Part shown: positions 1 through 64,000 of the stretch, piece by piece | Numbering within the stretch: position 1 is the first letter of the stretch | How the letters are laid out: every line of letters starts with the position of its first letter | Source: Candidatus Fervidifonticultor secundus | GTDB taxonomy: Bacteria > Sysuimicrobiota > Sysuimicrobiia > Sysuimicrobiales > Humicultoraceae | Direction: 5' to 3' | NCBI GenBank assembly: GCA_031459385.1 | Contig: JAVKIP010000008.1 | Span: 32,001-96,000, forward strand | DNA: 64,000 nt | The notes under the pieces: generated by a model | Told to the model about the DNA's origin: nothing | The model's database searches: none | Seen by the model: the letters and a program-made list of their open reading frames with translations, nothing else | Translations under genes and position numbers: made by a program

Positions 1-284
1 TAGCGCGTCGTGTACTGCAGCACGTCCTCCAGCGTGGTGTCCATGTACATCCAGTGGTTGCGGTGCGACCACATCTTGCACTGCGTGATGCACACCTTGT
101 CCACACCGGCGTCGTCCATGGCGGCCACCATAGCCTCCAGGCTGGGGAAGCTGGGCAGGCTGCCGCCCAGCGCCCGCTCCATGCGACAGACGAGCTCGCC
201 CGCTTTGGCCCGGTTCCACCGCGCGATGAACTCAGGCGTGGCCACGTAGTACATGAAGTCGATGGCGCCGATCGGTTCGTCCAC
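1..284 (-). CDS. Amidohydrolase-family protein, N-terminal part (runs off the left edge); BzdU/BamU-like position after the bcr genes
   Basis: Manual translation from GTG 284 (RBS GGAGGGAG upstream) gives MDEPIGAIDFMYY...AMDDAGVDKVCITQCKMWS. The 'MDxAGVDK' segment is typical of Amidohydro_2 proteins. Confidence 0.6.
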   Translation of the reverse strand, partial: MDEPIGAIDFMYYVATPEFIARWNRAKAGELVCRMERALGGSLPSFPSLEAMVAAMDDAGVDKVCITQCKMWSHRNHWMYMDTTLEDVLQYTTR

Positions 285-326
285 AGGCTCCCTCCTCGAC
301 GCGCGCCGTGGCAGTTCGGTCCGCGC

Positions 327-1136
327 TCAGGCCGTGGCGCGCTCGGCCAGCCGGCGCAGCCGCTCGTGTGCCAGACGGGCCGCGCCCATGGCGCCGGCGT
401 AGACGCCCAGCGCGTCGGGCGGCACGCGGAACGTGACGTTCAGCGTCTCCTCCAGAGCCCGGCGCATGAGCGGCACGCGCGTCAGCCCGCCAGTCAGCGC
501 GTAGGCGGGCTCGGCCCGCAGGCGCTTCACCAGCTGGGCGGCCCGCTCGGCCAGGGCTACCAGCGCGCCGGCGCAGACGTCCTCGGGGCTGCGGCCCGCC
601 ACCAGGTGGTTGATGACCTCGCTCTCGGCGAACACGGCGCAGATGCTGGAGACGACGGCAGGGGCGGTGGCGGCATCGGCCAGCCGCGCGATGTCGGCGG
701 GCTCGTAGCCCATGTACCGCACGGTCTTTTCGAGGAAGGCCCCGCTGCCCGCCGCGCACTTGTCGTTGAGGCGGAACGTCTTCACCCGCCCCCGCTCGTC
801 CAGGCGGATCGCCTTCACGTTCTGCCCGCCGATGTCCAGGACTGTGCGCACGTCGGGGTAGAGGCCGTGGATCGCCCATGCCTGTGCCGTCAGGTCGGTG
901 ACCGCTACGTCCCGCAACGGCACCATGTGGCGGCCGTAGCCCGTGGCCGCGACGTACGCCACGTCCTCGCGCCGGCACCCTGCGGCCTCCAGCGCCGCCT
1001 CCAGCGCCCGCTCGGCGGCCCGCGCGAAGTTGAAGCCGCTGGCGACCATCGCCCGCCCCACGATGGCGCCCGCGCCGTTGGCCAGCACCACCTTGGTGTA
1101 CGATGCGCCGGCGTCGATGCCGGCGGTCAGCGTCAC
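327..1136 (-). CDS. bcrD: Class I benzoyl-CoA reductase ATPase/activase subunit (BcrD-like)
   Basis: ASKHA motifs [30 protein letters not shown] and [12 protein letters not shown]. The GTG start overlaps the upstream stop (GTGA). Fourth gene of a CBAD-order cluster. Confidence 0.8.
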
Positions 1137-1975
1137 GGCCCGTCCCCTCCTGCGGCGGGCACCCCGGCCGGCAGCGCCGCGGGGGCCGGCCCGCCGGCTG
1201 TGATGTGGTCCAGCGCGAACAGGGCCGCGCCGATGGCCCCGCAGTAGTGCGACTCGTCGCTGACGTTCACCGGCGCCCCCACCATCTCGCCGATGAGCTT
1301 GACCATGGCCACGTTGCGCGACACGCCGCCAGTGAAGGTGAGCTCGGGGTGGATGCCCACCCGGCGGACCAGGGAGATGCTGCGGGCGGCGATGGCGGCG
1401 TGCACGCCCATCAAGACGTCTTCGACCTTCCGCCCCCGCGCCAGCCACCCCAGGATCTCCGACTCGGCGAACACGGTGCAGGTGTTCGTGATAGCCACCG
1501 GGTGCCGGGCGGTGAGCGCCAGCGGCCCCAGCTCGCCCAGCGGGAGGTCCAGGGCCGCCGACGCCGCACCCAGGAAGCGCCCGGTGCCGGCCGAGCACTT
1601 GTCGTTCATGCAGAAGTCGAGCACCTGGCCCGCCTCGCCAACGCGGATCGCCTTGGTGTCCTGGCCGCCGATGTCGAGCACGGTGCGCGTGCCGGGGAAG
1701 AGGAAGACCGCGCCCCGGGCATGGCAGGAGATCTCGGTGACCTGCGTGTGGCCGAACTCCACGCGGAAGCGGCCGTAGCCTGTGCCCACGATGTAGGCCA
1801 CGGTGCGCTCGCTCACATCGGCGTCCTCCAGGGCCAGCTGGAACGCCTGCCGGGCGGCCTCGGTGAGGCGAGCGCCGGTGTCCACGATGCCACGACCCAG
1901 GATGCGCCGCTGCGGGTGCAGGACGACCGCTTTGGTCTGCGTGGACCCCACGTCGACCCCGGCGACGACGGTCAC
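1133..1975 (-). CDS. bcrA: Class I benzoyl-CoA reductase ATPase/activase subunit (short BcrA/BzdQ-like)
   Basis: Motifs [45 protein letters not shown] and TCTVFAESE. About 280 aa. Confidence 0.8.
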
Positions 1976-1979
1976 GACC

Positions 1980-3269
1980 TCACCTCCCCGCGCCGACCTT
2001 GCGGGCGGCCAGCGCCTCGAAGAACGCGTCCACCCGGTTCTTGATCTGCGCGTCCGACCACAGCCGCGCGTCGACCAGGTCGGACTGGATGAACAGCCCC
2101 GGCACGTCGTGCTGGATGCGCAGCCACTCCCGCACGTCGGGCAGACCGGTGGAGGTGGTCCGGCACGACTTGACGCCGTGGAGGCAGATGCCGTCCACGG
2201 CCCAGTCGCGCACCGCACCGGCGAGCCACTCCTGGGGATAGAACATCGAGCCGGTGAAGCCCCACCAGGCCGCCTGGAGCATCTGCTCGGCCAGGCTCTC
2301 CAGGGGGCGCGCCAGGTCGTAGCCGAAGCCCGGGATGAACCCGCCCCCGGCGAAGATCATGTAGGTGCTGAGCACGAAGACGCCGCCCCACGACTCGAAC
2401 AGTTCCACGAACCGCTTGAAGTGCGTGTAGCATGCGGTCCCCGCCAGGAGCAGCCGGAACTTCTCGTCGGCCACGGTGCCCAGGCCCAGGCGCACGCGCT
2501 CGCGCAGTTCGTCCCGGGCCAGCGCGAAGAACCGGGTGCCCTCCGGGGTACCCCGGTACAGGTTGGCGATTCCCTGGTAAGTGATGCCCTCGCGGGCCGC
2601 GTTGAACGGCGCTGGCCGCTGGCGGTTGAGCGCCAGCACCTCGTGGTAGGCGGTGGCCATGCGGTTCGTCTCGGCCATGGCCTCGCGGAGCCGGTCGATG
2701 TCGAAGGGCCGGCCCGTGACCCGCTCGCACAGTGCGATCAACTCGCGCAGCTGCCCTTCCACGTAGCGGCGGTCGCTCTGGAAGGCCGGGTCAGCGGGGT
2801 CAGGCGTCGCGCCGCCGCCGCGCCAGGCCGGCAGGTCCAGCACGAAGACCGGGCACCGGTAGTAGTGCTCCCAGAACTCCGCCCACTTGACGTAGGTGTT
2901 GCACATGTTGGTGACCAGGACCAGCGCGGGGGGCGGCACGCGGCCGTGGGGGTGCTCGCCGCCCTTGAGCTGCAGCCCCACGTCCACCTTGACGTAGCCG
3001 CAGATATCCGGGGAGAAGCCGTAGTCCTCTGCGGCCTGCAGGTACGTCATGGACTGCCCGCGTACCGCGGTCTGCAGCGCGGTGACCTCAGGGAAGTTGA
3101 TGACGAAGTCGAAGACCCGCAGGATCTCGTTGAAGGAGCCCATCACGAAGACGTAGGCGGCAGGCCGGCCGCCGCCTGCCGCGCCGGTCATCTCCTGCCA
3201 CCAGCCATCCAGCAGCCGGCGGCTCTCCTTGCGGGTGGCGCCGACCAGGTCCTGGGCCTGCGTGGTCAT
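1980..3269 (-). CDS. bcrB: Benzoyl-CoA reductase subunit B (HgdB/BcrB family)
   Basis: Cys motifs DICGYVK, NMCNTY and GVKSCR, and C-terminal [25 protein letters not shown]. Lies between bcrC and two activase genes. Confidence 0.8.
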
Positions 3270-3284
3270 CGTCGGTCCCCGTCC

Positions 3285-4445
3285 TCAGGCGAACTCGAAG
3301 AGCAGCGACTCGGCAAACGTCTCGACCTGGATCCCGACCTGCTCGAAGGTCGCCATCGTCTCTTCGAACTCCAGCACCAGGTAGGGCACCCCGGCGGCCT
3401 CCAGCGCGCGGGTGTAGTGCACCTGCTCTTCCAGCCCGGGCTCGCACATCTTGGGTGCCGCGACGATGACGGCGTCGGCGCCCGCGTCGCGCACCCGCTG
3501 GAGCAGCATCTCGGCTTTGGGCTTGCGCGGATCGTGTTGCACCGGGCTGTAGCTGGACGCGTTCAGGTAGGCCCACGCCAGGTTGGCCAGCGGGTCGCCG
3601 TCGGTGGCGACGTCGTCCTGCAGCCAGCGCAGCCCGATGAGGAGGTCGTCGTCGACGATGTAGCAGGCGTCCTGGATCACGGCCAGCATGTCCAGCGGCG
3701 GCTGCTCGCAGTAGCCACCCTCGAAGACCACGCGGATGCGGTCCTGCCGCCGGGCCGGCCGCTGCGGCACCAGGTCCAGAACGCGCCGCAGCAGCTCGTT
3801 GTGGGCTTCCCGCGGCATCACCGCGCCCGCGCGGGCCAGCACGTAGGCCTCCAGCGCCGACAGCAGCCAGGGCGTCTCGCGCTTGACGCGGTAGAGCGCG
3901 CGCAGCAGGCGGCGGTTCTCGTTGAACAGCGCGATGCTGGCCCGCAGTCCGTCGGCGGTGACCGTCCGGCCGGTGGTCTGCTCGATCAGCCGCAGCACCC
4001 GCCCGTACTCGCCGGCGAGGTAGTCTACCGCGTGCGGGGAGGCGGCGTTCTGCGGGAGGTAGAGCACCTGGGTGGTCAGGTGGGGGAAGTTGCGGACCCA
4101 CACCCCGCAAGCGTTGCGCACCGCGTCGCAGATCGAGGGGATGACGAAGAGCGAGAGGAAGTCCAGGCGGCCCGACAGCGCCAGCTCGAGGGACGAGCGA
4201 ACGATGGAACAGACGAAGGCAGCGATGCGGGCGTCGGCCTGGCGAATCTGGACGGTGCTGCCCGCCCCCATGATCTTCACGGGCAGCATCCCGGCGGCGT
4301 GGGCGAGTTCCTCGGGAAAGTAGACCTGGAAGTGGCCCAGGACCCTGCCCTCGGGATGGTCAGCCAGCCAGCGTCGGACCGCGGGGAAACTCGGATCCTC
4401 GACCAGAGCCCGGCAGTCGTCGATGATGCGCTCCAGGTCACCCAT
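3285..4445 (-). CDS. bcrC: Benzoyl-CoA reductase subunit C
   Basis: Motifs VYFPEELAHAAGMLP, PSICD, LPQN, GGYCEQPPL and CYIVDDD. Length (386 aa) and motifs resemble Thauera-type BcrC as I recall it. Confidence 0.85.
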   Translation of the reverse strand: MGDLERIIDDCRALVEDPSFPAVRRWLADHPEGRVLGHFQVYFPEELAHAAGMLPVKIMGAGSTVQIRQADARIAAFVCSIVRSSLELALSGRLDFLSLFVIPSICDAVRNACGVWVRNFPHLTTQVLYLPQNAASPHAVDYLAGEYGRVLRLIEQTTGRTVTADGLRASIALFNENRRLLRALYRVKRETPWLLSALEAYVLARAGAVMPREAHNELLRRVLDLVPQRPARRQDRIRVVFEGGYCEQPPLDMLAVIQDACYIVDDDLLIGLRWLQDDVATDGDPLANLAWAYLNASSYSPVQHDPRKPKAEMLLQRVRDAGADAVIVAAPKMCEPGLEEQVHYTRALEAAGVPYLVLEFEETMATFEQVGIQVETFAESLLFEFA

Positions 4446-4543
4446 CGAGATCTCCCTGGCCCCCCATGTGCCGTCCGACCCGCCGGCCGGTCTCCGGTGC
4501 GGGCCCCTGGCAGGCCATGCCGCCCTGTCCTTTGCCCTCTCTT

Positions 4544-4563
4544 TTAACTGACCGGTCAGTCAA
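4544..4563. promoter_or_regulatory. Palindromic operator candidate upstream of bcrC (TetR-type)
   Basis: Perfect 14-bp palindrome ACTGACCGGTCAGT at 4547-4560, extending as TT-A-...-C-AA, in the bcrC leader. Confidence 0.6.
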
Positions 4564-5750
4564 CGTCCATCGGGTGGAGAACCGATTTTGCACAGCCTGA
4601 CGAAGGCATAGCCCTCCATCAACCGACGGGCAGTCCTGGCGTATGCGGCCCGGAGGACCTGCCAGTCTCCCCTAGGCCCCGGCCGCGCATCCGCCGCTAC
4701 GACCATGATGCCGCTGGGATGTCCAAGGCGGATGCGGTCTCCCCCGCCCGTCCGGGCCACCGCGGCCGGTACGCTCCCCGGGAGCACGGCAGCGACGGCG
4801 GCACACGCGGCCGCCGTTCCGGGGAACGCCTTGTGCAGCACAGGCGGTCGCCCGCCCGCCAGGCGGACCAGCAGGTCGACCGACCGGGCCTCCACGGTGG
4901 CACCCCGTAGGGTGGCAAACGGGGCGGGCGGCGCTACCGCCACCGGCAGTGGCACAAGACCGTCACGGGGCACACCCAGCCGGCCCGCCGCTGCCTCCTT
5001 GACGGCCATCATCGCCTCCAGCATGCGTGCGGTGAACGTCTGCGGCCCCTCGGTGCCGCTCATGCCCGCGGCCCGGGCCGGGAAGAAGACGCAGAGGTTG
5101 GCCAGGTCCACGATGGTGACCTCTACCGGACCGAGTCCTGCGACCGGGAGGACATCGCGCACGGCTCCGGTGGGGAGGAGACGGCCCGTGGCGGCGCCGG
5201 CGGCGCCGGCGAAGTCCAGCAGGATCTCCGCCCCTGGATCCGGCACACCGTCCACGACGCAGTCGCCTTCAACGGCCGGACGGCCGCTGCGAACCGGCAC
5301 CAGCGCCGTGTAGACCTTTCCGGTGTTGGTGTTGTGCACCCGCACCGGCGTCAGCGGCTCGGCCGGCCGCACGAACCCTTCTTCGACGGCGTATACGCCC
5401 ACGGCAGCCGAGAGATTGCCGCAGTTGATGTCGTAGTCGACCACCGGCTCGGTGATGCTGACCTGGCCAAAGGTGTAGTCCACGTCGGCGTCGGGGCGCG
5501 TGGGGGGGCCGATGATCGCCACCTTGCTGGTGAGGATGTCGGCACCGCCCAGCCCGTCGATCTGGCGGGGGTCAGGGCTGCCGAACAGCGCCAGAATCAC
5601 GCGGTCGCGCAGGGCCGGGTCGGCTGGCAGGTCGCCGGTTCGCAGGAAGACGCCCTTGCTGGTACCTCCGCGCATGAGCACGCACCGGACCGGCACCTGC
5701 TCGCCGACCATCGGCAGTGCCGCGGGGGAGGCCCGAACGGCCCGCGCCAC
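4560..5750 (-). CDS. PrpF/Mii-family allylic or cis-trans isomerase (methylitaconate/methylaconitate isomerase-like)
   Basis: Motifs MRGGTSKG, GSPDPRQIDGLGGADILTSKVA, NCGN, GHPSG and RTARRLMEG. RBS AAGGAGG lies before GTG 5750. Confidence 0.9.
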   Translation of the reverse strand: MARAVRASPAALPMVGEQVPVRCVLMRGGTSKGVFLRTGDLPADPALRDRVILALFGSPDPRQIDGLGGADILTSKVAIIGPPTRPDADVDYTFGQVSITEPVVDYDINCGNLSAAVGVYAVEEGFVRPAEPLTPVRVHNTNTGKVYTALVPVRSGRPAVEGDCVVDGVPDPGAEILLDFAGAAGAATGRLLPTGAVRDVLPVAGLGPVEVTIVDLANLCVFFPARAAGMSGTEGPQTFTARMLEAMMAVKEAAAGRLGVPRDGLVPLPVAVAPPAPFATLRGATVEARSVDLLVRLAGGRPPVLHKAFPGTAAACAAVAAVLPGSVPAAVARTGGGDRIRLGHPSGIMVVAADARPGPRGDWQVLRAAYARTARRLMEGYAFVRLCKIGSPPDGR

Positions 5751-5821
5751 GACGTCCACCTCCTTGTCTGTTCCTCCAAATGGCGCCCGGTGGCCCCGGT
5801 CGGGACCGTGCGCCGGGCGGT

Positions 5822-6964
5822 TTATGCGGCGGCGATCAGCACCGTGCACGCCGCGCCCTCGATGCCTGCGGCTTTGCCCCCGCGGCAGTGAGCCAGACCC
5901 ACCCGCGCCCGGGCGATCTGGCGGGCGCCGGCCTCGCCGCGGATCTGGCGGACGAGTTCGACCACCTGCGCCACGCCGGTCGCCCCCAGCGGATGTCCCT
6001 TGCCCAGCAGGCCGCCGCTGGGGTTGATCGGGCGCCGGCCGCCCAGCGACGCTTCCCCGCGCTCCAGCGCGGCCGGGTAGGCTCCCGGCGGCCACAGCCC
6101 CAGCCCTTCTACCCGCAGGATCTCCGCGATGGAGAAGCAGTCGTGGACCTCGGCAAAGTCGACGTCGTCGGGGCCCACGCCGGCCTGCTCGTAGGCCACC
6201 CGGGCGGTGCGCGCCGTGAGCTCCTCGAACGCCATCGAGCCAGGAGTGGCCTCCACGGCCCCAGTCTGCAGGGCGGCCGCCCGCAGCCGCACGGTGCGGC
6301 TGCGGCCCACCTGGTCCGCCACCCGGTCGCTGCACAAAATCGCGGCGGCGGCGCCGTCGCTCACCGGGGAGCAGTCCAGCAGGCCCAGGGGATCGGCGAT
6401 CGGCCGCGCGCCCAGCACCTCCTCCAGCGTCACGGCTTTCTGGAACTGGGCGAGGGGGTTGCAGCTGGCGTTGTGTTTGTTCTTAACCGACACCAGGGCG
6501 ATCTGCCGGCGGGTGGTGCCGAACTCGGCCATGTGGCGTCGCGCGCGCATGGCGTAGACCGCCGGCATCGTGAGGCCCACGGCCGCCTCCAGGTCGTCCT
6601 CGCCAGGGGTGAGCGCGCCGCGGAAGCGCGACGTCAGGTGCTCGACGCCCACCGCCAGAACCACGTCGTGAGCTCCCGCGGCGATGGCCAGCGCGGCCTC
6701 GCGGACGGCGACGGCGCCGCTGCTGCAGGCGTCTTCCACGTTGGTCAGCGGGATGCCGGCCAGTCCCACCTGCGCCAGGACCCGCTGGCCGGTCACCATA
6801 CCCTGGAAGACGTGCCCGCAGTAGGCGGCCTCGATGCGCCGCGGGTCGATGCCGGCATCGCGGACGGCCTCCAGCACCGCATCTGCGCCCAGGTCGACCG
6901 CTGTGCGGTCGGTGTGCTTGCCGAACTTCGTCATGCCCACGCCGAGGATCCAGACCTCACCCAT
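5822..6964 (-). CDS. SCP2-type thiolase, BbsB (benzoylsuccinyl-CoA thiolase)-like
   Basis: Motifs NVEDACSSG (catalytic Cys), YAMRAR, EVHDCF, GHPLGATG and C-terminal HCRGG...EGAACT. Paired with a DUF35 gene. Confidence 0.85.
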   Translation of the reverse strand: MGEVWILGVGMTKFGKHTDRTAVDLGADAVLEAVRDAGIDPRRIEAAYCGHVFQGMVTGQRVLAQVGLAGIPLTNVEDACSSGAVAVREAALAIAAGAHDVVLAVGVEHLTSRFRGALTPGEDDLEAAVGLTMPAVYAMRARRHMAEFGTTRRQIALVSVKNKHNASCNPLAQFQKAVTLEEVLGARPIADPLGLLDCSPVSDGAAAAILCSDRVADQVGRSRTVRLRAAALQTGAVEATPGSMAFEELTARTARVAYEQAGVGPDDVDFAEVHDCFSIAEILRVEGLGLWPPGAYPAALERGEASLGGRRPINPSGGLLGKGHPLGATGVAQVVELVRQIRGEAGARQIARARVGLAHCRGGKAAGIEGAACTVLIAAA

Positions 6965-7436
6965 CGCGCACCTCCCTCGCCACGTCCTGTCCGTGGGGGA
7001 CCTGGCACGGGTAGCCCCGGTAGGCCAGCACCGGCCGGCCATCGGACGTCGCCCGCACGGGCTCGACGCGGAGGTCCACCGGTGCGCCGATGCGGACGTC
7101 GCTCGGGTCGATGTCGGCCAGGGGCGCCAGGACCCGTACGCCGTCGGGCAGGTCGACGTATGCCAGGACGTAGGGCGTGGGGAACTCCGGCGTCGACTGG
7201 TGCACCACGGTGTAGGTGTAGACGGTGCCGCGCGAGGACAGGCCGACGACCTCCAGGTCGGTGGCCAGACATCGCGCGCAGACCAGACGACGCGGGAAGT
7301 AGCAGGCCCCGCAGCGCGGGCAGCGGCTGCCCGCCAGGCGCAGCCGCCCGCCCTCGTCAGGCACGAACAGCCCCGGCCGCAGAGGGACCGGCGCTGCAGC
7401 CGTCGCCGCCTGGTGCGCGGCCGCCGGTTCGCTCAC
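6957..7436 (-). CDS. DUF35 Zn-ribbon/OB-fold thiolase partner (BbsA-like)
   Basis: Zinc ribbon CPRCG...CARC followed by the OB-fold segment GTVYTYTVVH...PYVLAYVDL. Overlaps the thiolase start. Confidence 0.9.
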   Translation of the reverse strand: MSEPAAAHQAATAAAPVPLRPGLFVPDEGGRLRLAGSRCPRCGACYFPRRLVCARCLATDLEVVGLSSRGTVYTYTVVHQSTPEFPTPYVLAYVDLPDGVRVLAPLADIDPSDVRIGAPVDLRVEPVRATSDGRPVLAYRGYPCQVPHGQDVAREVRDG

Positions 7437-7437
7437 C

Positions 7438-8214
7438 TCAGATCACCTCCACCAGGCGCCACCGGGACGCGGCACGCTCCACCGCCCGCAGCGCCGCGTC
7501 GATGGCCCAGATCATGGCCAGCAGCACGGTCAGACCCGCCAGGACATCACGGGCGTTGAACATCGACTGAGCGAACGCCACCACCACCCCTACGCCGCGG
7601 GAGGCGCCGACGTACTCCCCGACGATGGTCCCGGCCAGGGCAAACCCCATGGTGACGCGCACGGTGCCCAGCAGCCACACCGCCACGGCCGGCAGGTAGA
7701 CGTGCCACAGCAACTGGACGCGGCGGGCGCCGAGCACACGGGCGGCGTGCACCACGTCGCGGTCCACCGCGGTGACCGCGGCATGGGTGTTGAACGCGGC
7801 CACGAAGAAGACCAGGGTGACGACCAGGACGATGCGGGGCGCCGCGCCCACACCCAGCCACAGCACCAGGAGCGGGTAGAGGATCACGCGCGGGACGGCG
7901 TTGCCGGCGGCCAGGAATGGCAGCACGATGCGAGTGGCCCGGGGCGAGGCAGCCAGGGCCCCACCGACCGCGGCACCCAGCGCCACCCCCAGCGCCAGTC
8001 CGCTTAAGGTCACGGCCAGCGTGGCGGTCACGTGCGGCAAAATGTAGCCCGAGGCCACCCAGGCGGCCGCCCGAACCAGGATCGCCGACGGGGTGCTCAC
8101 GTAGAACGGGTCGATGGCCCCCGCGCGCACCCCGGCCTCCCACGCAGACAGCAGGCCGGCCGCAGTGGCCACCCGCGCCAGAGCCAGGAGCGCCCGCCGG
8201 CTAGGTGCGCCCAT
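7438..8214 (-). CDS. NitT/TauT-family ABC transporter permease
   Basis: Hydrophobic, with an EAA-like loop (AARVLGA) and the segment IVGEYVGASRGVG. Confidence 0.9.
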   Translation of the reverse strand: MGAPSRRALLALARVATAAGLLSAWEAGVRAGAIDPFYVSTPSAILVRAAAWVASGYILPHVTATLAVTLSGLALGVALGAAVGGALAASPRATRIVLPFLAAGNAVPRVILYPLLVLWLGVGAAPRIVLVVTLVFFVAAFNTHAAVTAVDRDVVHAARVLGARRVQLLWHVYLPAVAVWLLGTVRVTMGFALAGTIVGEYVGASRGVGVVVAFAQSMFNARDVLAGLTVLLAMIWAIDAALRAVERAASRWRLVEVI

Positions 8215-9046
8215 GGGCAGCCAGGACCTCGTCGCGCAGGTCGGTCCAGATGCGCCGGTAGGTGGCCACGAACGCCTCGCTGCCCCGTACCTCGGTCACG
8301 TCGCGGGGACGGGGCAGGTCCACGGGATAGGCGGCCTTCACGCGGCCCGGCCGGCGGGTCAGCACGATCACGCGGTCGGCCAGGGCGATGGCTTCCTCGA
8401 GGTCGTGGGTGACGAACAGGATGGTGCTGCGGGCCTCGGCCCACAGCGCCAGCAGCTCGTTCTCCATCAGGTTGCGCGTCTGCACATCCAGGGCTGCGAA
8501 CGGCTCGTCCATCAGGATGATGGCCGGACGGTAGACCATGGTCATGGCCAGGGCGACGCGCTTGCGCATGCCGCCCGAGAGCTGCGAGGGGTAGTGGTGC
8601 TCGAACCCGGCCAGGCCGATGCGGTGCATCCACTCCCGGGCGGCCGCGCGGGCGCGGGCAGCGGGGGTCCCGCGCAGAACCAGCGGGAGCGCGACGTTGT
8701 CCAGGGCGGTCTTCCACGGCAGCAGGGTGTCGCGCTGGAAGACGTAGCCGATGCGGCCGGGCTGCAGCCCGGTGCTGGGCGCGCCGAAGATCCGTACCTC
8801 CCCCGCCGAGGGGCGCAGCAGGCCGCAGATCAGGTGGAGCAGCGTCGACTTGCCGCACCCCGACGGCCCGACCACCGAGACGAACTCGCCGGGCGCCACG
8901 CGGAATGACACGTCGGCCAGGGCGGACACCAGCGTGCCGCTCCCCGCAAACGTGCGGGCGAGCCGGTCTGCCTCGATGGCCGGCAGGGAGGGTCTGGCGT
9001 CTGCGGCGGAGAGCGGTGCGGCCGTCGCCGGCGCCTCAGCCTTCAT
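8201..9046 (-). CDS. NitT/TauT-family ABC transporter ATP-binding protein
   Basis: Motifs GPSGCGKS, LSGGM, MDEPF and VTHD. Confidence 0.95.
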   Translation of the reverse strand: MKAEAPATAAPLSAADARPSLPAIEADRLARTFAGSGTLVSALADVSFRVAPGEFVSVVGPSGCGKSTLLHLICGLLRPSAGEVRIFGAPSTGLQPGRIGYVFQRDTLLPWKTALDNVALPLVLRGTPAARARAAAREWMHRIGLAGFEHHYPSQLSGGMRKRVALAMTMVYRPAIILMDEPFAALDVQTRNLMENELLALWAEARSTILFVTHDLEEAIALADRVIVLTRRPGRVKAAYPVDLPRPRDVTEVRGSEAFVATYRRIWTDLRDEVLAAHGRT

Positions 9047-9821
9047 ACCGCGGCTCCTGCCGCCAGACGGACCAGCGGGCGTCCAGCCTGGCCACCGCAG
9101 CGTCCAGCAGCCACACCAGCACCATGGCCACCACCAGCCCTGCCATGACGCGGGACGTCTGGAAGAGGTGCTGCGCGCCGATGATCAGGTGGCCCAGGCC
9201 GCGCATCGACGCCATGTATTCGCCCAGGATGGTGCCGACGAACGCGAACCCCAGGCTAGTCCGGAGGCCGGCGGCGATCCACACCAGCGCCGCGGGGAGA
9301 TAGACGTGGCGGAGCATGGCCGCCGGTGATGCCCCCAGCAAGCGTACCTGCGCCACCAGGGTCCGGTCGATCTCGCGCACGGCCCCCAGGGTGTTGAACA
9401 GGCCCACGAAGAGCACGATCGTGACCACCAGGGCGACCTTGGAGGCGACGCCCAGTCCCAGCCACAACGCCAGCAGCGGGTAGAAGACGATCCGCGGGGT
9501 GGCGTTGAGGGTGGCCAGGGCCGGTTCGCACAGGCTGGCCAGGGGCGGGGCCAGGGCCAGGAGCAGGCCCACCGCCGCCCCCAGCGCCAGGCCCACCACC
9601 AGACCGGCGAGCGCCGCGCCCACCGTGGCACCCAGATGGGGCCACAGTTCGCCGGTCGCAACCCACCGCCAGATCTCTGTGGCTACGGCCGACGGGCGGC
9701 TGGTGAACTCCTCGGACAGACGGCCGGCCCGTACTGCGCCCTCCCAGATCGCCAGGCCTGCCGCTATCACGGCCCCCTGGAGGCCGACGGTGGCCAGCCC
9801 GTCACGCCGCCGGTCGCTCAC
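9036..9821 (-). CDS. NitT/TauT-family ABC transporter permease
   Basis: Hydrophobic paralog of 7438-8214, with ILGEYMASMRGLG. Confidence 0.9.
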   Translation of the reverse strand: MSDRRRDGLATVGLQGAVIAAGLAIWEGAVRAGRLSEEFTSRPSAVATEIWRWVATGELWPHLGATVGAALAGLVVGLALGAAVGLLLALAPPLASLCEPALATLNATPRIVFYPLLALWLGLGVASKVALVVTIVLFVGLFNTLGAVREIDRTLVAQVRLLGASPAAMLRHVYLPAALVWIAAGLRTSLGFAFVGTILGEYMASMRGLGHLIIGAQHLFQTSRVMAGLVVAMVLVWLLDAAVARLDARWSVWRQEPRYEG

Positions 9822-10891
9822 AGGCCGCTTCCCGCCGCGATGGCCTTGCGCACGAAGCGGTCGTCCACCATCCGCTCCACCGGCACCGCGAACGCCGGGT
9901 CGAGGAGCCGATCCTGCTTGAGGAAGCGGATGACGGTGGCCACGGCTTCGGGCAGGACACGGCCGTCTGGCGACAGCCCGCCCAGGTTAGCCCGGATCAT
10001 CGCCGGCGTCCAGTTCAGCCCAGCCGGCAACGCCCGGGCGATCTCCTCGGGTTTCGCCCGGTGGAGGCGCAGCCAGCGCAGCGTGCGCACGAACGCGTCG
10101 ACCATCGCCTGCGCTGCCTCGGGGTCGCGGGCCACCACGTCCGCACGGGCCAGCAGGCCGCTGCTGATGTGGGCCGCGCCGTAGAGGCGCACCGTCCCCT
10201 CCAGCGTCCGCACGTCGTAGAGCAGGCGCGCCGAGCCGTCCTCCACCAGGGTGGTGATCAGGGGGTCGAGGTAGACCAGGGCGTCGATCGCCTTGCGCCG
10301 CCATGCGGCCAGCGCAGTCGCCGGGCCGCCCACCGGAACGAACTGTACGGCCTCCGGCTCGACCCCCCAGGCGGCCAGGATGTGGCGGGCCTGCATGTGG
10401 GTCGCCGAGCCCAGGCCCGTGACGCCGACCCTGCGGCCGCGCAGGTGCGCCGGCGAGGTGACCTCGCGCAGGTCAGCCTGCGCGATCATGGCCATGGTCT
10501 GCGCGTTGAAGAACGTCAGCAGGAACTTGAGGTCTTTGCCCTGCTCGTGGGCCTTGATGACCTGGGTGATGGTCACGGTGGCGAACTCGGTGTCGCCGCC
10601 GATGAGGGCCGTGGTGGCCTCGGGGCCGCCGCGGAAGTCGACGAACGTCACGCGCCATCCATGGCGGCGCTGGAGGTCGTCGAAGACGCCGAGCCCCATG
10701 GCCACGTAGACAGGCAGGTAGCCCACGACGTTGGGCGGCCCGATGGCCACCCGCAGGTCGCGGCGGGCAGCCCCCGGCGCGGGCGCCGGCCGTCCCGCAG
10801 CAGCCAGCAGGGCCAGCGCGGCGGCCAGGGCCGCCGGCCGCGCCAGCGGCCCCGGCCGCCGCAGCCGTCCACCACATCGTCCGGATTCCAT
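9818..10891 (-). CDS. NitT/TauT-family ABC substrate-binding protein
   Basis: Signal-like N terminus, plus YLPVYVA and LRGRRVGVTGLGSATH. RBS GGAGG lies before ATG 10891. Confidence 0.9.
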   Translation of the reverse strand: MESGRCGGRLRRPGPLARPAALAAALALLAAAGRPAPAPGAARRDLRVAIGPPNVVGYLPVYVAMGLGVFDDLQRRHGWRVTFVDFRGGPEATTALIGGDTEFATVTITQVIKAHEQGKDLKFLLTFFNAQTMAMIAQADLREVTSPAHLRGRRVGVTGLGSATHMQARHILAAWGVEPEAVQFVPVGGPATALAAWRRKAIDALVYLDPLITTLVEDGSARLLYDVRTLEGTVRLYGAAHISSGLLARADVVARDPEAAQAMVDAFVRTLRWLRLHRAKPEEIARALPAGLNWTPAMIRANLGGLSPDGRVLPEAVATVIRFLKQDRLLDPAFAVPVERMVDDRFVRKAIAAGSGL

Positions 10892-10951
10892 CGCGCTCAC
10901 CTCCAGGATCGGTGCCGGCGCGCACCATCTGGCGCGTCAGCCGGCCCAGGG

Positions 10952-11704
10952 CTACACGCTCGGACCGGCCAGGCTGCGCCCGCCGCAGACGTAGAGCAGC
11001 TGACCGGTGACGTACGACGCCTCGTCGCTTACGAAGAACGCCACCGCGTGGGCGATGTCGTCGGGGATGCCGATCCGCCCCATGGGGATGGTCTTCAGCA
11101 GGCGCTCCTGCACCTCGTCTTTGAGGCTGCGGAACAGCGGCGTGTCCACCAGCGCCGGCGCGATGGCGTTGACCGTGATGCCGAACCTGGCCAGTTCCAG
11201 GGCCAGGGTGCGGGTGAGGCTCACCACGCCCCCCTTGGCCGCGGCGTAGTTGACCTGCCCGGGGTTGCCCAGCCACGCCCGCGACGAGATGTTGACGATG
11301 CGGCCGTACTGCTGCTCCATCATGAAGGGCACGGCCGCGCGACAGCACAGCCAGTACGACTTGAGGTTGGTGCGCAGCACGTCGTCCCAGTCCTCCTCGG
11401 ACATCTTGGTCAGGTAGCGGTCGCGCGCGATGCCGACGTTGTTGACCAGGATGTCCACGCGCCCGAACGCCTCGCGGGCGCGGGCCACCAGCGCCGCGGC
11501 GCCGTCGGCGCGGCTGACGTCGGCGGCCACGCCCAGCGCCCGGGCGCCGGCGGCGGTCAGCGCGTCGACGACCCGCGCCACGCGCTCCTCCACGATGTCG
11601 TTGACGACCACGCACGCTCCGTCGCGGGCCAGCCGGGCGGCGATTCCCTCGCCAATGCCCTGGCCCGACCCGGTGACGATGGCGACCCGTCCGGCGATGC
11701 CCAT
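10952..11704 (-). CDS. Short-chain dehydrogenase, BbsD-like 3-hydroxyacyl-CoA dehydrogenase
   Basis: Motifs TGSGQGIG, NNVG, SSRAWLG, YAAAK and C-terminal GQLLYVCGGRSL. The RAWLG and LYVCGG features resemble BbsC/D as I recall them. Confidence 0.8.
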   Translation of the reverse strand: MGIAGRVAIVTGSGQGIGEGIAARLARDGACVVVNDIVEERVARVVDALTAAGARALGVAADVSRADGAAALVARAREAFGRVDILVNNVGIARDRYLTKMSEEDWDDVLRTNLKSYWLCCRAAVPFMMEQQYGRIVNISSRAWLGNPGQVNYAAAKGGVVSLTRTLALELARFGITVNAIAPALVDTPLFRSLKDEVQERLLKTIPMGRIGIPDDIAHAVAFFVSDEASYVTGQLLYVCGGRSLAGPSV

Positions 11705-11740
11705 CCCGTGCGTCCTCCCCTCGGCCGTCGGTGCCCGGCG

Positions 11741-12529
11741 CTAGCGGCCGGTGAACTGCGGCTCGCGCTTTTCCAGGAACGCCTGGATGCCCTCGCGGCG
11801 GTCGCGGCTGGCGCGCAGCGCCGCGTGCGCCGTGCGCTCCAGGGCCAGCCCCGCCTCCAGGCTCGCATCCGCCGCCAGGTGCACCGCAGTCTTGATGGCG
11901 CGCACTGCCAGCGGCGCGCGGGCCGCGATCGTCCCCGCCAGCGCCCTCGCCGCTTCCAACAGCTGCGGGCCCGGGACCACGCGGTTGACGAGGCCGATGC
12001 GGTAGGCTTCCGCGGCGTCGATGAACTCCCCGGTGAACATCAGCTCCTTGGCGCGCGCTGGCCCCACCAGGCGTGTCAGCCGCTGGGTGCCGCCAGCGCC
12101 GGGCATGCTACCGACCTTGGCTTCCGGGAACCCGAACCGGGCACCCTCCGCCGCAACCCGCAGGTCGCAGGCCAGGGCCAGCTCCAGCCCGCCGCCCAGG
12201 GCGTACCCGTTGATGGCCGCGACGGTAGGGGTGGGCAGCGCCTCCAGCTGCGCGAAGACGCGGCGCACCCGGTCGGCGAAGGGGTCGGGCGCGGTGCCGT
12301 CGTCGGCGTACTCCTGGGCCCGGGCCTTGAGGTCGGCGCCCACGCAGAACGCCTTCTCGCCGGCAGCGGTCACGATCAGGGCGCGCACGGTCCCGTCCTG
12401 CTCGACGGCCGCCAGGACCTCGCCCAGCCGGTCCAGCATCTCGGGCGTCAGGGCGTTGAGGGCCTCGGGGCGGTTGAGGGTCACCACCCCCACAGCCTGC
12501 TCCTGCTGGAACTGCACGATCTCGCTCAC
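11741..12529 (-). CDS. Enoyl-CoA hydratase, BbsH-like
   Basis: Crotonase motifs FCVGADL, GGGLE and PEAKVGSMPG. Both catalytic Glu residues are present. Confidence 0.85.
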   Translation of the reverse strand: MSEIVQFQQEQAVGVVTLNRPEALNALTPEMLDRLGEVLAAVEQDGTVRALIVTAAGEKAFCVGADLKARAQEYADDGTAPDPFADRVRRVFAQLEALPTPTVAAINGYALGGGLELALACDLRVAAEGARFGFPEAKVGSMPGAGGTQRLTRLVGPARAKELMFTGEFIDAAEAYRIGLVNRVVPGPQLLEAARALAGTIAARAPLAVRAIKTAVHLAADASLEAGLALERTAHAALRASRDRREGIQAFLEKREPQFTGR

Positions 12530-12535
12530 GGATGT

Positions 12536-13768
12536 TCACCTCCGCGCCGGGTCCGTCTGGGGAACCGGTGGCCTCCCTGCCCAACTCTGCACCACGCCCG
12601 CCGCCACCAAGCGGGCGATCTCGTCGTCGGTGATGCCAGCCTCCCGCAGCACCGCCGCGGTGTGCTCGCCCGGTAGCGGTGCCGGCCTGGAGATGCGTGG
12701 GGGCGTCGCGCTCAGCCGAAGCGGCTGGCCCACCACGCGCGCCGCGCCCAGCTGCGGGTGGTGCAGCGCGACCAGCATGCCGTTGTGCACGACCTGCGGG
12801 TGGGCTTCGAGCTCCGGGTAGGTCAGAATGGGGCCGCAGACGATGTCGGCGGCCTCCAGGACGGCCAGCCAGTGCGCCGTGGGCATGGCCCGGAAGATAG
12901 GCGCGAGGGCGTCGCGCAGTTCGACCCTGTGGGCCACCCGCGCCTCGTTGGTCGCAAAGCGCGGGTCGGCGGCCAGGTCTGGCCGGCCCAGGACGGCGCA
13001 CAGCGCGTGCCAGCGCTCGGGCGTGTAGGCCGCCACCATGACGTGGCCGTCTGCGGTGGGGTACGCCTCGTTGGGCGCCGCGTACGGCGCGGCGCTGCCT
13101 GTGCGGCCCGGCGGGGTGCCTGAGGCCAGGTACATGGCGAGCGGGACGGTCTGGAACGCCAGCAGGGCGTCCAGGAGCGACAGGTCCACGCACTGGCCGC
13201 GCCCGGTGCGCTCGCGGGCAAACAGCGCCGCCAGGATGCCGGCCGCGGCCAGGAACCCCGCGGTGGTATCGGCGGCCGGCACGCCCACCTTGACCGGCTC
13301 GCTGTCGGGCGACCCTGTGACGCTCATCAGCCCGCTGGCAGCCTGGACGATCCCGTCCACGCCAGGCCGGTCGTGCCACGGGCCCGAAGCGCCGAAGGCC
13401 GAGATGGCGCAGTAGATCAGCCGGGGGTGGTCGGAGCGCAGCGTGTCGTAGTCAAGGCCCAGCCGCGCCATCACCCCTGGCCGGAAGCTCTCCACCAGGA
13501 CGTCGCTGCCGGCCACCAGGCGCAGGATGACGGGGCGCGCCTGGGGGTGCTTGAGGTCGATGACGATGCTGCGCTTGTTACGGTTCATGCCGATGAAGGC
13601 TGCGGCGACGCCGTCGACGAACGGCGGGCCGAGCCCCCGGCCCCACTCGCCGCCGGGAGGCTCGACCTTCACCACCTCGGCGCCGAGGTCGCCCAGGTAC
13701 ATGGCGCAGATGGGGCCGGCGGCACCCTGGGAGAGGTCGAGCACGCGAATGCCTTCCAGCGCAGTCAC
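12536..13768 (-). CDS. Family III (CaiB/BaiF) CoA-transferase
   Basis: Motifs LEGIRVLDLS, DLGAEVVKVEPP, NRNKRS, ESFRPG, the PAAD catalytic Asp region and PGEHT. Confidence 0.95.
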   Translation of the reverse strand: MTALEGIRVLDLSQGAAGPICAMYLGDLGAEVVKVEPPGGEWGRGLGPPFVDGVAAAFIGMNRNKRSIVIDLKHPQARPVILRLVAGSDVLVESFRPGVMARLGLDYDTLRSDHPRLIYCAISAFGASGPWHDRPGVDGIVQAASGLMSVTGSPDSEPVKVGVPAADTTAGFLAAAGILAALFARERTGRGQCVDLSLLDALLAFQTVPLAMYLASGTPPGRTGSAAPYAAPNEAYPTADGHVMVAAYTPERWHALCAVLGRPDLAADPRFATNEARVAHRVELRDALAPIFRAMPTAHWLAVLEAADIVCGPILTYPELEAHPQVVHNGMLVALHHPQLGAARVVGQPLRLSATPPRISRPAPLPGEHTAAVLREAGITDDEIARLVAAGVVQSWAGRPPVPQTDPARR

Positions 13769-14397
13769 GGTCGGGCACCGTGCGCCGCGGCGGTCGCCAG
13801 GGGTCGGAGGGCAGCCACCGCGTAGTCGGCGAAGCGCGCGGCGATCTCTGCCGGCGGGTGCTGCCCGTCGGGGCGGTACCACCGCACCATCCAGTTGACC
13901 ATGCCCAGCACCGCGAAGCCCGCCAGGCGGACGTCGGTGGGCGCGAACTCGCCAGCGGCGATGCCGTCGGCGATGATGCGGCGGAAGAGGGCCTCGTAGC
14001 GGTCCCGCCATGCCACCAGCGCCTGGCGGTACGGGGGAGCCAGCGCGCGGCCTTCCTCGATGAAGCAGGCCACGTTGTCGCGGTCGCTGACCAGCGTCAG
14101 CACGTGGAGCCGCACGGCCTGCCGCAGGCGGTCTGCGGCCGGCTCGGCCCCGGCAGCGATACGCTCCAGGTCGGGCAGCGCCCGATCCAGGGTATGCTGG
14201 AGAATCTCGTAAAGCAGGGCCTGCTTGCCACGGACGTGATGGTAGAGCGAGGCCTTCGTGAGCCCCACGGCGCGCGCGATCTCCTGCATCGTGGTCCGCT
14301 CGAACCCCCGGGTGTGGAACAGGGCGGCGGCTGCGCGGAGGACCTGCTCGCGCGTGACGGGTATCCGGCGCTCGGCCCGCGTGACGCTGGTCCTCAT
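13765..14397 (-). CDS. TetR-family regulator (KstR2/PaaR-like, probably acyl-CoA sensing)
   Basis: HTH TTMQEIARAVGLTKASLYHH and C-terminal LGMVNWMVRWYRPDG. ATGA and GTGA overlaps on both sides. Confidence 0.9.
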   Translation of the reverse strand: MRTSVTRAERRIPVTREQVLRAAAALFHTRGFERTTMQEIARAVGLTKASLYHHVRGKQALLYEILQHTLDRALPDLERIAAGAEPAADRLRQAVRLHVLTLVSDRDNVACFIEEGRALAPPYRQALVAWRDRYEALFRRIIADGIAAGEFAPTDVRLAGFAVLGMVNWMVRWYRPDGQHPPAEIAARFADYAVAALRPLATAAAHGARP

Positions 14398-14993
14398 CGG
14401 GTATCGTCCGGATGCTGGCCGGCCGCCGTGGCGCAGACGGGCACCGCGGGCGCAGACGTCTGCCGGAGCGCCGTGCCCAGCTGCCACCCGGCCGCAAGCG
14501 CCTTCAGGTTGGGCACGGCGGCCGCCGACAGCCGGCTGCGGACGACGGCCTCCAGCGTGGGCAGCCGCACCACGTCGCACAGCGCGGCCGCCACGCCCAC
14601 GGCGACCATGTTGGCCGGGCGCGTGGTGCCGCTGGCCCGCCTGGCCGCCTCGGTGACGGGGATGGCGTGAATGCGCACCTGCCCCGTCCCCGTGATCGCC
14701 ACGCGATCCGCGTCGACGATGGCGACCCCGCCGTCGGCCACGGCACCCGACCAGCGCGTCCAGGCCTCCGTGGTCAGCGCCACCAGCACGTCGGCCACGC
14801 GCGCCACCGGATAGGCGACGCGCGTGTCGCTGATGACAACGTCGGAGCGGCTGGCGCCACCACGGGAGGCGGGCCCGTATGCCTGCGCGCAGGCCACGCG
14901 CCGGCCCTCCGCCACGGCGGCCTCGGCCAGGACGAGCCCGGCCAGCACGACTCCCTGACCGCCCGCGCCCGAGAATCGTATCGCGAGCCTCAC
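14394..14993 (-). CDS. korC: 2-oxoacid:ferredoxin oxidoreductase gamma subunit (KorC-like)
   Basis: Motifs SGAGGQG, YGPASRGGAS and ANMVAVG. Confidence 0.85.
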   Translation of the reverse strand: MRLAIRFSGAGGQGVVLAGLVLAEAAVAEGRRVACAQAYGPASRGGASRSDVVISDTRVAYPVARVADVLVALTTEAWTRWSGAVADGGVAIVDADRVAITGTGQVRIHAIPVTEAARRASGTTRPANMVAVGVAAALCDVVRLPTLEAVVRSRLSAAAVPNLKALAAGWQLGTALRQTSAPAVPVCATAAGQHPDDTR

Positions 14994-15898
14994 GGCGTCT
15001 CTCCAGGCCCCGCCGCGTCCACCGTTGCTGCGCGTACGCGGGCGGTGAACTCCGGGCGGTCGATGTCGACCAGCACGCCGGTCTCCACGGGCGGTCGGAC
15101 GGGGGCCGGCCCGGGCTGCAGCAGGGTAGACGCCAGCGGCGCCAGGTGCGCGTCCACGGCGGCGGTGGCGCGGGCCTGGCCGGCCAGCATGGCAGCGCCG
15201 CTACCCAGCCGGTTGTACCGGCCGTAGAACTCCGGGCAGTCGCTCAGGATCTCGATGAACGCGAAGCCGCGGTGGCGCAGGCCGCGGGCGATCAGGTCCT
15301 CCAGCACCAGCGGGGTCCAGACCGTCCCGCGGGCGACGAACGTGGCACCGGCCGCGGCCAGCAGGCGGCATGCGTCGAAGGGCGGCTCCACGTTGCCGGC
15401 CGGCGCCGTGGTGGCCACGCTGCCTTCGGGTGTGGTGGGGGCCAGCTGTCCGCCGGTCATGCCGTAGATCTCGTTGTTGAACAGCAGGCAGGTGAGATCG
15501 ATGTTGCGCCGCGCGGCGTGGATCAGGTGGTTGCCGCCGATGGCCAGGCCGTCGCCGTCGCCGGTGATGACGACCACGTGCAGGTCGGGACGGGCCAGCT
15601 TCAACCCGGTGGCGAACGCGGGGGCACGCCCGTGGGTAGCGTGGAGCGTGCAGAAGTCCAGGTAGCCGGCCAGGCGGCTGCTGCAGCCGATGCCTGCCAC
15701 GACCGCCACGCGGTCCTGGGCCAGTCCCAGGCGGTGGATCGCCCGCAGCAGCGCGCCGGCTGCGATGCCGTGCCCGCATCCCGGGCAGAGGATGTGGGGC
15801 ATCTGGGGCAGGCGGAGGTAGCGGCGCACGTCCACTGGAGGCCGATCGCCGGCCGCAACGCCCGGTGCCGGCGCCAGGCGTGTCCGGGCATCCATCAT
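14990..15898 (-). CDS. korB: 2-oxoacid:ferredoxin oxidoreductase beta subunit (KorB-like)
   Basis: Motifs CPGCG, GIGCSSR, HGRA and the TPP-binding motif GDGD...NNEIYGMTGGQ. Confidence 0.9.
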   Translation of the reverse strand: MMDARTRLAPAPGVAAGDRPPVDVRRYLRLPQMPHILCPGCGHGIAAGALLRAIHRLGLAQDRVAVVAGIGCSSRLAGYLDFCTLHATHGRAPAFATGLKLARPDLHVVVITGDGDGLAIGGNHLIHAARRNIDLTCLLFNNEIYGMTGGQLAPTTPEGSVATTAPAGNVEPPFDACRLLAAAGATFVARGTVWTPLVLEDLIARGLRHRGFAFIEILSDCPEFYGRYNRLGSGAAMLAGQARATAAVDAHLAPLASTLLQPGPAPVRPPVETGVLVDIDRPEFTARVRAATVDAAGPGETP

Positions 15899-17040
15899 GC
15901 GTACCTCCCCACGGGCAGCGCCGCCTGCACGGCAGCCAGAATCTCTTCGGGCGCTATGGGCTCGCCGTCGGCGCGGCAGCACGGGACTACCGGGACCGCG
16001 CCGCAGACGACGCGTTCCACTTCGCGCACCACCTGGCCCAGGTTCATCTCGGCCACCACCAGCGCGTCGCACGACGCCGCCGCCATGCGTAGCGCCCGCT
16101 CGGGGAACGGCCACAGCACCCGCAGGCGCAGTGCCCCCGCGCGGATCCCGGCTCCTCGCGCCAGGTCCACCGCCTCTTCGGCGGCACGCCCGGTGATGCC
16201 GTAGCCGACGACGATCACCAGGGCGTCGTCGGTGCGGTACGCCTCCACCGGCTCCACATCGTCGAACACGGGTGCCAGCTTGGCCAGGCGGCGGCGCTGG
16301 TGCGCTGCCACCACCGCCGGATCCTCCGTGGGGAAGCCGCAGTCGTCGTGGGCCAGTCCCGTAACGTGGAACCGGTAGCCGCTGCCGAAGTCGGCCAGGG
16401 GCGGCACGCCATCGGGGTCCGGCGCGTAGGGCCGGTACGCCCGGGGTGGTCCGGTGGGGCGGCGGCGGGCCGGCAGGCGCGCCGCATCGGGCGGGCGCAG
16501 CACCGCCTCCTCGCGCAGGTGGCCGATCACCTCGTCGTAGAGCACCACCACCGGCGTGCGGAACCGCTCCGCGAGCCCAAACGCGTCGATGGTGAACTGG
16601 TAGACCTCCGCCACGGATGCGGGCGCCAGCACCAGGCTGGGCACGTCGCCGTGGGTGCCCCAGCGGGCCTGCATCACGTCGCCCTGCGCCGGTGCCGTGG
16701 GCAGGCCGGTGCTGGGGCCGCCGCGCATCACGTTCACCACCACGCACGGCACCTCGGCCATGGCGGCGAACCCCAGGTGCTCTTGCATCAGCGAGAAGCC
16801 GGGGCCGCTGGTGGCGGTCATGGCCCGCAGGCCTCCCAGCGAGGCGCCGATCACCGCGGCCAGCGACGCGATCTCGTCCTCCATCTGCACGAACAGGCCG
16901 CCGACCGCCGGGAGCCGGCGCGCCATCTCCTCGGCGATCTCCGACGAGGGCGTGATGGGATAGCCCGCGTAGAAGCGGCAACCCGCAGCGATGGCCCCTG
17001 CGGCGCAGGCGACGTTGCCCTGTACGAGGCGCGCGCTCAC
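15895..17040 (-). CDS. korA: 2-oxoacid:ferredoxin oxidoreductase alpha subunit (KorA-like, 2-oxoglutarate type)
   Basis: Motifs YAGYPITPSSE, QMEDEIAS, TSGPGFSLMQE, RGGPSTGLPT and EMNLGQ. Confidence 0.9.
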   Translation of the reverse strand: MSARLVQGNVACAAGAIAAGCRFYAGYPITPSSEIAEEMARRLPAVGGLFVQMEDEIASLAAVIGASLGGLRAMTATSGPGFSLMQEHLGFAAMAEVPCVVVNVMRGGPSTGLPTAPAQGDVMQARWGTHGDVPSLVLAPASVAEVYQFTIDAFGLAERFRTPVVVLYDEVIGHLREEAVLRPPDAARLPARRRPTGPPRAYRPYAPDPDGVPPLADFGSGYRFHVTGLAHDDCGFPTEDPAVVAAHQRRRLAKLAPVFDDVEPVEAYRTDDALVIVVGYGITGRAAEEAVDLARGAGIRAGALRLRVLWPFPERALRMAAASCDALVVAEMNLGQVVREVERVVCGAVPVVPCCRADGEPIAPEEILAAVQAALPVGRYA

Positions 17041-17885
17041 CGTCCCACCCCGGCCGCGGCCCGCGCGTGCACCGTGATGGCGAACTCCGGGCACAGCCAT
17101 TCGCACAGGCGGCATCCCGTGCACCGCTCGTGCGCGACGACCTCCACCGCCCCGCGGCCGTCCGGGCGCAGGATGCTCTCGGGGCAGACGCGCACGCAGA
17201 TGTCGCACGCCTTGCACCAGTTGGCCGCGACCGCCACGCGCCACGCCGCGCCGGGGCCCGGGGGCAGCCACCGCTCGGCCGACGGCAGCGGACGCGGCTC
17301 CAGCCGCCGGCCCTCCTCGAACGCCCGTCGGTTGACCGCGACGGTCCCTGGCGGCACGCACCGCTCGATGGCTTCTTCCCACAGCGCGGCAGGGAACTCG
17401 AGGTAGGTGGACAACGCGCCCAGCAGAATGGTGTTGGCCACCGCCGGCGTGCCCAGTGCCATGGCCAGATCGCGGGCGTCGGCAACCACCACCGGCCCGC
17501 GGTGCCGCGCCAGCGGCGCGGGGTCCAGCTCAGGGTAGCGCACGGTCCAGGCGCGGTGGTCCTGCTGCGCCGCCGGCGGCACGATGCGCGTCGGGTCGAT
17601 GACGAGCAGCCCGCCCGACCGCAGGTAGGGCAGCCAGCGCAGGCCCTCGGCCCATTCGAACGCCACGAGCGCGTCGGCCTCGCCGAGCCCGATCAGCGGG
17701 CTCCACACGACCTCGCCGAACCGCACGTGGCTGAACACCACGCCGCCGCGTTTGGCCATGCCGTGGACCTCGCTCTTCTTGACGTCCAGCCCCGCCGCCC
17801 GTGCCACCTCGCCCAGGACGGTGCTGGCCAGCAGCACGCCCTGGCCGCCGACGCCCACAAGCAGCACGCCCTGCGCCGCCGTCAC
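17037..17885 (-). CDS. iorB: Indolepyruvate/arylpyruvate:ferredoxin oxidoreductase beta subunit fused to a C-terminal 2x[4Fe-4S] (KorD-like) ferredoxin
   Basis: IorB motifs GVGGQG and KKSEVHGMAKRGG, followed in frame by CKACDICVRVCP and CTGCRLCEWLCPEFAI. Confidence 0.85.
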   Translation of the reverse strand: MTAAQGVLLVGVGGQGVLLASTVLGEVARAAGLDVKKSEVHGMAKRGGVVFSHVRFGEVVWSPLIGLGEADALVAFEWAEGLRWLPYLRSGGLLVIDPTRIVPPAAQQDHRAWTVRYPELDPAPLARHRGPVVVADARDLAMALGTPAVANTILLGALSTYLEFPAALWEEAIERCVPPGTVAVNRRAFEEGRRLEPRPLPSAERWLPPGPGAAWRVAVAANWCKACDICVRVCPESILRPDGRGAVEVVAHERCTGCRLCEWLCPEFAITVHARAAAGVGR

Positions 17886-19705
17886 GGCCCCGCACCGTCG
17901 CCCGCGCGGGCCGGGGTGATCGCCCCGGCCGGGCACAGCTGGGAGCACACCGTGCACCCCATGCACAGGCTGGCGTCGATGCCCACTTTGGGGCGCCCCT
18001 CGTACCACTGCGGGATCCAGGCGATCGCCGGGCAGCCCAGCGCCATGCACGCCTGGCAGGCGGTGCAGGCGTCGGGGACCACGGCCAGGGGGCGAGTGCG
18101 GATCTTCACCGGCGACTCCACGCACGGACGGTTGGTGATGACCACCGAGACCCCGGGGTAGGACAGGGCGGCCTCCAGTGCCCGATAGGTCGCCCCGACG
18201 TCGTAGGGGTCGACCACCTCTACCCAGTCGACGCCCAGTGCGCGGCAAAGCGCGGCCAGGTCGACGCGGGGCGCGGGCGCGCCGCGGATCGTCTGGCCTG
18301 TGGCCGGATGCGGCTGGCCGCCGGTCATGGCCGTGGTGCCGTTGTCGAGGATGAGCACGGTGATCGGCGTCTGGTTGTAGACGGCGTCCAGCAGGGCCGG
18401 CAGGCCTGCGTGGAGGAACGTCGAGTCGCCGATGGCGGCCACCACGCGGCCGTCGACACCGCCCGAGCGTGCCAGGCCCATGGCCACGCCGATGCTGGCT
18501 CCCATGGCCAGGCAGGTGTCCATGGCCGCCAGCGGCTGCAATGCTGCCAGCGTGTAGCACCCGATGTCGCCCGCCACCACCGCGCCCAGCCGGCGCAGCG
18601 CCAGGAAGGGCATGGCGTGGGGGCAGCCCGGGCACAGCACCGGCGGCCGGGGCGCATCCGGCGCCTGCAGCGGCGCGGGCCCGGGCCGCGACTGCAGGAC
18701 CCCGGCGCGGATGAACCCCTCGCGGACCACCTCGGGCGTCAGCTCGCCCGTGCGGGGGAAGAACGCCTTACCTTCCACTGTCAGACCCGCCGCCCGCAGT
18801 TCTTCCTCGACGAGCGGGTCCAGTTCCTCGACGACGATGAGGCGGTCGACCGCAGTGGCGAAGGCACGGATGCGCTGAAGCGGCAGCGGGTACGAGAAGC
18901 CCAGCTTCAGGACGCTGGCTTCCGGTAGGACCTCGCGGACGTAGTGGTACGCGCCGCCTGCGACCACCACGCCTACCCGGCGGTCGCGCATCTCCACGGC
19001 GGTGAGCGGTGATGCCTCCGACGCCTCGGCCAGGCGCCGCAGGCGCTCCAGCAACACGGGGTGGCGGGAGCGGGCGTGGGCCGGCAGCATGACCCAGCGG
19101 CCGGGATCCCTGTGGAAGCCCAGGGGTGGCCGCGCGCGGCGCTCGCCCACCTCCACCAGACCACACCCGTGGCTGATGCGGGTCGTCGTGCGAAGCAGCA
19201 CCGGCACCTCGAACGCCTCGCTGAGGTCGAAGGCGGCCAGCGTGAACGTCCGTGCCTCGGCGGGGTCGGCCGGCTCCAGCAGCGGCAGGCCGGCGAAGCG
19301 GGCGTAGTGGCGGTTGTCCTGTTCGTTCTGGGAACTGTGCATGCCGGGGTCGTCGGCCGAGACGATGACGCACCCGGCCGGCGTGCCGGTGTAGCCCAGC
19401 ACCATCAGCGTATCGGCCGCCACGTTGAGGCCCACGTGCTTGGTGGTCACCAGGGCCCGGGCGCCGCCCAGAGCCGCGCCCACCGCGACGTCCAGCGCCA
19501 CCTTCTCGTTGGTCGACCACTCGACGTAGACGTCGTCGTAGACAGCCAGCGCCTCCAGGATCTCGGTGCTGGGCGTGCCGGGATAGCCTGCGGCGACCTG
19601 GACGCCCGCCTCCCAGGCGCCGCGGGCCAGGGCATGGTTGCCCAGCAGCAGCGCCCGGCGGACGGTGGTGCCGGGGGGTGTGGTGCGAGGAGGCGCGCCG
19701 ACCAC
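17882..19705 (-). CDS. iorA: Indolepyruvate/arylpyruvate:ferredoxin oxidoreductase alpha subunit
   Basis: Motifs GYPGTPSTEI, NEKVALD, KHVGLNVAAD, DDPGMHSSQNEQD, LCPGCPH, GDIGCY and GDSTFLHAG, plus C-terminal ferredoxin motifs. Confidence 0.95.
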   Translation of the reverse strand: MVGAPPRTTPPGTTVRRALLLGNHALARGAWEAGVQVAAGYPGTPSTEILEALAVYDDVYVEWSTNEKVALDVAVGAALGGARALVTTKHVGLNVAADTLMVLGYTGTPAGCVIVSADDPGMHSSQNEQDNRHYARFAGLPLLEPADPAEARTFTLAAFDLSEAFEVPVLLRTTTRISHGCGLVEVGERRARPPLGFHRDPGRWVMLPAHARSRHPVLLERLRRLAEASEASPLTAVEMRDRRVGVVVAGGAYHYVREVLPEASVLKLGFSYPLPLQRIRAFATAVDRLIVVEELDPLVEEELRAAGLTVEGKAFFPRTGELTPEVVREGFIRAGVLQSRPGPAPLQAPDAPRPPVLCPGCPHAMPFLALRRLGAVVAGDIGCYTLAALQPLAAMDTCLAMGASIGVAMGLARSGGVDGRVVAAIGDSTFLHAGLPALLDAVYNQTPITVLILDNGTTAMTGGQPHPATGQTIRGAPAPRVDLAALCRALGVDWVEVVDPYDVGATYRALEAALSYPGVSVVITNRPCVESPVKIRTRPLAVVPDACTACQACMALGCPAIAWIPQWYEGRPKVGIDASLCMGCTVCSQLCPAGAITPARAGDGAGP

Positions 19706-19715
19706 GCGGGCCTCC

Positions 19716-20942
19716 CTACGAGGCCTGCGCGACCAGGAGGCCCAAGATCTCCTCGTCGCGCAGGACGCGGTGGCTGGCCTTGGCCAGGTCGAGGATGCGG
19801 GCGACCAGGTGCGGGTCAGGCGCGATCCCGTGCCGCTCGCACCACCACAGCACGTTGGCCTGCCCGCTCATGGGGCCGATGGTGATCACCTGCTCCCGGC
19901 CCACCGCCTCGGCCGGCACGCCGCTGTAGACACGGTTGGCCAGCCAGTGGTCGCCCTTGTGCATCGCCTTGCGCACGGCGGCGGCGTGCACGCCGGTGCT
20001 GGTCTCGAACGCGTCCTTGCCCACCACCGGCGTGTTGGGCAGCACCGGCAGGCCCACGGCCTCGGCCACCACGCGGCAGTACTCGGGCAGCGCCCGCAGG
20101 TCCGCCTCCAGCCACCCCAGGAGCACCAGGTTGACCAGCAAGAGCTCCATACTGGTGTTGCCCACCCGCTCGCCGATGCCCAGGGCGCACCCGTGCAGGC
20201 GGTCGGCGCCCGCCCCCGCCGCCACCAGGCTGTTGATGACGTCCAGCCCCCGGTCGCGGTGGCCGTGCCAGTCCAGCAAGACGTCGTCCCCCAGCACCCG
20301 GCGCATGTACCGCACCAGGCGAGCCGTACCCCACGGCGTGGCGTGACCCACTGTGTCGGCCAGGCACACGCGGGCGGCGCCGGCGTCCACGGCGGCCCGG
20401 TAGATGCGCCGCAGGTGGGCGGGCCGGGCGCGAGTGGTGTCCTCGGTGACGAACATCACCTCCAGCCCGCACCGGCGCGCGAAGCGCACCGCCGCCTCGG
20501 TTGTGCGCAGCAGGAACTCCAGGTCCCAGTCCTCGACGTATTGACGGATGGGGCTCGAGCCCAGGAAGATGGCGGCGTCGATTCCCACCCCGGCGCGCTG
20601 CTGGGCCTCCGCAATGGGCGCGATGTCGGCTTCCGCGGTACGCCCCGCGCAGTTGGGCCGAATGCGCAGACGCGCGTCGCGGATCTCCCGTGCCAGGACC
20701 ACCACGTCGTTCAGGGCGTGGCGGCTGGCGGCCGGGTAACCGATGTTGGCGCCGTGGATGCCCAGGCGGTCCATCAGATGCAGGATCGCCACCTTGCGCT
20801 CCACCGGCGGGTGCACCACGGAGGGGCTCTGCAGTCCATCCCGCAGCGTCTCGTCGTTGACCTGCACCAGACGGCGCGGCGCGAGCCGCCGCGTGCCCGG
20901 CGCGTTCCAGTCGAAGATCAGGTCGCCTGTGCGGCCACCCAT
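19716..20942 (-). CDS. LeuA/homocitrate-synthase-like (DRE-TIM) acetyl-CoA condensing enzyme without a regulatory domain; candidate benzylmalate synthase
   Basis: Motifs DETLRDGLQ, EDTTRA, LADTVG, HGHRDRG and GIGERVGN, plus the post-catalytic subdomain GVHAAA...VYS...IGPMSG. 408 aa. Confidence 0.8.
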   Translation of the reverse strand: MGGRTGDLIFDWNAPGTRRLAPRRLVQVNDETLRDGLQSPSVVHPPVERKVAILHLMDRLGIHGANIGYPAASRHALNDVVVLAREIRDARLRIRPNCAGRTAEADIAPIAEAQQRAGVGIDAAIFLGSSPIRQYVEDWDLEFLLRTTEAAVRFARRCGLEVMFVTEDTTRARPAHLRRIYRAAVDAGAARVCLADTVGHATPWGTARLVRYMRRVLGDDVLLDWHGHRDRGLDVINSLVAAGAGADRLHGCALGIGERVGNTSMELLLVNLVLLGWLEADLRALPEYCRVVAEAVGLPVLPNTPVVGKDAFETSTGVHAAAVRKAMHKGDHWLANRVYSGVPAEAVGREQVITIGPMSGQANVLWWCERHGIAPDPHLVARILDLAKASHRVLRDEEILGLLVAQAS

Positions 20943-20946
20943 GGGC

Positions 20947-22242
20947 TTACCTCCTCACCCGCCGGTCCACGACCCGCACGGCCTTCCCGTCGCTGCGTGG
21001 CAGCTGGCGCGGTGGCAACACGGTCACCGCGGCAGCGAGCCCCAGCGCGTCCCGCAGCGCCTGCCGCAGGCGCTCGGCCAGGGCGCGGTAGTGCGCGGGG
21101 GAGGTATCGGCCCGCGCCTCCACCTGCACCTCCAGCACGTCCAGCCCCCGCGCCCGGTCCACCACCAGCTGGTACTGCGGGGCCAGATCGGGCAGCGAAC
21201 CCAGCACCGTCTCGACCTCAGAGGGAAACACGTTGACGCCGCGGATGACCAGCATGTCGTCGATGCGGCCGGCCACCCGCGTCATGCGCACGTGGGTGCG
21301 GCCGCAGACGCACGGCTCGGGCACCAGCGCCGCGATGTCTCCGGTGCGGTAGCGCAGCAGCGGCGTTGCCTCCCGGGTGAGGGTGGTGAGGACCAGTTCC
21401 CCGCGCTGGCCGGGCGGCAGCGGGGTGCCGGTCGCCGGATCGATCACCTCGGGCAGGAAATGGTCCTCGTGGACGTGCAGGCCAGCGCGGGCCTCGCACT
21501 CAGCGGCCACGCCCGGCCCGATCACCTCGCTCAGCCCGTAGAAGTCCGCCGCGCGCAGCCCCAGGCGCCGCTCGATCTCTGCGCGTGTTTCCTCGCACCA
21601 CGGCTCGGCCCCGAATAGCCCGCACCGGAGGCGCAGCGGGCCTCCGGTGGATTCTTCCACGACCTCGGCCAGGTGCAGCGCATAGGAGGGGGTGCACGCC
21701 AGCGCCGTGGCGCCGAACTCGCGCAGCAGCCTGACCTGACGGGCGGTGTTCCCCGTGGAGGTGGGCAGCACGCGGGCGCCCAGCCGCAGCGCGCCGTAGT
21801 GGAAGCCGAGCCCGCCGGTGAACAGGCCGTAGCCGTAGGCGTTCTGGATCAGGTCGCCCGGCCGCACCCCGGCGGCGGTCAGTGACCGCGCCATCACCTC
21901 GGCCCACACGTCGAGGTCGGCGCGCGTGTAGCCGGTTGCAGTCGGGTAGCCCGTGGTGCCCGACGAGCAGTGGAGCTCCACTACCTCCTCCGGCGGGCAG
22001 GCGAAGTGGCCGAACGGGTAGAGGCGACGCAGGTCGGCCTTGGTCGTGAACGGCAGTCGCGGCAGGTCGGCGATGCCGCGGACCTCCTCGGGCGTGAGGC
22101 CAGCGGCGGCCAGTCGCTCGCGGTAGAACGGCACACGCGCCCACACCCGGGCGACGACCTGGCGCAGGCGCTGGTCCTGCAGCCGGACCAGCTCTCCGCG
22201 CGGCGCTGCTTCGGCTGCCGGGTCCCACAGCACGCTGCTCAC
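20947..22242 (-). CDS. paaK: Phenylacetate-CoA ligase (copy 1)
   Basis: Motifs HCSSGTTG, NAYGYGLFTGGLG, CTPSY, GAEPW, YGLSEVIGPGV, RYRTGD and DDMLVIRGVNVFP. Confidence 0.9.
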   Translation of the reverse strand: MSSVLWDPAAEAAPRGELVRLQDQRLRQVVARVWARVPFYRERLAAAGLTPEEVRGIADLPRLPFTTKADLRRLYPFGHFACPPEEVVELHCSSGTTGYPTATGYTRADLDVWAEVMARSLTAAGVRPGDLIQNAYGYGLFTGGLGFHYGALRLGARVLPTSTGNTARQVRLLREFGATALACTPSYALHLAEVVEESTGGPLRLRCGLFGAEPWCEETRAEIERRLGLRAADFYGLSEVIGPGVAAECEARAGLHVHEDHFLPEVIDPATGTPLPPGQRGELVLTTLTREATPLLRYRTGDIAALVPEPCVCGRTHVRMTRVAGRIDDMLVIRGVNVFPSEVETVLGSLPDLAPQYQLVVDRARGLDVLEVQVEARADTSPAHYRALAERLRQALRDALGLAAAVTVLPPRQLPRSDGKAVRVVDRRVRR

Positions 22243-22802
22243 GCGCTCACCCACCCCGTCCCGGCCCCTCCGGCGCGGCGGCGCAGCAGGGGTACGATGC
22301 CGCCGGCCTCGAGGATGGCCAGCATCTGCGGGGGCAGCGGCGACCCGGTCAGCACCTCGCCGGTCCGGAGGTTGTGCACGGTCCCCGCTGCCAGGTCGAC
22401 CTGAACCGGGTCGCCGTCGGTCACGGCGGCCGTTGCGCCTGGACAGGTCAGCACCGGCAGGCCGATGGCCACGGCGTTGCGCAGGAAGATACGGGCGAAC
22501 GACGCCGCCACCACGCACCCCACGCCCAGGGCCTGCAGCCCTTCGGGCGCGTGCTCGCGGCTGCTGCCGCACCCGAAGTTCTTCCCGGCGACCACCACGT
22601 CTCCGGGCCGTACCTCGGCGGCGAAGCGCGGGTTCACCGCCTCCAGCACGTGCCGCCGGCGCTCCTCCAGCGGCTCCACCGCGTAGGCGCCGGGCGCCAG
22701 CAAGTCGGTGCTGACGTCGTCGCCGAAACACCACGCGCGGCCGCGGATGGGGACCCGGAACGCGGGCGGGGTGCGCGGGGAGGGGGCATCACGAGCCGCC
22801 AT
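22239..22802 (-). CDS. LeuD/DmdB-like aconitase-family hydratase small subunit
   Basis: Motifs FGDDVSTD, AGKNFGCGSSREHA and SFARIFLRNA. Confidence 0.9.
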   Translation of the reverse strand: MAARDAPSPRTPPAFRVPIRGRAWCFGDDVSTDLLAPGAYAVEPLEERRRHVLEAVNPRFAAEVRPGDVVVAGKNFGCGSSREHAPEGLQALGVGCVVAASFARIFLRNAVAIGLPVLTCPGATAAVTDGDPVQVDLAAGTVHNLRTGEVLTGSPLPPQMLAILEAGGIVPLLRRRAGGAGTGWVSA

Positions 22803-22803
22803 C

Positions 22804-24078
22804 TCATTCCGCCGCCGCCGGCTGCAGCACACGCCGCGGGTCGGTGATGCGGCCGTACAGGGCGCTGGCCGCCACCGTGGCCGGCGAGGCCAGGTAGATC
22901 TCGGCCTGGGGACTTCCCATGCGGCCGGCGAAGTTCCGGTTGTGCGCGCCGATGCACCGTTCGCCCGGCGCGAGCAGGCCCAGGTGGCCGCCAAAACACG
23001 GCCCGCACCCGGAGGGCAGCAGGACCGCGCCCGCGTCGACCAGCACCTCCAGCACCCCCTCGGCCGCCGCCTGGCGCTCGACCTGGCGCGAGGCCGGGCC
23101 GATGAGCAGGCGCGTGTGGGGGTGGACACGGTGCCCGGCCAGGATGCGGGCGGCCACCCGCAGGTCCTCGATACGGCCGTTGGTGCACGAGCCGATGAAC
23201 GCCTGGTCGATGGGGACGTCTTCCACCTCATGCACCGGCCGGATGCGGTCGACCGCATGGGGCAGCGCGACCTGGGGGGCCAGGTCGTCGAGCTCCAGAG
23301 TGAGGCTGCGGATGTAGCGTGCGTCAGGGTCGGGACCGAATGGCGCCGCGTCGACCCCGCACCGCCGCAGGTGCGCGGTCGTCGTGGGGTCGGCGGCAAA
23401 CAGCCCGAACTTGGCGCCCAGCTCCACGGCCATGTTGGCCATGGTGAGGCGCCCGGCCATGTCGACGTCGTCGGCTGCCGGCCCGCCAAACTCCAGCGCC
23501 TGGTACTGCGCGCCGTCGGCGCCCAGCTGCCCGGCCAGGGCCAGGATGGCGTCTTTCCACATCACCGCCGGCCGCAGCCGCCCGACCATCTCCACGCGGA
23601 TGCTGTGCGGTACCTGCAGCCACAGTTCGCCCGTGGCCAGGACGTACGCCATCTCGGTAGTGCCGATGCCGGTGCCTCCGACCCCCAGGGCCCCGGCCGT
23701 CGTCGTGTGGGAGTCGGTGCCCAACAGCAGCCCGCCCGGCGGCGCCAGCCCGCGCTCTGCCACCAGCTGGTGACAGATGCCGGAGCCCGCGTCGAAAAAA
23801 TGCGCGATGCCGAAGTCGCGGACATGGGCGCGGATCCGCCGGTGCACCTCGGCAGCGGCTACCGACGGCGCCGGGACCAGGTGGTCGATGACGACCGCCA
23901 CCTTCGTGCGATCCCATACGGCGAGCACGCCGGCATCGCGCAGCAGGTCGAAGACGGGAGCGGCGAAGATGTCGTGGAGGAGGGCAAGGTCGGGTCGGCC
24001 TACGACGAACTCGCCCGGGGACACGGCGGCGCGCCCCGATGCCCTGGCGAGGATCTTCTCGGCCATCGTCATGCCCAC
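22804..24078 (-). CDS. LeuC/DmdA/HacA-like aconitase-family hydratase large subunit
   Basis: Motifs MTMAEKIL, GICHQ, DSHT, IGSCTNGRIED, CGPCFG, NRNFAGRMG and LASP. Short (~424 aa) type. RBS GGAGG lies before GTG 24078. Confidence 0.9.
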   Translation of the reverse strand: MGMTMAEKILARASGRAAVSPGEFVVGRPDLALLHDIFAAPVFDLLRDAGVLAVWDRTKVAVVIDHLVPAPSVAAAEVHRRIRAHVRDFGIAHFFDAGSGICHQLVAERGLAPPGGLLLGTDSHTTTAGALGVGGTGIGTTEMAYVLATGELWLQVPHSIRVEMVGRLRPAVMWKDAILALAGQLGADGAQYQALEFGGPAADDVDMAGRLTMANMAVELGAKFGLFAADPTTTAHLRRCGVDAAPFGPDPDARYIRSLTLELDDLAPQVALPHAVDRIRPVHEVEDVPIDQAFIGSCTNGRIEDLRVAARILAGHRVHPHTRLLIGPASRQVERQAAAEGVLEVLVDAGAVLLPSGCGPCFGGHLGLLAPGERCIGAHNRNFAGRMGSPQAEIYLASPATVAASALYGRITDPRRVLQPAAAE

Positions 24079-24091
24079 GGGGCGCCTCCAG

Positions 24092-24181
24092 GGTCGGACC
24101 CGTCCGACCGGTCGGTCAGTTTCACCTTGGGGGAGTATTCCGGAGGGCACAATCGGCCAGATGCAGGATCGTTCTCCTGCA
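24092..24181. promoter_or_regulatory. Promoter region of the long catabolic operon, with two kinds of palindrome
   Basis: CCGACCGGTCGG (24104-24115) continuing as TCAGT, related to the bcrC site, and TGCAGGA-N6-TCCTGCA (24162-24181). Confidence 0.55.
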
Positions 24182-24195
24182 ACTGTTGAGGAGAT

Positions 24196-24873
24196 CTAGC
24201 GACCGCGCCCGTCGCCCGGAGCGATGAGGCCCCACCGCGCCGCCACCGCCACGGCCTCAGCCCGGGTATGCGCGCCCAGCTTGCGCAGGAGGTTCTGCAC
24301 GTGAGTGCGGACGGTGACGGGCGAGACGAACAGCGCGCGGGCCACGGCCCGGGTGTCCAGGCCCTGCGCCAGCATCTCCAGCACTTCCAGCTCGCGACGG
24401 GTCAGAGCGCGCAGGGGCGACGACTCGCGATCGAGCCCGGCGCGGGCGGCCAGCGCGTCCAGCACGTCCTCGGCGCGGCGCCGGGTCGTGATGTCACGGA
24501 ACAGGTGGACCGTCACCCGCTGCCCGTCGAGCGGCGCGGTGATTACCAGGGTGCTCACGTTGACCCACACGTCGCGGCCGTCGCCGCTGCGGTAGCAGAC
24601 GTCGCGCGCGGGGATCGGTTCTCCCCGCTCCGCCATGACCATCTCCGGGCAGTGGGCGCAGCACACCAGGTGCCCGGAACGGTCGCGCCCCGCCAGCACC
24701 TCGAAGCAGGCGCGGCCGACGACCTGCTCGCGGCGCCATCCCAGCAGGCGCTCCGCGCCGGTATTCCACAGGAGGATACGCTGACGCGCGTCCAGGGCCA
24801 CCGCCGCGTCCCCCGCGCGCTCCAGCGCGTCGAACAGCCATCCGAGCGCCCCGCGGGACGGTGCGGTACTCAC
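24196..24873 (-). CDS. PAS + LuxR-HTH one-component regulator
   Basis: PAS segment WNTGAERLLGW, with the Cys cluster CFEVL...CCAHCP, and LuxR HTH LTRRELEVLEMLAQG...TVRTHVQNLLRKLG. Confidence 0.9.
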   Translation of the reverse strand: MSTAPSRGALGWLFDALERAGDAAVALDARQRILLWNTGAERLLGWRREQVVGRACFEVLAGRDRSGHLVCCAHCPEMVMAERGEPIPARDVCYRSGDGRDVWVNVSTLVITAPLDGQRVTVHLFRDITTRRRAEDVLDALAARAGLDRESSPLRALTRRELEVLEMLAQGLDTRAVARALFVSPVTVRTHVQNLLRKLGAHTRAEAVAVAARWGLIAPGDGRGR

Positions 24874-25664
24874 GTCCGTCCTCCGCGCGCCCGCCGCCAC
24901 GCGTGCGGCCCTGTCCGCCCCGCGGCACCGGTCGGCGACCCGGCGGCACGCACCGGGGCCCGCGGCCGGTGGACAGCGAGGAAGTGCGCGGGGCCACCGG
25001 CCTCGTCCGCCAGCCGCACGTACGTGGTGTCGGCCACGTACTCGGCGTGCGAGCCGTCCCGGGCCAGGTAGGTGCACCGCACTGTCGTCCCGCGGGCCAG
25101 AGCCGCCGGGCAGCGCACAGCCAGGCTCGCCAGGGTACGGGTGTGACAGCCCACCACGTCGGCGCAGCACCCGATCTCCTGGTCGTCACTGACGCCCCAC
25201 AGCCGACGTGCGGCGGCATTCAGCAGCACCACCCGCCGGTCGGCGTCTGTGACGAAGGCAGGGAACGGCAACGCCTCGAACGCGACCGCACCGACCCACA
25301 CCCGGTGCGCGGCCGGCAACGGCGACCTCTCGCGCAGGCGGTACCCGATCCCCCATACCGCCTCGATGAAGACCGGTGACCGCGACAGGTCGCCGAGCTT
25401 GCGGCGCAGGCGCATGACCAGGTTGTCCAGGGCCCGGGAACCCGGCCCCGCCCGCATTCCCAGGCGCGCGGCCAGCTCCTCCCGAGCCCAGGTCCGGCCG
25501 GGCGCCTCGGCCAGCACGCACGCCAGGTCCAGCTCCAGGGGCGTCAGGCGCACGGGCCGCCCGGCGACCACCACCTGACGGCGCGCCGGATCCACCTCCA
25601 GATCGTGGCAGGCGGCCAGCAGACCCAGGCGCGCCGACGGGCGAGGCGACAGCGGGACCGCCAC
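24870..25664 (-). CDS. OmpR-type winged-helix + PAS regulator with no receiver domain
   Basis: N-terminal Trans_reg_C motifs LTPLELDL...SRALDNLVMRLRRKLG...VWGIGYRL, then PAS segment LNAAARRLWG with CCADVVGC...CP. Confidence 0.75.
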   Translation of the reverse strand: MAVPLSPRPSARLGLLAACHDLEVDPARRQVVVAGRPVRLTPLELDLACVLAEAPGRTWAREELAARLGMRAGPGSRALDNLVMRLRRKLGDLSRSPVFIEAVWGIGYRLRERSPLPAAHRVWVGAVAFEALPFPAFVTDADRRVVLLNAAARRLWGVSDDQEIGCCADVVGCHTRTLASLAVRCPAALARGTTVRCTYLARDGSHAEYVADTTYVRLADEAGGPAHFLAVHRPRAPVRAAGSPTGAAGRTGPHAWRRARGGRT

Positions 25665-25675
25665 GGTGGTGCCCC

Positions 25676-26443
25676 CTACCGGTGTTGCCAGGCAGGGGCC
25701 CGACGCTCGAGGAACGCGGCCAGCCCCTCGTGCGCGTCAGCGGTGGCCATGAGGTCGGCCAGGTAGATCCGTTCGGCCTGCGTCAGGGCGTCGTCAAACC
25801 ACCGGCGGAAGCCGGCCAGCGCCGCCCGCTTGGTCAGCCGCAACACCGCGGCGCTGGTCCCCGCCAGCTGCTGGGCGACGCGTTCTACCGCCGCGTCCAG
25901 TTCAGCGGGTGGGACCACCGTCGTGACCAGTCCCAGCTCACGTGCGCGAGCGGCCGGCAGCGGTTCGCCCAGCAGCAGCGGCGCGAGCCCCGCTTTGCCC
26001 AGCAGGAAGGGGAAGGCGGCGGCTGCCGCCGGCGGGAACACGCCGACGCGGATCTCGGGCTGCCCGAACGTGGCCCCCTCAGCCGCCACGACGATGTCGC
26101 ACAGCGCCACCAGTTCGCACCCGCCTCCCAGCGCCGGCCCGCCCACTGCGGCCACGGTCGGCACGTCGGTCGACACCAGCGTGCGGCACAGGCTGTGGAA
26201 GGCGGCGAGCATCTGGCCGGCCGTCTCGCCGGTATGTTCGCCAACGTCCACGCCGGCGGAAAACGCGCGGCCCCGGGCGGACAGCACGATCGCCCGCGTG
26301 GTTGGCGCGGCTTCGGCGCGGCGGATGGCGTCCTCCAGCTCGCCCATCACGGCCATGGTCAGGATGTTCAGTGGCGGACGGTCGAGGACGATCCGCGCGA
26401 TGCCATGGTCGATCGCCAGCCGCACGAACGCTGCCTCGGGCAC
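25676..26443 (-). CDS. dch: Cyclohexa-1,5-diene-1-carbonyl-CoA hydratase-like crotonase
   Basis: Motifs RPPLNIL, FSAGVDVGEH, GGGCEL and GQPEIRVGVFPP, and C-terminal YLADLMATADAHEG. Same island as bcr. Confidence 0.75.
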   Translation of the reverse strand: MPEAAFVRLAIDHGIARIVLDRPPLNILTMAVMGELEDAIRRAEAAPTTRAIVLSARGRAFSAGVDVGEHTGETAGQMLAAFHSLCRTLVSTDVPTVAAVGGPALGGGCELVALCDIVVAAEGATFGQPEIRVGVFPPAAAAAFPFLLGKAGLAPLLLGEPLPAARARELGLVTTVVPPAELDAAVERVAQQLAGTSAAVLRLTKRAALAGFRRWFDDALTQAERIYLADLMATADAHEGLAAFLERRAPAWQHR

Positions 26444-26686
26444 GACCAGCCCCCCGGGCCGATTGCACAGCCCACCCCCCGCCGACCGCACGCCCTCGCG
26501 GCCGATGGGGGTCAAGTGCGACAACTGTAAGACACCGGCTGCCGCCCGGCTATCGGGCGCTGGCCCGATTTTGCGCCGCTGCCACACCACCGCGCCCGGG
26601 CCGCTGCTACCGGCTCGGGGCAGGAGGCGCCGGGCAGAGGCGGCGGGGCAGGACGGGGCTGGAGGCGCGTGGCCGTGGACTGCCGG

Positions 26687-27640
26687 CTACGGCAGCTGGA
26701 GCCGGGTGATCCGCCGTGCCAGGGGGACCAGCCCCTCGCGGAAGACGAGGAACAGGACCACCAGCAGCACGCCGTATGCCAGCACCGTCGCCTGGCCGAA
26801 CGGCCGCACCAGCTCGTCCACCAGGGCGAACAGTGCGCCGCCGACGACAGGCCCGAGCAGCGTGCGCATCCCACCCAACAGCAGGGCGATCAACACGACG
26901 ATGTCGACGTGGGCCAGGGCGAAGACCGACGGGCTGATGAAGCCGTTGAAGTCGGCGTACAGGGCGCCCGTGAGTCCGATGAGCCCCGAGCCCACCGCGG
27001 CAGCCAGCACCTTGTACCGCGTGACGTCGATCCCGGCCAGCTCCGCGGTCAGCTCGTCCTCGCTCAACGCGCCGAACGCCAGACCCGGCCGGCCCGCCAT
27101 GAGCCACTGGTAGAGGCCCAGCGCCGCCAGCAGCAGGGCGAGGAAGACGTAGTAGGTGGCAATGGCGCCCCCGCCGAGGCCGATGCCCAGGCCCTGGGTC
27201 ACGATGCCGGTCTCGCCGTTCGTGTACCGGCGCAGCCCCAGCAGGAGGTTCTGGAAGATCAACGAGACCACCAGGGTCACGATGCCCACGAAGATCACCC
27301 CGAGCCCCCGGCGGGCCGCCACGTAGCTGAGGCACGCGCCCAGCGCGATCGCGGACAGGGTCCCCAGGCCCATGGCTACTGTCGGTGCAAGCTTCAGGTC
27401 GCGCGTCAGGATCACCGCGAGATAGGCGGACGATCCGGCCAGGGCGCCCACGCAGAGAAAGAGCTGCCGGGTATGGCCAAAGACGATGTTGAACGCCACG
27501 GTGTACGTGGTCTGAATGAGCATGAGCGTGGTGATGCGCAGCGAGTAGATGCCGGTCCCGGTGGCCCACGGGAGCGCGGCCAGGACACATCCGGCGGCTA
27601 GGACCGGTACCATCCGCGCGGGATGCGGCCGCCCCATCAT
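26687..27640 (-). CDS. Liv-type ABC transporter permease (LivM-like)
   Basis: Hydrophobic, with TNGETGI, DELTAELAGIDV and GGMRTLLGPVVG. Confidence 0.9.
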   Translation of the reverse strand: MMGRPHPARMVPVLAAGCVLAALPWATGTGIYSLRITTLMLIQTTYTVAFNIVFGHTRQLFLCVGALAGSSAYLAVILTRDLKLAPTVAMGLGTLSAIALGACLSYVAARRGLGVIFVGIVTLVVSLIFQNLLLGLRRYTNGETGIVTQGLGIGLGGGAIATYYVFLALLLAALGLYQWLMAGRPGLAFGALSEDELTAELAGIDVTRYKVLAAAVGSGLIGLTGALYADFNGFISPSVFALAHVDIVVLIALLLGGMRTLLGPVVGGALFALVDELVRPFGQATVLAYGVLLVVLFLVFREGLVPLARRITRLQLP

Positions 27641-28494
27641 GTCCAGTAGGCCAGCAGGCCCTCGGGGCGCACCAGCAGGGTGAGCAGCGCCGCCAGCAGG
27701 AGCAGGATCCAGGTCAGGTAGGTCCCCACGTAGTAGCTCGAGATGGCGTTCACCAGGCCCAGCAGCAGGCCCGCGGCCGCCGTACCGGTCAGGCTGCGCA
27801 CGCCGCCCACGACGGCCACGATCAGGGCCAGCACCGTGAACTCGGGGCCCATCTCGGGTCCGACGTTCGAGAAGAACGCCTGGGCCAGCCCGGCCAGCCC
27901 GGCCAGGAGTCCGCTCAACCCGACGATCAGCGTGCGAGTCCGGGCCACGTCGATGCCGCACAGGGCAGCGCCGGTCTCGTTCTGGATGATGGACCGCACC
28001 GCTTTCCCCAACAGCGTCCACCGCAGGAACAGGGCCAGCAGCACGAATGCCGCCAGCGCCATGCCCGAGGCCGCCAGGCTGGCGCTGCGCACCACCAGCC
28101 CACCGACGACCACGGCGGCAGTGGGCAGGCGCAGGGTCAGCGCCACGGCGGGGTAGCGGTAGGCCAAAAACCCGTCCACGGCGAACGCGAGCCCCAGCGT
28201 CAGGATCAACGCCAGCAGGAGCCGCTCCTCGCCCCGGCGGCGATACGCCGGCAGCATCAGGGTGCGGTCCATCAGCACGCCGGCACATCCCGCGCCCAGC
28301 GCGCCGATGGCGGCGGCCGCACCGGGGTGGAGCCCGGCGCCGATCAGCAGCGCGGCCGCCACGCCGGCGATGACCGCCAGCTGGCCGTGGGCCAGGTTCA
28401 GCACGCCGCCCAGGCCGTAGACCATCGTGATGCCGACCCCGAGCAGAGCCAGCTGCAGACCCTGCACCAGCCCGTCCAGCACGACGGCGACCAT
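27637..28494 (-). CDS. Liv-type ABC transporter permease (LivH-like)
   Basis: Motifs VLNLAHG, LGKAVRS and VVGGVRSL. Confidence 0.9.
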   Translation of the reverse strand: MVAVVLDGLVQGLQLALLGVGITMVYGLGGVLNLAHGQLAVIAGVAAALLIGAGLHPGAAAAIGALGAGCAGVLMDRTLMLPAYRRRGEERLLLALILTLGLAFAVDGFLAYRYPAVALTLRLPTAAVVVGGLVVRSASLAASGMALAAFVLLALFLRWTLLGKAVRSIIQNETGAALCGIDVARTRTLIVGLSGLLAGLAGLAQAFFSNVGPEMGPEFTVLALIVAVVGGVRSLTGTAAAGLLLGLVNAISSYYVGTYLTWILLLLAALLTLLVRPEGLLAYWT

Positions 28495-28526
28495 CGCGCG
28501 CGATCAGCCTCCGGCGCGCATCCCGG

Positions 28527-29228
28527 TCAGGCGATGCCCAGGTACGCGCGCTTCAGCGTGGGGTTGCCCAGGAGATCCTCGGGGGAGCCCGATAGCACCA
28601 CGCGTCCGTTCTCCAGGACGTACAGCCGGCGGCAGAACATGAGCGCCATCGGCACCTGCTGCTCGGCCAGGAGGATCGTGAGGCCCGCGTCACGCAGGCG
28701 GTCGAGCTGCCGGTACAGTTCCGCCACCAGGCGCGGCGCCAGCCCCGTGGAGGGCTCGTCCAGCAGCAGCAGCCTGGGCCGCAGCATCACCCCCCGGGCG
28801 ATGGCCAGCATCTGCTGCTCCCCGCCGCTGAGCGTTCCGGCGCGCTGGTGCCGGCGCTCTGCCAGCCGCGGGAACAGCGCGAAGACCGACTCGAGCCGCG
28901 CGCGCGAGCCGTCAGGGTGGGGGTAAGCCCCCAGCTGCAGGTTCTCCAGCACCGTCATCTGGGGGAACAACTCACGCTCGGCGGGGATGTACACGACGCC
29001 GAGCCGGGCCACCTGGTGCGCCGGCAGGGCATCCAGCCGCCGGCCCTCCCACGTCACCGCGCCGCTGCGCGGCTGCAGCAGGCCGGCGATGGTCTTGAAG
29101 AGCGTGGTCTTGCCCGCGCCGTTGGGCCCGATGACCCCCACCGCCTCGCCCGGCCGGACTTCCAGGCTCACCTCGCGCAGCACCGGCACGTCGTCGTACG
29201 CCGCCGCCACCCGCTCGAGCGTCAGCAT
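28527..29228 (-). CDS. Liv-type ABC ATPase (LivF-like)
   Basis: Motifs GPNGAGKT, LSGGEQQM, LDEPS and AEQ. Confidence 0.95.
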   Translation of the reverse strand: MLTLERVAAAYDDVPVLREVSLEVRPGEAVGVIGPNGAGKTTLFKTIAGLLQPRSGAVTWEGRRLDALPAHQVARLGVVYIPAERELFPQMTVLENLQLGAYPHPDGSRARLESVFALFPRLAERRHQRAGTLSGGEQQMLAIARGVMLRPRLLLLDEPSTGLAPRLVAELYRQLDRLRDAGLTILLAEQQVPMALMFCRRLYVLENGRVVLSGSPEDLLGNPTLKRAYLGIA

Positions 29229-29232
29229 GCCC

Positions 29233-30009
29233 TCACGCGCGCGTGGTCAGCACCTGCGCGGGATCCGCGACGCCCAGATAGGCCTCCACCACCGCGGGGT
29301 CGCTGGCCACCTCTTCGGGGGGGCCTGCGGCGATCAGCCGCCCGTGGTCCAGCACGAGCACCCGCTCGGCGGTGCGCATGATGGCATGCATGACGTGCTC
29401 CACCCAGACGATCGCCACCTGCCGCTCGTCCCGCACGCGGCGGAGCAGCTGCACGCAGCCATCCACCTCCACGGGGTTGAGACCGCTCATGACCTCATCG
29501 ACCAGGACCAGCGCCGGATGGGCGGCCAGGGCGCGCGCGAAGTCCACCAGTTTCTTCTCCTGCAGCGTGAGCGTAGCCACCGGCTGGTCCCGCCGGGCCT
29601 CGAGCCCGACCAACGCCAGCGTGGCCTCGGCCTGACGGCGGGCCGCTGCCACGGTCTGCCGCGAGGCGCCGTCGCCGAAGGCGGCCCCGACGGTCACGTT
29701 GTCCAGCACCGTCATGTGGGGGAACAGGCGCGGGATCTGGAGGACGCGCCCCACGCCCAGGCGCGCGACCGCGTGGGGCGCCAGGCCCGTGATGGGACGG
29801 CCGCGCAGCCGGACCGTGCCCGTGTCGGGGCGCAGCACGCCGCTGATCAGGTTGAGCACCGTGGTCTTGCCGGCGCCGTTGGGACCGATCAGCCCCACGA
29901 TGCTCCCTGGCGAGACGGAAAAGCTCACGTCGTGCACGGCCACCATGCCCCCGAACGTCTTGGTGAGCCGGTGGCACTCCAGGAGCGCTCCGTCACTCGG
30001 GCGGGACAT
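29233..30009 (-). CDS. Liv-type ABC ATPase (LivG-like)
   Basis: Motifs GPNGAGKT, VDEVMSGL, VEH and VVEAYLG. Confidence 0.95.
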   Translation of the reverse strand: MSRPSDGALLECHRLTKTFGGMVAVHDVSFSVSPGSIVGLIGPNGAGKTTVLNLISGVLRPDTGTVRLRGRPITGLAPHAVARLGVGRVLQIPRLFPHMTVLDNVTVGAAFGDGASRQTVAAARRQAEATLALVGLEARRDQPVATLTLQEKKLVDFARALAAHPALVLVDEVMSGLNPVEVDGCVQLLRRVRDERQVAIVWVEHVMHAIMRTAERVLVLDHGRLIAAGPPEEVASDPAVVEAYLGVADPAQVLTTRA

Positions 30010-31192
30010 ACACCTCGACGGTCGAGCGGAAGAGCCACTTCTGGTACCAGCCCGCGCCCGGGTTGACGCCGCCCGGCGACTCGCCCGTCTCGATGGCGAA
30101 GATGATCGGCCGCGCCTCCTTCATCTCGCCCCATTCGGTGTACGAGAGGGGCCAGCCGTAGCCCGGCTGGTTGAACCGTCCCTTGCGGATCGCCTCCGCC
30201 AGCACCCGCGGGTCGACGCTGTTGGTCCGCTTCGCGGCGTCTGCCACGAGCTTGACGATCACGTAGCCGGAGAACGCGCTGTTGTCGAAGTAGCGCTTGT
30301 AGTCGGCATAGTACCTGGCCGCCAGCCGTCGGTACGTCGGGTTCTGGAAGTCCACGCAGGAGTAATCCAGGAACCGGCCGTGCACCGCGTCGCCGGCCCG
30401 CTGCACCATCAACTCAGGGGGGAGCACCGAGCCGATCACCGGCGCGGCCAGGCCCAGCTCCCTGGACTGGCGGACGATGGTCGGGTTCCCCGGCGGATGG
30501 CCCGCGGCGACCAGCAGTTGCGGGTCGAGCCGCTGGAGCCGGCGCAGGTAGGGCGTGAAGTCGGGCGTGACCACGGGCGCCACTTCCACCTGCGTGCGGA
30601 CGCCCGGCAGCGGCGTGACGTAGCGCTCGAAGGCTTCCCGGATGGAATGTCCCCAGGCGTAGTCGGCCACGATGGCCGCGACGCGCGCGTAGTTCCCCTG
30701 GCGCACCATGGCGGCGATCGCCTGGACGTACATGGGCGCGGCCACCAGGCACGTCCGGAACGTGTACCGCGTGCTGCGGCGCAGGATCTCGTGCGAGCCG
30801 GCCATGGTGAGGAACAGCGGGACCCGCAGCGTCTCCGCCTCGCGCGACGCCGCCAGGGCCACGTCGCTGGAGATCACGGCGCCGGCGGCCACGATGCCCT
30901 CGCGCTCCACCAGGAAGCGGAACGCCGTAATGGCCTCCGCCGGGCTGTTGCGGTCGTCGCGCTCTACGAGCTCCAGCGGCCGCCCGAGCACCCCGCCCGC
31001 CGCGTTCACCTCCGCGACGGCCATCTTCATGCCGTCCCGCGCGTTCACGCCCCAGAAGGCGAAGGGGCCGCTGAGGGAACTGAGAAAGGCGATCTTCACC
31101 GGTCGTGGTTGCGCCGCGGCTGGCCCGAAGGCCAGGGCCAGCAGCGTCAGCATCGTCGCGCCTGCGAGTCCCGCACGCATGGCTGTCGTCAC
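29993..31192 (-). CDS. Liv-type ABC substrate-binding protein
   Basis: Signal peptide, plus SLSGPFA and EVNAAGGVLGRPLELVERDD. Confidence 0.9.
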   Translation of the reverse strand: MTTAMRAGLAGATMLTLLALAFGPAAAQPRPVKIAFLSSLSGPFAFWGVNARDGMKMAVAEVNAAGGVLGRPLELVERDDRNSPAEAITAFRFLVEREGIVAAGAVISSDVALAASREAETLRVPLFLTMAGSHEILRRSTRYTFRTCLVAAPMYVQAIAAMVRQGNYARVAAIVADYAWGHSIREAFERYVTPLPGVRTQVEVAPVVTPDFTPYLRRLQRLDPQLLVAAGHPPGNPTIVRQSRELGLAAPVIGSVLPPELMVQRAGDAVHGRFLDYSCVDFQNPTYRRLAARYYADYKRYFDNSAFSGYVIVKLVADAAKRTNSVDPRVLAEAIRKGRFNQPGYGWPLSYTEWGEMKEARPIIFAIETGESPGGVNPGAGWYQKWLFRSTVEVYVPPE

Positions 31193-31384
31193 CTCGCTCC
31201 TCCCGGTCTTGGCGGTCTTTGGGACACAGGCCCGCGCTCTGTAACCTCACCATACCAAGCGCGCACGTATTGCGACAACCGTAACGCCGCCACACGGCGC
31301 CGGGTATCGGGCGGCGGCCCGATTTCTCCCGGGCGGGCCCGCCGCGCCGAGGAGGAGGCGGCCGGGTCAGAGAACCACCGTTCC

Positions 31385-31669
31385 GTGACCGCGTCGAGGG
31401 TCGCGCCGGCCATCCGGCGCTGGATTCTTGGCGACGCCTTCGCCAGACGCCTGCGCATGCAGGTGCTGGCCCTGCGCCCGGGGCGCAGCCGCGTCCGCCT
31501 GCGCGTCGAGCCGTGGATGGTGAACGTCCACGGTCTCACGGTCGCCGAGGCCCGGGAGGCACGTCTGGGACGCCGGACGGCGTTCTACGCCATGACCGTG
31601 AGGACGCGGGTCGGCACGACGGTCGCCACGTGCCAGGGCGTCGTGCACCGCCGGCTCCAGGAGGGATGA
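31385..31669 (+). pseudogene. paaI: PaaI-like hotdog thioesterase with an in-frame internal deletion of the catalytic helix
   Basis: DAFARRLRMQV...MVNVHGLT runs directly into VAEARE...GRRTAFY. The HGG...AD helix is missing and the product is only 94 aa. Coupled to paaK by an ATGA overlap. Confidence 0.7.
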
Positions 31670-33000
31670 GCGTGATCTGGAATCGCACGATGGAGACCAT
31701 GTCGCGCGCCGATCTCGAGCGGCTGCAGCTCGACCGGCTGCGCCAGGTGGCGACGCGCGTCTACGACCGCGTGCCTCTCTACCGGCAGCGCTTCGACGAG
31801 GCCCGCATTCGGCCCGACCAGATCCGGACGCTCGCCGACCTGCGGCGCCTGCCGTTTACCCGCAAGGCCGACTTCCGCGACCACTACCCGTTCGGCCTGC
31901 TGGCCGTGCCGCTAAGGGACTGTGTGCGCATTCACGCCTCGTCGGGCACCACCGGCAAGCCCACGGTTGTGGCCTACACGCGCGCCGACCTGGCGATCTG
32001 GGCCGACGTCTGCGCACGCTCCCTGGCCGCCTCGGGCGCGCAGCCCGGCGACGTCTTCCAGAACGCCTACGGCTACGGCCTGTTCACCGGCGGGCTGGGG
32101 ATGCACTACGGGGCGGAGCTGCTGGGGCTGACGGTCATCCCCGCCTCGGGCGGCAACACCGAGCGGCAGCTGCTGCTGCTCCAGGACTTCGGCGCCAGGA
32201 TCATCGCCTGCACCCCGACCTACGCCCTGGTGCTGGCCGAGGCCTGCCGTGAGCGCGGCATCGCGCCCGGCAGCCTGCCGCTGCGCTTCGGGGTGCTGGG
32301 CGCCGAGCCATGGACCGAGGCGATGCGGGACGAGATCGAGCGCGGGCTGGGCATCAAGGCCGTGAACATCTACGGGCTCAGCGAGATCATCGGCCCCGGC
32401 GTCTCCAACGAATGCGTCGAGGCCCAGGCGGGCGCCCACATCTTCGAGGACCACTTCCTGCCCGAGGTCGTGGACCCGCAGACCGGCGAACCCCTTCCCG
32501 CGGGCCAACCCGGTGAGCTGGTGTTCACCACGTTGACCAAGGAAGCGATGCCGATGATCCGCTACCGCACCGGAGACATCGCGGCGCTGCTGCCCGAGCC
32601 GTGCGTCTGCGGCCGCACCCACGTGCGCATGAGCCGGGTCATCGGGCGCACCGACGACATGCTGATCATCCGCGGCATCAACGTCTACCCGTCACAGGTC
32701 GAGGCGGCGCTGGGCGGCCTGCCGGAGCTGACTCCGCACATCCAGCTGGTGGTGACGCGCGAGCGCGCGCTGGACGACCTGGAGGTCAAGGTGGAGGTGC
32801 GCGAGGCGTTCGCCGCGCAGCTGGGGGGCGGCCTGCCCGACGGCGCGCCGGCGGTCGAGGAGCTCCGGGCGCGTTGCGAGCAGAAGCTGCACGGCGTCCT
32901 GGGCATCCACGCCAGGGTCACGCTGGCGGCGCCCGGCGCGCTGCCGCGCAGCGAGGGCGGCAAGCTGCGGCGCGTCGACGACCGGCGGCCGCGGGCGTAG
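31666..33000 (+). CDS. paaK: Phenylacetate-CoA ligase (copy 2)
   Basis: Motifs HASSGTTGKP, YGYGLFTGGLG, YGLSEIIGPGV, RYRTGD and DDMLIIRGINVYP. Confidence 0.95.
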   Translation: MSVIWNRTMETMSRADLERLQLDRLRQVATRVYDRVPLYRQRFDEARIRPDQIRTLADLRRLPFTRKADFRDHYPFGLLAVPLRDCVRIHASSGTTGKPTVVAYTRADLAIWADVCARSLAASGAQPGDVFQNAYGYGLFTGGLGMHYGAELLGLTVIPASGGNTERQLLLLQDFGARIIACTPTYALVLAEACRERGIAPGSLPLRFGVLGAEPWTEAMRDEIERGLGIKAVNIYGLSEIIGPGVSNECVEAQAGAHIFEDHFLPEVVDPQTGEPLPAGQPGELVFTTLTKEAMPMIRYRTGDIAALLPEPCVCGRTHVRMSRVIGRTDDMLIIRGINVYPSQVEAALGGLPELTPHIQLVVTRERALDDLEVKVEVREAFAAQLGGGLPDGAPAVEELRARCEQKLHGVLGIHARVTLAAPGALPRSEGGKLRRVDDRRPRA

Positions 33001-33404
33001 TGCGCGAGGGCTTGGCGCCAGGCGCGGAGGCCGAAGTGACCGTGACGGTCACCGAGGCGATGCTGGCGTGGTTCGAGGAGCTCGGCCTGGTCCACCCGGT
33101 CTACTCGACGTGGACGATGGTGCGGCACATGGAGCTGGCCTCGCGGAAGGTCATCCTGCCCTTCCTCGAGCCGGACGAGGAGGCGGTGGGCTACAGCGTG
33201 AGCGCCACCCACCTGGCACCCACGCCGGCCGGGGCCCGCGTCACCGCCCGGGCCCGTCTGGTCCGGCTCGACGGCAACCAGGTGGTGTGCGCGGTCGTGG
33301 TCCGGCGGGGCGACGTGACGATTGGCGAGGGGACCACGGTGCAGGTCGTGCTGCCGGCGCAGGCCCTGCGCGCCCGGTTCGAGGCGATCGGTGCCCGGCC
33401 TCCC

Positions 33405-33413
<9 letters not shown>
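33000..33413 (+). CDS. FlK (fluoroacetyl-CoA thioesterase)-like hotdog thioesterase
   Basis: VHPVYSTWTMVRHMELAS...HLAPTP carries the Thr/Glu/His pattern. 137 aa. Confidence 0.8.
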
Positions 33414-34134
<721 letters not shown>

Positions 34135-34145
<11 letters not shown>

Positions 34146-34977
34146 GCACGACCTCCCCGGCGCCCGGCCCCATGTCGGCTGGCTCGACGTCGCCGAGATA
34201 GGCTGCGATCACCCGCGGATCGGCCTGCACTGCGGCGGGCGGGCCGTCGGCGATGAGCGCGCCCTGATCCAGGACGGCCACCTCGTCGGCCAGGCCCATG
34301 ACCAGGTCCATGTCGTGCTCGACCAGGAAGATCGTGACCCCGTCGTCGCGGACGGTGCGGATCAGCCTGCTGATCTGCGCCTTCTCCGTCGGCGTGAGTC
34401 CCGCGGCGGGCTCGTCGAGCAGCAGCAGGTGGGGCGCGGTGGCCAGCGCCCGGGCCAGCTCCACCACCCGCTGCAGTCCGAAGGGCAGGCTGTCGGCCGG
34501 CACGTGGGCCCACCGGGCGAGGGCGACGCGCTCCAGCAGCCGGTGCGCGCGCTCGCTCATGGCCGCCTCCTCCCGGCGCATGCGCCGCGACCGGATCACG
34601 GCGTCGGCCAGGCCGCTGGCCAGATGGCGGTGGCACCCGACCAGGACGTGCTCGAAGACGGTCATCCCCGGGAACAGCCGCACGTTCTGAAACGTGCGGG
34701 CGATGCCCAACGTGGCGATGCGATAGGGTGGCAGGCCGAAGAGCGGCTGGCCCAGGAAGGTGATGCGGCCGACCTGTGGGGCCAGCACCCCGGTGATGAG
34801 GTTGAACAGCGTGGTCTTGCCGGCGCCGTTGGGCCCGATCAGCGCCTTGATCTGCCCCGGCCGCACCGCCAGCGAGACGTCCCGCAGGGCATGCAGGCCA
34901 CCGAAGGTGTGGCTGACCCGGTCCACCGCCAGCAGGGGCCGGCCCTCCCCCGCTGCGGCTGCCGGAGGACCGCTCAC
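34135..34977 (-). CDS. Liv-type ABC ATPase (LivG-like)
   Basis: Motifs GPNGAGKT, ARTFQN, LDEPAAGL and VEHDM. Confidence 0.95.
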
Positions 34978-36071
34978 GTCGCCGCGCCCCCGGACTGCAC
35001 GGGCGGCCCCATCGCCGCTGCGGCGCCCGTGGGCGCCGGGCGGCGGCCGGCCAGTCCCGACGGCCAGAACAGCAGCACCGTCACCAGCAACAGGCCGAAG
35101 ACCACCGCCTCGATCTCCCCTGCCATCCCAGGAATGTACTGGCGGATGCGAGTGCGCAGTACCTCGCTCATCAGCAGCACGGCCGTCGCGCCGAGCGGCG
35201 CGCCCCAGATGCTGCTCATGCCACCCACGGCAGACATCACCACCAGTTCCAGCGACGGCACGAAGCCGAACGTGGCAGGAACCACGGCGGCCTGGAAGTG
35301 CGCGTACAGGCTTCCCGCCAGGGACGCCAGCGCGGCACTGAGGGCGAAGACCTGCGCCTTGTACCGGTGCGCGGCGATGCCCAGGCACTCTGCGGCGCCC
35401 TCGGCGCCGTGGATCGCGCGCAGCGCACGCCCGGCGCGCGAGTCGATGACGTTGAGGCCGACCGCGACGGCGCCCAGCGCGACTGCCCAGACCAGGAAGT
35501 AGTACCGCGATGCCGGCCACACCGGCCAGGGGCCGAGCCGCAGCCGCGGAATGCCGAAAACGCCGTCGAAACCACCGGTCAGGTTCAGCCGCGGCAGGCC
35601 CAGGTTCTCCCGCAGCACGATGTAGACGACGATGCCCAGGCCCAGCGTGGCCATGGCCAGGTAGTGGCCGCGCAGGCGCAGGATCACCAGGCCGATGGCG
35701 TAGGCGAAGCCGCCCACCAGCATCATGCCGGCGGCCATCAGCAGCCAGGGCCACCACCAGCTGGTGGCAATGACCGGCGCGATGCCGAGCGCCGGCGCGC
35801 GCACCGTCAGGATCGCCGAGAAGAAGGCCCCCATGCCGTAGAAGGCCGCCTGGCCCAGCGAGACCTGGCCGGCATACCCCATGAGCAGGTTCAGGCCGAC
35901 CAGGACGATGGTGAAGATCCCGGTGCGGATCAGCAGGTCGAGGTGCACCAGGCCGCCGGTCAGGCCGGGGAGCGACAGGCCCAGCGGACGCGCCGCGTCC
36001 AGCCAGCCCAACAGCGCCACCACCGCGGCGGCAGCCGCGAGCCCGGCGCCGCGGCCCGGCGGCAGCCTCAT
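34974..36071 (-). CDS. Liv-type ABC permease (LivM-like)
   Basis: Motifs GLNLLMGYAGQVSLGQAAF, LRLRGHYLAMATLG and TGGFDG. Confidence 0.9.
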   Translation of the reverse strand: MRLPPGRGAGLAAAAAVVALLGWLDAARPLGLSLPGLTGGLVHLDLLIRTGIFTIVLVGLNLLMGYAGQVSLGQAAFYGMGAFFSAILTVRAPALGIAPVIATSWWWPWLLMAAGMMLVGGFAYAIGLVILRLRGHYLAMATLGLGIVVYIVLRENLGLPRLNLTGGFDGVFGIPRLRLGPWPVWPASRYYFLVWAVALGAVAVGLNVIDSRAGRALRAIHGAEGAAECLGIAAHRYKAQVFALSAALASLAGSLYAHFQAAVVPATFGFVPSLELVVMSAVGGMSSIWGAPLGATAVLLMSEVLRTRIRQYIPGMAGEIEAVVFGLLLVTVLLFWPSGLAGRRPAPTGAAAAMGPPVQSGGAAT

Positions 36072-37114
36072 GGGCGCTCGGCCTCCACCTCGCCGCTCGC
36101 GAAGCCCGGGGGCCGCGCCAGCAGGAGCATCACCAGCACCACGAAGGCAAACAGGTCCTTGAAGCCTGCCAGCGTCACGCCCGCCCAGAGGTTTTCGAGC
36201 ACGCCCAGGATCAGGGCGCCGGCGATCACGCCCTGGAAGCTCACCAGGCCGCCCATGATGGCGGCCACGAAGCCCTTCAGCCCCACCTCCAGGCCCATGT
36301 CGAAGGTGGGCCGCGTGACCGGGCCCACCACGATCCCCGCCACGGCGCCGAGGACCGCGGCCAGCCCGAAGGCCAGCGTGGCCATGACGTCCACCCGGAT
36401 GCCCGCCAGCTGCGCGGCCAGCCGGTTGACGGCGCACGCCCGCATCGCCTTCCCGGTCAGCGTGCGCTCGAAGAACAGGGCCAGCAGGACCACGCAGGCG
36501 CCCGCGGCACCCCAGATCCACAGGCTCTGTGCGCGGATCAGGACGTCGCCGACGAGAAACGACCGGTCGCGCATCTCCAGCGTCGCGAACGCCGGCAGCA
36601 CGTACGGCCGCGGCCCCCACGCCAGCAGCGCCGCACCCTGCAGGACCAGGTACACGCCGACCGTGATCATGATCTTGGTCAGCAGCAGGGCACCGCGCGC
36701 CGGATGCAGGGCCAGCCGGTAGATGGCCACGCCGAGCCCGCCGGTGACCGCGATGGCCGCCAGCGCACTCGCCACCAGCCGGGGTGCCGTCGTGGCGGCC
36801 GAGGAGCCCAGGAACGTGATGGTCAGCATCGGCCCCAGCATGACGAAGGCGCCCTGGGCGAAGTTGATGATGCCCGTGACCCGGTGGACCACCACGAACC
36901 CCAGGGCGACCAGTGCGTAGATGGCGCCGGCCTGCAGGCCGTCTACCGCGAACTGCAGGTAGTCGGCGATCCCAAATCCATGGCGGCGGCCCGCCAGGGT
37001 CAGGGCCGCCGCCAGCAGCAGCGCGGCGCCGGCCAGTGCCCACCCGGGCCGCGGGCGCCACACCGGGCGCAGGCGGTCGCCGAGGGGGAGCACGCGGGCG
37101 GCCGCTTTCTGCAC
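36068..37114 (-). CDS. Liv-type ABC permease (LivH-like)
   Basis: Motifs GAIYALVALG, INFAQG, GKAMRAC and KGFVAAIMGG. Confidence 0.9.
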   Translation of the reverse strand: MQKAAARVLPLGDRLRPVWRPRPGWALAGAALLLAAALTLAGRRHGFGIADYLQFAVDGLQAGAIYALVALGFVVVHRVTGIINFAQGAFVMLGPMLTITFLGSSAATTAPRLVASALAAIAVTGGLGVAIYRLALHPARGALLLTKIMITVGVYLVLQGAALLAWGPRPYVLPAFATLEMRDRSFLVGDVLIRAQSLWIWGAAGACVVLLALFFERTLTGKAMRACAVNRLAAQLAGIRVDVMATLAFGLAAVLGAVAGIVVGPVTRPTFDMGLEVGLKGFVAAIMGGLVSFQGVIAGALILGVLENLWAGVTLAGFKDLFAFVVLVMLLLARPPGFASGEVEAERP

Positions 37115-37118
37115 CGCG

Positions 37119-38339
37119 CTACTTCCACTGCTCCCTGGGCAGGATGACGAACTTCCCGCCCTTCACGGTCACGAAGACGAAGTCGCGGTAGTCGAACCCC
37201 AGGTGGTCCTCCGGGCTCAGCTTGAAGACGCCGTGCGTCCCCCGAATGCTGCCCAGCTTGGTCTCCAGCGCCTCCCGGACCAGGTCCCGCTGTCGCTCCA
37301 GCGGCTGCCGGTCGGGCAGCGTGCGCAGCGCGGCCAGCGCCCACTGCAGCGCGTCGTAGGCGTGCCCCGCGAAGGTGCTGATGGGGGCGCCGCCGGTGTA
37401 GCGCTGGTAGTCGCTGACGAACCGCAGGTTCAGGGGCCGCGTCGGGTCATTTGCCGGCAGCTGGTCGGGCACCAGGATCTTGCCGCACGGCATCACCGTG
37501 CCCTCCGCGGCCTGCCCCGCCGTCTTGATCAGGTCGGGGCTGCAGGCGCCGTGCCCGTGCACGATCCGGATGGCCGGCAGGCGCTCCCGGATCGCTACGT
37601 TGATGAGCGACGCGGCCGGGGGGATGCTGCCGATGACGACGGCCTGGCAGCCGCTGGCCCGGACCCGGGCCACCTGCGGGAACTCGGTCGCCGTCCGCTC
37701 GAACGCGTCGCCGTAGGCGATGCTGATGCCGGCCTTGCCATACACGGCCTCGGCGCTCTGGAACGTGTCCTTCCCGTAGGCTGTGTTCTCCGAGAGATGG
37801 CAGACGCGCCGCGCGCCCACCGCCTGCAGGTAGTCGGCCTGGGCCTGGGCGCTGTGCAGGTTCTCGGGCACCGGCTTGAAGATCCACGGGCGCATGCGCT
37901 TGGTGGCAGGGTCCTCGATGATGCTCCGCGCGGAGGCCATGGAGATCATGGGGGTGCGCCCCTCGGTGGCGATGGGCACCATGGCCAGGCTGGGCCCGCT
38001 GAGCGTTCCGGCCACGAGCACCGTCACCCGCTCCTCGCTGATCAGCCGCCGGGCCAGGCCGGCCGCTACGTCGGCGCTGGACTGATCGTCGAAGATCACG
38101 ATCTCCACGTCGTGGCGCGCCCGGTCGGGCCCCACGATGCCACGCTGCACCGTGAGGCGTTCCTGCAGCATGCGCGCCACGTCGCGCTCAGGCACGCCCA
38201 GGCTGGCCCCCGGGCCGGTCACCGACGCGATGAACCCGATTCGGTAGGGCATGGATGCCCAGGCCCAGGGTCCGGCGGGCGCCAGCGCCGCCGTCGCCGC
38301 CACGGCCACGGTCACGAGCGCGATCCGCATCCGCTTCAT
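37119..38339 (-). CDS. Liv-type ABC substrate-binding protein (aromatic-acid type)
   Basis: Signal peptide, plus SVTGPGASLGVPE, HGACS, FAGHAYDA and SPEDHLG. Divergent from the hpa cluster. Confidence 0.9.
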   Translation of the reverse strand: MKRMRIALVTVAVAATAALAPAGPWAWASMPYRIGFIASVTGPGASLGVPERDVARMLQERLTVQRGIVGPDRARHDVEIVIFDDQSSADVAAGLARRLISEERVTVLVAGTLSGPSLAMVPIATEGRTPMISMASARSIIEDPATKRMRPWIFKPVPENLHSAQAQADYLQAVGARRVCHLSENTAYGKDTFQSAEAVYGKAGISIAYGDAFERTATEFPQVARVRASGCQAVVIGSIPPAASLINVAIRERLPAIRIVHGHGACSPDLIKTAGQAAEGTVMPCGKILVPDQLPANDPTRPLNLRFVSDYQRYTGGAPISTFAGHAYDALQWALAALRTLPDRQPLERQRDLVREALETKLGSIRGTHGVFKLSPEDHLGFDYRDFVFVTVKGGKFVILPREQWK

Positions 38340-38544
38340 CGTGCGCTCCCTCCTTCGTCGTGCGCGTCTGGGGCAGAGGACAACGCCGCCATCTGTCGAA
38401 TCCCCTCTCTTACAAAATTCTCACCGGTGCAGCAACCCACGCATATCGTGGTATTCGGGACGATGACCCCGCAGAACCTTCCAGGCCCCCGGCGGGCCTC
38501 CTGGGCCCGCCACCTGGCCGGTGCCGGGAGGCCCGGCTGACGGA

Positions 38545-39471
38545 ATGCTGCGCGGCTCGCTCGTGCCGCTCGTCACTCCCTTCCGGGCCGGAGGCCTCGA
38601 CGAGACCGCGCTCGCCGGGCTCATCGAGTGGCAGATCGCCTCGGGCAGCCACGGCATCAGCGTGACCGGCAGCACCGGGGAACCTGCCGCGTTGACGCTC
38701 GCCGAGCGCGAGCGGGTCATCGCCCTGGCGGTGGAGACTGCGCGCGGCCGCGTGCCGGTCATCGCCGGCACGGGATCGGCAAACTACGGGGAAACGCTCC
38801 ACCTGACGCGCTTTGCGCGGCGGGCCGGTGCCGACGCCGCGCTGGTGGTCACGCCGTACTATACGCGGCCGGGGCAGGAGGGGCTCTACCGCTACTTCCG
38901 CAGCCTGGCCGAGGCTGTCGATATCCCCATTATCCTGTACAACATTCCCGGCCGCACCGCCACGAACCTGGAGCCGGAGACCACCGCGCGCCTGAGCCGC
39001 GACTGTCCCACCATCGTTGGCATCAAGGAGTCCAACAAAGACCTGGAGCACGTCTGCCGCGTCATGCACCGCTGCGGGCCGACGTTCGCCGTCTACTCGG
39101 GCATCGAGCTGCTCTGCTTCCCGATCCTGGCTCTGGGCGGGGCCGGCTACGTCAGTGCCACCGGCAACGTGCTGCCGCGCGAGGTGGCCCGGCTCTACGA
39201 CCTCGTCACGGCCGGGCAGTGGGAGGAGGCGCGCCGGCTGCACTACCACCTGCTGCCCATGAACGACATCCTGTTCATCGAGACGAACCCAGTGCCCGTG
39301 AAGGCGGCGCTGGCGCTGATGGGCCGCGCAAGTGCCGAGGTGCGCCCGCCCCACGCGCCGCTGCGACCCGAGCACGAGGCCAGGCTGCGCGAGGTGATGG
39401 CCGGCTACGGCCTGCTCCCCGAGGGCCGCGCCCAGGCGCCGACCACAGTCCCGGCACCGGGCGCCTCCTGA
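38545..39471 (+). CDS. hpaI: DapA-fold 2,4-dihydroxyhept-2-ene-1,7-dioate aldolase
   Basis: DapA-family motifs GSTGE, YNIPGRT, GIKES and ETNP, plus YSGIELLCFP. First gene of the hpa cluster. Confidence 0.8.
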   Translation: MLRGSLVPLVTPFRAGGLDETALAGLIEWQIASGSHGISVTGSTGEPAALTLAERERVIALAVETARGRVPVIAGTGSANYGETLHLTRFARRAGADAALVVTPYYTRPGQEGLYRYFRSLAEAVDIPIILYNIPGRTATNLEPETTARLSRDCPTIVGIKESNKDLEHVCRVMHRCGPTFAVYSGIELLCFPILALGGAGYVSATGNVLPREVARLYDLVTAGQWEEARRLHYHLLPMNDILFIETNPVPVKAALALMGRASAEVRPPHAPLRPEHEARLREVMAGYGLLPEGRAQAPTTVPAPGAS

Positions 39472-39492
39472 GGACGCCGGAGGAAGCTGGCG

Positions 39493-40275
39493 ATGCGCCG
39501 GTGCCGCTTCATCGCCGACGGCCGCGTGCACCGCGGGTGGCTGGAGGGCGCCGCAGTCCGCGACGAGCGCGGCCGCGTGCACGCGCCTGACGCCTGCACC
39601 TGGCTGCCGCCGGTGGCGCCGTCCAAGATCGTCGGCTTCGCGCTCACCTACCGCGACCACGCCGCCGAACTCGCGGTCGCAGCGCCCGAGGAGCCCGCAG
39701 TCTTCTTCAAGCCGCCCTCGAGCCTGGTTGGCCACGGGGCGCCCGTCGTCTCCCCGCCGGGGGTGACCTACCTGCACTACGAGGCCGAGCTGGCTGTGGT
39801 CATCGGCCGGCGCTGTCGGGGCGTCCGGCCGGAGGCTGCGCCCGAGGTCGTGCGCGGCTACACCATCGCCAACGACGTCACGGCGCGAGACTTCATCCGG
39901 AACTTCTTCCGGCCGCCGGTGCGCGCCAAGGGGTGGGATACCTTCTGCCCGCTGGGCCCAACCCTGGTGGAGGGCGAGATCGCCGATCCGCACCGCCTCG
40001 GCCTACGGGCCTACGTCAACGGCGAGCTGCGCCAGCAGGGGACCACCGCGGACCTGGCGGTCTCGATCTGGGAGCAGATCGCCTTCGTCTCGGCGTTCAT
40101 GACCCTGGAGCCGGACGATGTGATCCTGACGGGCACGCCCAGGGGCATCTCGCCCGTCCGGCCGGGCGACCGCATGCGTATCGAGATCGACGGCCTCGGC
40201 GCGCTGGAGAACCCCGTGGTCGACGGCACGGCCCACGACCGCCGGGCGGCGTCGGTGGCTTCCGAGGAGGGCTAG
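39493..40275 (+). CDS. hpaG: FAH-family isomerase/decarboxylase (HpaG C-terminal type)
   Basis: Motifs FFKP, LHYEAELAVVIG, ANDVT, NFFRPPVRAKGWDTF and LTGTP. Confidence 0.85.
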   Translation: MRRCRFIADGRVHRGWLEGAAVRDERGRVHAPDACTWLPPVAPSKIVGFALTYRDHAAELAVAAPEEPAVFFKPPSSLVGHGAPVVSPPGVTYLHYEAELAVVIGRRCRGVRPEAAPEVVRGYTIANDVTARDFIRNFFRPPVRAKGWDTFCPLGPTLVEGEIADPHRLGLRAYVNGELRQQGTTADLAVSIWEQIAFVSAFMTLEPDDVILTGTPRGISPVRPGDRMRIEIDGLGALENPVVDGTAHDRRAASVASEEG

Positions 40276-40281
40276 CGACCC

Positions 40282-41802
40282 ATGGGCGCGAGAACCGGGC
40301 AGCAGTACCTGGACGGCCTCCGGGCCCGTCCCCCGGAGCTGTGGATCGGCGGGGCGCGGGTGGCGGACCCGACGACCCACCCGGCGTTCCGGCGCGTCAC
40401 CCGCAGCGTGGCCGCCCTGTACGACATGCAGCACGAGCCGGCGCTGCGCGAAGAGATGACGTACATCTCGCCCTCCTCCGGCGAGCGTGTGGGGCTCTCG
40501 TTCCTCACGCCGCGCAGCCCCGAGGACCTGGTGCGCGTGCGCCGCATGATGAAGCGCTGGGCCGACTACTCCGGCGGCATGATGGGGCGGTCGCCCGACT
40601 ACCTGAACCGCGCGCTCATGGCATTCGCCGCCGCCGCGGACTACTGCGCGGCCAACGACCCGCGGTTCGGCGAGAACATCCGGCGCTACTACGAGCACGT
40701 GCGCGAGCGCGACCTGTGCCTGACGCATACCCTGATCAACCCCCAGGCGAACCGCTCGGTGGGGCCGGCCCGCCAGGCCGACCCGTACCTGGCTGCAGGG
40801 ATCGTCCGGGAGACCGCCGACGGCGTGGTCATCCGCGGCGCGCGGATGCTGGCCACGCTGCCGGTGGCCGACGAGATCATGGTCTTCCCTTCGACGCTGC
40901 TGCGCAGCGGGCAGGAGGACGCCCCGTATGCCTTTGCCTTCGCGCTCCCCTGTGCCACCCCGGGCCTGCGCTTCCTCTGCCGCGAGTCGTTCGACTACGG
41001 GCGCCCGCCCGTCGATCACCCGCTGAGCAGCCGGTTCGAGGAGATGGACGCCGTCGTGATCTTCGACGACGTGCTCGTGCCCTGGGAGCGGGTCTTCCTC
41101 CTGCGCGACGTCGAGCGGTGCAATCGCGCCTTCGCCGAGACGCGGGCGGTGGTCCACATGGCCCACCAGGTGGTCACGAAGAACGTGGCCAAGACCGAGT
41201 TCGTCCTGGGCGTGATCTGCCTGATCGTGGAGACGATCGCCATCGAGCAGTTCCAGCACGTGCAGGAGAAGGTGGCCGAGGTGATCCACTCCCTGGAGGC
41301 GATGCGTGCGTTCCTGCGCGCCGCGGAGGCCGACGCGGCCGTGGACCGGTGGGGAGTCATGACGCCCGCGTGGCCGCCGCTGGACGCGGCGCGGCAGCTC
41401 TACACCCGCCTCTACCCCCGCATGATCGAGATCGTCCAGCTGCTGGGTGCCAGCGGCCTGATGGCCATTCCCACCCGCGACGACGTGGAGGGGCCCCAGG
41501 CGGCGACCATCGAGCGGTTCTACCAGGCCGCCCGCGCGGACGCACGCGCGCGCATCGGACTGTTTCGGCTGGCCTGGGATCTGGCCGTCTCGGCGTTCGG
41601 CAGCCGGCAGGTCCTCTACGAACGGTTCTTCTTCGGCGATCCCGTGCGCATGGCCGGCGTGACGTTTGCCAACTACGACAAGACCCCGTACATCGAGCGC
41701 GTGCGCCAGTTCCTGGCGCGCGCGGACGCCGAGCGGGCGGGCTCGGCCGAGGTGGCCGTGCCTGCGGGAGGAGCGTCCGCCCCGGCCGGGGAGCGGCCGT
41801 GA
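40282..41802 (+). CDS. hpaB: 4-hydroxyphenylacetate 3-monooxygenase, oxygenase component
   Basis: Motifs ARTGQQYL, GMMGRSPDYLN, HTLINPQ, HPLSSRFEEMDA and RQVLYERFFFGDP. Confidence 0.95.
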   Translation: MGARTGQQYLDGLRARPPELWIGGARVADPTTHPAFRRVTRSVAALYDMQHEPALREEMTYISPSSGERVGLSFLTPRSPEDLVRVRRMMKRWADYSGGMMGRSPDYLNRALMAFAAAADYCAANDPRFGENIRRYYEHVRERDLCLTHTLINPQANRSVGPARQADPYLAAGIVRETADGVVIRGARMLATLPVADEIMVFPSTLLRSGQEDAPYAFAFALPCATPGLRFLCRESFDYGRPPVDHPLSSRFEEMDAVVIFDDVLVPWERVFLLRDVERCNRAFAETRAVVHMAHQVVTKNVAKTEFVLGVICLIVETIAIEQFQHVQEKVAEVIHSLEAMRAFLRAAEADAAVDRWGVMTPAWPPLDAARQLYTRLYPRMIEIVQLLGASGLMAIPTRDDVEGPQAATIERFYQAARADARARIGLFRLAWDLAVSAFGSRQVLYERFFFGDPVRMAGVTFANYDKTPYIERVRQFLARADAERAGSAEVAVPAGGASAPAGERP

Positions 41803-42440
41803 GCGCCGATTCCCCGCGCGCGCCCGCACCGCCGGCCGCCGGCGAGCAGCCCCTGGACGCCCGCGCCTTCCGCCGGACGATGGGGCTGTTCGCCACCGGA
41901 GTGACGGTGGTCGCGGTCGAGACCGACGGCGGCCCGCTGGGCATGACGGCCAACAGCGTCACGGCCGTCTCGCTCGACCCCCTGCTGGTGCTCTTCTGCG
42001 TGGACCACCGCGCGCGCCTGCACGCCCACATGTCGGAGGGCCGGCGCTTCGCCATCAGCATCCTGCGCGACGACCAGGAGGTCCTGTCGCGCTACTTCGG
42101 CGGCGGCTGGCGGGACCACCCGGCGCCGGAGTACCGGTTCGAGGCGTGGGACGGCGCGCCGCGGCTCGTCGGCGCGCTGGCCGCGATCCGGTGCGAGGTG
42201 GCGCGGTTGTACGAGGGGGGCGATCACACCATCGTGGTGGGGCGCGTCACCGGCCTCTACGAGGGCTGCGACCCGCACCGCCCGTTGCTCTTCTTCGCAG
42301 GGCGCTACCGGCGCCTGGCACCGCTGGTGGCGCCTGCGATGCCGCCCGAGCAGTGGGGGCCCGACGGCGTTTCGATCTACTACGAGGAGTGGAGCGCCCA
42401 GCGGCCGGCCCCGCGGCTCGATCCGGAGGCGTCGGCGTGA
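41799..42440 (+). CDS. hpaC: Flavin reductase component
   Basis: Motifs FRRTMGLFATGVTVV, VSLDPLLV and GGDHTI. Confidence 0.9.
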   Translation: MSADSPRAPAPPAAGEQPLDARAFRRTMGLFATGVTVVAVETDGGPLGMTANSVTAVSLDPLLVLFCVDHRARLHAHMSEGRRFAISILRDDQEVLSRYFGGGWRDHPAPEYRFEAWDGAPRLVGALAAIRCEVARLYEGGDHTIVVGRVTGLYEGCDPHRPLLFFAGRYRRLAPLVAPAMPPEQWGPDGVSIYYEEWSAQRPAPRLDPEASA

Positions 42441-43426
42441 GCGCGCCGGCGATCCTTCGCGCGGGCCACGCGGCGTTCCGCACGACCGATCTGGGCCGCG
42501 CGCGGGCGTTCTACGTCGACCTGCTGGGGTTCGTCGAGACCGCGCGCGAGCGCGAGGCGCTCTACCTGCGCGGCTACGAGGAGACCGAGCACCACAGCCT
42601 GGTCCTGCAGCGAGCCGCGACGCCGGGCGCCTCGCACCTGGCGTTCAAAGTGGCGTCCCCGGAGGATCTCGAGCGGCTGTACGTCCTGTGCCGCGACGCT
42701 GGCCTGCCGCACCGGTGGGTCGCAGACGACGAGGAACCCGGGCAGGGGCGGGCGCTGCGGGTCCAGGACCCGGGAGGCCTGCCCGTGGAGTTCTACGCGT
42801 CCATGACGCGCACCGAGCGCCTGCTGCAGCGCTTCGACCTGTACCGCGGCGCCCGTGTGATGCGCCTCGATCACTTCAACTGCCAGGTGCCCGACGTCGC
42901 GGGCCTGTCGCGCTGGTACATGGAGACCTGGGGCTTCCGCTGCTCGGAGTACACCGAGACCGACGAGACGCCCCCGCGCCTGTGGGCGGTCTGGCTCCAC
43001 CGGAAGCACAACGTCCACGATATGGCGCTGATGACCGGCGCCGGTCCACGGGTGCACCACGCCGGCTTCTGGATGGCGGAGGCGCTGGACGTGATCCGCG
43101 CGTGCGACCTGCTGGCGGGCGCCGGATGGCAGGAGGCGATCGAGCGCGGCCCCGGCCGCCACGGGATCTCCAATGCGTTCTTCCTCTACCTCCGTGACCC
43201 CGACGGCAATCGGATCGAGCTGTACACCGGCGACTACCTCACCACCGATCCGGACCGGCCTCCGCTGCGCTGGAGCCTGAACGATCCCCGGCGGGCCACG
43301 TTCTGGGGCCACGCGCCCCCGCGGTCGTGGTTCGACGAGGCGTCGCCGGTCGAGTCGGTTGCCACGGGCGCGCTGCTGCCCGTGCGGGTGCCGGCGATGC
43401 AGGACCGGCCCGAGTTCGTTACGTAG
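42437..43426 (+). CDS. hpaD: 3,4-dihydroxyphenylacetate 2,3-dioxygenase (VOC family)
   Basis: Motifs RLDHFN, VHDMAL, HH, ERGPGRHGISNAFFLYLRDPDGNRIELY and RRATFWG. Confidence 0.95.
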   Translation: MSAPAILRAGHAAFRTTDLGRARAFYVDLLGFVETAREREALYLRGYEETEHHSLVLQRAATPGASHLAFKVASPEDLERLYVLCRDAGLPHRWVADDEEPGQGRALRVQDPGGLPVEFYASMTRTERLLQRFDLYRGARVMRLDHFNCQVPDVAGLSRWYMETWGFRCSEYTETDETPPRLWAVWLHRKHNVHDMALMTGAGPRVHHAGFWMAEALDVIRACDLLAGAGWQEAIERGPGRHGISNAFFLYLRDPDGNRIELYTGDYLTTDPDRPPLRWSLNDPRRATFWGHAPPRSWFDEASPVESVATGALLPVRVPAMQDRPEFVT

Positions 43427-43526
43427 GGTTGCCCGCGCGCTCGACCGGCGGCTCCCGGGGAAACGGGCACGGCGCAGGCGTCGACCCGGACGTGCGGGCG
43501 ATGGCGCGGTGCTGGAGGGGATGCCC

Positions 43527-45878
43527 CTACCTGGCCTCGGTCGCCCTCACTGCCCGGCGCGGTCGTTCCGCGTCCTGGAGGATCGTGCTGCGTCGGCTCA
43601 GGACCACCGCGCCGACGACGAGCGCGAGCGCGACGACGACCACGGCAAGACGCGCGAGACCGGGGAGGGGACGGATGACGACCGGCGCGATGAGGATTGC
43701 CACCAGGTTCATGACCTTGATCATCGGGTTCAGCGCCGGGCCTGCCGTGTCTTTGAGTGGATCTCCGACAGTATCCCCGATGACCCCGGCCTTGTGGGCA
43801 TCACTGCCCTTGCCCCCCAGGTAGCCATCCTCGATCTTCTTCTTGGCGTTATCCCAGGCGCCGCCGGTATTGGCCATGAAGACGGCCAGCAGCTGTGCGG
43901 TGAGGATGGCCCCGGCCAGGTAGGCCCCCAGGGCGCCGGCACCCAGGCCGAAGCCGACGAAGATGGGTACGCCGATCGCGATGATCCCGGGACCGAGTAA
44001 CTCCCGCTGGGCCGCCCGGGTCACGATGTCCACGCTGCGGGAGTAGTCCGGGCGCGCCTTCCCCTCCAGCAGCCCGGGGATCTCCCGGAACTGCCGGCGT
44101 ACCTCCTCCACGACCAGGAACGCGGACCGGCCGACGGCCCGGATGAGGAACGCGGAGACGAGGAACGGCACGGCGCCGCCGATCAGCAGGCCGATGAAGA
44201 CCAGCGGCAGGTTCACCTGGATGCCGACGTGGGACAGCAGGTCCCCGGCGCGATCGGCGCTGGCCGCTTGCAGCTCCTGCACCGTGACGAAGAGGCGCGC
44301 TTCGTCGATGAACGACCGAAACAGCGCGATCGCGGCGACCACCGCGGTGGCGATCGCGAACCCCTTGGTGAGCGCCTTGGTCGTGTTGCCGATCTGGTCC
44401 AGCCGCGCCACGATGCGGCCGGCCAGTGAGCCGCCCCGCTCGACGCCCGACATCTCGAAGATGCCGTTGGCGTTGTCCACGATCGGGCCGAAGGTGTCTT
44501 CTGCCAGGATGAACCCTGTCGTCGTGAGCAAGCCGAGGCCGGCCAGCGCGACGCCATAGGCCGCCAGCGCCACGCTGCCGCCGAAGATCGTGAACGACGC
44601 CACCAGCGTGACGGCGATGGCCAGGATGGCCCACACGGTGCTCTCCAGCCCGGCGCCCAACCCGGTGAGCAGCATCGTCGCTGGTCCGGTCTTGGTCGAG
44701 TAGGCGATCTCCGTCACCGGGCCGCGATCCGGATGGGTGAACAGCTCCGTCAACCAGCCGATGCCCAGGGCGAGGAGGATGCCGGTCAGCGTGGCGAGGA
44801 AGAAGCGGAAGTCCGGCATGCCGGTCTGGGGGTCCTTCAGGTAGAAGACGTTCACCAGCCCGAAGCCGGCCACGGAGAGGCCCGCCGCCGTCCAGAAGCC
44901 GACGTTGATGGGCCGCATCGGGTCACCGAGTTCCTCATCCCGGGCGCGCACCACCCAGGTCCCGATGAGCGAGCCGAAGACCCCGATGGCGCGCACCAGC
45001 AGCGGGTAGATGATCAGCTTCAGGGCGAAGCCGCCGGCGGCGGCGATTCCCCCATAGCGGGCGACGAAGGCCGGGTCGAGCAGCGTGGCGGCGCCGAGGA
45101 TGATCGCCGCCACCAGCGTCACCTCGTAGCTCTCGAAGACATCGGCGGCCATGCCGGCGCAGTCGCCGACGTTGTCGCCCACGTTGTCCGCGATGACGGC
45201 GGCGTTGCGCGGGTCGTCTTCGGGAATTCCGACCTCCACCTTGCCCACCAGGTCGGCGCCGACGTCCGCCGCCTTGGTGTAGATACCGCCGCCGACGCGC
45301 ATGAACGCCGCGACGAGCGAGCCGCCGAAGCCGAAACCCACCAGCACGCGCATCGCGTTCTCGCGGAACAGCATGAACATGATCGTCGCTCCCAGCAGGC
45401 CCAGCCCCACGGTGAACATCCCCGAGATCGTGCCCGCCTGGAAGGCGATCTGCAGGGCCTCGCGGTAGCTGCGCCGGGCAGCGTTCGCCACCCGAACGTT
45501 GCCGTGCACGGCCGAGGTCATCCCCACGTACCCGGCCCCGTAGCTGGCGACGCAGCCCAGCAGGAACGCCGCAGCGATACCAAGGGCCAGCTGCGGGCGG
45601 TCAGTGTAGATCGGCCGGTACAGCACGTAGAGTCCCACGGTCACGGCGATGATGAACAGCAGCATCGTCCGCAGCTGTCGGGTGAGGTAGGCCATCGCGC
45701 CTTCCTGGATCGCACTGGCGACTGCGACCATCGACGCCGGACCCGGGTCGCGGCTGAGTACCCGTCGCCGCAGGTACCAGCCGTATCCCAGCGCGAGGAT
45801 ACTGCTGGCCAGCACCAGCCAGAGCAGGAGCGTTTCCTGGGCGCCAAACTCAGGGAGTGTGATCGTCGCCTCGCTCAT
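43527..45878 (-). CDS. hppA: Membrane-bound ion-translocating pyrophosphatase, K+-independent signature
   Basis: Motifs GGGIYTKAADVGADLVGKVE, DNVGDNVGD, GNTTKA (Lys form), GGAWDNAKK and GDTVGDPLKDTAGP. RBS GGAGG lies before ATG 45878. Confidence 0.95.
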   Translation of the reverse strand: MSEATITLPEFGAQETLLLWLVLASSILALGYGWYLRRRVLSRDPGPASMVAVASAIQEGAMAYLTRQLRTMLLFIIAVTVGLYVLYRPIYTDRPQLALGIAAAFLLGCVASYGAGYVGMTSAVHGNVRVANAARRSYREALQIAFQAGTISGMFTVGLGLLGATIMFMLFRENAMRVLVGFGFGGSLVAAFMRVGGGIYTKAADVGADLVGKVEVGIPEDDPRNAAVIADNVGDNVGDCAGMAADVFESYEVTLVAAIILGAATLLDPAFVARYGGIAAAGGFALKLIIYPLLVRAIGVFGSLIGTWVVRARDEELGDPMRPINVGFWTAAGLSVAGFGLVNVFYLKDPQTGMPDFRFFLATLTGILLALGIGWLTELFTHPDRGPVTEIAYSTKTGPATMLLTGLGAGLESTVWAILAIAVTLVASFTIFGGSVALAAYGVALAGLGLLTTTGFILAEDTFGPIVDNANGIFEMSGVERGGSLAGRIVARLDQIGNTTKALTKGFAIATAVVAAIALFRSFIDEARLFVTVQELQAASADRAGDLLSHVGIQVNLPLVFIGLLIGGAVPFLVSAFLIRAVGRSAFLVVEEVRRQFREIPGLLEGKARPDYSRSVDIVTRAAQRELLGPGIIAIGVPIFVGFGLGAGALGAYLAGAILTAQLLAVFMANTGGAWDNAKKKIEDGYLGGKGSDAHKAGVIGDTVGDPLKDTAGPALNPMIKVMNLVAILIAPVVIRPLPGLARLAVVVVALALVVGAVVLSRRSTILQDAERPRRAVRATEAR

Positions 45879-46486
45879 CGTGCCTCCACGCTGTCGCCGG
45901 GGCCGCGCGCCCGACGTGGCCTGCCAGGCATAGGTGCCCCGTGCGGCCCACGGTACCCTGAACCGGCGCACAGGACAAGGGCCAGGCGGCGCCGGGTGCG
46001 CGACATGCCGGAGACCGGGGGCTGGTCAAGACCGCCCCGGCGCTGCCGATCAGGAGCAACGCCGGGAGGGAGCGGGGTGGCCCAGCGGAACACGCGGCAT
46101 CCTGACTGGCGCTGCCGGCAGATCGCGCGCCCGCGCCGAGGTGAAAGGGTCGGGGGCGGGAACCGGATCGACGTCCTCCGGCACACCGTCGGCCCGGAGG
46201 GGACACCCCCGACCCTGACCTGACCGGCCGCATTCTTCATGGAACCCAGCCCATCCCCCTGTGGAACCCGAGGGTTTCCAGCCCTGGTGGGGCGTATTCA
46301 GTAGAAGAAGGAGACGAGATTTCATGATCAATGAAGTTTTCAGAGATAAGGGGAGGAACTTCAGTGCCAGCGCAGAAGAAAGCCGCGACCCCCAGAGGTC
46401 GGACAGCCGCCGCGCCGCAGTCCTGCCGCCACGTCGCGCCATCTGGGGCCAGGGTACTAGGTCGGCAGACGAGGGAGGGGATCGTC

Positions 46487-46672
46487 GTGAGGACGCTCAT
46501 CGCACTGGTAGTGTCCGGGATCGTCCTGCTCGCGGGTGTGGCGGGTCCGGCCGTTCGGGTCGCCGGCCACGGCGACGGTGAGGTGCTGGGCGGTGCGATC
46601 GCCGGCCACGGCGACGGAGAGATCCTGGGCGGCGCGGTCGCCGGCCACGGGGACGGTGAGGTCCTGGGGTAG
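46487..46672 (+). CDS. 61-aa secreted propeptide: signal peptide plus three repeats of [VI]AGHGDGE[VI]LG; candidate signalling-peptide precursor
   Basis: [14 protein letters not shown] start, sequence MRTLIALVVSGIVLLAGVAGPAVR-VAGHGDGEVLGGA-IAGHGDGEILGGA-VAGHGDGEVLG*. Repeat differences are synonymous or V/I. Confidence 0.8.
   Translation: MRTLIALVVSGIVLLAGVAGPAVRVAGHGDGEVLGGAIAGHGDGEILGGAVAGHGDGEVLG
46559..46669 (+). repeat. Tandem 39-bp coding repeat, 3 copies (the last truncated by the stop)
   Basis: TCGCCGGCCACGG[CG]GACGG[TA]GAG[GA]T[GC]CTGGG recurs with a 39-nt period. Confidence 0.95.
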
Positions 46673-46709
46673 GCTGCGTGCCCATCGTTTCCAGGAGGCA
46701 CGGCGGAAT

Positions 46710-48002
46710 GTGACGCTCGGCCAGAAGATCCGTCAGGCGCGCAAGGCGCGCGGCATCACGCAGCGCCAGCTGGCAGGCGGGGATCTGTCGGAGAGCTTCA
46801 TCAGCATGCTGGAGCACGACAAGGTCCGGCCGTCGCTGGAGACGCTGCGCATCCTGGCTGCGCGCCTGGGCACGCCCCTGGCCGAACTGCTTGAGGCCGA
46901 GCCGGCCCCGCCGGCGCGCGTCGTGGCCGCACTCGGGCGAGGCTCGGCCCTCCTGCGACAGCACCAGTTCACGCCCGCCCTCGAGGCGTTCCAGGACGCC
47001 GAGCGCGTTATCGGCCCGGACGCGCCGCTCGAGTATCACTTCCGCATCCAGATCGGCCTCGGGCAGGCCCTGGTGGGCCTGCGGCAGTTCGACCTGGCGC
47101 GTCAGGCCCTCGACCGCGCGCGCCTCCTGGCCGACTCCCTGGGCAGACCCGACCTGACCGCCCGGGTCGCCAGCGCCACCGGGTTCCTCCACTTGCGGCT
47201 GCGCGACTTCTCGGCGGCGCGCGATGCGTTCACGCGGGCGCTGTCGGCGATTCGATCCGTCGGGCCGGTCGACGCCGAGTTCGAGGGGGCGGTGCTGACC
47301 AACCTGGGGCGCACCTATTCCGAACTCGGGCTGCCGGCGCAAGCCCTCGACTGTTTCCAGGCGGCGCTGCAGCGGCTGGAGCCGCTGGGCGACGTGGGCG
47401 CGCTGGGCCTGCTGCACTTCAACCTGGGCGTGGCCCACGAGCGCCAGCGCGCGTTCGAGCAGGCCCGCGCGCACCTGGAACGCGCCGCGGTGCTCTTCGA
47501 AGCCCAGGAGAACCTCCGGCTCCTGGGCACGGTGAAGCGCAGCCTGGGCATCCTGCTCCTCAACCGCGGCCTGCCCGACCAGGGCGCGGAGGTGCTGGCC
47601 CAGAGTCTGGCCGTGGCGGAACGGCTGGCCGACGATGTGGGCCGCGCCCAGACGCTGACCGAGCTGGCGCGCGCATCGCTCATGCGCGGTGACCTGAAGA
47701 CGGCGCAGTCCCGCGCCGAGGAGGCGATCCGCCTGGCGGTGCGGCTCCAGGATCCCGCCGAGGCCGCGCGGGCTGAGGCGGTGATGGCCGTCGTGTGCTG
47801 GCGCGACGGCCGGCTGCCGGAGGCGGCCCGCCGGTTCGAGTACGCGCTCCAGCAGTTCGAGCGGCTGCACCTCGCCGGCGAGGTGGCCCGCACCAGCCGG
47901 GATTACGCGTTCCTGCTGATGGAGCGGGGAGAGGAGGCCGCCGCAGCGCGGCACTTCGCGCGAGCGTTCCGCGCGCAGGAGACGGCGGGCGTGGCGGACT
48001 GA
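46710..48002 (+). CDS. XRE-HTH + TPR-repeat regulator (NprR/PlcR-like architecture), 430 aa
   Basis: HTH TLGQKIRQARKARGITQRQLAG..LSESFISMLEHDKVRPS, followed by TPR helices (VLTNLGRTY, LHFNLGVAH). RBS AGGAGG. Confidence 0.85.
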   Translation: MTLGQKIRQARKARGITQRQLAGGDLSESFISMLEHDKVRPSLETLRILAARLGTPLAELLEAEPAPPARVVAALGRGSALLRQHQFTPALEAFQDAERVIGPDAPLEYHFRIQIGLGQALVGLRQFDLARQALDRARLLADSLGRPDLTARVASATGFLHLRLRDFSAARDAFTRALSAIRSVGPVDAEFEGAVLTNLGRTYSELGLPAQALDCFQAALQRLEPLGDVGALGLLHFNLGVAHERQRAFEQARAHLERAAVLFEAQENLRLLGTVKRSLGILLLNRGLPDQGAEVLAQSLAVAERLADDVGRAQTLTELARASLMRGDLKTAQSRAEEAIRLAVRLQDPAEAARAEAVMAVVCWRDGRLPEAARRFEYALQQFERLHLAGEVARTSRDYAFLLMERGEEAAAARHFARAFRAQETAGVAD

Positions 48003-48021
48003 CGGCGTCGGACGTCGCGCG

Positions 48022-49257
48022 TTACGCGATGGAGAGCAGCGCGCGGCCGGCCTGCGCGCGGCCGGCACGCGACGCTTCCAGGGCGATCTCGAAGTAGTGG
48101 GCCGCGCGCTCCTGCTCGCTGCGAGCCTGATAGTGGCGGCCCAGCGCATCCGCCGCCTCGGCCAGTTCCAGCGCGCAGTCTTCTGTTCCCAGCCGGGCCA
48201 CCGCGTCCTCCAGCAGGGGCAGCGCGTCGTCGGGTCGGCCCAGCGCGAGCAGCGCACGGCCCACGACCGCGGCCGCCCTGGCCGCTGCCTGGGCATCCCC
48301 GGCCGCCTGGGCCAGCGCGCGGGCGTGCTGCGCCGCCTCCAGCGCCGCCGGGGCGCTCCCGGCTGCGAGCTGCACGCGCCCCAGGTGAATCAGGGCTTCC
48401 ACCTCGGTCCGCCGGTCGCCGGCCTCCTGCGCGGTCACCCGGGCGCGCTCCAGCGCCTCCAGGGCTTCCTTCGTCGCCTCCTGCCCGTACGCGAGGAGGC
48501 CGAAGCCCAGCAGCGCCCGGCCCCGCAGGGCGCCCAGGCCATAGCGCGCGGCCAGGCGCGCCGCGGTCTCCAGCCGGCGACGCGCCTGCCTGACGTCACC
48601 CCGGTGCAGCAGGGCCATCGCGTGCGCGAGCAGCAGGCGCACGACGAGATCCGGCTGGCGGGCGGGACTGCGCAGGCGTCCCAGCGCATCGCGGAACGTC
48701 GCCGCAGCAGAGGCGGCGTCGCCACGGCGCATCGCCAGCAATCCCGCCACAAGGTCGCGCCGCGCGCGGACGCGCGCGCCCAGGCCACCCGCGAACGCAT
48801 CCAGTTCCTGCAGCAACGCGCGCGCCCGCTCCAGCTGGCCGCCATCGATCTCCAGTTCGGCCAGCGCCAGCACCGCGTCGGCCCGCTGCGGCGCCCAGTC
48901 ACCGGTCGCGGCCAGCTCGGCACTCAACTCCAGCGCGCGGCGGGCCAGGGCCACGTCCTGGCGGGCGGCGAGCTCGCGCGCCCACGCCACCAGACCTTCC
49001 AGTGCGGCCAGGTGCTGGTCCCGGGCGTCTCCGGCGATGGCCGAGAGCGAGGTGTGCAGCCGCCTGGTGAGGTACCGGAGCGTATCGAGGGACGGGTCGG
49101 CGAAGCCCCCCTCGAGCTGACTGATGAAACTCTTGGTATAGTCGGGGCCGGCCAGGTCAGACTGCGTCATGCCCAGCTCGCGCCGCCGCTGCCGGATGCG
49201 ACGGCCGATGGGCGCCTCGTCGGGCCGGACGTGTCGGCGCGAAGGATGCCGTCCCAT
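48022..49257 (-). CDS. Second XRE-HTH + TPR-repeat regulator, convergent with the first
   Basis: HTH IGRRIRQRRRELGMTQSDLAG..YTKSFISQLEGG..DPSLDTL, followed by Ala/Leu-rich TPR-like helices. Confidence 0.85.
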   Translation of the reverse strand: MGRHPSRRHVRPDEAPIGRRIRQRRRELGMTQSDLAGPDYTKSFISQLEGGFADPSLDTLRYLTRRLHTSLSAIAGDARDQHLAALEGLVAWARELAARQDVALARRALELSAELAATGDWAPQRADAVLALAELEIDGGQLERARALLQELDAFAGGLGARVRARRDLVAGLLAMRRGDAASAAATFRDALGRLRSPARQPDLVVRLLLAHAMALLHRGDVRQARRRLETAARLAARYGLGALRGRALLGFGLLAYGQEATKEALEALERARVTAQEAGDRRTEVEALIHLGRVQLAAGSAPAALEAAQHARALAQAAGDAQAAARAAAVVGRALLALGRPDDALPLLEDAVARLGTEDCALELAEAADALGRHYQARSEQERAAHYFEIALEASRAGRAQAGRALLSIA

Positions 49258-49379
49258 GGCGATCAGGGCCTCAGGTTGATTACACCACAACCGGACGCGC
49301 GGAGGAACCCGCGGTGGGGCGTGGCGCTGCGGCCTCACCGCCCGCACTGGCCACGAGGCCCCACGGGGCCCGCGTCGCC

Positions 49380-49409
49380 TTGACACTGTTGCGGCGCGCC
49401 TGCTATACG
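49380..49409 (+). promoter_or_regulatory. Sigma70-type promoter of hom-thrC-lysC
   Basis: TTGACA (49380-85), 18-bp spacer, then TGn-TATACG (49401-09). Confidence 0.6.
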
Positions 49410-49425
49410 GAGGGCATCATGCGCG

Positions 49426-50730
49426 GTGCGACCGACACCTGTGGCTTCGCCTGACGCCTGCCGCGTGGGCCTGCTCGGGCTTGGCACCGTCGGCAGCGCC
49501 GTGGCGCGCCTGCTGTCGGAGCGTGCCGACGAGCTGGCGCGGCAGGCCGGCGTGCCCATCGTGCTCCACCGCGTGGCGGTGGCGCACCCTGAGCGCGCCC
49601 GCGCCGTCTCGCTCCCGCCCGGGACGCTGGTCGGCGACGCGCGGGCCGTGGTGGCCGATCCCGCGGTGGCCGTGGTGGTCGAGGTGATGGGGGGCATCGA
49701 GCCCGCCCGCTCGTACCTGCTGGAGGCGCTGGCGGGCGGCAAGGCCGTGGTCACCGCCAACAAGCAGCTGATGTCCACGCGCGGCGACGAGCTGCACGCG
49801 GCCGCCGAAGCCGCCGGCGTCGACCTCTGCTTCGAGGCCAGCGTCGCGGGCGGCCTCCCCATCATCAAGACGATCCGCGAGGCGCTGGCAGGGAACCGGA
49901 TCCGCCAGCTGCTGGGAATCATCAATGGCACGACGAACTTCATCCTCACGCGGATGACGCGCGACGGCGTCTCGTTCGGCGAAGCCCTTGCCGACGCGCA
50001 GCAGCGGGGCTTCGCGGAGGCCGACCCGACGGACGACATCGACGGCCACGACGCGGCGGCGAAGCTGGCCATCCTGGCGTCTGTGGCCTTCGGCTGCCGG
50101 GTGACCAGCGCCGACGTCTACCGGGAAGGGATCGGCGAGGTCACCCCGCGCATGATCGCCTACAGCCGAGAGCTCGGCTACGTCGTGAAGCCGCTGGCCA
50201 TCGCGCGCAACGACGGCGGCGCCGTCGAAGTCCGCGTCCATCCTGCGCTCCTGCCGGCACACCACCCGCTGGCCGGCGTGGGCGACGAGGTGAACGCGGT
50301 GCTGATCGAGGCCGATCCGGTTGGCCTGCTCATGCTCGAAGGGCCGGGGGCCGGCGGCGGCCCCACGGCCAGCGCCGTGCTGGGCGACGTGGTGGATGTC
50401 GCGCGCAACCTGCGGGCCGGCGCGGCGGGGCGCCTGGGAGGCATGCCCCGGCGCAGGCTGCCGCTCCGCGAGGTCGCCGACACCGTGCTTCCGTACTGCG
50501 TCGCCATGGAGGTGGCCGACCGTCCGGGAGTCTTCGCGCGCGTCGCGGCCGCGTTCGGCGACGAGCAGGTCAGCATCGCGTCCATCGTGCAGAAGAGCCG
50601 GGGTGTGACCGCCGATGTCGTGTTGGTGACCCACGAGGCGCCGGAGGCCGCCATGCGGCGCGTGATAGGCCGCCTGCGCCAGCTGGACGTCGTGCGGTCG
50701 GTACACGCCGCGCTCCGCATCGCTGCCTAG
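49426..50730 (+). CDS. hom: Homoserine dehydrogenase with C-terminal ACT domain
   Basis: Motifs GLGTVG, VVTANK, FEASVAGGLP, GIINGTTNFIL, GFAEADP and DRPGV. The start could be 49441. Confidence 0.95.
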   Translation: MRPTPVASPDACRVGLLGLGTVGSAVARLLSERADELARQAGVPIVLHRVAVAHPERARAVSLPPGTLVGDARAVVADPAVAVVVEVMGGIEPARSYLLEALAGGKAVVTANKQLMSTRGDELHAAAEAAGVDLCFEASVAGGLPIIKTIREALAGNRIRQLLGIINGTTNFILTRMTRDGVSFGEALADAQQRGFAEADPTDDIDGHDAAAKLAILASVAFGCRVTSADVYREGIGEVTPRMIAYSRELGYVVKPLAIARNDGGAVEVRVHPALLPAHHPLAGVGDEVNAVLIEADPVGLLMLEGPGAGGGPTASAVLGDVVDVARNLRAGAAGRLGGMPRRRLPLREVADTVLPYCVAMEVADRPGVFARVAAAFGDEQVSIASIVQKSRGVTADVVLVTHEAPEAAMRRVIGRLRQLDVVRSVHAALRIAA

Positions 50731-50734
50731 GGCC

Positions 50735-51766
50735 ATGGCGGAGGTGGGATGGCCTGGGGTCATCGAAGCCTACCGGGCCTGGCTGCCGCCGGTGCGCGTC
50801 GTGGTCACGCTGCAGGAGGGCCGCACGCCCCTGCTGCCGTCGCCGCGCCTGAGCCAGCAGTTCGGCCGGCCGGTGTGGCTCAAGCTCGAGGGCAGCAATC
50901 CCACGGGCTCGTTCAAGGATCGTGGGATGACGCTGGCGGTGAGTGCTGCTGCCTCCGCGGGTGCCCGCGGGGTCATCTGCGCGTCCACCGGCAACACCGC
51001 GGCCGCGGCTGCGGCCTACGCCGCGCGCGCCGGCCTGCGGTGCGCGATCCTGCTTCCGGCCGGTGCCGTCGCCCGCGGCAAGCTGGTGCAGGCCGTCGCG
51101 CACGGCGCGCGTGTGCTCGCGGTCGAGGCGGGGTTTGATCAGGCCCTGGACCTGGCGCAGGCGGCCAGCCGGGCCTGGGGCGACGTGCTCGTCAACTCCC
51201 TCAACCCCCTGCGGCTCGACGGGCAGATGACCGCCGCCTTCGAGATCTGCGACGCGCTCGGGCGCGCGCCCGCCATCGTCGTCCTCCCGGTGGGCAACGG
51301 CGGGAACATCACGGCGTGCTGGCGCGGCTTCGTCCGGTACGCGGGGGCCGGCCGGGTGGCGACGTGGCCGCGGATGATCGGCGTGCAGGCCGCGGGCGCC
51401 AACCCGCTGGTGCGCGGCGCGCCCGTGGAGCATCCGCAGACGCTGGCGTCGGCGATTCGCATCGGCCGGCCGGCGAACTGGCAGGGCGCGGTGGACGCGG
51501 TGCACGCCTCCGGCGGCGCGTTCGTCCAGGTCACGGATGACGAGATCACCGCGGCCCAGCGCGCGCTGGCTGGTGAGGGGATCTTCGTCGAGCCGGCCTC
51601 CGCCGCAGCGGTGGCCGGCCTGGCGTCCCTGCCGCCGGGCGACGGCGAGGTGGTGTGCATGCTGACCGGGCACGGCCTGAAGGATCCCGACGCGGTGCCC
51701 GGCGTAGAACCCGCGCGGGTGGCTCCGACGCTGGAGGCGCTGAGCTCGGCGTTGGGGACCGCCTGA
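50735..51766 (+). CDS. thrC: Threonine synthase
   Basis: Motifs [32 protein letters not shown] and LTGHGLKDP. Confidence 0.95.
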
Positions 51767-51806
51767 GCGCCGCGCGGATGCGCGGCAGGTGAGCGGAGGG
51801 TACCAG

Positions 51807-53027
51807 GTGGCGCTGGTCGTCCAGAAGTACGGCGGCACGTCGGTGGCGACCGCAGAGCGCGTGCGCCACGTCGCGGGGCGGGTGGTGGCCACGCGGCGGG
51901 CCGGCCACGCCGTGGTGGTGGTGGTCTCGGCGCCCGGCGACATGACCGACGAGCTCATCGCGCGCGCCCGCGAGATCAGCCCGCGCCCCCCGGCCCGCGA
52001 GCTGGACATGCTGATGGCGGTGGGCGAGCAGATCTCGATCGCGCTCCTGTCGATGGCGATCCAGGAGCTGGGGCAGGAGGCCATCTCGCTGACCGGCAGC
52101 CAGGTGCGGATCCTCACCGACGGCGTGCACACCAAAGCCCGCATCCTGGAGGTGGACCGGCGGCGGCTCGACGCCGAGCTGGCCCGCGGCCGCGTCGTGG
52201 TCGTGGCCGGCTTCCAGGGCGTGACGCCCGACCACGAGATCACCACGCTGGGGCGCGGCGGCAGCGACGTGACCGCCGTGGCGTTGGCCTCGGCGCTGGG
52301 GGCCGAGGTGTGCGAGATCTTCACCGACGTGGAAGGGGTCTTCTCGGCCGACCCGCGCGTCGTGCCCGAGGCGCGCAAGCTTGACGTCGTCTCTTACGAC
52401 GAGATGCTGGAGATGGCGTCCAGCGGTGCGGTCGTTCTCCAGACGCGGTCGGTGGAGTACGCCAAGCACTACCGGGTCCGGCTCCACGTGCGGTCGACCT
52501 GGAGCGAGGAGCCCGGCACGATCGTGGAGGAGGTTCCGACGATGGAGCGCGTGCGGCTGGTCACCGGGGTCACGCACGACCTGGACGTGGCCCGCATCAC
52601 GATCCGCGATCTCCCTGACATCCCGGGCATCGCCCACCGCATCTTCTCGGCCCTGGCCGCCCGGCACATCAACGTGGACATGATCGTGCAGACCGCGAGC
52701 CGGGGGGGGCGGGCGGACATCTCGTTCACCGTCACCAAGGCCGACGCGGCCCCGGCTGAAGAGGTGACGCGCGAGGTGGCGCGCGAGATCGGCGCGGCCG
52801 AGGTGGCAGCCTCCCAGGACGTGGCCAAGGTGTCTATCGTCGGCGCGGGCATGGCCAGCAACCCCGGGGTTGCCGCCACCATGTTCGGGGCGCTCGCAGG
52901 GGAGGGCATCAACATCCAGATGATCAGTACTTCTGAAATAAAGGTGTCATGCGTGGTGAGCGCTGGTGACGTGCACCGGGCGGTCCGCGCAGTGCACCGG
53001 GCTTTCAGCCTTGACGCGGTCAGGTAG
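51807..53027 (+). CDS. lysC: Aspartate kinase (alpha subunit)
   Basis: Motifs [23 protein letters not shown] and DPRVV, two ACT domains and STSEIKVS. Confidence 0.95.
52542..53027 (+). CDS. Aspartate kinase beta subunit (nested in-frame start)
   Basis: Internal GGAGGAGG (52526-52533) 8 nt before an in-frame ATG, exactly at the start of the ACT region (codon 246). Confidence 0.7.
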
Positions 53028-53158
53028 CAGCCGGAGTAGTTCCCGGGTAGGAGGGGGTCGAGGCAGGAGGAGTTTTGTCAGGGCTGCCGAATACACGGTC
53101 TCTCAACACGAGAAGCACTGAGACGTCGCGGCCGGGCGACGGTGGGGGTACGTGACCC

Positions 53159-54031
53159 ATGCGTGACCGTGCCGCGACGTTTTCATCTGGCCCAGCCGCT
53201 CCTGGCAGCGGTCCCGATGGCCTGGCCGCCGCCTACGTCCAGACCCGGGACCCCGCGGCCCGCGACGCGCTCGTCCGCATGTGCGAACCGCTGGTCAGGG
53301 GCGTCGCCGCAGAGTACGCCAATCCGGGCCAGAGCGACGACCTGGTCCAGGTGGGCTATGTCGGCCTTCTGCATGCCATCGAGCACTTCGACCCCACGCG
53401 GGGGACGCCGTTCCTGATCTTCGCCCGGCACTTCATCCGGGGCGAGATCCGCCACTACCTGCGCGACCACCACACCACCATGCGCCGGCCCCGCTGGCTC
53501 GAGCGGGTCAACGACCAGATCGACCAGGCCACCTACCGGCACCTCGGGACCGAGGGCCGGTATCCGGGTTTCGCGGACCTGGCGGCCGCCCTCGGCGTCG
53601 ACGAAGAGACGCTGGCGCACCTGCTGCGGACGCGCCAGGCGGTTCGCACGCTGTCGCTGGACGTGGAGACCGACGAGGGCGAGCCAGGTATCGACCTGGG
53701 GCAGGTGGCAGGGCTGCGCGCGCAGTGGGACGCCGCGATGGAGGACCGCCTCGTCGTCTTGGACGCGCTCGGCAGGCTCAATCCCCTGCAGCGCGCGGTG
53801 ATCTTCTATATCTTCTTCACGGACCTGACGCAGGTCCAGACCGCCCGGCGCCTCGGGGTCTCCCAGAAGCACGTCTCGCGGGTGCTGGCCGCGGCGCTGG
53901 CGCGCCTGCGAGCCCTACTGCGCGCCGACGCCGGGGTCGAAGACCCGGCGGTACCCCACCCGGACCATCCGTCGGCGCCGGCCGCCGAGGCCGCCGCGAC
54001 GGCGACGAGCAGCCGCCTCGCTCGCGCCTGA
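53159..54031 (+). CDS. SigB/SigF/SigG-family sigma factor
   Basis: Region 2 DDLVQVGYVGLLHAIEHFDP...IRGEIRHYLRD and region 4 LTQVQTARRLGVSQKHVSR. Confidence 0.9.
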   Translation: MRDRAATFSSGPAAPGSGPDGLAAAYVQTRDPAARDALVRMCEPLVRGVAAEYANPGQSDDLVQVGYVGLLHAIEHFDPTRGTPFLIFARHFIRGEIRHYLRDHHTTMRRPRWLERVNDQIDQATYRHLGTEGRYPGFADLAAALGVDEETLAHLLRTRQAVRTLSLDVETDEGEPGIDLGQVAGLRAQWDAAMEDRLVVLDALGRLNPLQRAVIFYIFFTDLTQVQTARRLGVSQKHVSRVLAAALARLRALLRADAGVEDPAVPHPDHPSAPAAEAAATATSSRLARA

Positions 54032-54103
54032 CGCGCACGCATCCCGGCCGGCGAACCACAGACGCCCTGCGCCGCCCGCGCTCCCGGGCGGCACTCGCGC
54101 CGG

Positions 54104-56056
<1,953 letters not shown>

Positions 56057-56313
56057 GACAGTCCTCCGTGTGCGGTAGGGGGTCTTTCGGTTCGCGGAAG
56101 AGTTCCAGAGGGCCCTCCCGGGCTCCTACCGCGTCGCCCGGGCGTCTGCGGCACCTCCGCTTCCCGGTGCGTCTCCCAGCGGCGCCCGAGCCGCGGCAGG
56201 AACCGGCAGCGCCGGACCGAAATGGCCGGCGTTCCATCAACTCCGCCTACCGAGCCCGTCCGCGCCGCAGGCGGTCGGGGCTGCAGGATCAGGGGGAAGA
56301 GGACGCGCGCCCA

Positions 56314-57726
56314 ATGACAGACGCTACCCGGTGGAGCGCCGCCGAGACCGCGGCCAGGATCGCGCGCGGTCAGGTGTCCGCCACCGAGGTCGTGGAGGCG
56401 TACCTGCGCCGGATCGCCGCCGTCGACGACCGCGTCGGCGCCTACGTCCGGGTCTTCGTCGACGGCGCCCGTGCCCGCGCCCGCGCCCTCGACGTCGACG
56501 CCCGGGCCGGCCGCCTGCACGGCCCGCTGCACGGCGTGCCGGTGGCCGTCAAGGACCTGCTGGCGGTGGAAGGGGTGCCCCTGGGAGCCGGCTCGCCGCT
56601 GCTGGGGCGCGAGCCGTCCCGCAAGACCGCGACCGTGGTCCGGCGCCTGGAGGCGGCGGGCGCCGTCGTGCTCGGGCTCACCACCCTGCACGAGGTGGCA
56701 CTGGGGGTCACCGGCGTGAATCCCCATGGCCGCTTCGCGCGCAACCCGTGGAATCTGGACCGCATCACCGGCGGCTCGAGCAGCGGCTCGGCCGCGGCGG
56801 TCGCTGCGGGCCTCGCCGCGGCGGCCATCGGCTCCGACACCGGCGGCTCCATCCGCCTGCCCGCGGCGTTCTGCGGGATCGTCGGCCTCAAGCCCACGTT
56901 CGGCCGCGTGAGCCGTCACGGGGTCTTCCCGCTGGCAGCGTCGTTCGACACGGTGGGCCCGATGACGCGGACAGTGACCGACGCCGCGCTCCTGCTGGAG
57001 GTGCTCGCGGGCCCAGATCCGGCCGACGGGCACGCGAGCCCGCTGCCGCCCGAGCCGTACACGCGCGCCATGACCGCGGTCCCGGCGAGCCTGCCCGTGG
57101 GCCGCCTGGCGGGCCCGTTCTTCGAGGCCGATCTCGACCCGGCCGCCGCGCGCGCGCTCGACGACGCAACCAGGCTGCTCGAGGATGCCGGGTGTCGCAC
57201 GAGGCCGGTGCACCTGGAGCACGTCGAGGCCGCGCAGGAGGCGCAGCTGGTCGTGCTGCGGTGGGAGGCCGCGCAGGTGCACCGGGCGCGGTTCCCCGGA
57301 CGCGAGGCCGAGTACGGTCCCGATGTGCGCGCGATCCTGGCTCAGGGCGCGGCGACGACGCCAGAGGCCCTGGCCCACGCGCGCCAGGCGCTGGCGCGGC
57401 TGCAGGCCGAGGTGCGGGCGCAGCTGCGCGAGACCCCGGTGCTCCTGGGGCCGATGCTGGCGATCGGCGCCCCGCGCATCGCCGACGTCGACCCGGCCGG
57501 CCCGGCGTGGCAGGTCCTGCGGCGGGTGATCGCACGGTTCTCGCGCCTGTTCAACGCCACCGGCCTGCCGGCGCTCGCACTGCCCGCCGGGCTCACCGCC
57601 GAGGGGCTGCCCGTGGCCGTCCAGCTGGCGGCCGGGCCGTTCGCCGAGAGCCTGGTGCTGGGCGTGGCGCGCCGCCTCGAGGCCGCGCTGGGCTGGACGC
57701 TCCCGGTGCTGCCGCGGGACGCGTGA
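56314..57726 (+). CDS. Amidase-signature family enzyme
   Basis: Motifs GVPVAVKD, GGSSSGS, GSDTGGSIRLPA and GLKPTFG. Confidence 0.92.
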   Translation: MTDATRWSAAETAARIARGQVSATEVVEAYLRRIAAVDDRVGAYVRVFVDGARARARALDVDARAGRLHGPLHGVPVAVKDLLAVEGVPLGAGSPLLGREPSRKTATVVRRLEAAGAVVLGLTTLHEVALGVTGVNPHGRFARNPWNLDRITGGSSSGSAAAVAAGLAAAAIGSDTGGSIRLPAAFCGIVGLKPTFGRVSRHGVFPLAASFDTVGPMTRTVTDAALLLEVLAGPDPADGHASPLPPEPYTRAMTAVPASLPVGRLAGPFFEADLDPAAARALDDATRLLEDAGCRTRPVHLEHVEAAQEAQLVVLRWEAAQVHRARFPGREAEYGPDVRAILAQGAATTPEALAHARQALARLQAEVRAQLRETPVLLGPMLAIGAPRIADVDPAGPAWQVLRRVIARFSRLFNATGLPALALPAGLTAEGLPVAVQLAAGPFAESLVLGVARRLEAALGWTLPVLPRDA

Positions 57727-57819
57727 GCGCACCGCAGGAGTCGCGGCGCGCGGACGCGAAGTCGGCGACGTCATGACCGCCGCCCGCGGGCGCGACCCGT
57801 GGCCCGTGCTCCTGGCCGC

Positions 57820-59670
57820 ATGAGGACGCTTCGCCCGCTCTCGTTGCTCGCGCTCGCCGCCACCTGGCTGCTGCTCCTGGTCGGTGCCACCGTCAGCGCC
57901 ACCGGCGCGGGGCTCGCCTGCCCGGACTGGCCGTTGTGCCACGGGCGGCTGCTCCCGCCGCTGGAGCGGCTGGTGCTGGTCGAGTACGGCCACCGGCTGC
58001 TGGCGTCCGCGGTGGGCGTGCTGGTGCTGGCGCTGGCGGTGCTGACGTGGAAGCACGCGCGCGGGCCCGGAGGGCTCGCGCGGGGCGCGGCGGGGCTGCT
58101 GGTGCTCCTGGCGGTGCAGGTGGGGCTCGGCGGCGCCACGGTCCTGTCGTCGCTCGCGCCGGTGATCGTGGGCGTGCACCTGGGCACCGCGATGGCCTTC
58201 ATGGCCGTGCTGACCGCGTTCGCCGTGCGCGCGCACATGGCAGACGGTGGACCGGCCGCGCGCGACGCGACCGGCAGGGCGGCCGCGTGCGCCGGCGACC
58301 CCGGCCTGCCGCGCCTGGTGATGGCCGCGGCCGTGCTCGTCTACCTCCAGATCCTGCTGGGCGGGTTCACCAGCGCCTTCGGGGCGGGCCTGGCGTGTGG
58401 CGGGCTGCCGCTGTGCCACGGGGCCATCATCCCGGCCGGGCCGCCGCCGGCGGTGCTGCACGCCGTGCACCGCGCGCTGGGGGTGGGTGCGGCCGGCGTC
58501 GTGGCAGCGGTCGCGGTGCGGGCGCGGCGCAGCCACGATGCGCCCGTGCGCCGCGGCGCCGCCGCGGCCGCAGCGCTCGGTGTCGTCCAGGTGGCGCTCG
58601 GCGTCTTGAACGTGACGACCCGCCTGGCCCTGGAGGTGCGCGTGGCGCATCTGGGCGGCGCAGCCGCACTGCTGGCCGCACTGGTCGCACTCGCCGTGTG
58701 GATGCAGCACGCCCGCGCGCTGCGCGCCGAGCCGGTGGCGTCGGCTGCGCCCACCTCCGGTCCTTCCGCGCCCCATCGCCCCGCCCCGGGGCCCACGCCG
58801 GGCCGGTCGGTCGTGCGCCTGGTGGGGGACTACGTGGCCCTGACCAAACCGCGCATCGTGGCGCTGCTCCTGCTCACCACGGTGACCACGATGGTGGTGG
58901 CAGGCGGCCATCCGGGCGCCGGGCTGGTGGTGTTCACGATGCTCGGTGGCGCGCTGGCCGCCGGCAGCGCCAACGCCATCAACTGCTACTGGGACCGCGA
59001 CATCGACGCCCTCATGCGCCGGACGCGCGGCCGCCCGCTCCCGGCGGGCCGCGTCGCGCCGCGCCACGCGCTGGCCTTCGGGCTGGCGCTGGCCGTGCTG
59101 GCGGTCGTGGTGCTGGGCCTGCGGGTCAACTGGCTGTCGGCGGCCCTGGCCCTGGCCGGCATCGTGTTCTACGTGGGGGTCTACACGGTCTGGTTGAAGC
59201 GCAGCACGCCGCAGAACATCGTCATCGGTGGTGCCGCGGGTGCCGTTCCGCCGCTGGTGGGCTGGGCCGCCGTCACCGACCAGGTGGCGCTCCCGGCGTT
59301 CATGCTGTTCGCCATCATCTTCCTGTGGACGCCGCCGCACTTCTGGGCGTTGGCGCTGCACCGGCAGGACGAATACCGGGCAGCCGGTGTCCCGATGCTG
59401 CCGGTAGTGGCGGGCCCGCAGGAGACCCTGCGCCAGATGCTGGGCTACACCCTGGCCCTGGTGGCGGCCACCCTGGCCCTGGCCGGACTCGGCGTGCTGG
59501 GCCGCGTCTACCTGCTGGCCGCGGTGGTCCTGGCGGTGCCGTTCCTGGTGCTGGTGCTGCGGCTGGCGCGGCGCCCGACGCCGCAGCAGGCCTGGGCGGT
59601 CTTCGAGTACTCCGTGCTCTACCTCGGCCTGCTCTTCGCGGCCATGGCGGTGGACCGGCTGGTGGGGTAG
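57820..59670 (+). CDS. Fused heme A synthase (CtaA) and heme O synthase (CtaB)
   Basis: N-half GLACPDWPLC, EYGHR, VHR. A Pro-rich linker, then C-half LTKPRI, DRDIDALMRRTRGRP, NIVIGG and WTPPHF. Confidence 0.9.
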   Translation: MRTLRPLSLLALAATWLLLLVGATVSATGAGLACPDWPLCHGRLLPPLERLVLVEYGHRLLASAVGVLVLALAVLTWKHARGPGGLARGAAGLLVLLAVQVGLGGATVLSSLAPVIVGVHLGTAMAFMAVLTAFAVRAHMADGGPAARDATGRAAACAGDPGLPRLVMAAAVLVYLQILLGGFTSAFGAGLACGGLPLCHGAIIPAGPPPAVLHAVHRALGVGAAGVVAAVAVRARRSHDAPVRRGAAAAAALGVVQVALGVLNVTTRLALEVRVAHLGGAAALLAALVALAVWMQHARALRAEPVASAAPTSGPSAPHRPAPGPTPGRSVVRLVGDYVALTKPRIVALLLLTTVTTMVVAGGHPGAGLVVFTMLGGALAAGSANAINCYWDRDIDALMRRTRGRPLPAGRVAPRHALAFGLALAVLAVVVLGLRVNWLSAALALAGIVFYVGVYTVWLKRSTPQNIVIGGAAGAVPPLVGWAAVTDQVALPAFMLFAIIFLWTPPHFWALALHRQDEYRAAGVPMLPVVAGPQETLRQMLGYTLALVAATLALAGLGVLGRVYLLAAVVLAVPFLVLVLRLARRPTPQQAWAVFEYSVLYLGLLFAAMAVDRLVG

Positions 59671-59767
59671 GCCTCCGGGCGCCGCCGGCGCATGCGCCCG
59701 CAGGAGCGCGCAGCGCGGGCTGGAGTGGCCGGCACGGGTCCGGCGCGGTCAGCGCCGGCGGGAGCGA

Positions 59768-60064
59768 TCAGCGCAGGTGGTGCACGCTCAGCGCGTCCGG
59801 GCCGATGAAGGCGAACATCACCACGGTCAGCACCACCATCGGCACCACCACGGCGTAGACCAGGGCGAGCCGCTCATAGGCCAGGTGCATGAAGTAGGCC
59901 ATGATCAGCGCGGCCTTCATCAGGGCCAGGACGACGAGCGACGGTACCAGCACCGCCCGCGGCACGCGCACCAGCACGATAGCCACTTCCAGCAGGGTGA
60001 TGACCAGCAGCCAGAACCAGGTAACAGCGTAGATCCGATATCCGCGGTGATGCCCCTCGGCCAC
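59768..60064 (-). CDS. Cytochrome c oxidase subunit IV
   Basis: Motif KAALIMAYFMHL; three transmembrane helices. Confidence 0.88.
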   Translation of the reverse strand: MAEGHHRGYRIYAVTWFWLLVITLLEVAIVLVRVPRAVLVPSLVVLALMKAALIMAYFMHLAYERLALVYAVVVPMVVLTVVMFAFIGPDALSVHHLR

Positions 60065-60074
60065 GGCGCGCCTC

Positions 60075-60692
60075 CTAGATCAGGTACAGCAGCGTGAAGA
60101 TGAAGACCCAGACCAGGTCCACGAAGTGCCAGTACAGCCCGGCGATCTCCACGCTCTCGGGCTGGATCGTGCCCCGGAGCCAGCGCAACGCCGTGATCAA
60201 CAGGTAGATGACGCCGCCGGTGACGTGCCCGCCGTGGAAGCCGGTGATGATGAAGAACGTCGCCGAGAACTGCGGGACGCCCCAGGGGTTGGAGAAGAGG
60301 CGGGCGCCCTCGCCGATGAAGTGCGTCCACTCGTAGGCCTGGGCACCCAGGAAGAACAGCCCGCCCAGTATCGTGAGCAGCAGGTAGCGCACCACCCGCG
60401 GCCGGTCGCCCTGCCGGGCGGCGCCCACGGCCACGGCCATGGTGGCGCTGCTGCAGATCAGGATGAACGTCATGAGGCTCACGAGGCCGATGTTGAAGAT
60501 CTCGAACTGGTGCACCCAGCGCCCCAGCGTCAAGCGCATGGCGCCGTAACCGGTCAGCAGGCCGGCGAACGTCAGGGTGTCTGAGATCAGGAACAGCCAC
60601 ATCATGAACTTGGGCCAGCCGACCGCGAAGGGCGACCGCCCACCGCTCCACTCGGCCGCCAGGGTCTGCGGCTCTCCCGCGCCTGCGCTCAC
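60075..60692 (-). CDS. Cytochrome c oxidase subunit III (copy b)
   Basis: Motifs MWLFLISD, TGFHGGHV and GLYWHFVDLVW. Confidence 0.92.
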   Translation of the reverse strand: MSAGAGEPQTLAAEWSGGRSPFAVGWPKFMMWLFLISDTLTFAGLLTGYGAMRLTLGRWVHQFEIFNIGLVSLMTFILICSSATMAVAVGAARQGDRPRVVRYLLLTILGGLFFLGAQAYEWTHFIGEGARLFSNPWGVPQFSATFFIITGFHGGHVTGGVIYLLITALRWLRGTIQPESVEIAGLYWHFVDLVWVFIFTLLYLI

Positions 60693-60714
60693 CGTCGCCC
60701 CCTTCCCCCGCCCG

Positions 60715-61344
60715 CTACACCCAGAACAGCATCACCACGAGGTACAGCCACAGCGCGTCCACGAAGTGCCAGTAGACGGCCACCGGGCCCAGCACCGCCG
60801 CCTGCGCCCTCGCCTGCCCGGCCCGCCACCACGCGTACGCCAGCGCGCCGACGCCGCCTGCCAGGTGGAGGGCGTGGGTGCCGGTGAGCAGGTAGAAGAA
60901 GTCGCTGTGCGGGCTGGTGGCGAGGTAGACGCCGGCGGCCACCAGCGCGCGCCAGGCCGCCATCTGCCCTAGCAGGAACGCCGTGCCCAGCAGCGCCGCC
61001 GCCGCGGTCGCCCGTCGCGCGGTCCCGGCCCGGCCCCGCACGGCCGCGCGCCGCGCCACTTCCAGCGCCGCGCTGCTGGCCAGGAGCACCGCGGTGTTGA
61101 CCCACAGCACGGGCGGCATCGCCAGCGGCCGCCAGTCGGCCAGGGCCCGCCGAGCCAGGTAGGTGCTCGTGAACGATGCGAACAGGATAGTGACGACGCC
61201 GACCAGCAGCCAGGTGACGACGCCCGCCGGCTGCAACGTCCATGCGCCGTCGCCGGGGCCGCGGCCTGGCCCCTCTCCCCCGGCCGGCCCGCGCGGCGGC
61301 GGGCCGCCGGCCTGTGGCTTCTCCAGGGTGCGGAGGGCGCCCAC
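60715..61344 (-). CDS. Cytochrome c oxidase subunit III-like (copy a)
   Basis: Motifs NTAVLLASS, FYLLTGTHALH and YWHFVDALW. Confidence 0.88.
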   Translation of the reverse strand: MGALRTLEKPQAGGPPPRGPAGGEGPGRGPGDGAWTLQPAGVVTWLLVGVVTILFASFTSTYLARRALADWRPLAMPPVLWVNTAVLLASSAALEVARRAAVRGRAGTARRATAAAALLGTAFLLGQMAAWRALVAAGVYLATSPHSDFFYLLTGTHALHLAGGVGALAYAWWRAGQARAQAAVLGPVAVYWHFVDALWLYLVVMLFWV

Positions 61345-61347
61345 AGC

Positions 61348-63144
61348 CTAGGCGCGCCCGCCGTGCCCGTGGGCGGGCGAGGCGACCGCCGCGGTGGGCG
61401 TGGTCTGGGGGACGAAGTCCTCGGGGGCATCGGGCAGGCTGTAGTCGTAAGCCCACCGGTGCACCTCGGGCTCGTGCGCGCCCCAGTTCCCGTGCGGGGG
61501 CGGCGAGGGCGCCTCCCACTCCAGGGTGGTGGCCCGCCAGGGGTTGCGCTCAGCGCGGGGGCCCCAGCCCAGGCTGTAGAGGAAGTTGCCGATGAAGAGC
61601 AGCTGCGCCAGCCCCAGGCCGAACGCGGCCAGGGAGATGGCCGTGTTCAGCGGGCCCGCGGCCTGCATGCGCTCGAACAACTGGTACGCGTAGTAGCGGC
61701 GGGTGACGCCCATGAACCCCAGGAAGTGCATGGGGAAGAACGTGGCGTAGATACCGATGAACGTCAGCCAGAAGTGCAGGCGCCCCAGCCGCTCGTTCAG
61801 CATCCGGCCGAACATCTTGGGGAACCAGTGGTAGAGGCCGGCGAAGACGCCGAACATGGCGGCGCTGGCCATGACGAAGTGGAAGTGCGCCACGACGAAG
61901 TAGGTGTCGTGCATCTGGAGGTCCACCGGCGGCTGGGCCAGGAAGACACCGGTGAGGCCGCCCGTGACGAACAGCGACACGAAGCCGATGGCGAAGAGCA
62001 CAGCCGGCGTGAAGCGGATGCGGGCCCGCCACAGCGTGGCCAGCCAGTTGAAGGTCTTCACCGCCGAAGGTACCGCGATGGCCAGCGTCGTGGTCATGAA
62101 GGCCATGCCGACCAGCGGGTGCATGCCGCTGGTGTACATGTGGTGGCCCCACACCAGGAACGAGAGGATGCCGATGGCCGCCATGGACCCCACCATGAAC
62201 GGGTAGCCGAAGATGGGCTTGCGGCTCCCGGCCGCCAGGATGTCCGAGACCATGCCCATCGGCGGGAGGATCAGGACGTAGACTTCGGGGTGCCCCAGGA
62301 ACCAGAACAGATGCTGCCACAGGATCGGGTTCCCGCCGGCATGGGAGAGGAGCTGCCCGCCCACGACCACCTCCGGCACGAAGAAGCTGGTGCCGGCCAG
62401 CCGGTCGAACAGGAGCATGACCACCGCCGCGGTCAGCACCGGGAACGACAGCAGCATGAGCAGCGCCGTGATGAACATGCCCCAGATGGTCAGGGGCAGG
62501 CGGAGCATGGACATGCCGCGCGTGCGCAGCTGCAGAATGGTGGTGATGTAGTTCAGTCCACCGAAGAGGAAGGCCAGGATCAACACCACCAGGCTCAGCA
62601 GCCACAGCGTCTGCCCCAGGCCCGAGCCCGGCGCGGCCTGGGGGATCGCCGAAAGCGGCGGGTAGGCCGTCCACCCGGCGTTGGGGGCGCCGCCTGTGAC
62701 GAAGAACGACGCCAGCAGCAGGACGACGGCTGGCGGGTACAGCCAGTAGGAGAGGGCGTTCAGGAACGGGAACGCCATGTCGCGGGCGCCGATCTGCAAC
62801 GGGATCAGGAAGTTCCCGAAGCCGCCGGAGAGCGCCGTGGTCAGCACGAAGAAGATCATGATGGTGCCGTGCATGGTGACCAGGGCCAGGTAGAAGTCGG
62901 GCTTCATCACCCCGCCCTGGAAGCCCCCGGGGAAGAGGGCCTGCAGCTCGGGCCAGCGCCACCCCGGATAGCCGAGCTGGAGCCGGATCAGCATCGCCAG
63001 CGTCCCGCCGATCACCGCCATCACCATCGACGTCAGCAGGTACTGGATGCCGATGATCTTGTGGTCGAGGCTGAAGATGTACTTGCGGACGAAGCCCAGC
63101 TCGTGCTCCGCGTGCGCGGGGGCCGCGGCGTGCGGGGTGCTCAT
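61348..63144 (-). CDS. ctaD: Cytochrome c oxidase subunit I, A1 type
   Basis: Motifs DHK (D-channel), TMHG, GHPEVY, WGHHM, HDTYFVVAHFH and RRY. Confidence 0.96.
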   Translation of the reverse strand: MSTPHAAAPAHAEHELGFVRKYIFSLDHKIIGIQYLLTSMVMAVIGGTLAMLIRLQLGYPGWRWPELQALFPGGFQGGVMKPDFYLALVTMHGTIMIFFVLTTALSGGFGNFLIPLQIGARDMAFPFLNALSYWLYPPAVVLLLASFFVTGGAPNAGWTAYPPLSAIPQAAPGSGLGQTLWLLSLVVLILAFLFGGLNYITTILQLRTRGMSMLRLPLTIWGMFITALLMLLSFPVLTAAVVMLLFDRLAGTSFFVPEVVVGGQLLSHAGGNPILWQHLFWFLGHPEVYVLILPPMGMVSDILAAGSRKPIFGYPFMVGSMAAIGILSFLVWGHHMYTSGMHPLVGMAFMTTTLAIAVPSAVKTFNWLATLWRARIRFTPAVLFAIGFVSLFVTGGLTGVFLAQPPVDLQMHDTYFVVAHFHFVMASAAMFGVFAGLYHWFPKMFGRMLNERLGRLHFWLTFIGIYATFFPMHFLGFMGVTRRYYAYQLFERMQAAGPLNTAISLAAFGLGLAQLLFIGNFLYSLGWGPRAERNPWRATTLEWEAPSPPPHGNWGAHEPEVHRWAYDYSLPDAPEDFVPQTTPTAAVASPAHGHGGRA

Positions 63145-63182
63145 CGGCTCCGACTCCTCATGGACGTCATGCGCACTCTGCG

Positions 63183-64000
63183 CTACTGCGGGCGCTGCAA
63201 CGCCGGCCGCTGCTGGCCCAGCCACGCGTCGAACGCGGCCTGACGCTCGACCACGACCCGGCCCCGCATGACGTAGTGGCCGACGCCGCACAGCTCGGCG
63301 CAGGCGATCTCGTAGGTCCCGGTCCGGGTGGGCGTGAACCAGGTCTCCACTGTCATGCCGGGCACCGCGTCTTGCTTGACGCGGAACTCGGCGATGAAGA
63401 AGCTGTGGATCACGTCCCGGGCCCGCACGCGCACCCGCACGGGCCGGTCCACGACCAGGTGGAGGTCGCGGCTGACGACGTCGTCGGCCGCGGCCGGGTC
63501 GGCGGGATCGAGCCCGAAGGGGTTCCGCCGCAGGTCGATCAGCCTGGGGTCGGTGCGCCCGAACGTCCCGTCGGGCCCGGGGTAGCGGGCCATCCAAGCG
63601 AACTGCTCGCCGCGCACTTCCACCACCATGGCATCGGCAGGCGGCGCGCTGTGGATTCGCGACCACACCACGGCGCTCATCGACACCATGACCGCCAACC
63701 CCACGGCCGGCACGATGGTGTAAGTCAGCTCCAGGCGGCGGTGCTCGTGCCAGTGCGCGGCCCGTTCGTCCCCGCGCGCGCCATGGCGCCACACCAGGTA
63801 GCCCAGGAACGCGTGCACCAGGATGAAGATCGCTCCGGTGATCCACAGCGTGCTGTAGAAGAGGCGGTCGATCAGCACGCCGTGCACCGACGCCACCGGC
63901 GGCAGCCACCAGCGTCCGCGCGCGAGCAGCGTGAACGCCACGCCCGCGACCATGGTGGCGGCGATCAGCGCGGCCACCCTGGCCGCGGTGCGGCGTTCGT
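63183..64000 (-). CDS. ctaC: Cytochrome c oxidase subunit II (start at 63977 or beyond the window edge)
   Basis: DVIHSF and the CuA motif CAELCGVGHYVM. Confidence 0.93.
   Translation of the reverse strand, partial: ERRTAARVAALIAATMVAGVAFTLLARGRWWLPPVASVHGVLIDRLFYSTLWITGAIFILVHAFLGYLVWRHGARGDERAAHWHEHRRLELTYTIVPAVGLAVMVSMSAVVWSRIHSAPPADAMVVEVRGEQFAWMARYPGPDGTFGRTDPRLIDLRRNPFGLDPADPAAADDVVSRDLHLVVDRPVRVRVRARDVIHSFFIAEFRVKQDAVPGMTVETWFTPTRTGTYEIACAELCGVGHYVMRGRVVVERQAAFDAWLGQQRPALQRPQ

Follow-up and report, generated by a model that had tools for sequence, protein, structure and literature searches.

Which pathway is encoded where paralogs of LeuA, LeuC and LeuD share one operon with an aryl-CoA reductase is the question raised by the window, the 64,000-nucleotide stretch of DNA analysed here, to which all coordinates refer. 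A preliminary description had proposed that the locus converts phenylacetate or phenylpyruvate to benzoyl-CoA. This interpretation is supported, as none of the computational refutation tests named beforehand refuted it, and the operon probably specifies a route, independent of oxygen, by which arylpyruvates yield aroyl-CoA and succinate and which arylacetates would join after conversion to arylpyruvates. No description of such a route was found in a literature search.

Organization of the operon

The operon lies on the minus strand and comprises 24 co-oriented genes, as counted from start-codon analysis, between the LeuC start at 24078 and the stop of the BcrD-like gene at 327. The GC content of 72% gives rise to many spurious ORFs; genes were picked by third-position GC, with domain matches then used as confirmation. 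Start and stop codons overlap at 13 junctions (1–16 nt, mostly of the 4-nt ATGA/GTGA type), and the widest intergenic gap is 114 nt, between the Mii-like and BcrC-like genes. Pfam and NCBIfam give the order as LeuC, LeuD, PaaK-like, LeuA-like, IorA, IorB-ferredoxin, KorA, KorB, KorC, TetR, family III CoA-transferase, crotonase, SDR, a four-gene NMT1/SsuA-type ABC importer, DUF35, SCPx-type thiolase, PrpF-family protein and four BcrCBAD-like genes, exactly the domains and order described earlier for a co-oriented, coupled run. LeuD starts 1 nt past the LeuC stop, and the start of the PaaK-like gene overlaps the LeuD stop. The TetR-family regulator (13765..14397; TetR_N and TetR_C_24) is translationally coupled inside the operon by a 4-nt overlap on each side, and its position is identical in related loci. 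The importer (7438..10900; Pfam and NCBIfam) consists of a binding protein (9818-10900), a permease (9036-9821), an ATPase (8201-9046) and a second permease (7438-8214); loci L001, L004, L005 and L011 likewise encode the binding protein.

The run had been described as ending at 327, and whilst the BcrD-like stop does lie there, the operon runs on after 42 nt into an Amidohydro_2 gene, the 5′ part of which occupies 1..284 on the same strand. Beyond the window edge this is followed by a BadH-like SDR and then hemerythrin. In L001 all three of these genes likewise come after BcrD, where L008 and L050 also have the BadH-like SDR. Upstream of the operon, also on the minus strand, Pfam identifies a PAS-LuxR regulator (24196-24873 or longer) and a Trans_reg_C-PAS regulator (24870-25664); a homolog of the former, with 36-42% identity, closes the Acidimicrobiia operon after LeuD. 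The described lack of LeuB, BbsG, glycyl-radical and molybdenum enzymes was borne out: no isopropylmalate dehydrogenase (LeuB), acyl-CoA dehydrogenase, glycyl-radical or molybdopterin enzyme is found among the operon's 24 reading frames, and no Gly_radical domain was found anywhere in the genome, which is 97.6% complete.

Proposed chain elongation and isomerization

The side chain would be elongated by the LeuA-like condensing enzyme (2-oxoacid:acetyl-CoA type; 19716..20942), a protein of 408 aa with an HMGL-like domain and without the regulatory domain. It scores under every LeuA, NifV and CimA cut-off in NCBIfam and is 31% identical to the genome's canonical LeuA. Its catalytic motifs are conserved, and at the five HphA specificity positions it carries A99/M163/V165/C193/H250, a signature that is invariant in 37/37 LeuA-like orthologs. 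The Ala aligns with HphA A73, a site at which IPMS has Leu and HCS has His. Ala at the A73 position is what makes cyanobacterial HphA a benzylmalate synthase, and the A73L substitution is reported to yield a 17-fold gain in IPMS-type activity (PMC12961565). The LeuA-like enzyme is proposed to be a (4-hydroxy)benzylmalate synthase, which would condense phenylpyruvate with acetyl-CoA to 2-benzylmalate.

Dehydration of 2-benzylmalate to benzylmaleate would then fall to a dedicated LeuCD paralog, and the LeuC-like/LeuD pair is proposed as a 2-benzylmalate dehydratase. The large subunit (22804..24078; aconitase family, PF00330) passes the NF001614 and TIGR02086 subfamily cut-offs but not that of the LeuC equivalog, and it shares 43-44% identity with the genome's two other LeuC copies; orthologs with 54-63% identity occur in or near the cluster in 4/5 distant genomes. 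The small subunit (22239..22802; PF00694) belongs to the LeuD/DmdB family (TIGR02087, 167 bits; cut-off 109). Had these been the genome's sole leuACD genes, with leuB elsewhere, this would have counted against the reading. The reading survives this test, since another contig carries a canonical ilvB-ilvC-leuA-leuC-leuD-cimA-leuB operon, whose LeuA, LeuC, CimA and LeuB are all above their own NCBIfam equivalog cut-offs.

The double bond of benzylmaleate would next be moved, giving phenylitaconate (benzylidenesuccinate), by the PrpF-family, Mii-like delta-isomerase (4560..5759), for which the role of benzylmaleate/phenylitaconate isomerase is proposed. Its expected likeness to Mii was supported by comparison with PDB structures (Mii, 3g7k, 355 bits; PrpF 231; LigU 185) and by conservation of Lys and Cys at the Mii positions K62/C96; against the NCBIfam PrpF model it reaches 250 bits, with a cut-off of 441. 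In a tree built by quick search with SH-aLRT support only, cluster-type Mii-like proteins are set off as one clade by a 97% branch, with nicotinate-type Mii and a betaproteobacterial module on its other side.

Proposed steps from phenylitaconate to ring reduction

Phenylitaconyl-CoA would be formed with succinyl-CoA by the family III CoA-transferase (12536..13768; CoA_transf_3). Its best NCBIfam matches are succinate-glutarate and succinyl-CoA:mesaconate transferases, both under cut-off, and by these matches it is of the succinyl-CoA:dicarboxylate type; a role as succinyl-CoA:(aryl)itaconate CoA-transferase is proposed. The suggested likeness to the toluene pathway stands as far as this type is concerned but not in detail, as the protein is single-subunit and nearer to SUGCT (succinate-hydroxymethylglutarate CoA-transferase; 287 bits, the closest PDB match) than to BbsEF (BbsF 172, BbsE 148).

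Conversion of phenylitaconyl-CoA to benzoyl-CoA and succinyl-CoA would be carried out by a crotonase, a BbsD-like SDR and a BbsAB-like DUF35/thiolase pair. The anticipated grouping of these genes with Bbs proteins holds for three of them among solved structures. The SDR (10952..11704), a predicted 3-hydroxyacyl-CoA dehydrogenase, has BbsD (7pcs_B) as its top PDB match, which reaches 260 bits and outscores every FabG-type SDR; the DUF35 Zn-ribbon/OB protein (6957..7436; OB_ChsH2_C and zf-ChsH2), a likely thiolase partner, matches BbsA (7pxp_A) best at 77 bits (NCBIfam BbsA 88, cut-off 250); and the SCPx-type thiolase (5822..6964), proposed to be an aroylsuccinyl-CoA thiolase, matches BbsB (7pxp_C) at 279 bits, with the next PDB match at 238 (NCBIfam BbsB 298, cut-off 750). 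The crotonase-family enoyl-CoA hydratase (11741..12529; ECH_1), proposed for the BbsH role, showed no specific likeness, matching generic crotonases only in a reference set without BbsH. Nearly all operon proteins fall under NCBIfam equivalog cut-offs (BbsB, BbsA, PaaK and PrpF among them) and, judged on sequence, are relatives and not orthologs of the named enzymes. The succinyl-CoA released by the thiolase would be reused by the CoA-transferase, so that the net product would be succinate.

Benzoyl-CoA would be dearomatized by an MBR-like class I (ATP-dependent) aryl-CoA reductase (327..4445), made up of two HGD-D and two BcrAD_BadFG proteins: BcrC-like (3285-4445), BcrB-like (1980-3269), BcrA-like (1133-1975) and BcrD-like (327-1136). 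All four score under the Bcr/Bzd equivalog cut-offs and lie nearest to the solved 3-methylbenzoyl-CoA reductase; the BcrC-like protein gives 441 bits with MbdN, 159 with 2-hydroxyacyl-CoA dehydratase and 124 with BzdN. A second crotonase, upstream on the minus strand (25676..26524), is Dch-like, its best-matching family being cyclohexa-1,5-dienecarbonyl-CoA hydratase (TIGR03189, 167 bits; cut-off 292.5). The BCR/Dch continuation proposed earlier is incomplete in the source genome because Had and Oah are missing: neither is found above cut-off there or in any of 5 cluster-bearing relatives. Aerobic PaaA and cytochrome oxidase are encoded in the source genome as well, so that growth without oxygen is only a possibility.

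Possible entry steps and conservation in other genomes

Phenylacetate would be activated by the PaaK-like arylacetate-CoA ligase (20947..22254; AMP-binding and AMP-binding_C_2), whose best family is TIGR02155 (506 bits; cut-off 646), and phenylacetyl-CoA reductively carboxylated to phenylpyruvate by IorAB. IorA (17882..19705), the alpha subunit of an indolepyruvate (arylpyruvate):ferredoxin oxidoreductase, passes its equivalog TIGR03336 (702 bits; cut-off 651). IorB (17037..17885; POR and Fer4) carries a C-terminal 2x[4Fe-4S] ferredoxin (OorD/KorD-like) domain and is matched by both IorB and OorD models, a fusion kept in 34/34 IorB homologs of related loci. The claim that every enzyme gene has a role had left KorABC without one; it may supply the electrons, oxidizing 2-oxoglutarate and reducing the ferredoxin domain fused to IorB. 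KorA (15895..17040) is a 2-oxoacid:ferredoxin oxidoreductase alpha subunit (NF006412, 539 bits, cut-off 411; PadG model 71, cut-off 700), the TPP-binding KorB (14990..15898; TPP_enzyme_C) best matches 2-oxoglutarate:ferredoxin oxidoreductase beta (270, cut-off 364), and the gamma subunit KorC (14394..14993) has a POR domain (NF006323, 128 against 235). The normal direction of IOR is oxidative, and we infer the carboxylating one here; an oxidative IOR would draw on the phenylpyruvate that the LeuA-like enzyme needs. Arylpyruvate from phenylalanine or tyrosine could also enter directly. The core occurs without Ior/Kor in three of the ortholog loci (L022, L046, L054), and a close PaaK is missing from most Acidimicrobiia operons, which suggests that arylacetate entry may be optional.

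Dozens of MAGs, spread over five phyla, share the synteny of this gene set, in agreement with the expected LeuB-less conservation. Ortholog loci were defined by a Mii-like protein at least 55% identical (n=51; flanks of up to 10 kb), and 29 further loci are more distant. LeuB occurs in 0/80 loci and ACAD in 1/51 of the ortholog clade, whilst the 51 include the thiolase in 48, DUF35 in 46, LeuA-like in 33, IorA and the CoA-transferase in 28 each and KorA in 26. A full Acidimicrobiia operon reads LeuA-IorAB-KorABC-TetR-CoAT-ECH-SDR-LeuCD-LuxR, divergent from DUF35-Thl-Mii. One or more genes for Hcr, Had, Oah, BCR or benzoate-CoA ligase accompany 35/51 ortholog loci, compared with 4/29 of the more distant ones (HcrA 20, Had 17, Oah 16 and BCR 16 of the 51). 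In these 35 loci DUF35-thiolase-Mii adjoins, and often directly precedes, 4-hydroxybenzoyl-CoA reductase (hcrCAB), had, oah, dch or class I aryl-CoA reductase; the genes immediately after Mii in L014 are had (426 bits, cut-off 339) and oah (578, cut-off 464). No aromatic-CoA gene lies within the flank in 16/51, many on short contigs, although the contigs of L004-L006, L011 and L022 are not short. This fusion with aromatic genes in other genomes, together with the HphA-like Ala, further supports the route, and the module followed by 4-hydroxybenzoyl-CoA reductase-like genes fits tyrosine-derived 4-hydroxyphenyl substrates following the same path.

Homology and gene context, from which the steps are assigned, make phenylalanine- and tyrosine-derived acids, degraded without oxygen, the most likely substrates. 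In this logic acetyl-CoA would lengthen the side chain and succinate would be split off, leaving benzoyl-CoA. The cluster is carried by many uncultured bacteria and is a well-supported candidate for an oxygen- and molybdenum-independent pathway, both new and widespread, from arylpyruvates and arylacetates to (4-hydroxy)benzoyl-CoA and succinate.

Layout of the operon and its leucine-type genes

The GC content of the window is 72%, and raw lists of open reading frames therefore contain many spurious ones; genes were selected on third-position GC and then confirmed with Pfam and NCBIfam. On the minus strand, a run of 24 genes extends from position 24078 to position 327. Its first genes encode LeuC, LeuD, a ligase resembling PaaK and a LeuA-like condensing enzyme of 408 aa (19716-20942); IorA comes next, then an IorB that carries a fused two-cluster ferredoxin domain, KorABC and a regulator of the TetR family. 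After these lie a family III CoA-transferase, a crotonase (ECH) and an SDR, four genes for an ABC importer of the NMT1/SsuA type, a DUF35 protein, a thiolase (Thl) of the SCPx type and a PrpF-family protein, and the run ends with four BcrCBAD-like genes. Start and stop codons overlap at 13 junctions, the largest gap is 114 nt, and the adjacent DUF35 and thiolase genes share 8 nt. Beyond the window edge the operon runs on with an Amidohydro_2 gene, a BadH-like SDR and a hemerythrin; on its 5' side lie two PAS-domain regulators and a further crotonase, whose best family is dienoyl-CoA hydratase. The preliminary description had given this gene order together with a set of absences, and Pfam, NCBIfam and start-codon analysis agreed with it at all points checked: no LeuB, acyl-CoA dehydrogenase, glycyl-radical enzyme or molybdopterin enzyme is found among the Pfam and NCBIfam domains of the 24 genes. 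That both LeuB and a BbsG-type enzyme should be missing had moreover been predicted from the pathway that it put forward. The assembly of the organism itself, in which the window is C58:32001-96000, comprises 3.30 Mb and is 97.6% complete.

Assigning the leuACD genes of the operon to a pathway of their own presupposed that they are not the sole such set in the genome. A separate canonical operon, ilvB-ilvC-leuA-leuC-leuD-cimA-leuB, was found on another contig, and its LeuA, LeuC, CimA and LeuB score above the NCBIfam equivalog cut-offs. The LeuA-like enzyme is 31% identical to the canonical LeuA, and the LeuC and LeuD of the operon are 43-44% and 45-50% identical, respectively, to the other copies in the genome; judged by sequence, the LeuA, LeuC and LeuD of the operon are dedicated paralogs.

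The best NCBIfam scores of the LeuA-like enzyme are 197/517 bits for IPMS and 189/463 bits for NifV (here and below, score/equivalog cut-off). Its catalytic core motifs RDGxQ, HxH and GERxGN and the catalytic His are intact, being invariant columns in an alignment with the LeuA and CimA of the same genome, and the C-terminal regulatory domain is absent. In a study of HphA, the cyanobacterial 2-benzylmalate synthase, five specificity positions are given as A73/D157/A159/M186/S242, where IPMS has L/E/S/N/E and HCS has H/R/T/S/H, and the A73L exchange in HphA increased IPMS-type activity 17-fold (PMC12961565). HMMER alignments to reference structures place A99, M163, V165, C193 and H250 of the LeuA-like enzyme at these five positions. 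The mapping of position 73 comes from the HMMER alignments to 6ktq and 3rmj, since a five-sequence MAFFT alignment misplaced that stretch; the alignment to 3eeg has a gap opposite the IPMS Leu and so is ambiguous at the first specificity position. The A/M/V/C/H signature is identical in 37 of 37 LeuA-like orthologs. It differs from the family-specific residues of both IPMS and HCS, with the hydrophobic Met and Val standing where those two families carry charged or polar residues, and the combination of a small residue at the decisive position with hydrophobic neighbours would fit a bulky non-polar side chain as substrate. In the HphA pathway of Nostoc punctiforme, a LeuA-family enzyme joins phenylpyruvate or 4-hydroxyphenylpyruvate to acetyl-CoA and a LeuCD-type enzyme follows, which is also what is proposed here. 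In this comparison, made at the published specificity positions only, the Ala at the key position A73 is shared, whereas the other four residues are M/V/C/H here and D/A/M/S in HphA (PMC12961565). Unlike the operon, the HphA/HphCD homophenylalanine pathway is biosynthetic and includes a dehydrogenase, HphB.

The isomerase, the Bbs-like enzymes and the proposed pathway

The view that the PrpF-family protein is Mii-like is upheld by its ranking against solved structures, in which Mii (355 bits) comes ahead of PrpF (231) and LigU (185). Its TSK and NCGN motifs align with K62 and C96 of Mii, which we take to be the catalytic residues (numbering from the structure paper, positions counted on the alignment). 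Neither PrpF (2-methylaconitate isomerase) nor GalD-LigU (oxalomesaconate tautomerase) is matched at the equivalog level, with 250/441 bits on TIGR02334 and 294/440 bits on NF033377. A quick maximum-likelihood search with SH-aLRT as its support measure, from which L025 was left out (stop in the match), separates all 58 Mii-like proteins of the cluster type from the others by a branch with 97% support; by record title, this clade comprises Actinomycetota (mostly Acidimicrobiia), Armatimonadota, Candidatus Sysuimicrobiota, Bacillota and Acidobacteriota. On the other side are a betaproteobacterial group and the nicotinate-fermentation Mii of L016, a Peptococcaceae MAG locus. The latter (L016:2708-13512) is a cluster of the Eubacterium barkeri nicotinate type, with a Mo hydroxylase, DmdAB-like LeuCD, a B12 mutase, Mii, MutL and a Dml-like lyase, and thus provides a Mii reference defined by context, to which the Mii-like protein of the operon is 50% identical although it sits in a separate clade.

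In E. barkeri, Mii and DmdAB combine a LeuCD-type hydratase with a PrpF-family isomerase, which by a 1,3-allylic shift turns a substituted maleate into an alkylidene or methylene succinate and back, and the same pairing is found in the operon. The two systems differ in that the E. barkeri nicotinate set also has 2-methyleneglutarate mutase, Dml lyase and a Mo hydroxylase, none of which is in the operon, and in that the flux proposed for the operon would run the opposite way, from a malate through a maleate to an itaconate type. Two further observations concern these families. The Mii-like ortholog of a same-order relative (G029:C23:94299-95432, 62% identity) has one in-frame TGA within the match, which could be a sequencing error, a pseudogene or recoding. 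On contig C1 of the window's own genome (G000; L083:4040-6707), a third LeuCD pair lies beside a gene of the PrpB/methylisocitrate-lyase family (315/354 bits) and an IclR/BhcR-like regulator, an arrangement that resembles dimethylmaleate hydratase with dimethylmalate lyase.

Likeness to the Bbs proteins of anaerobic toluene degradation was likewise judged by ranking against solved structures in the PDB. The thiolase is closest to BbsB (279 bits; next match 238 bits), the DUF35 protein to BbsA (77 bits) and the SDR to BbsD (260 bits), above all FabG-type SDRs. The CoA-transferase is closest to succinate-hydroxymethylglutarate transferase (SUGCT, 287 bits), with BbsF at 172 and BbsE at 148, and its best NCBIfam families are succinyl-CoA:dicarboxylate transferases. 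The crotonase matches generic crotonases only, the PDB list containing no BbsH structure. On the NCBIfam equivalog models, the DUF35 protein scores 88/250 bits for BbsA and the thiolase 298/750 bits for BbsB; by these measures the two are same-subfamily homologs of BbsA and BbsB, not orthologs. Indeed, almost none of the operon proteins reaches a named equivalog cut-off, and they are thus not orthologs of characterized enzymes. The Bbs pathway of Thauera, Aromatoleum and Geobacter shares the last four steps proposed here, namely CoA transfer with succinyl-CoA as donor, hydration of phenylitaconyl-CoA, oxidation to benzoylsuccinyl-CoA and its thiolysis. However, the Bbs operon has the acyl-CoA dehydrogenase BbsG, whereas no Acyl-CoA_dh domain is encoded in the 24-gene operon, and with neither BbsG nor benzylsuccinate synthase, entry here would be at the enoyl level. 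Bbs also has a heteromeric BbsEF and a BbsCD made up of a catalytic SDR and a non-catalytic partner, where the operon has one CoA_transf_3 gene, nearer to SUGCT, and a single SDR with no BbsC partner. Finally, the Bbs operon is tied to the glycyl-radical benzylsuccinate synthase, and no Gly_radical domain was found in the 97.6% complete genome of the organism.

In the proposed pathway, the LeuA-like enzyme would join an arylpyruvate to acetyl-CoA, giving 2-benzylmalate, which LeuCD would convert to benzylmaleate and the Mii-like isomerase to phenylitaconate. The CoA-transferase, with succinyl-CoA as donor, would then form phenylitaconyl-CoA, and hydration, oxidation and thiolysis would yield benzoyl-CoA and succinyl-CoA; this scheme, already put forward in the preliminary description, finds a use for each gene, and carbon balances over it (C9 + C2 = C7 + C4). 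We regard this core scheme as reasonably probable on the genomic evidence, and place higher confidence in (4-hydroxy)benzoyl-CoA as the predicted product. The arylpyruvate itself could be made by IorAB, which would carboxylate arylacetyl-CoA with electrons from the oxidation of 2-oxoglutarate by KorABC, passed on through the ferredoxin domain fused to IorB. The 2-oxoacid/acyl-CoA couples of IOR and KOR have similarly low redox potentials, and IorAB, KorABC and the IorB-fused ferredoxin domain travel together, so that 2-oxoglutarate oxidation could drive the reductive carboxylation. Alternatively or additionally, KorABC may give reduced ferredoxin to the aryl-CoA reductase, in the way that korAB of Thauera supplies ferredoxin electrons to benzoyl-CoA reductase. 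The part played by KorABC, to which the preliminary description gave none, is one that we infer, and confidence in the reverse, carboxylating IOR step is lower than that in the core scheme.

Conservation of the gene set and its aromatic context

The Mii-like protein was searched against 185,579 species genomes and gave 190 relatives; the proteins of the window were mapped onto the 80 best loci among these. In the 51 ortholog loci (Mii-like protein at least 55% identical), the thiolase recurs 48 times, DUF35 46, LeuA-like 33, IorA 28, KorA 26 and the CoA-transferase 28, counts that are lower bounds because flanks were at most 10 kb and many contigs are short. Synteny lacking LeuB had been expected in other genomes, and LeuB was found in none of the 80 loci (0/80); an acyl-CoA dehydrogenase homolog turned up at a single one of the 51 ortholog loci, where it belongs to a different group of genes. 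The fusion of IorB to ferredoxin is found in 34 of 34 IorB homologs. Four Acidimicrobiia contigs were extended and the operon order was read in three (L084-L086): LeuA-IorA-IorB-KorA-KorB-KorC-TetR-CoAT-ECH-SDR-LeuC-LeuD-LuxR is complete in L086, and the portion from KorB to LuxR is present in L084 and L085. This operon is divergent from DUF35-Thl-Mii, with gaps too small for further genes. A LeuC ortholog (54-63% identity) lies within or near the cluster in four of five genomes tested. Among 30 relatives of the window's genome, five have Mii-like orthologs at least 62% identical, a distribution that fits an accessory trait; a wider tally of 14/31 includes the unpublished genome G015. A close PaaK is frequently missing from the Acidimicrobiia operons and three ortholog loci (L022, L046 and L054) have the core without Ior and Kor, which suggests that the basic way in is through transamination-derived arylpyruvate, arylacetate being optional.

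At least one aromatic-CoA gene accompanies 35 of the 51 ortholog loci (HcrA 20, Had 17, Oah 16, BCR 16), compared with 4 of 29 more distant loci. In L014, which belongs to another lineage, Mii is followed by had (426/339 bits), oah (578/464 bits) and a Dch-like crotonase, and then by bcrCBAD. Genes like those of 4-hydroxybenzoyl-CoA reductase, hcrA/B(/C), come after Mii in L025, L053 and L062; HcrA, at 814-864 bits, is their best family by a wide margin, though these scores stay below its 995-bit cut-off. Beside the cluster in L053 (763-8149, an Acidimicrobiaceae MAG) there are also a UbiD enzyme like the phenylphosphate carboxylase beta subunit (414/469 bits), two PEP-synthase-like genes and a distant PaaK-like ligase, which look like a phenol-carboxylation set feeding 4-hydroxybenzoyl-CoA.

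The core chemistry is indifferent to the R group, and the operon could instead be a mosaic of independent modules, in which IorAB, PaaK and KorABC oxidize arylpyruvates and 2-oxoglutarate and feed ferredoxin to the reductase, and LeuA, LeuCD, Mii, CoA-transferase, ECH, SDR and thiolase degrade a non-aromatic 2-oxoacid or an alkylmaleate or alkylidenesuccinate (such as a branched-chain compound) to a short acyl-CoA and succinyl-CoA. The three loci that have the core without Ior and Kor speak for such a mosaic, as do the 16 of 51 ortholog loci with no aromatic-CoA gene within the flank. So does a reduced Thl-SDR-CoAT-ECH module with a divergent Mii-like gene in aerobic Betaproteobacteria (Variovorax, Cupriavidus, Pseudacidovorax and Noviherbaspirillum; L057, L060, L064-L067, L069, L071, L072, L075, L076, L080, L029 and L061), which has no aromatic context. 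Its genes are 45-55% identical to those of the window and neighbour TctC receptors, LysR/AraC regulators and efflux genes, annotation of this neighbourhood gave no substrate clue, and no LeuA-like ortholog was found in the five betaproteobacterial genomes searched. The back half can thus act on other substituted maleates or itaconates, which keeps a non-aromatic core alive. Against it, DUF35-Thl-Mii runs co-directionally straight into hcrCAB/had/oah/dch in many genomes, IorA directly follows LeuA-like in the operon, the LeuA-like pocket has Ala at the A73 site of HphA and Met/Val in place of charged or polar residues, and BbsB and BbsD, the closest solved homologs, act on aromatic substrates. 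Gene context and the LeuA-like pocket are two independent lines that both say the substrate would be aromatic, and we consider the mosaic unlikely.

An aromatic substrate could also be handled by an alpha-oxidation resembling the methylcitrate cycle, in which the LeuA-like enzyme joins phenylacetyl-CoA to oxaloacetate, LeuCD and the PrpF-family protein isomerize the resulting 'phenylcitrate', phenylglyoxylate is released and the Kor-like enzyme turns it into benzoyl-CoA by oxidative decarboxylation. Such a route would likewise replace PadBCD, and it recalls the AcnD/PrpF variant of the methylcitrate cycle in its pairing of an aconitase-family dehydratase with a PrpF-family protein and draws on the joint presence of two different 2-oxoacid:ferredoxin oxidoreductases. 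It is nevertheless very unlikely, as the cluster has no PrpB/ICL-family lyase, the isomerase is far nearer to Mii than to PrpF, and the CoA-transferase, crotonase, BbsD-like SDR and BbsAB-like thiolase would be left without a role. Moreover, KorA scores only 71/700 bits on the model of PadG (phenylglyoxylate dehydrogenase), a score on which a reading of Ior and Kor as PadEFGHI was also rejected.

Reductase-like genes and other aromatic genes of the genome

The BcrC-like protein is closest to MbdN of 3-methylbenzoyl-CoA reductase (441 bits), ahead of 2-hydroxyacyl-CoA dehydratase (159) and BzdN (124). Two HGD-D-type subunits and two different BcrAD-type ATPase subunits are encoded, as in class I ATP-dependent reductases, and none of the reductase subunits reaches the Bcr or Bzd equivalog cut-offs. 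The set resembles bcrCBAD-fdx-korAB of Thauera and the MBR/Mbd type in being a four-subunit ATP-dependent reductase with kor genes and a ferredoxin domain in the same cluster, but its ATPase subunits are short, at 269 and 280 aa, and the ferredoxin is fused to IorB. HGD-D and BcrAD_BadFG are families common to 2-hydroxyacyl-CoA dehydratases, and HadB and HadC models appear as secondary matches, yet a phenyllactate/cinnamate route, in which these genes encode such a dehydratase and its activator, the CoA-transferase is FldA-like and crotonase, SDR and thiolase shorten cinnamoyl-CoA to benzoyl-CoA and acetyl-CoA, is most improbable given the 441 against 159 bits (on which the dehydratase reading of the Bcr-like genes was rejected), the two different ATPase subunits typical of class I reductases, a DUF35/SCPx thiolase that is BbsAB-like, and the lack of any role for LeuA, LeuCD and Mii.

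Unlike Had/Oah-linked reductases, the reductase of the window lineage is followed by Amidohydro_2 and a BadH-like SDR. The BadH-like SDR comes after a window-type reductase in L001, L008 and L050, and Amidohydro_2 also does so in the window's genome and L001. In the window's genome, Amidohydro_2, the BadH-like SDR (292/431 bits) and hemerythrin after the reductase genes occupy window positions 1-284 (minus strand) and L081:16100-18284. No Oah (best 112/464 bits) or Had (best 100/339 bits) above cut-off was found in the genome, and Oah above cut-off is present in none of five cluster-bearing relatives (0/5). Because the lineage is without Had and Oah, these three proteins may replace the ring-processing enzymes non-orthologously. 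BadI above cut-off was not found in the genome either; a BadI-like match on contig C5 (321/468 bits) may be MenB. An ECH-rich region on contig C12 was rejected as a source of the ring hydrolase, as it holds aerobic PaaF/G/H/J-like genes.

The genome encodes aerobic PaaA, PaaF/G/H/J-like proteins, HpaB and cytochrome oxidase, and BoxB was not found in it. The organism is accordingly at least a facultative aerobe, for which the cluster would be a second arylacetate route. Three further stretches of the window stand out. At 38467-43426 (plus strand), 14 kb from the anaerobic-type cluster, there is an aerobic 4-hydroxyphenylacetate-type set made up of a DHDPS-family protein, an FAA-hydrolase-family protein, an HpaB-type hydroxylase and an extradiol dioxygenase. 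Positions 26607-38339 contain a second PaaK-like ligase (31513-33000, plus strand; 60% identical to the operon copy) flanked by two Liv-type ABC importers with Peripla_BP_6 binding proteins. A 623-aa frame at 57799-59670 (plus strand) has COX15/CtaA (heme A synthase) and UbiA/CtaB (heme O synthase) domains and looks like a fusion adjoining cytochrome c oxidase genes.

Taken as a whole, the scheme would combine a ferredoxin-coupled 'transcarboxylation' with a leucine-type C2 elongation, which a Mii-type isomerase would link to a Bbs-like beta-oxidation without a BbsG-type dehydrogenase, and in the window lineage it would also feed an aryl-CoA reductase with the BadH-like SDR and Amidohydro_2 in place of Had and Oah; that every part of it is real is possible rather than probable.

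Relation to known routes and significance

The benzylic CH2 group prevents normal beta-oxidation of arylacetates, and the molybdenum enzyme PadBCD is, to our knowledge, the only one through which their side chain is known to be removed under anaerobic conditions. The Pad route of Aromatoleum and Azoarcus (PadJ, PadBCD and PadEFGHI) has in common with the operon a start by a PaaK-type ligase, benzoyl-CoA as product and a multi-subunit 2-oxoacid oxidoreductase. In contrast, the cluster has no molybdopterin or PadBCD-type gene, its KorA is not a PadG ortholog, and the side-chain carbons that the Pad route loses as CO2 would be kept as succinate. Within the openly accessible full-text literature, benzylmalate appears in biosynthetic, plant or polymer contexts only, and neither a description of the route nor a link of benzylmalate to phenylitaconate, Bbs-type enzymes or benzoyl-CoA was found. 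The enzyme families are all known; what is new is the pathway architecture, in which ordinary enzyme families would add a C2 unit and shift a double bond before a toluene-type beta-oxidation. The cluster shows that Bbs-like modules are not markers of toluene degradation, and current annotation pipelines would miss the route, its genes being named leuA, leuCD, prpF and fabG. Several predicted enzymes are offered for direct testing, namely a benzylmalate synthase acting in catabolism, an isomerase of benzylmaleate, and IOR coupled to KOR.

If the proposal is true, it would provide phenylacetate, phenylalanine and tyrosine with a third way, independent of molybdenum and oxygen, beside PaaABCDE and PadBCD, and one with a wide distribution among uncultured Acidimicrobiia, Armatimonadota and further phyla. 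Dozens of uncultured species from five phyla carry the cluster, many being Acidimicrobiia that are abundant in the sea, in soil and in sludge, and it could explain much of the turnover of aromatic amino acids and arylacetates in low-oxygen habitats.

Follow-up and report, generated by a model that had tools for sequence, protein, structure and literature searches.

The window, by which we mean the whole 64,000-nt stretch of DNA analysed, carries a compact cassette in which a 61-codon gene for a repeat-bearing propeptide directly precedes the gene for an HTH-TPR protein, R1, and in which a second HTH-TPR gene, R2, converges on the first. The cassette is probably an autoregulated, RRNPP-like peptide-signalling system of the kind represented by NprR-NprX, PlcR-PapR, and Rap-Phr: a small exported repeat-peptide gene stands in front of a DNA-binding sensor, the pair is kept across the phylum, and the arrangement thus resembles the peptide cell-to-cell signalling known from Bacillus and its relatives. 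No published description of the cassette was found in the literature.

The host belongs to Ca. Sysuimicrobiota (CSP1-3), with no Bacillota affiliation, and its relatives bear the genus name Ca. Fervidifonticultor. This uncultured phylum of hot springs and soil is known only from metagenomes. An earlier note on this DNA had supposed a very GC-rich, non-Bacillota host, and both suppositions hold (69–76% GC). As printed, the definition of RRNPP(A) covers Bacillota or their mobile elements, and the host phylum falls outside it. Genes for LpxC and Omp85 in the host genome indicate an outer membrane, i.e., an LPS-type diderm envelope, and LpxC is found in 86 of the 94 genomes of the phylum. Any released peptide would therefore need to cross the outer membrane, and we know of no described RRNPP system that works across one. 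The 3.3-Mb host genome holds 54 matches to SBP_bac_5, a count that speaks of uptake capacity only.

Propeptide gene, core repeats, and upstream palindrome

The propeptide gene occupies positions 46487–46672 of the forward strand and consists of a GTG start, 61 codons in all, and a stop. A Shine-Dalgarno site, GAGGGAGGGG (46471–46480, forward strand), lies 6 nt ahead of the start codon, and orthologs have a GGAGG-type site at the equivalent position. The leader (46487–46564, forward strand), MRTLIALVVSGIVLLAGVAGPAVRVA, when judged by eye against sequence rules, combines a basic N-end and an 18-residue hydrophobic stretch with V at −3 and A at −1. Three core copies follow on the same strand: GHGDGEVLG at 46565–46591 (residues 27–35, after RVA), GHGDGEILG at 46604–46630 (residues 40–48, after AIA), and GHGDGEVLG at 46643–46669 (residues 53–61, after AVA). 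The cores, rich in Gly, Asp, Glu, and His, are separated by the spacers GAIA and GAVA, so that every core is preceded by x-x-A. The earlier note's account of a 61-aa frame with a strong ribosome-binding site, a signal-peptide-like leader, three GHGDGE[VI]LG copies, and a processing-like site before each is thus borne out. Public records already hold a called gene with exactly this 61-aa product, and DNA contigs from four runs of one hot-spring study cover 46200–47000 with one to three single-letter differences and an unchanged repeat number. Two other readings of the small protein were considered and set aside. A Cys ahead of the core in some orthologs (AALC|TA) might suggest a lipoprotein, but it is not conserved, being R or other residues elsewhere; and the register of the core seems not to fit the RTX-like calcium repeat, GGxGxDxUx.

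At the DNA level, the repeat unit is 33 nt long and recurs every 39 nt; the second and third of the three copies have 88% and 94% identity to the first. Copies 1 and 3 (locus L035) differ at three codons, all synonymous, and copy 2 has I instead of V twice and one synonymous change. The claim that differences between copies are synonymous or V/I is therefore correct for this gene, although non-synonymous differences also occur family-wide. Selection on the peptide, likewise proposed before, is evident across the family: copies within one gene show 159 synonymous against 47 non-synonymous codon differences in 588 codon pairs, and 18 of 26 genes lack any non-synonymous difference between copies. 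For instance, in L090, seven of nine codons differ, all silently. A core could be located in 57 of 59 distinct propeptides, and in 52 of these 57 the residue at −1 before the first core is Ala.

Repeat copies, which the earlier note took to amplify the signal, are general in the family. The core copy number starts at 1 and reaches 8 or more, as in the case of GDDNGGS, whose copies are separated by the spacer VYGVPPLVPA. On the receptor tree, clades each have their own peptide class, namely GHG[DG]GE.L, G.GD.D[SF][FY]G, GDDNG.., GD..PG.., and ADG.NG.GG. Shared descent alone would also make peptide class track receptor clade. Several peptide–receptor pairs can share one genome; that of the host holds a second one, with the core DGDMGGGL, on contig C2. 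Among receptors of 44–100% identity, the core motif has changed unusually little, unlike the pherotypes of Bacillota, which diverge fast.

Upstream of the gene lies a palindromic box, TTCATGATCAATGAA (TTCA-N7-TGAA; 46321–46335), 166 nt ahead of the peptide start codon and a candidate operator for an HTH dimer. Of 32 orthologous loci, 22 have an exact TTCA-N7-TGAA in the 250 nt that precede the peptide gene; among 1760 random windows of that length from the same loci, 30 have one. The host genome holds only six such sites, and a regulon search with them found no regulon. Overlapping the box is an inverted repeat, CAATGAAGTT ... AACTTCAGTG (46329–46366), of which the element GGAACTTCAG is conserved in relatives; it is the sole occurrence of TGAAGTT-N10-22-AACTTCA in the 3.3-Mb genome and could serve as a promoter element, as a second pair of operator half-sites, or, in RNA, as a hairpin. 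The only other TGAAGTT-extended site, at C1:39045, falls inside a long frame read as a dehydrogenase. Rfam gave no match over 45800–49500 at E values up to 1, a sigma-70 promoter scan returned no sites, and the single terminator-like site, on the minus strand, is no more than shuffled sequence gives.

Proposed receptors and their linkage to peptide genes

R1 (46710–48002, forward strand) starts 37 nt past the propeptide stop and encodes 430 aa, with an XRE-type HTH at residues 1–60 followed by 18 helices forming nine TPR-like pairs. Pfam identifies HTH_3 (residues 7–60, E = 1.8e-11) and TPR_12 (E = 4.4e-30), and the AlphaFold2 model (pLDDT 92.8) has five HTH helices and 18 further helices, with no signal peptide or membrane segment. 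Like the cytoplasmic receptors of RRNPP(A) systems, whose C-terminal part is built of five to nine TPR-type repeats, R1 ends in a TPR domain; it also has the N-terminal HTH of the branch formed by NprR, PlcR, PrgX, Rgg, and AimR, and we propose it as the cytoplasmic peptide receptor and regulator. Orthologs or paralogs of R1 are found in 78 of the 94 genomes of the phylum.

R2 (48022–49257, reverse strand) is a 411-aa HTH-TPR protein without a propeptide gene of its own; it converges on R1, with the two stop codons 19 nt apart. It matches TPR_12 (E = 1.7e-10), and its HTH_3 score, 21.8 bits, is slightly below the 23-bit cut-off. The AlphaFold2 model (pLDDT 83.1) superposes on LGN (Z 26.5), RapI (Z 24.7), and NprR (Z 22.0). 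Relatives within the 70%-identity clade keep R2 convergent and at most 3 kb downstream of R1. Default BLASTP gives no alignment between R1 and R2, and unfiltered tblastn of each against the other's orthologs gives 28–30% identity over 379–418 residues. The placement of the two HTH-TPR genes, one 37 bp downstream and one convergent, is as first reported; the word paralog is loose for a kinship so distant.

Comparison with orthologs lends no support to the suggestion that the two variants, V and I, may each be addressed to one of the receptors: copies inside one orthologous gene are mostly identical (e.g., GHGDGELL three or four times). R2 also occurs beside single-type or single-copy peptides (L032, L033, L034, and L036), and two genomes of the same genus, from which the peptide–R1 pair is missing, retain R2-hom with no R1 ortholog.

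Linkage was examined with a strict small-ORF detector at the 87 receptor loci of the phylum for which 250 nt or more of preceding sequence was available. An exported small ORF was detected upstream at 63 of them, 27 of these with an exact internal repeat of at least 5 aa, where export is judged by sequence rules only. Inspection by eye added six loci (L049, L068, L070, L072, L073, and L086), and two strict matches look spurious (L099 and L107). For R1 orthologs (at least 44% identity), the upstream ORF is present in 36 of 36 cases, 35 by the strict detector plus L049. By comparison, the same detector matches 91 of 1480 long ORFs in the host genome (6.1%), and no internal repeat of at least 6 aa occurs in any of the 1480. 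The pairing of peptide gene and receptor is not due to chance. The gene order given in the earlier note holds as well: wherever a peptide gene was found, it precedes the receptor gene. In some receptor clades, no peptide gene lies closer than about 700 nt.

In species genomes, each of the 13 relatives found has a co-oriented small ORF, equipped with a Shine-Dalgarno site and a signal-like leader, immediately before the receptor gene. Searches of species genomes with single distant representatives gave one partial match for P0050 and none for P0058. Among viral contigs there were only two matches, both confined to the HTH, and no full-length relative. Look-alikes in the ESM Atlas include HTH-TPR clusters in Dormiibacterota and Actinomycetota, which we regard as leads only.

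The cassette's neighbours encode an H+-PPase, homoserine dehydrogenase (hom), a threonine synthase-type PALP enzyme (thrC), aspartokinase, and a sigma factor, and this neighbourhood changes between families. No maturase, cyclase, radical SAM enzyme, protease, exporter, or immunity gene adjoins the cassette; the modifying enzymes and exporter that are encoded alongside a RiPP precursor are thus missing here.

Proposed circuit, alternatives, and significance

In the mechanism that we favour, Sec would export the 61-aa pre-propeptide, signal peptidase would cleave it behind VRVA, and further cuts after the AIA and AVA spacers would release up to three acidic peptides of 8–9 residues, GHGDGE(V/I)L(G). 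The peptide would be re-imported by one of many Opp/Dpp-type permeases and would bind the concave face of the nine-TPR domain of R1. Peptide-bound R1 would then bind differently to the TTCA-N7-TGAA box in front of the peptide–R1 operon and to further targets, and R2 is possibly a second listener with no signal gene of its own. We advance more tentatively, at slightly under even odds, the broader idea that RRNPP-type signalling is not a Bacillota invention; it would be old and widespread in non-Bacillota Terrabacteria, near-universal in three CSP1-3 families with two to five orthogonal pairs per genome, and present in the same gene order in Chloroflexota. If such signalling is widespread in LPS-diderm CSP1-3, unmodified peptide pheromones would work across an outer membrane.

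An unlikely alternative, yet the most substantial, is that the peptide is a secreted or periplasmic effector, for example one that binds metal via His, Asp, and Glu or acts on other cells, and that R1 controls its production and senses something else. The composition of the core and the conservation of its motif over large receptor distances would suit such a role, and an outer membrane makes release and re-entry harder. However, His is missing from most paralogous cores (e.g., GDVGPGDS, GDNGPDGNG, and APELPGEN), which makes a shared metal site unlikely; 8–10 residues is very short for an effector, and no transporter, immunity, or modifying gene lies nearby. Moreover, through many duplications each receptor paralog has retained its own distinct peptide gene directly upstream, which is hard to explain unless the receptor reads the peptide. 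The diderm envelope and the very many periplasmic peptide-binding proteins would also fit a private signal that reaches the periplasm only and is taken up again, in which case the circuit would report secretion, periplasmic protease, or permease activity rather than cell density. This reading has all its steps in common with cell-to-cell signalling except release from the cell, and we hold it to be improbable.

We give little credence to the small gene being a multi-core RiPP precursor with the TPR protein as its regulator or recognition protein. Multi-core RiPP precursors carry multi-copy cores with conserved spacers, as do the propeptides with 8 or more GDDNGGS copies, and one NCBIfam match is to a RiPP-associated TPR protein (E = 1.3e-8, weak and far under its cut-off); against this, the leader is a Sec-type signal peptide and not a RiPP leader, cores of the phylum lack conserved Cys, Ser, or Thr, and no RiPP enzymes accompany the varying neighbourhood described above. 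That the ORF is a chance frame, or a mere regulatory upstream ORF, deserves a thought since high-GC DNA is full of spurious ORFs and no RNA run with this DNA is listed. Its probability is negligible, given that the copies diverge at silent sites while encoding identical amino acids, that the leader and Shine-Dalgarno site are conserved in all orthologs, and that the low control rate came with no repeats.

The accessible text of three papers (PMC10075063, PMC9765709, PMC12700828) presents peptide signalling via cytoplasmic TPR receptors as characteristic of Bacillota and of the phages and plasmids that they carry, and one of the three names the rooting of the RRNPPA tree as an open question (PMC12700828). 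If the peptide-signalling reading is correct, this Bacillota-only picture would have to take in a conserved and diversified family from an uncultured phylum of LPS diderms. The family would offer an outgroup for rooting that tree and a way into the social behaviour of organisms known from metagenomes alone; the word ‘quorum’ does not occur in the accessible text of the CSP1-3 genome papers. Propeptides with up to 8 or more copies would be a bacterial parallel to multi-copy pro-pheromones. The cassette can be tested without culturing the host, with short, linear, exactly predicted peptides, a soluble 430-aa receptor, and a defined candidate operator.

Comparison with known peptide receptors

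The top structural match of the TPR part of R1 is LGN (4wnd; Z 32.8, 317 residues aligned, 22% identity), with apo RapI next to it (4i1a; Z 32.4, 354 residues aligned, rmsd 3.5), and since LGN matches equally well, the fold alone cannot show kinship, peptide sensing, or RRNPP membership. LGN/Pins TPR proteins bind extended peptides in a groove, according to the entry titles; they are eukaryotic, lack an HTH, and have no signalling-peptide partner. Profile searches of the PDB found PlcR via the HTH only (2qfc, E = 6e-8, residues 3–88) and Rap105 weakly (E = 3e-4), and Pfam and NCBIfam, at E values up to 1, gave no RRNPP-specific model for the receptors. The receptor proposed in the earlier note does have an NprR/Rap-like architecture. 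Co-folding the R1 TPR domain (residues 62–430, alignment A1) with propeptide residues 27–61 scored 0.01 in both uncontrolled runs, a value that counts neither for nor against binding.

NprR-NprX shares with the cassette an N-terminal XRE-type HTH, nine TPR-like helix pairs in about 425 aa, and an adjacent small exported propeptide gene. R1 superposes in register on apo NprR (5dbk; Z 28.9, 349 of 352 residues aligned, rmsd 3.7, residues 66–424 on 67–418) and on the NprR-NprX complex (4gpk; Z 25.6), although at only 11–12% identity. Here, the peptide is multi-copy, the host belongs to another phylum and has a predicted LPS outer membrane, and the peptide gene precedes the receptor gene and is apparently co-transcribed with it, while nprX lies downstream of nprR.

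In PlcR-PapR, the regulator also combines HTH and TPR, a palindromic box also lies upstream of its own operon, and the active peptide derives from the C-terminus of an exported propeptide. By sequence, the best RRNPP match of R1 is the HTH of PlcR, and 3u3w stands at Foldseek rank 41. PlcR has five TPRs in about 285 aa as opposed to nine in 430 aa for R1, the box here is TTCA-N7-TGAA, and the order of the peptide and receptor genes is reversed.

In addition to RapI, the TPR domain superposes on RapJ (4gyo; Z 29.4), on phi3T Rap (Z about 29), and on Rap–peptide complexes (Z 26–29); with these complexes, as with RapI and NprR, the match extends over the whole domain. Rap proteins lack an HTH and exert their effect on response regulators, and phr lies downstream of rap. 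According to the accessible text of one study, the pheromones of phage phi3T and phi105 Rap are tandemly duplicated in one propeptide and released by extracellular cleavage (PMC11343458). Several pheromone copies per propeptide are thus common to Rap-Phr and, as predicted, to the family of cassettes described here, which differs in copy numbers of up to 8 or more and in its long conserved spacers.

The propeptide gene and its surroundings

The peptide gene is a 61-codon ORF at positions 46487–46672 of the window, read from the sequence on the forward strand, with a GTG start and the Shine-Dalgarno (SD) site GAGGGAGGGG lying 6 nt 5′ of it. The N-terminal part of the propeptide is the leader MRTLIALVVSGIVLLAGVAGPAVRVA, with a basic N-end, a hydrophobic stretch of 18 residues, and V and A at positions −3 and −1, respectively. 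It is followed by three units in the order GHGDGEVLG, GHGDGEILG, and GHGDGEVLG, separated by the spacers GAIA and GAVA; the repeat DNA consists of three 33-nt copies at a spacing of 39 nt. Copies 1 and 3 of this gene (locus L035) differ at three codons, all silent, while copy 2 differs by two V-to-I substitutions and a single silent one. DNA runs matching the stretch come from hot-spring metagenomes of a single study. In contigs of other samples of that study, the core peptide copies are unchanged, and T>G at 46560 gives V25G, at position −2 of the proposed signal-peptidase site.

The proposed receptor R1 (430 aa; 46710–48002, forward strand) starts 37 nt past the peptide stop and matches the Pfam families HTH_3 (E = 1.8e-11) and TPR_12 (E = 4.4e-30). 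The triple-copy, exported-type ORF before R1 described in the earlier note was borne out, as was the claim that its copies differ only by synonymous or V/I changes. A second protein, R2 (411 aa; 48022–49257, reverse strand), matches TPR_12 (E = 1.7e-10), with an HTH_3 match just below the cut-off, and converges on R1, their stops separated by 19 nt. Default BLASTP returned no alignment between R1 and R2, and unfiltered tblastn against each other's orthologs gave 28–30% identity over about 400 residues. By these comparisons, R1 and R2 are distant paralogs only: the convergent HTH-TPR partner stands as first described, and the kinship is more remote than the word 'paralog' had implied.

The neighboring genes are of housekeeping type: a divergent H+-pyrophosphatase (H+-PPase) gene about 600 nt away and genes for homoserine dehydrogenase, a threonine-synthase-type enzyme, aspartokinase, and a sigma factor. 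The internal order of the cassette is probably kept while its neighbors differ between families, since in family f3 (loci L050–L061) the gene 5′ of the propeptide gene, as read from the alignment, ends like a cold-shock protein (...GQKGPQAT.V..).

Linkage of peptide and receptor genes in the host phylum

The 13 R1 relatives found in species genomes belong to metagenome-assembled genomes labelled Armatimonadota, Ca. Nitrosymbiomonas, or Ca. Fervidifonticultor, the last placed by NCBI taxonomy in Ca. Sysuimicrobiota (CSP1-3). With a GC content of 69–76%, the host is, as anticipated, a very GC-rich bacterium outside Bacillota. Its genome encodes Omp85/BamA and LpxC, from which an LPS-type outer membrane is likely; of the 94 phylum genomes, 86 have LpxC. 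The OppA/DppA-type binding-protein family (SBP_bac_5) accounts for 54 matches in the host, a very large set for a genome of 3.3 Mb.

In all 13 relatives, the receptor gene is immediately preceded, on the same strand and at a distance of 24–108 nt, by a small ORF with an SD site and a signal-like leader. The survey was extended to 87 receptor loci, each having 250 nt or more of DNA on the upstream side, which comprised 30 from the phylum search less two unpublished and 59 regions hand-chosen for every family and E-value tier, with the paralog on contig C2 of the host genome added. A strict detector (SD-like site, an early K or R, at least 10 consecutive hydrophobic residues, 30–130 aa) found an upstream exported-type small ORF at 63 of the 87 loci, as against 91 of 1480 (6.1%) random long ORFs (at least 350 aa) of the host genome, a control devised, like the detector, in this analysis and surely including some ORFs that are not genes. 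This answers a point raised in the earlier note, namely whether receptor homologs have secreted peptides next to them. An exact internal repeat of at least 5 aa is present at 27 of the 63 loci; in the control, 0 of 1480 gave a match with a repeat of at least 6 aa. Two strict matches look spurious (L099, L107), and at L062 and L076 the detector took the wrong frame, the true peptide ORF being present. The peptide was recognized by eye only at six more loci (L049, L068, L070, L072, L073, L086), so that all 36 R1 orthologs of at least 44% identity have a peptide ORF, 35 by the strict detector and L049 by eye. About 20 loci, mostly of family f4 with some paralog clades, lack a peptide gene in the roughly 700 nt flanking them to the left and right, and several of these adjoin a tRNA-like stretch; in f4, the receptors of L063–L066 and L069 lie just 3′ of one. 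L066 contains a leaderless ORF with GDDNQG, possibly a decayed propeptide gene. Overall, there is very good support for a functional link between an exported repeat peptide under selection and an NprR-like regulator.

Among the 94 genomes searched, all of one order, 78 have a receptor match at E up to 1e-15 (31/33 in family f1, 21/22 in f3, 23/23 in f4, and 0/12 in f5), usually two to five each in f3 and f4; the receptor and LpxC tallies include two unpublished genomes (G016, G024), whose loci L043 and L044 are left out of the counts and which enter into no further result. That the peptide–R1 pair can come and go, and that R2 can persist in its absence, follows from two genomes of the same genus (G001, G002), which keep R2 (78% identity) and the neighbor gene hom (87%) with no R1 ortholog or peptide gene, only R1 paralogs of 28–31% identity. 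The place of the H+-PPase gene, the peptide gene, and R1 is taken in G001 by HpaB and a dioxygenase-like gene; at locus L170, DNA similarity to the window begins exactly at the R2 stop (48016). In Chloroflexota, a profile search at E up to 1e-40 matched 82 of 201 genomes, many over the full length. The search returned 30 loci; in one (L154), R1 gave no match, and of the 29 examined, eight have an upstream signal-like ORF with a 7–8-residue tail after Ala (e.g., A|DGTVACCV, A|DNIPGGW), one with repeats. Many of the full-length matches (e.g., G104, G117, G141, G153, G201, G273) contain one in-frame stop (TAG, TAA, or TGA), which may mean that they span two genes, are disrupted, or undergo read-through.

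Peptide classes and selection on the repeats

The conserved core unit is short and placed right after the leader, at the extreme C-terminus, or both; in 52 of 57 distinct propeptides with a located core (59 examined), the residue before the first core is Ala, and two exceptions stem from the search pattern itself. R1 orthologs of f1 have one to five copies of GHGDGE[LVI]L, with the variants DHGGGEAF, GDGNIEVI, GHGDIEAL, and GVGDGDTTF, and a subclade at 50% identity has one copy of G[RSHP][GP]D.D[SF][FY]G. Family f3 has one to three copies of GHGG[GA]ELL, spacer-less and back to back in two loci, and f4 has two to at least eight copies of GDDNG[GP][GS] with the spacer VYG[VL]PPLVP[AQ]. The paralog clades use GDVGPGDS, GDNGPDGNG, GQDG[PS]GQ, GDTWPGGG, GDSLPGGS, APELPGEN, GDDPPDSD, or ADG[ED]NG.GG, typically in two copies, post-leader and C-terminal. 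Six loci of f4 and a paralog clade (L068, L070, L072, L073, L076, L086) have two to at least eight copies of the f4 core or four of GQDGSGQ, the number at L073 and L076 being a minimum as the ORF exceeds the fetched DNA; their long conserved spacer is the f4 spacer or SVDPLHHVNPLVPF. In a FastTree phylogeny of 86 receptors, peptide classes track receptor clades, which shows that the cassettes duplicated and diverged as units, although relatives share labels and coevolution is thereby not proved. The host genome encodes a further pair on contig C2 (L019; about 84,900–86,491, outside the window): an HTH-TPR paralog of 29–30% identity, preceded at a distance of 166 nt by a signal-like ORF of 43 aa that ends in ...VVQIA|DGDMGGGL. 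For a third paralog (C12:15268–16524), the nearest 600 nt contain no peptide ORF.

For 26 multi-copy genes, the copies of each gene were compared with one another at codon level. Over 588 codon pairs, 159 differences are silent and 47 residue-changing; 18 of the 26 genes have zero residue changes, and those seen elsewhere fall mostly in spacers or the last unit. At L090, seven of nine codons differ, all silently, and L096 (7/12), L094 (6/9), and L093 (5/7) are similarly rich in silent differences. The silent excess shows that selection acts on the residues of each copy, as had been suspected from the window gene. Both a chance ORF and recent slippage are ruled out by the silent differences between copies.

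Candidate operator, receptor fold, and proposed mode of action

The interval between the H+-PPase and peptide genes (45972–46486) is unusually long, about 500–600 nt depending on the H+-PPase start. At 32 orthologous loci, the upstream regions align around a palindrome, TTCA-N7-TGAA, located at 46321–46335 in the window and followed in f1 loci by TGAAGTT ... GGAACTTCAG. It is exact within 250 nt of the peptide start at 22 of the 32 loci, with near-matches in the alignment for the other ten, and occurs in 30 of 1760 random windows of the same loci. The host genome has six such sites, among which no second intergenic one was identified. The interval also holds the conserved GGAACTTCAG, with GTCGAA elements in relatives, and an A>G variant at 46327 in other samples falls in the palindrome spacer, leaving the arms intact. 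The conserved palindrome fits a candidate site of autoregulation by an HTH dimer. The region may instead be a promoter element or an RNA hairpin; Rfam has no family match for it.

In the R1 model (pLDDT 92.8, from a 13-row alignment), five HTH helices are followed by 18 more. Foldseek placed LGN/Pins first (E about 1e-11), with Rap of pLS20, PlcR-PapR-DNA, and RapI (TM 0.70/0.82) in the top 50. Superposition of R1 gave Z-scores of 32.8 for LGN, 32.4 for apo RapI (4i1a; 354 aligned, rmsd 3.5), 29.4 for RapJ (4gyo), about 29 for phi3T Rap with pheromones, 28.9 for apo NprR (5dbk; 349/352 aligned, in register), and 25.6 for NprR-NprX (4gpk); the R2 model (pLDDT 83.1) scored 26.5 on LGN, 24.7 on RapI, and 22.0 on NprR. 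Based on the modeled helices and superpositions, the predicted architecture of R1 is that of NprR. However, R1 scores as high on LGN/Pins, and sequence family models do not tie it to RRNPP, the peptide quorum-sensing family of Rap, NprR, and PlcR; a PDB profile search matched the PlcR HTH (E = 6e-8) and, weakly, Rap105 (E = 3e-4).

Taken together, the best reading, which we infer and hold to be reasonably probable, is that R1 would sense the exported peptide after re-import; the outer membrane stands in the way of such release and re-import. Among the matches listed, the literature since 2018 on RRNPP-like, NprR-like, or PlcR-like systems concerns Firmicutes or the rumen; none of the best 25 of 717 papers matching RRNPP or Armatimonadota has both terms, no listed paper has RRNPP together with other named phyla, and the word 'quorum' is absent from two CSP1-3 genome papers. 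Passages in PMC10075063, PMC9765709, and PMC12700828 assign the RRNPP family to Bacillota/Firmicutes and their mobile elements. On the best reading, the cassette works like an RRNPP system, a likeness claimed in working and not as membership by descent. Tandem pheromone copies in one propeptide are described for phage Rap-Phr systems in PMC11343458, and the window cassette likewise has several core copies in one propeptide.
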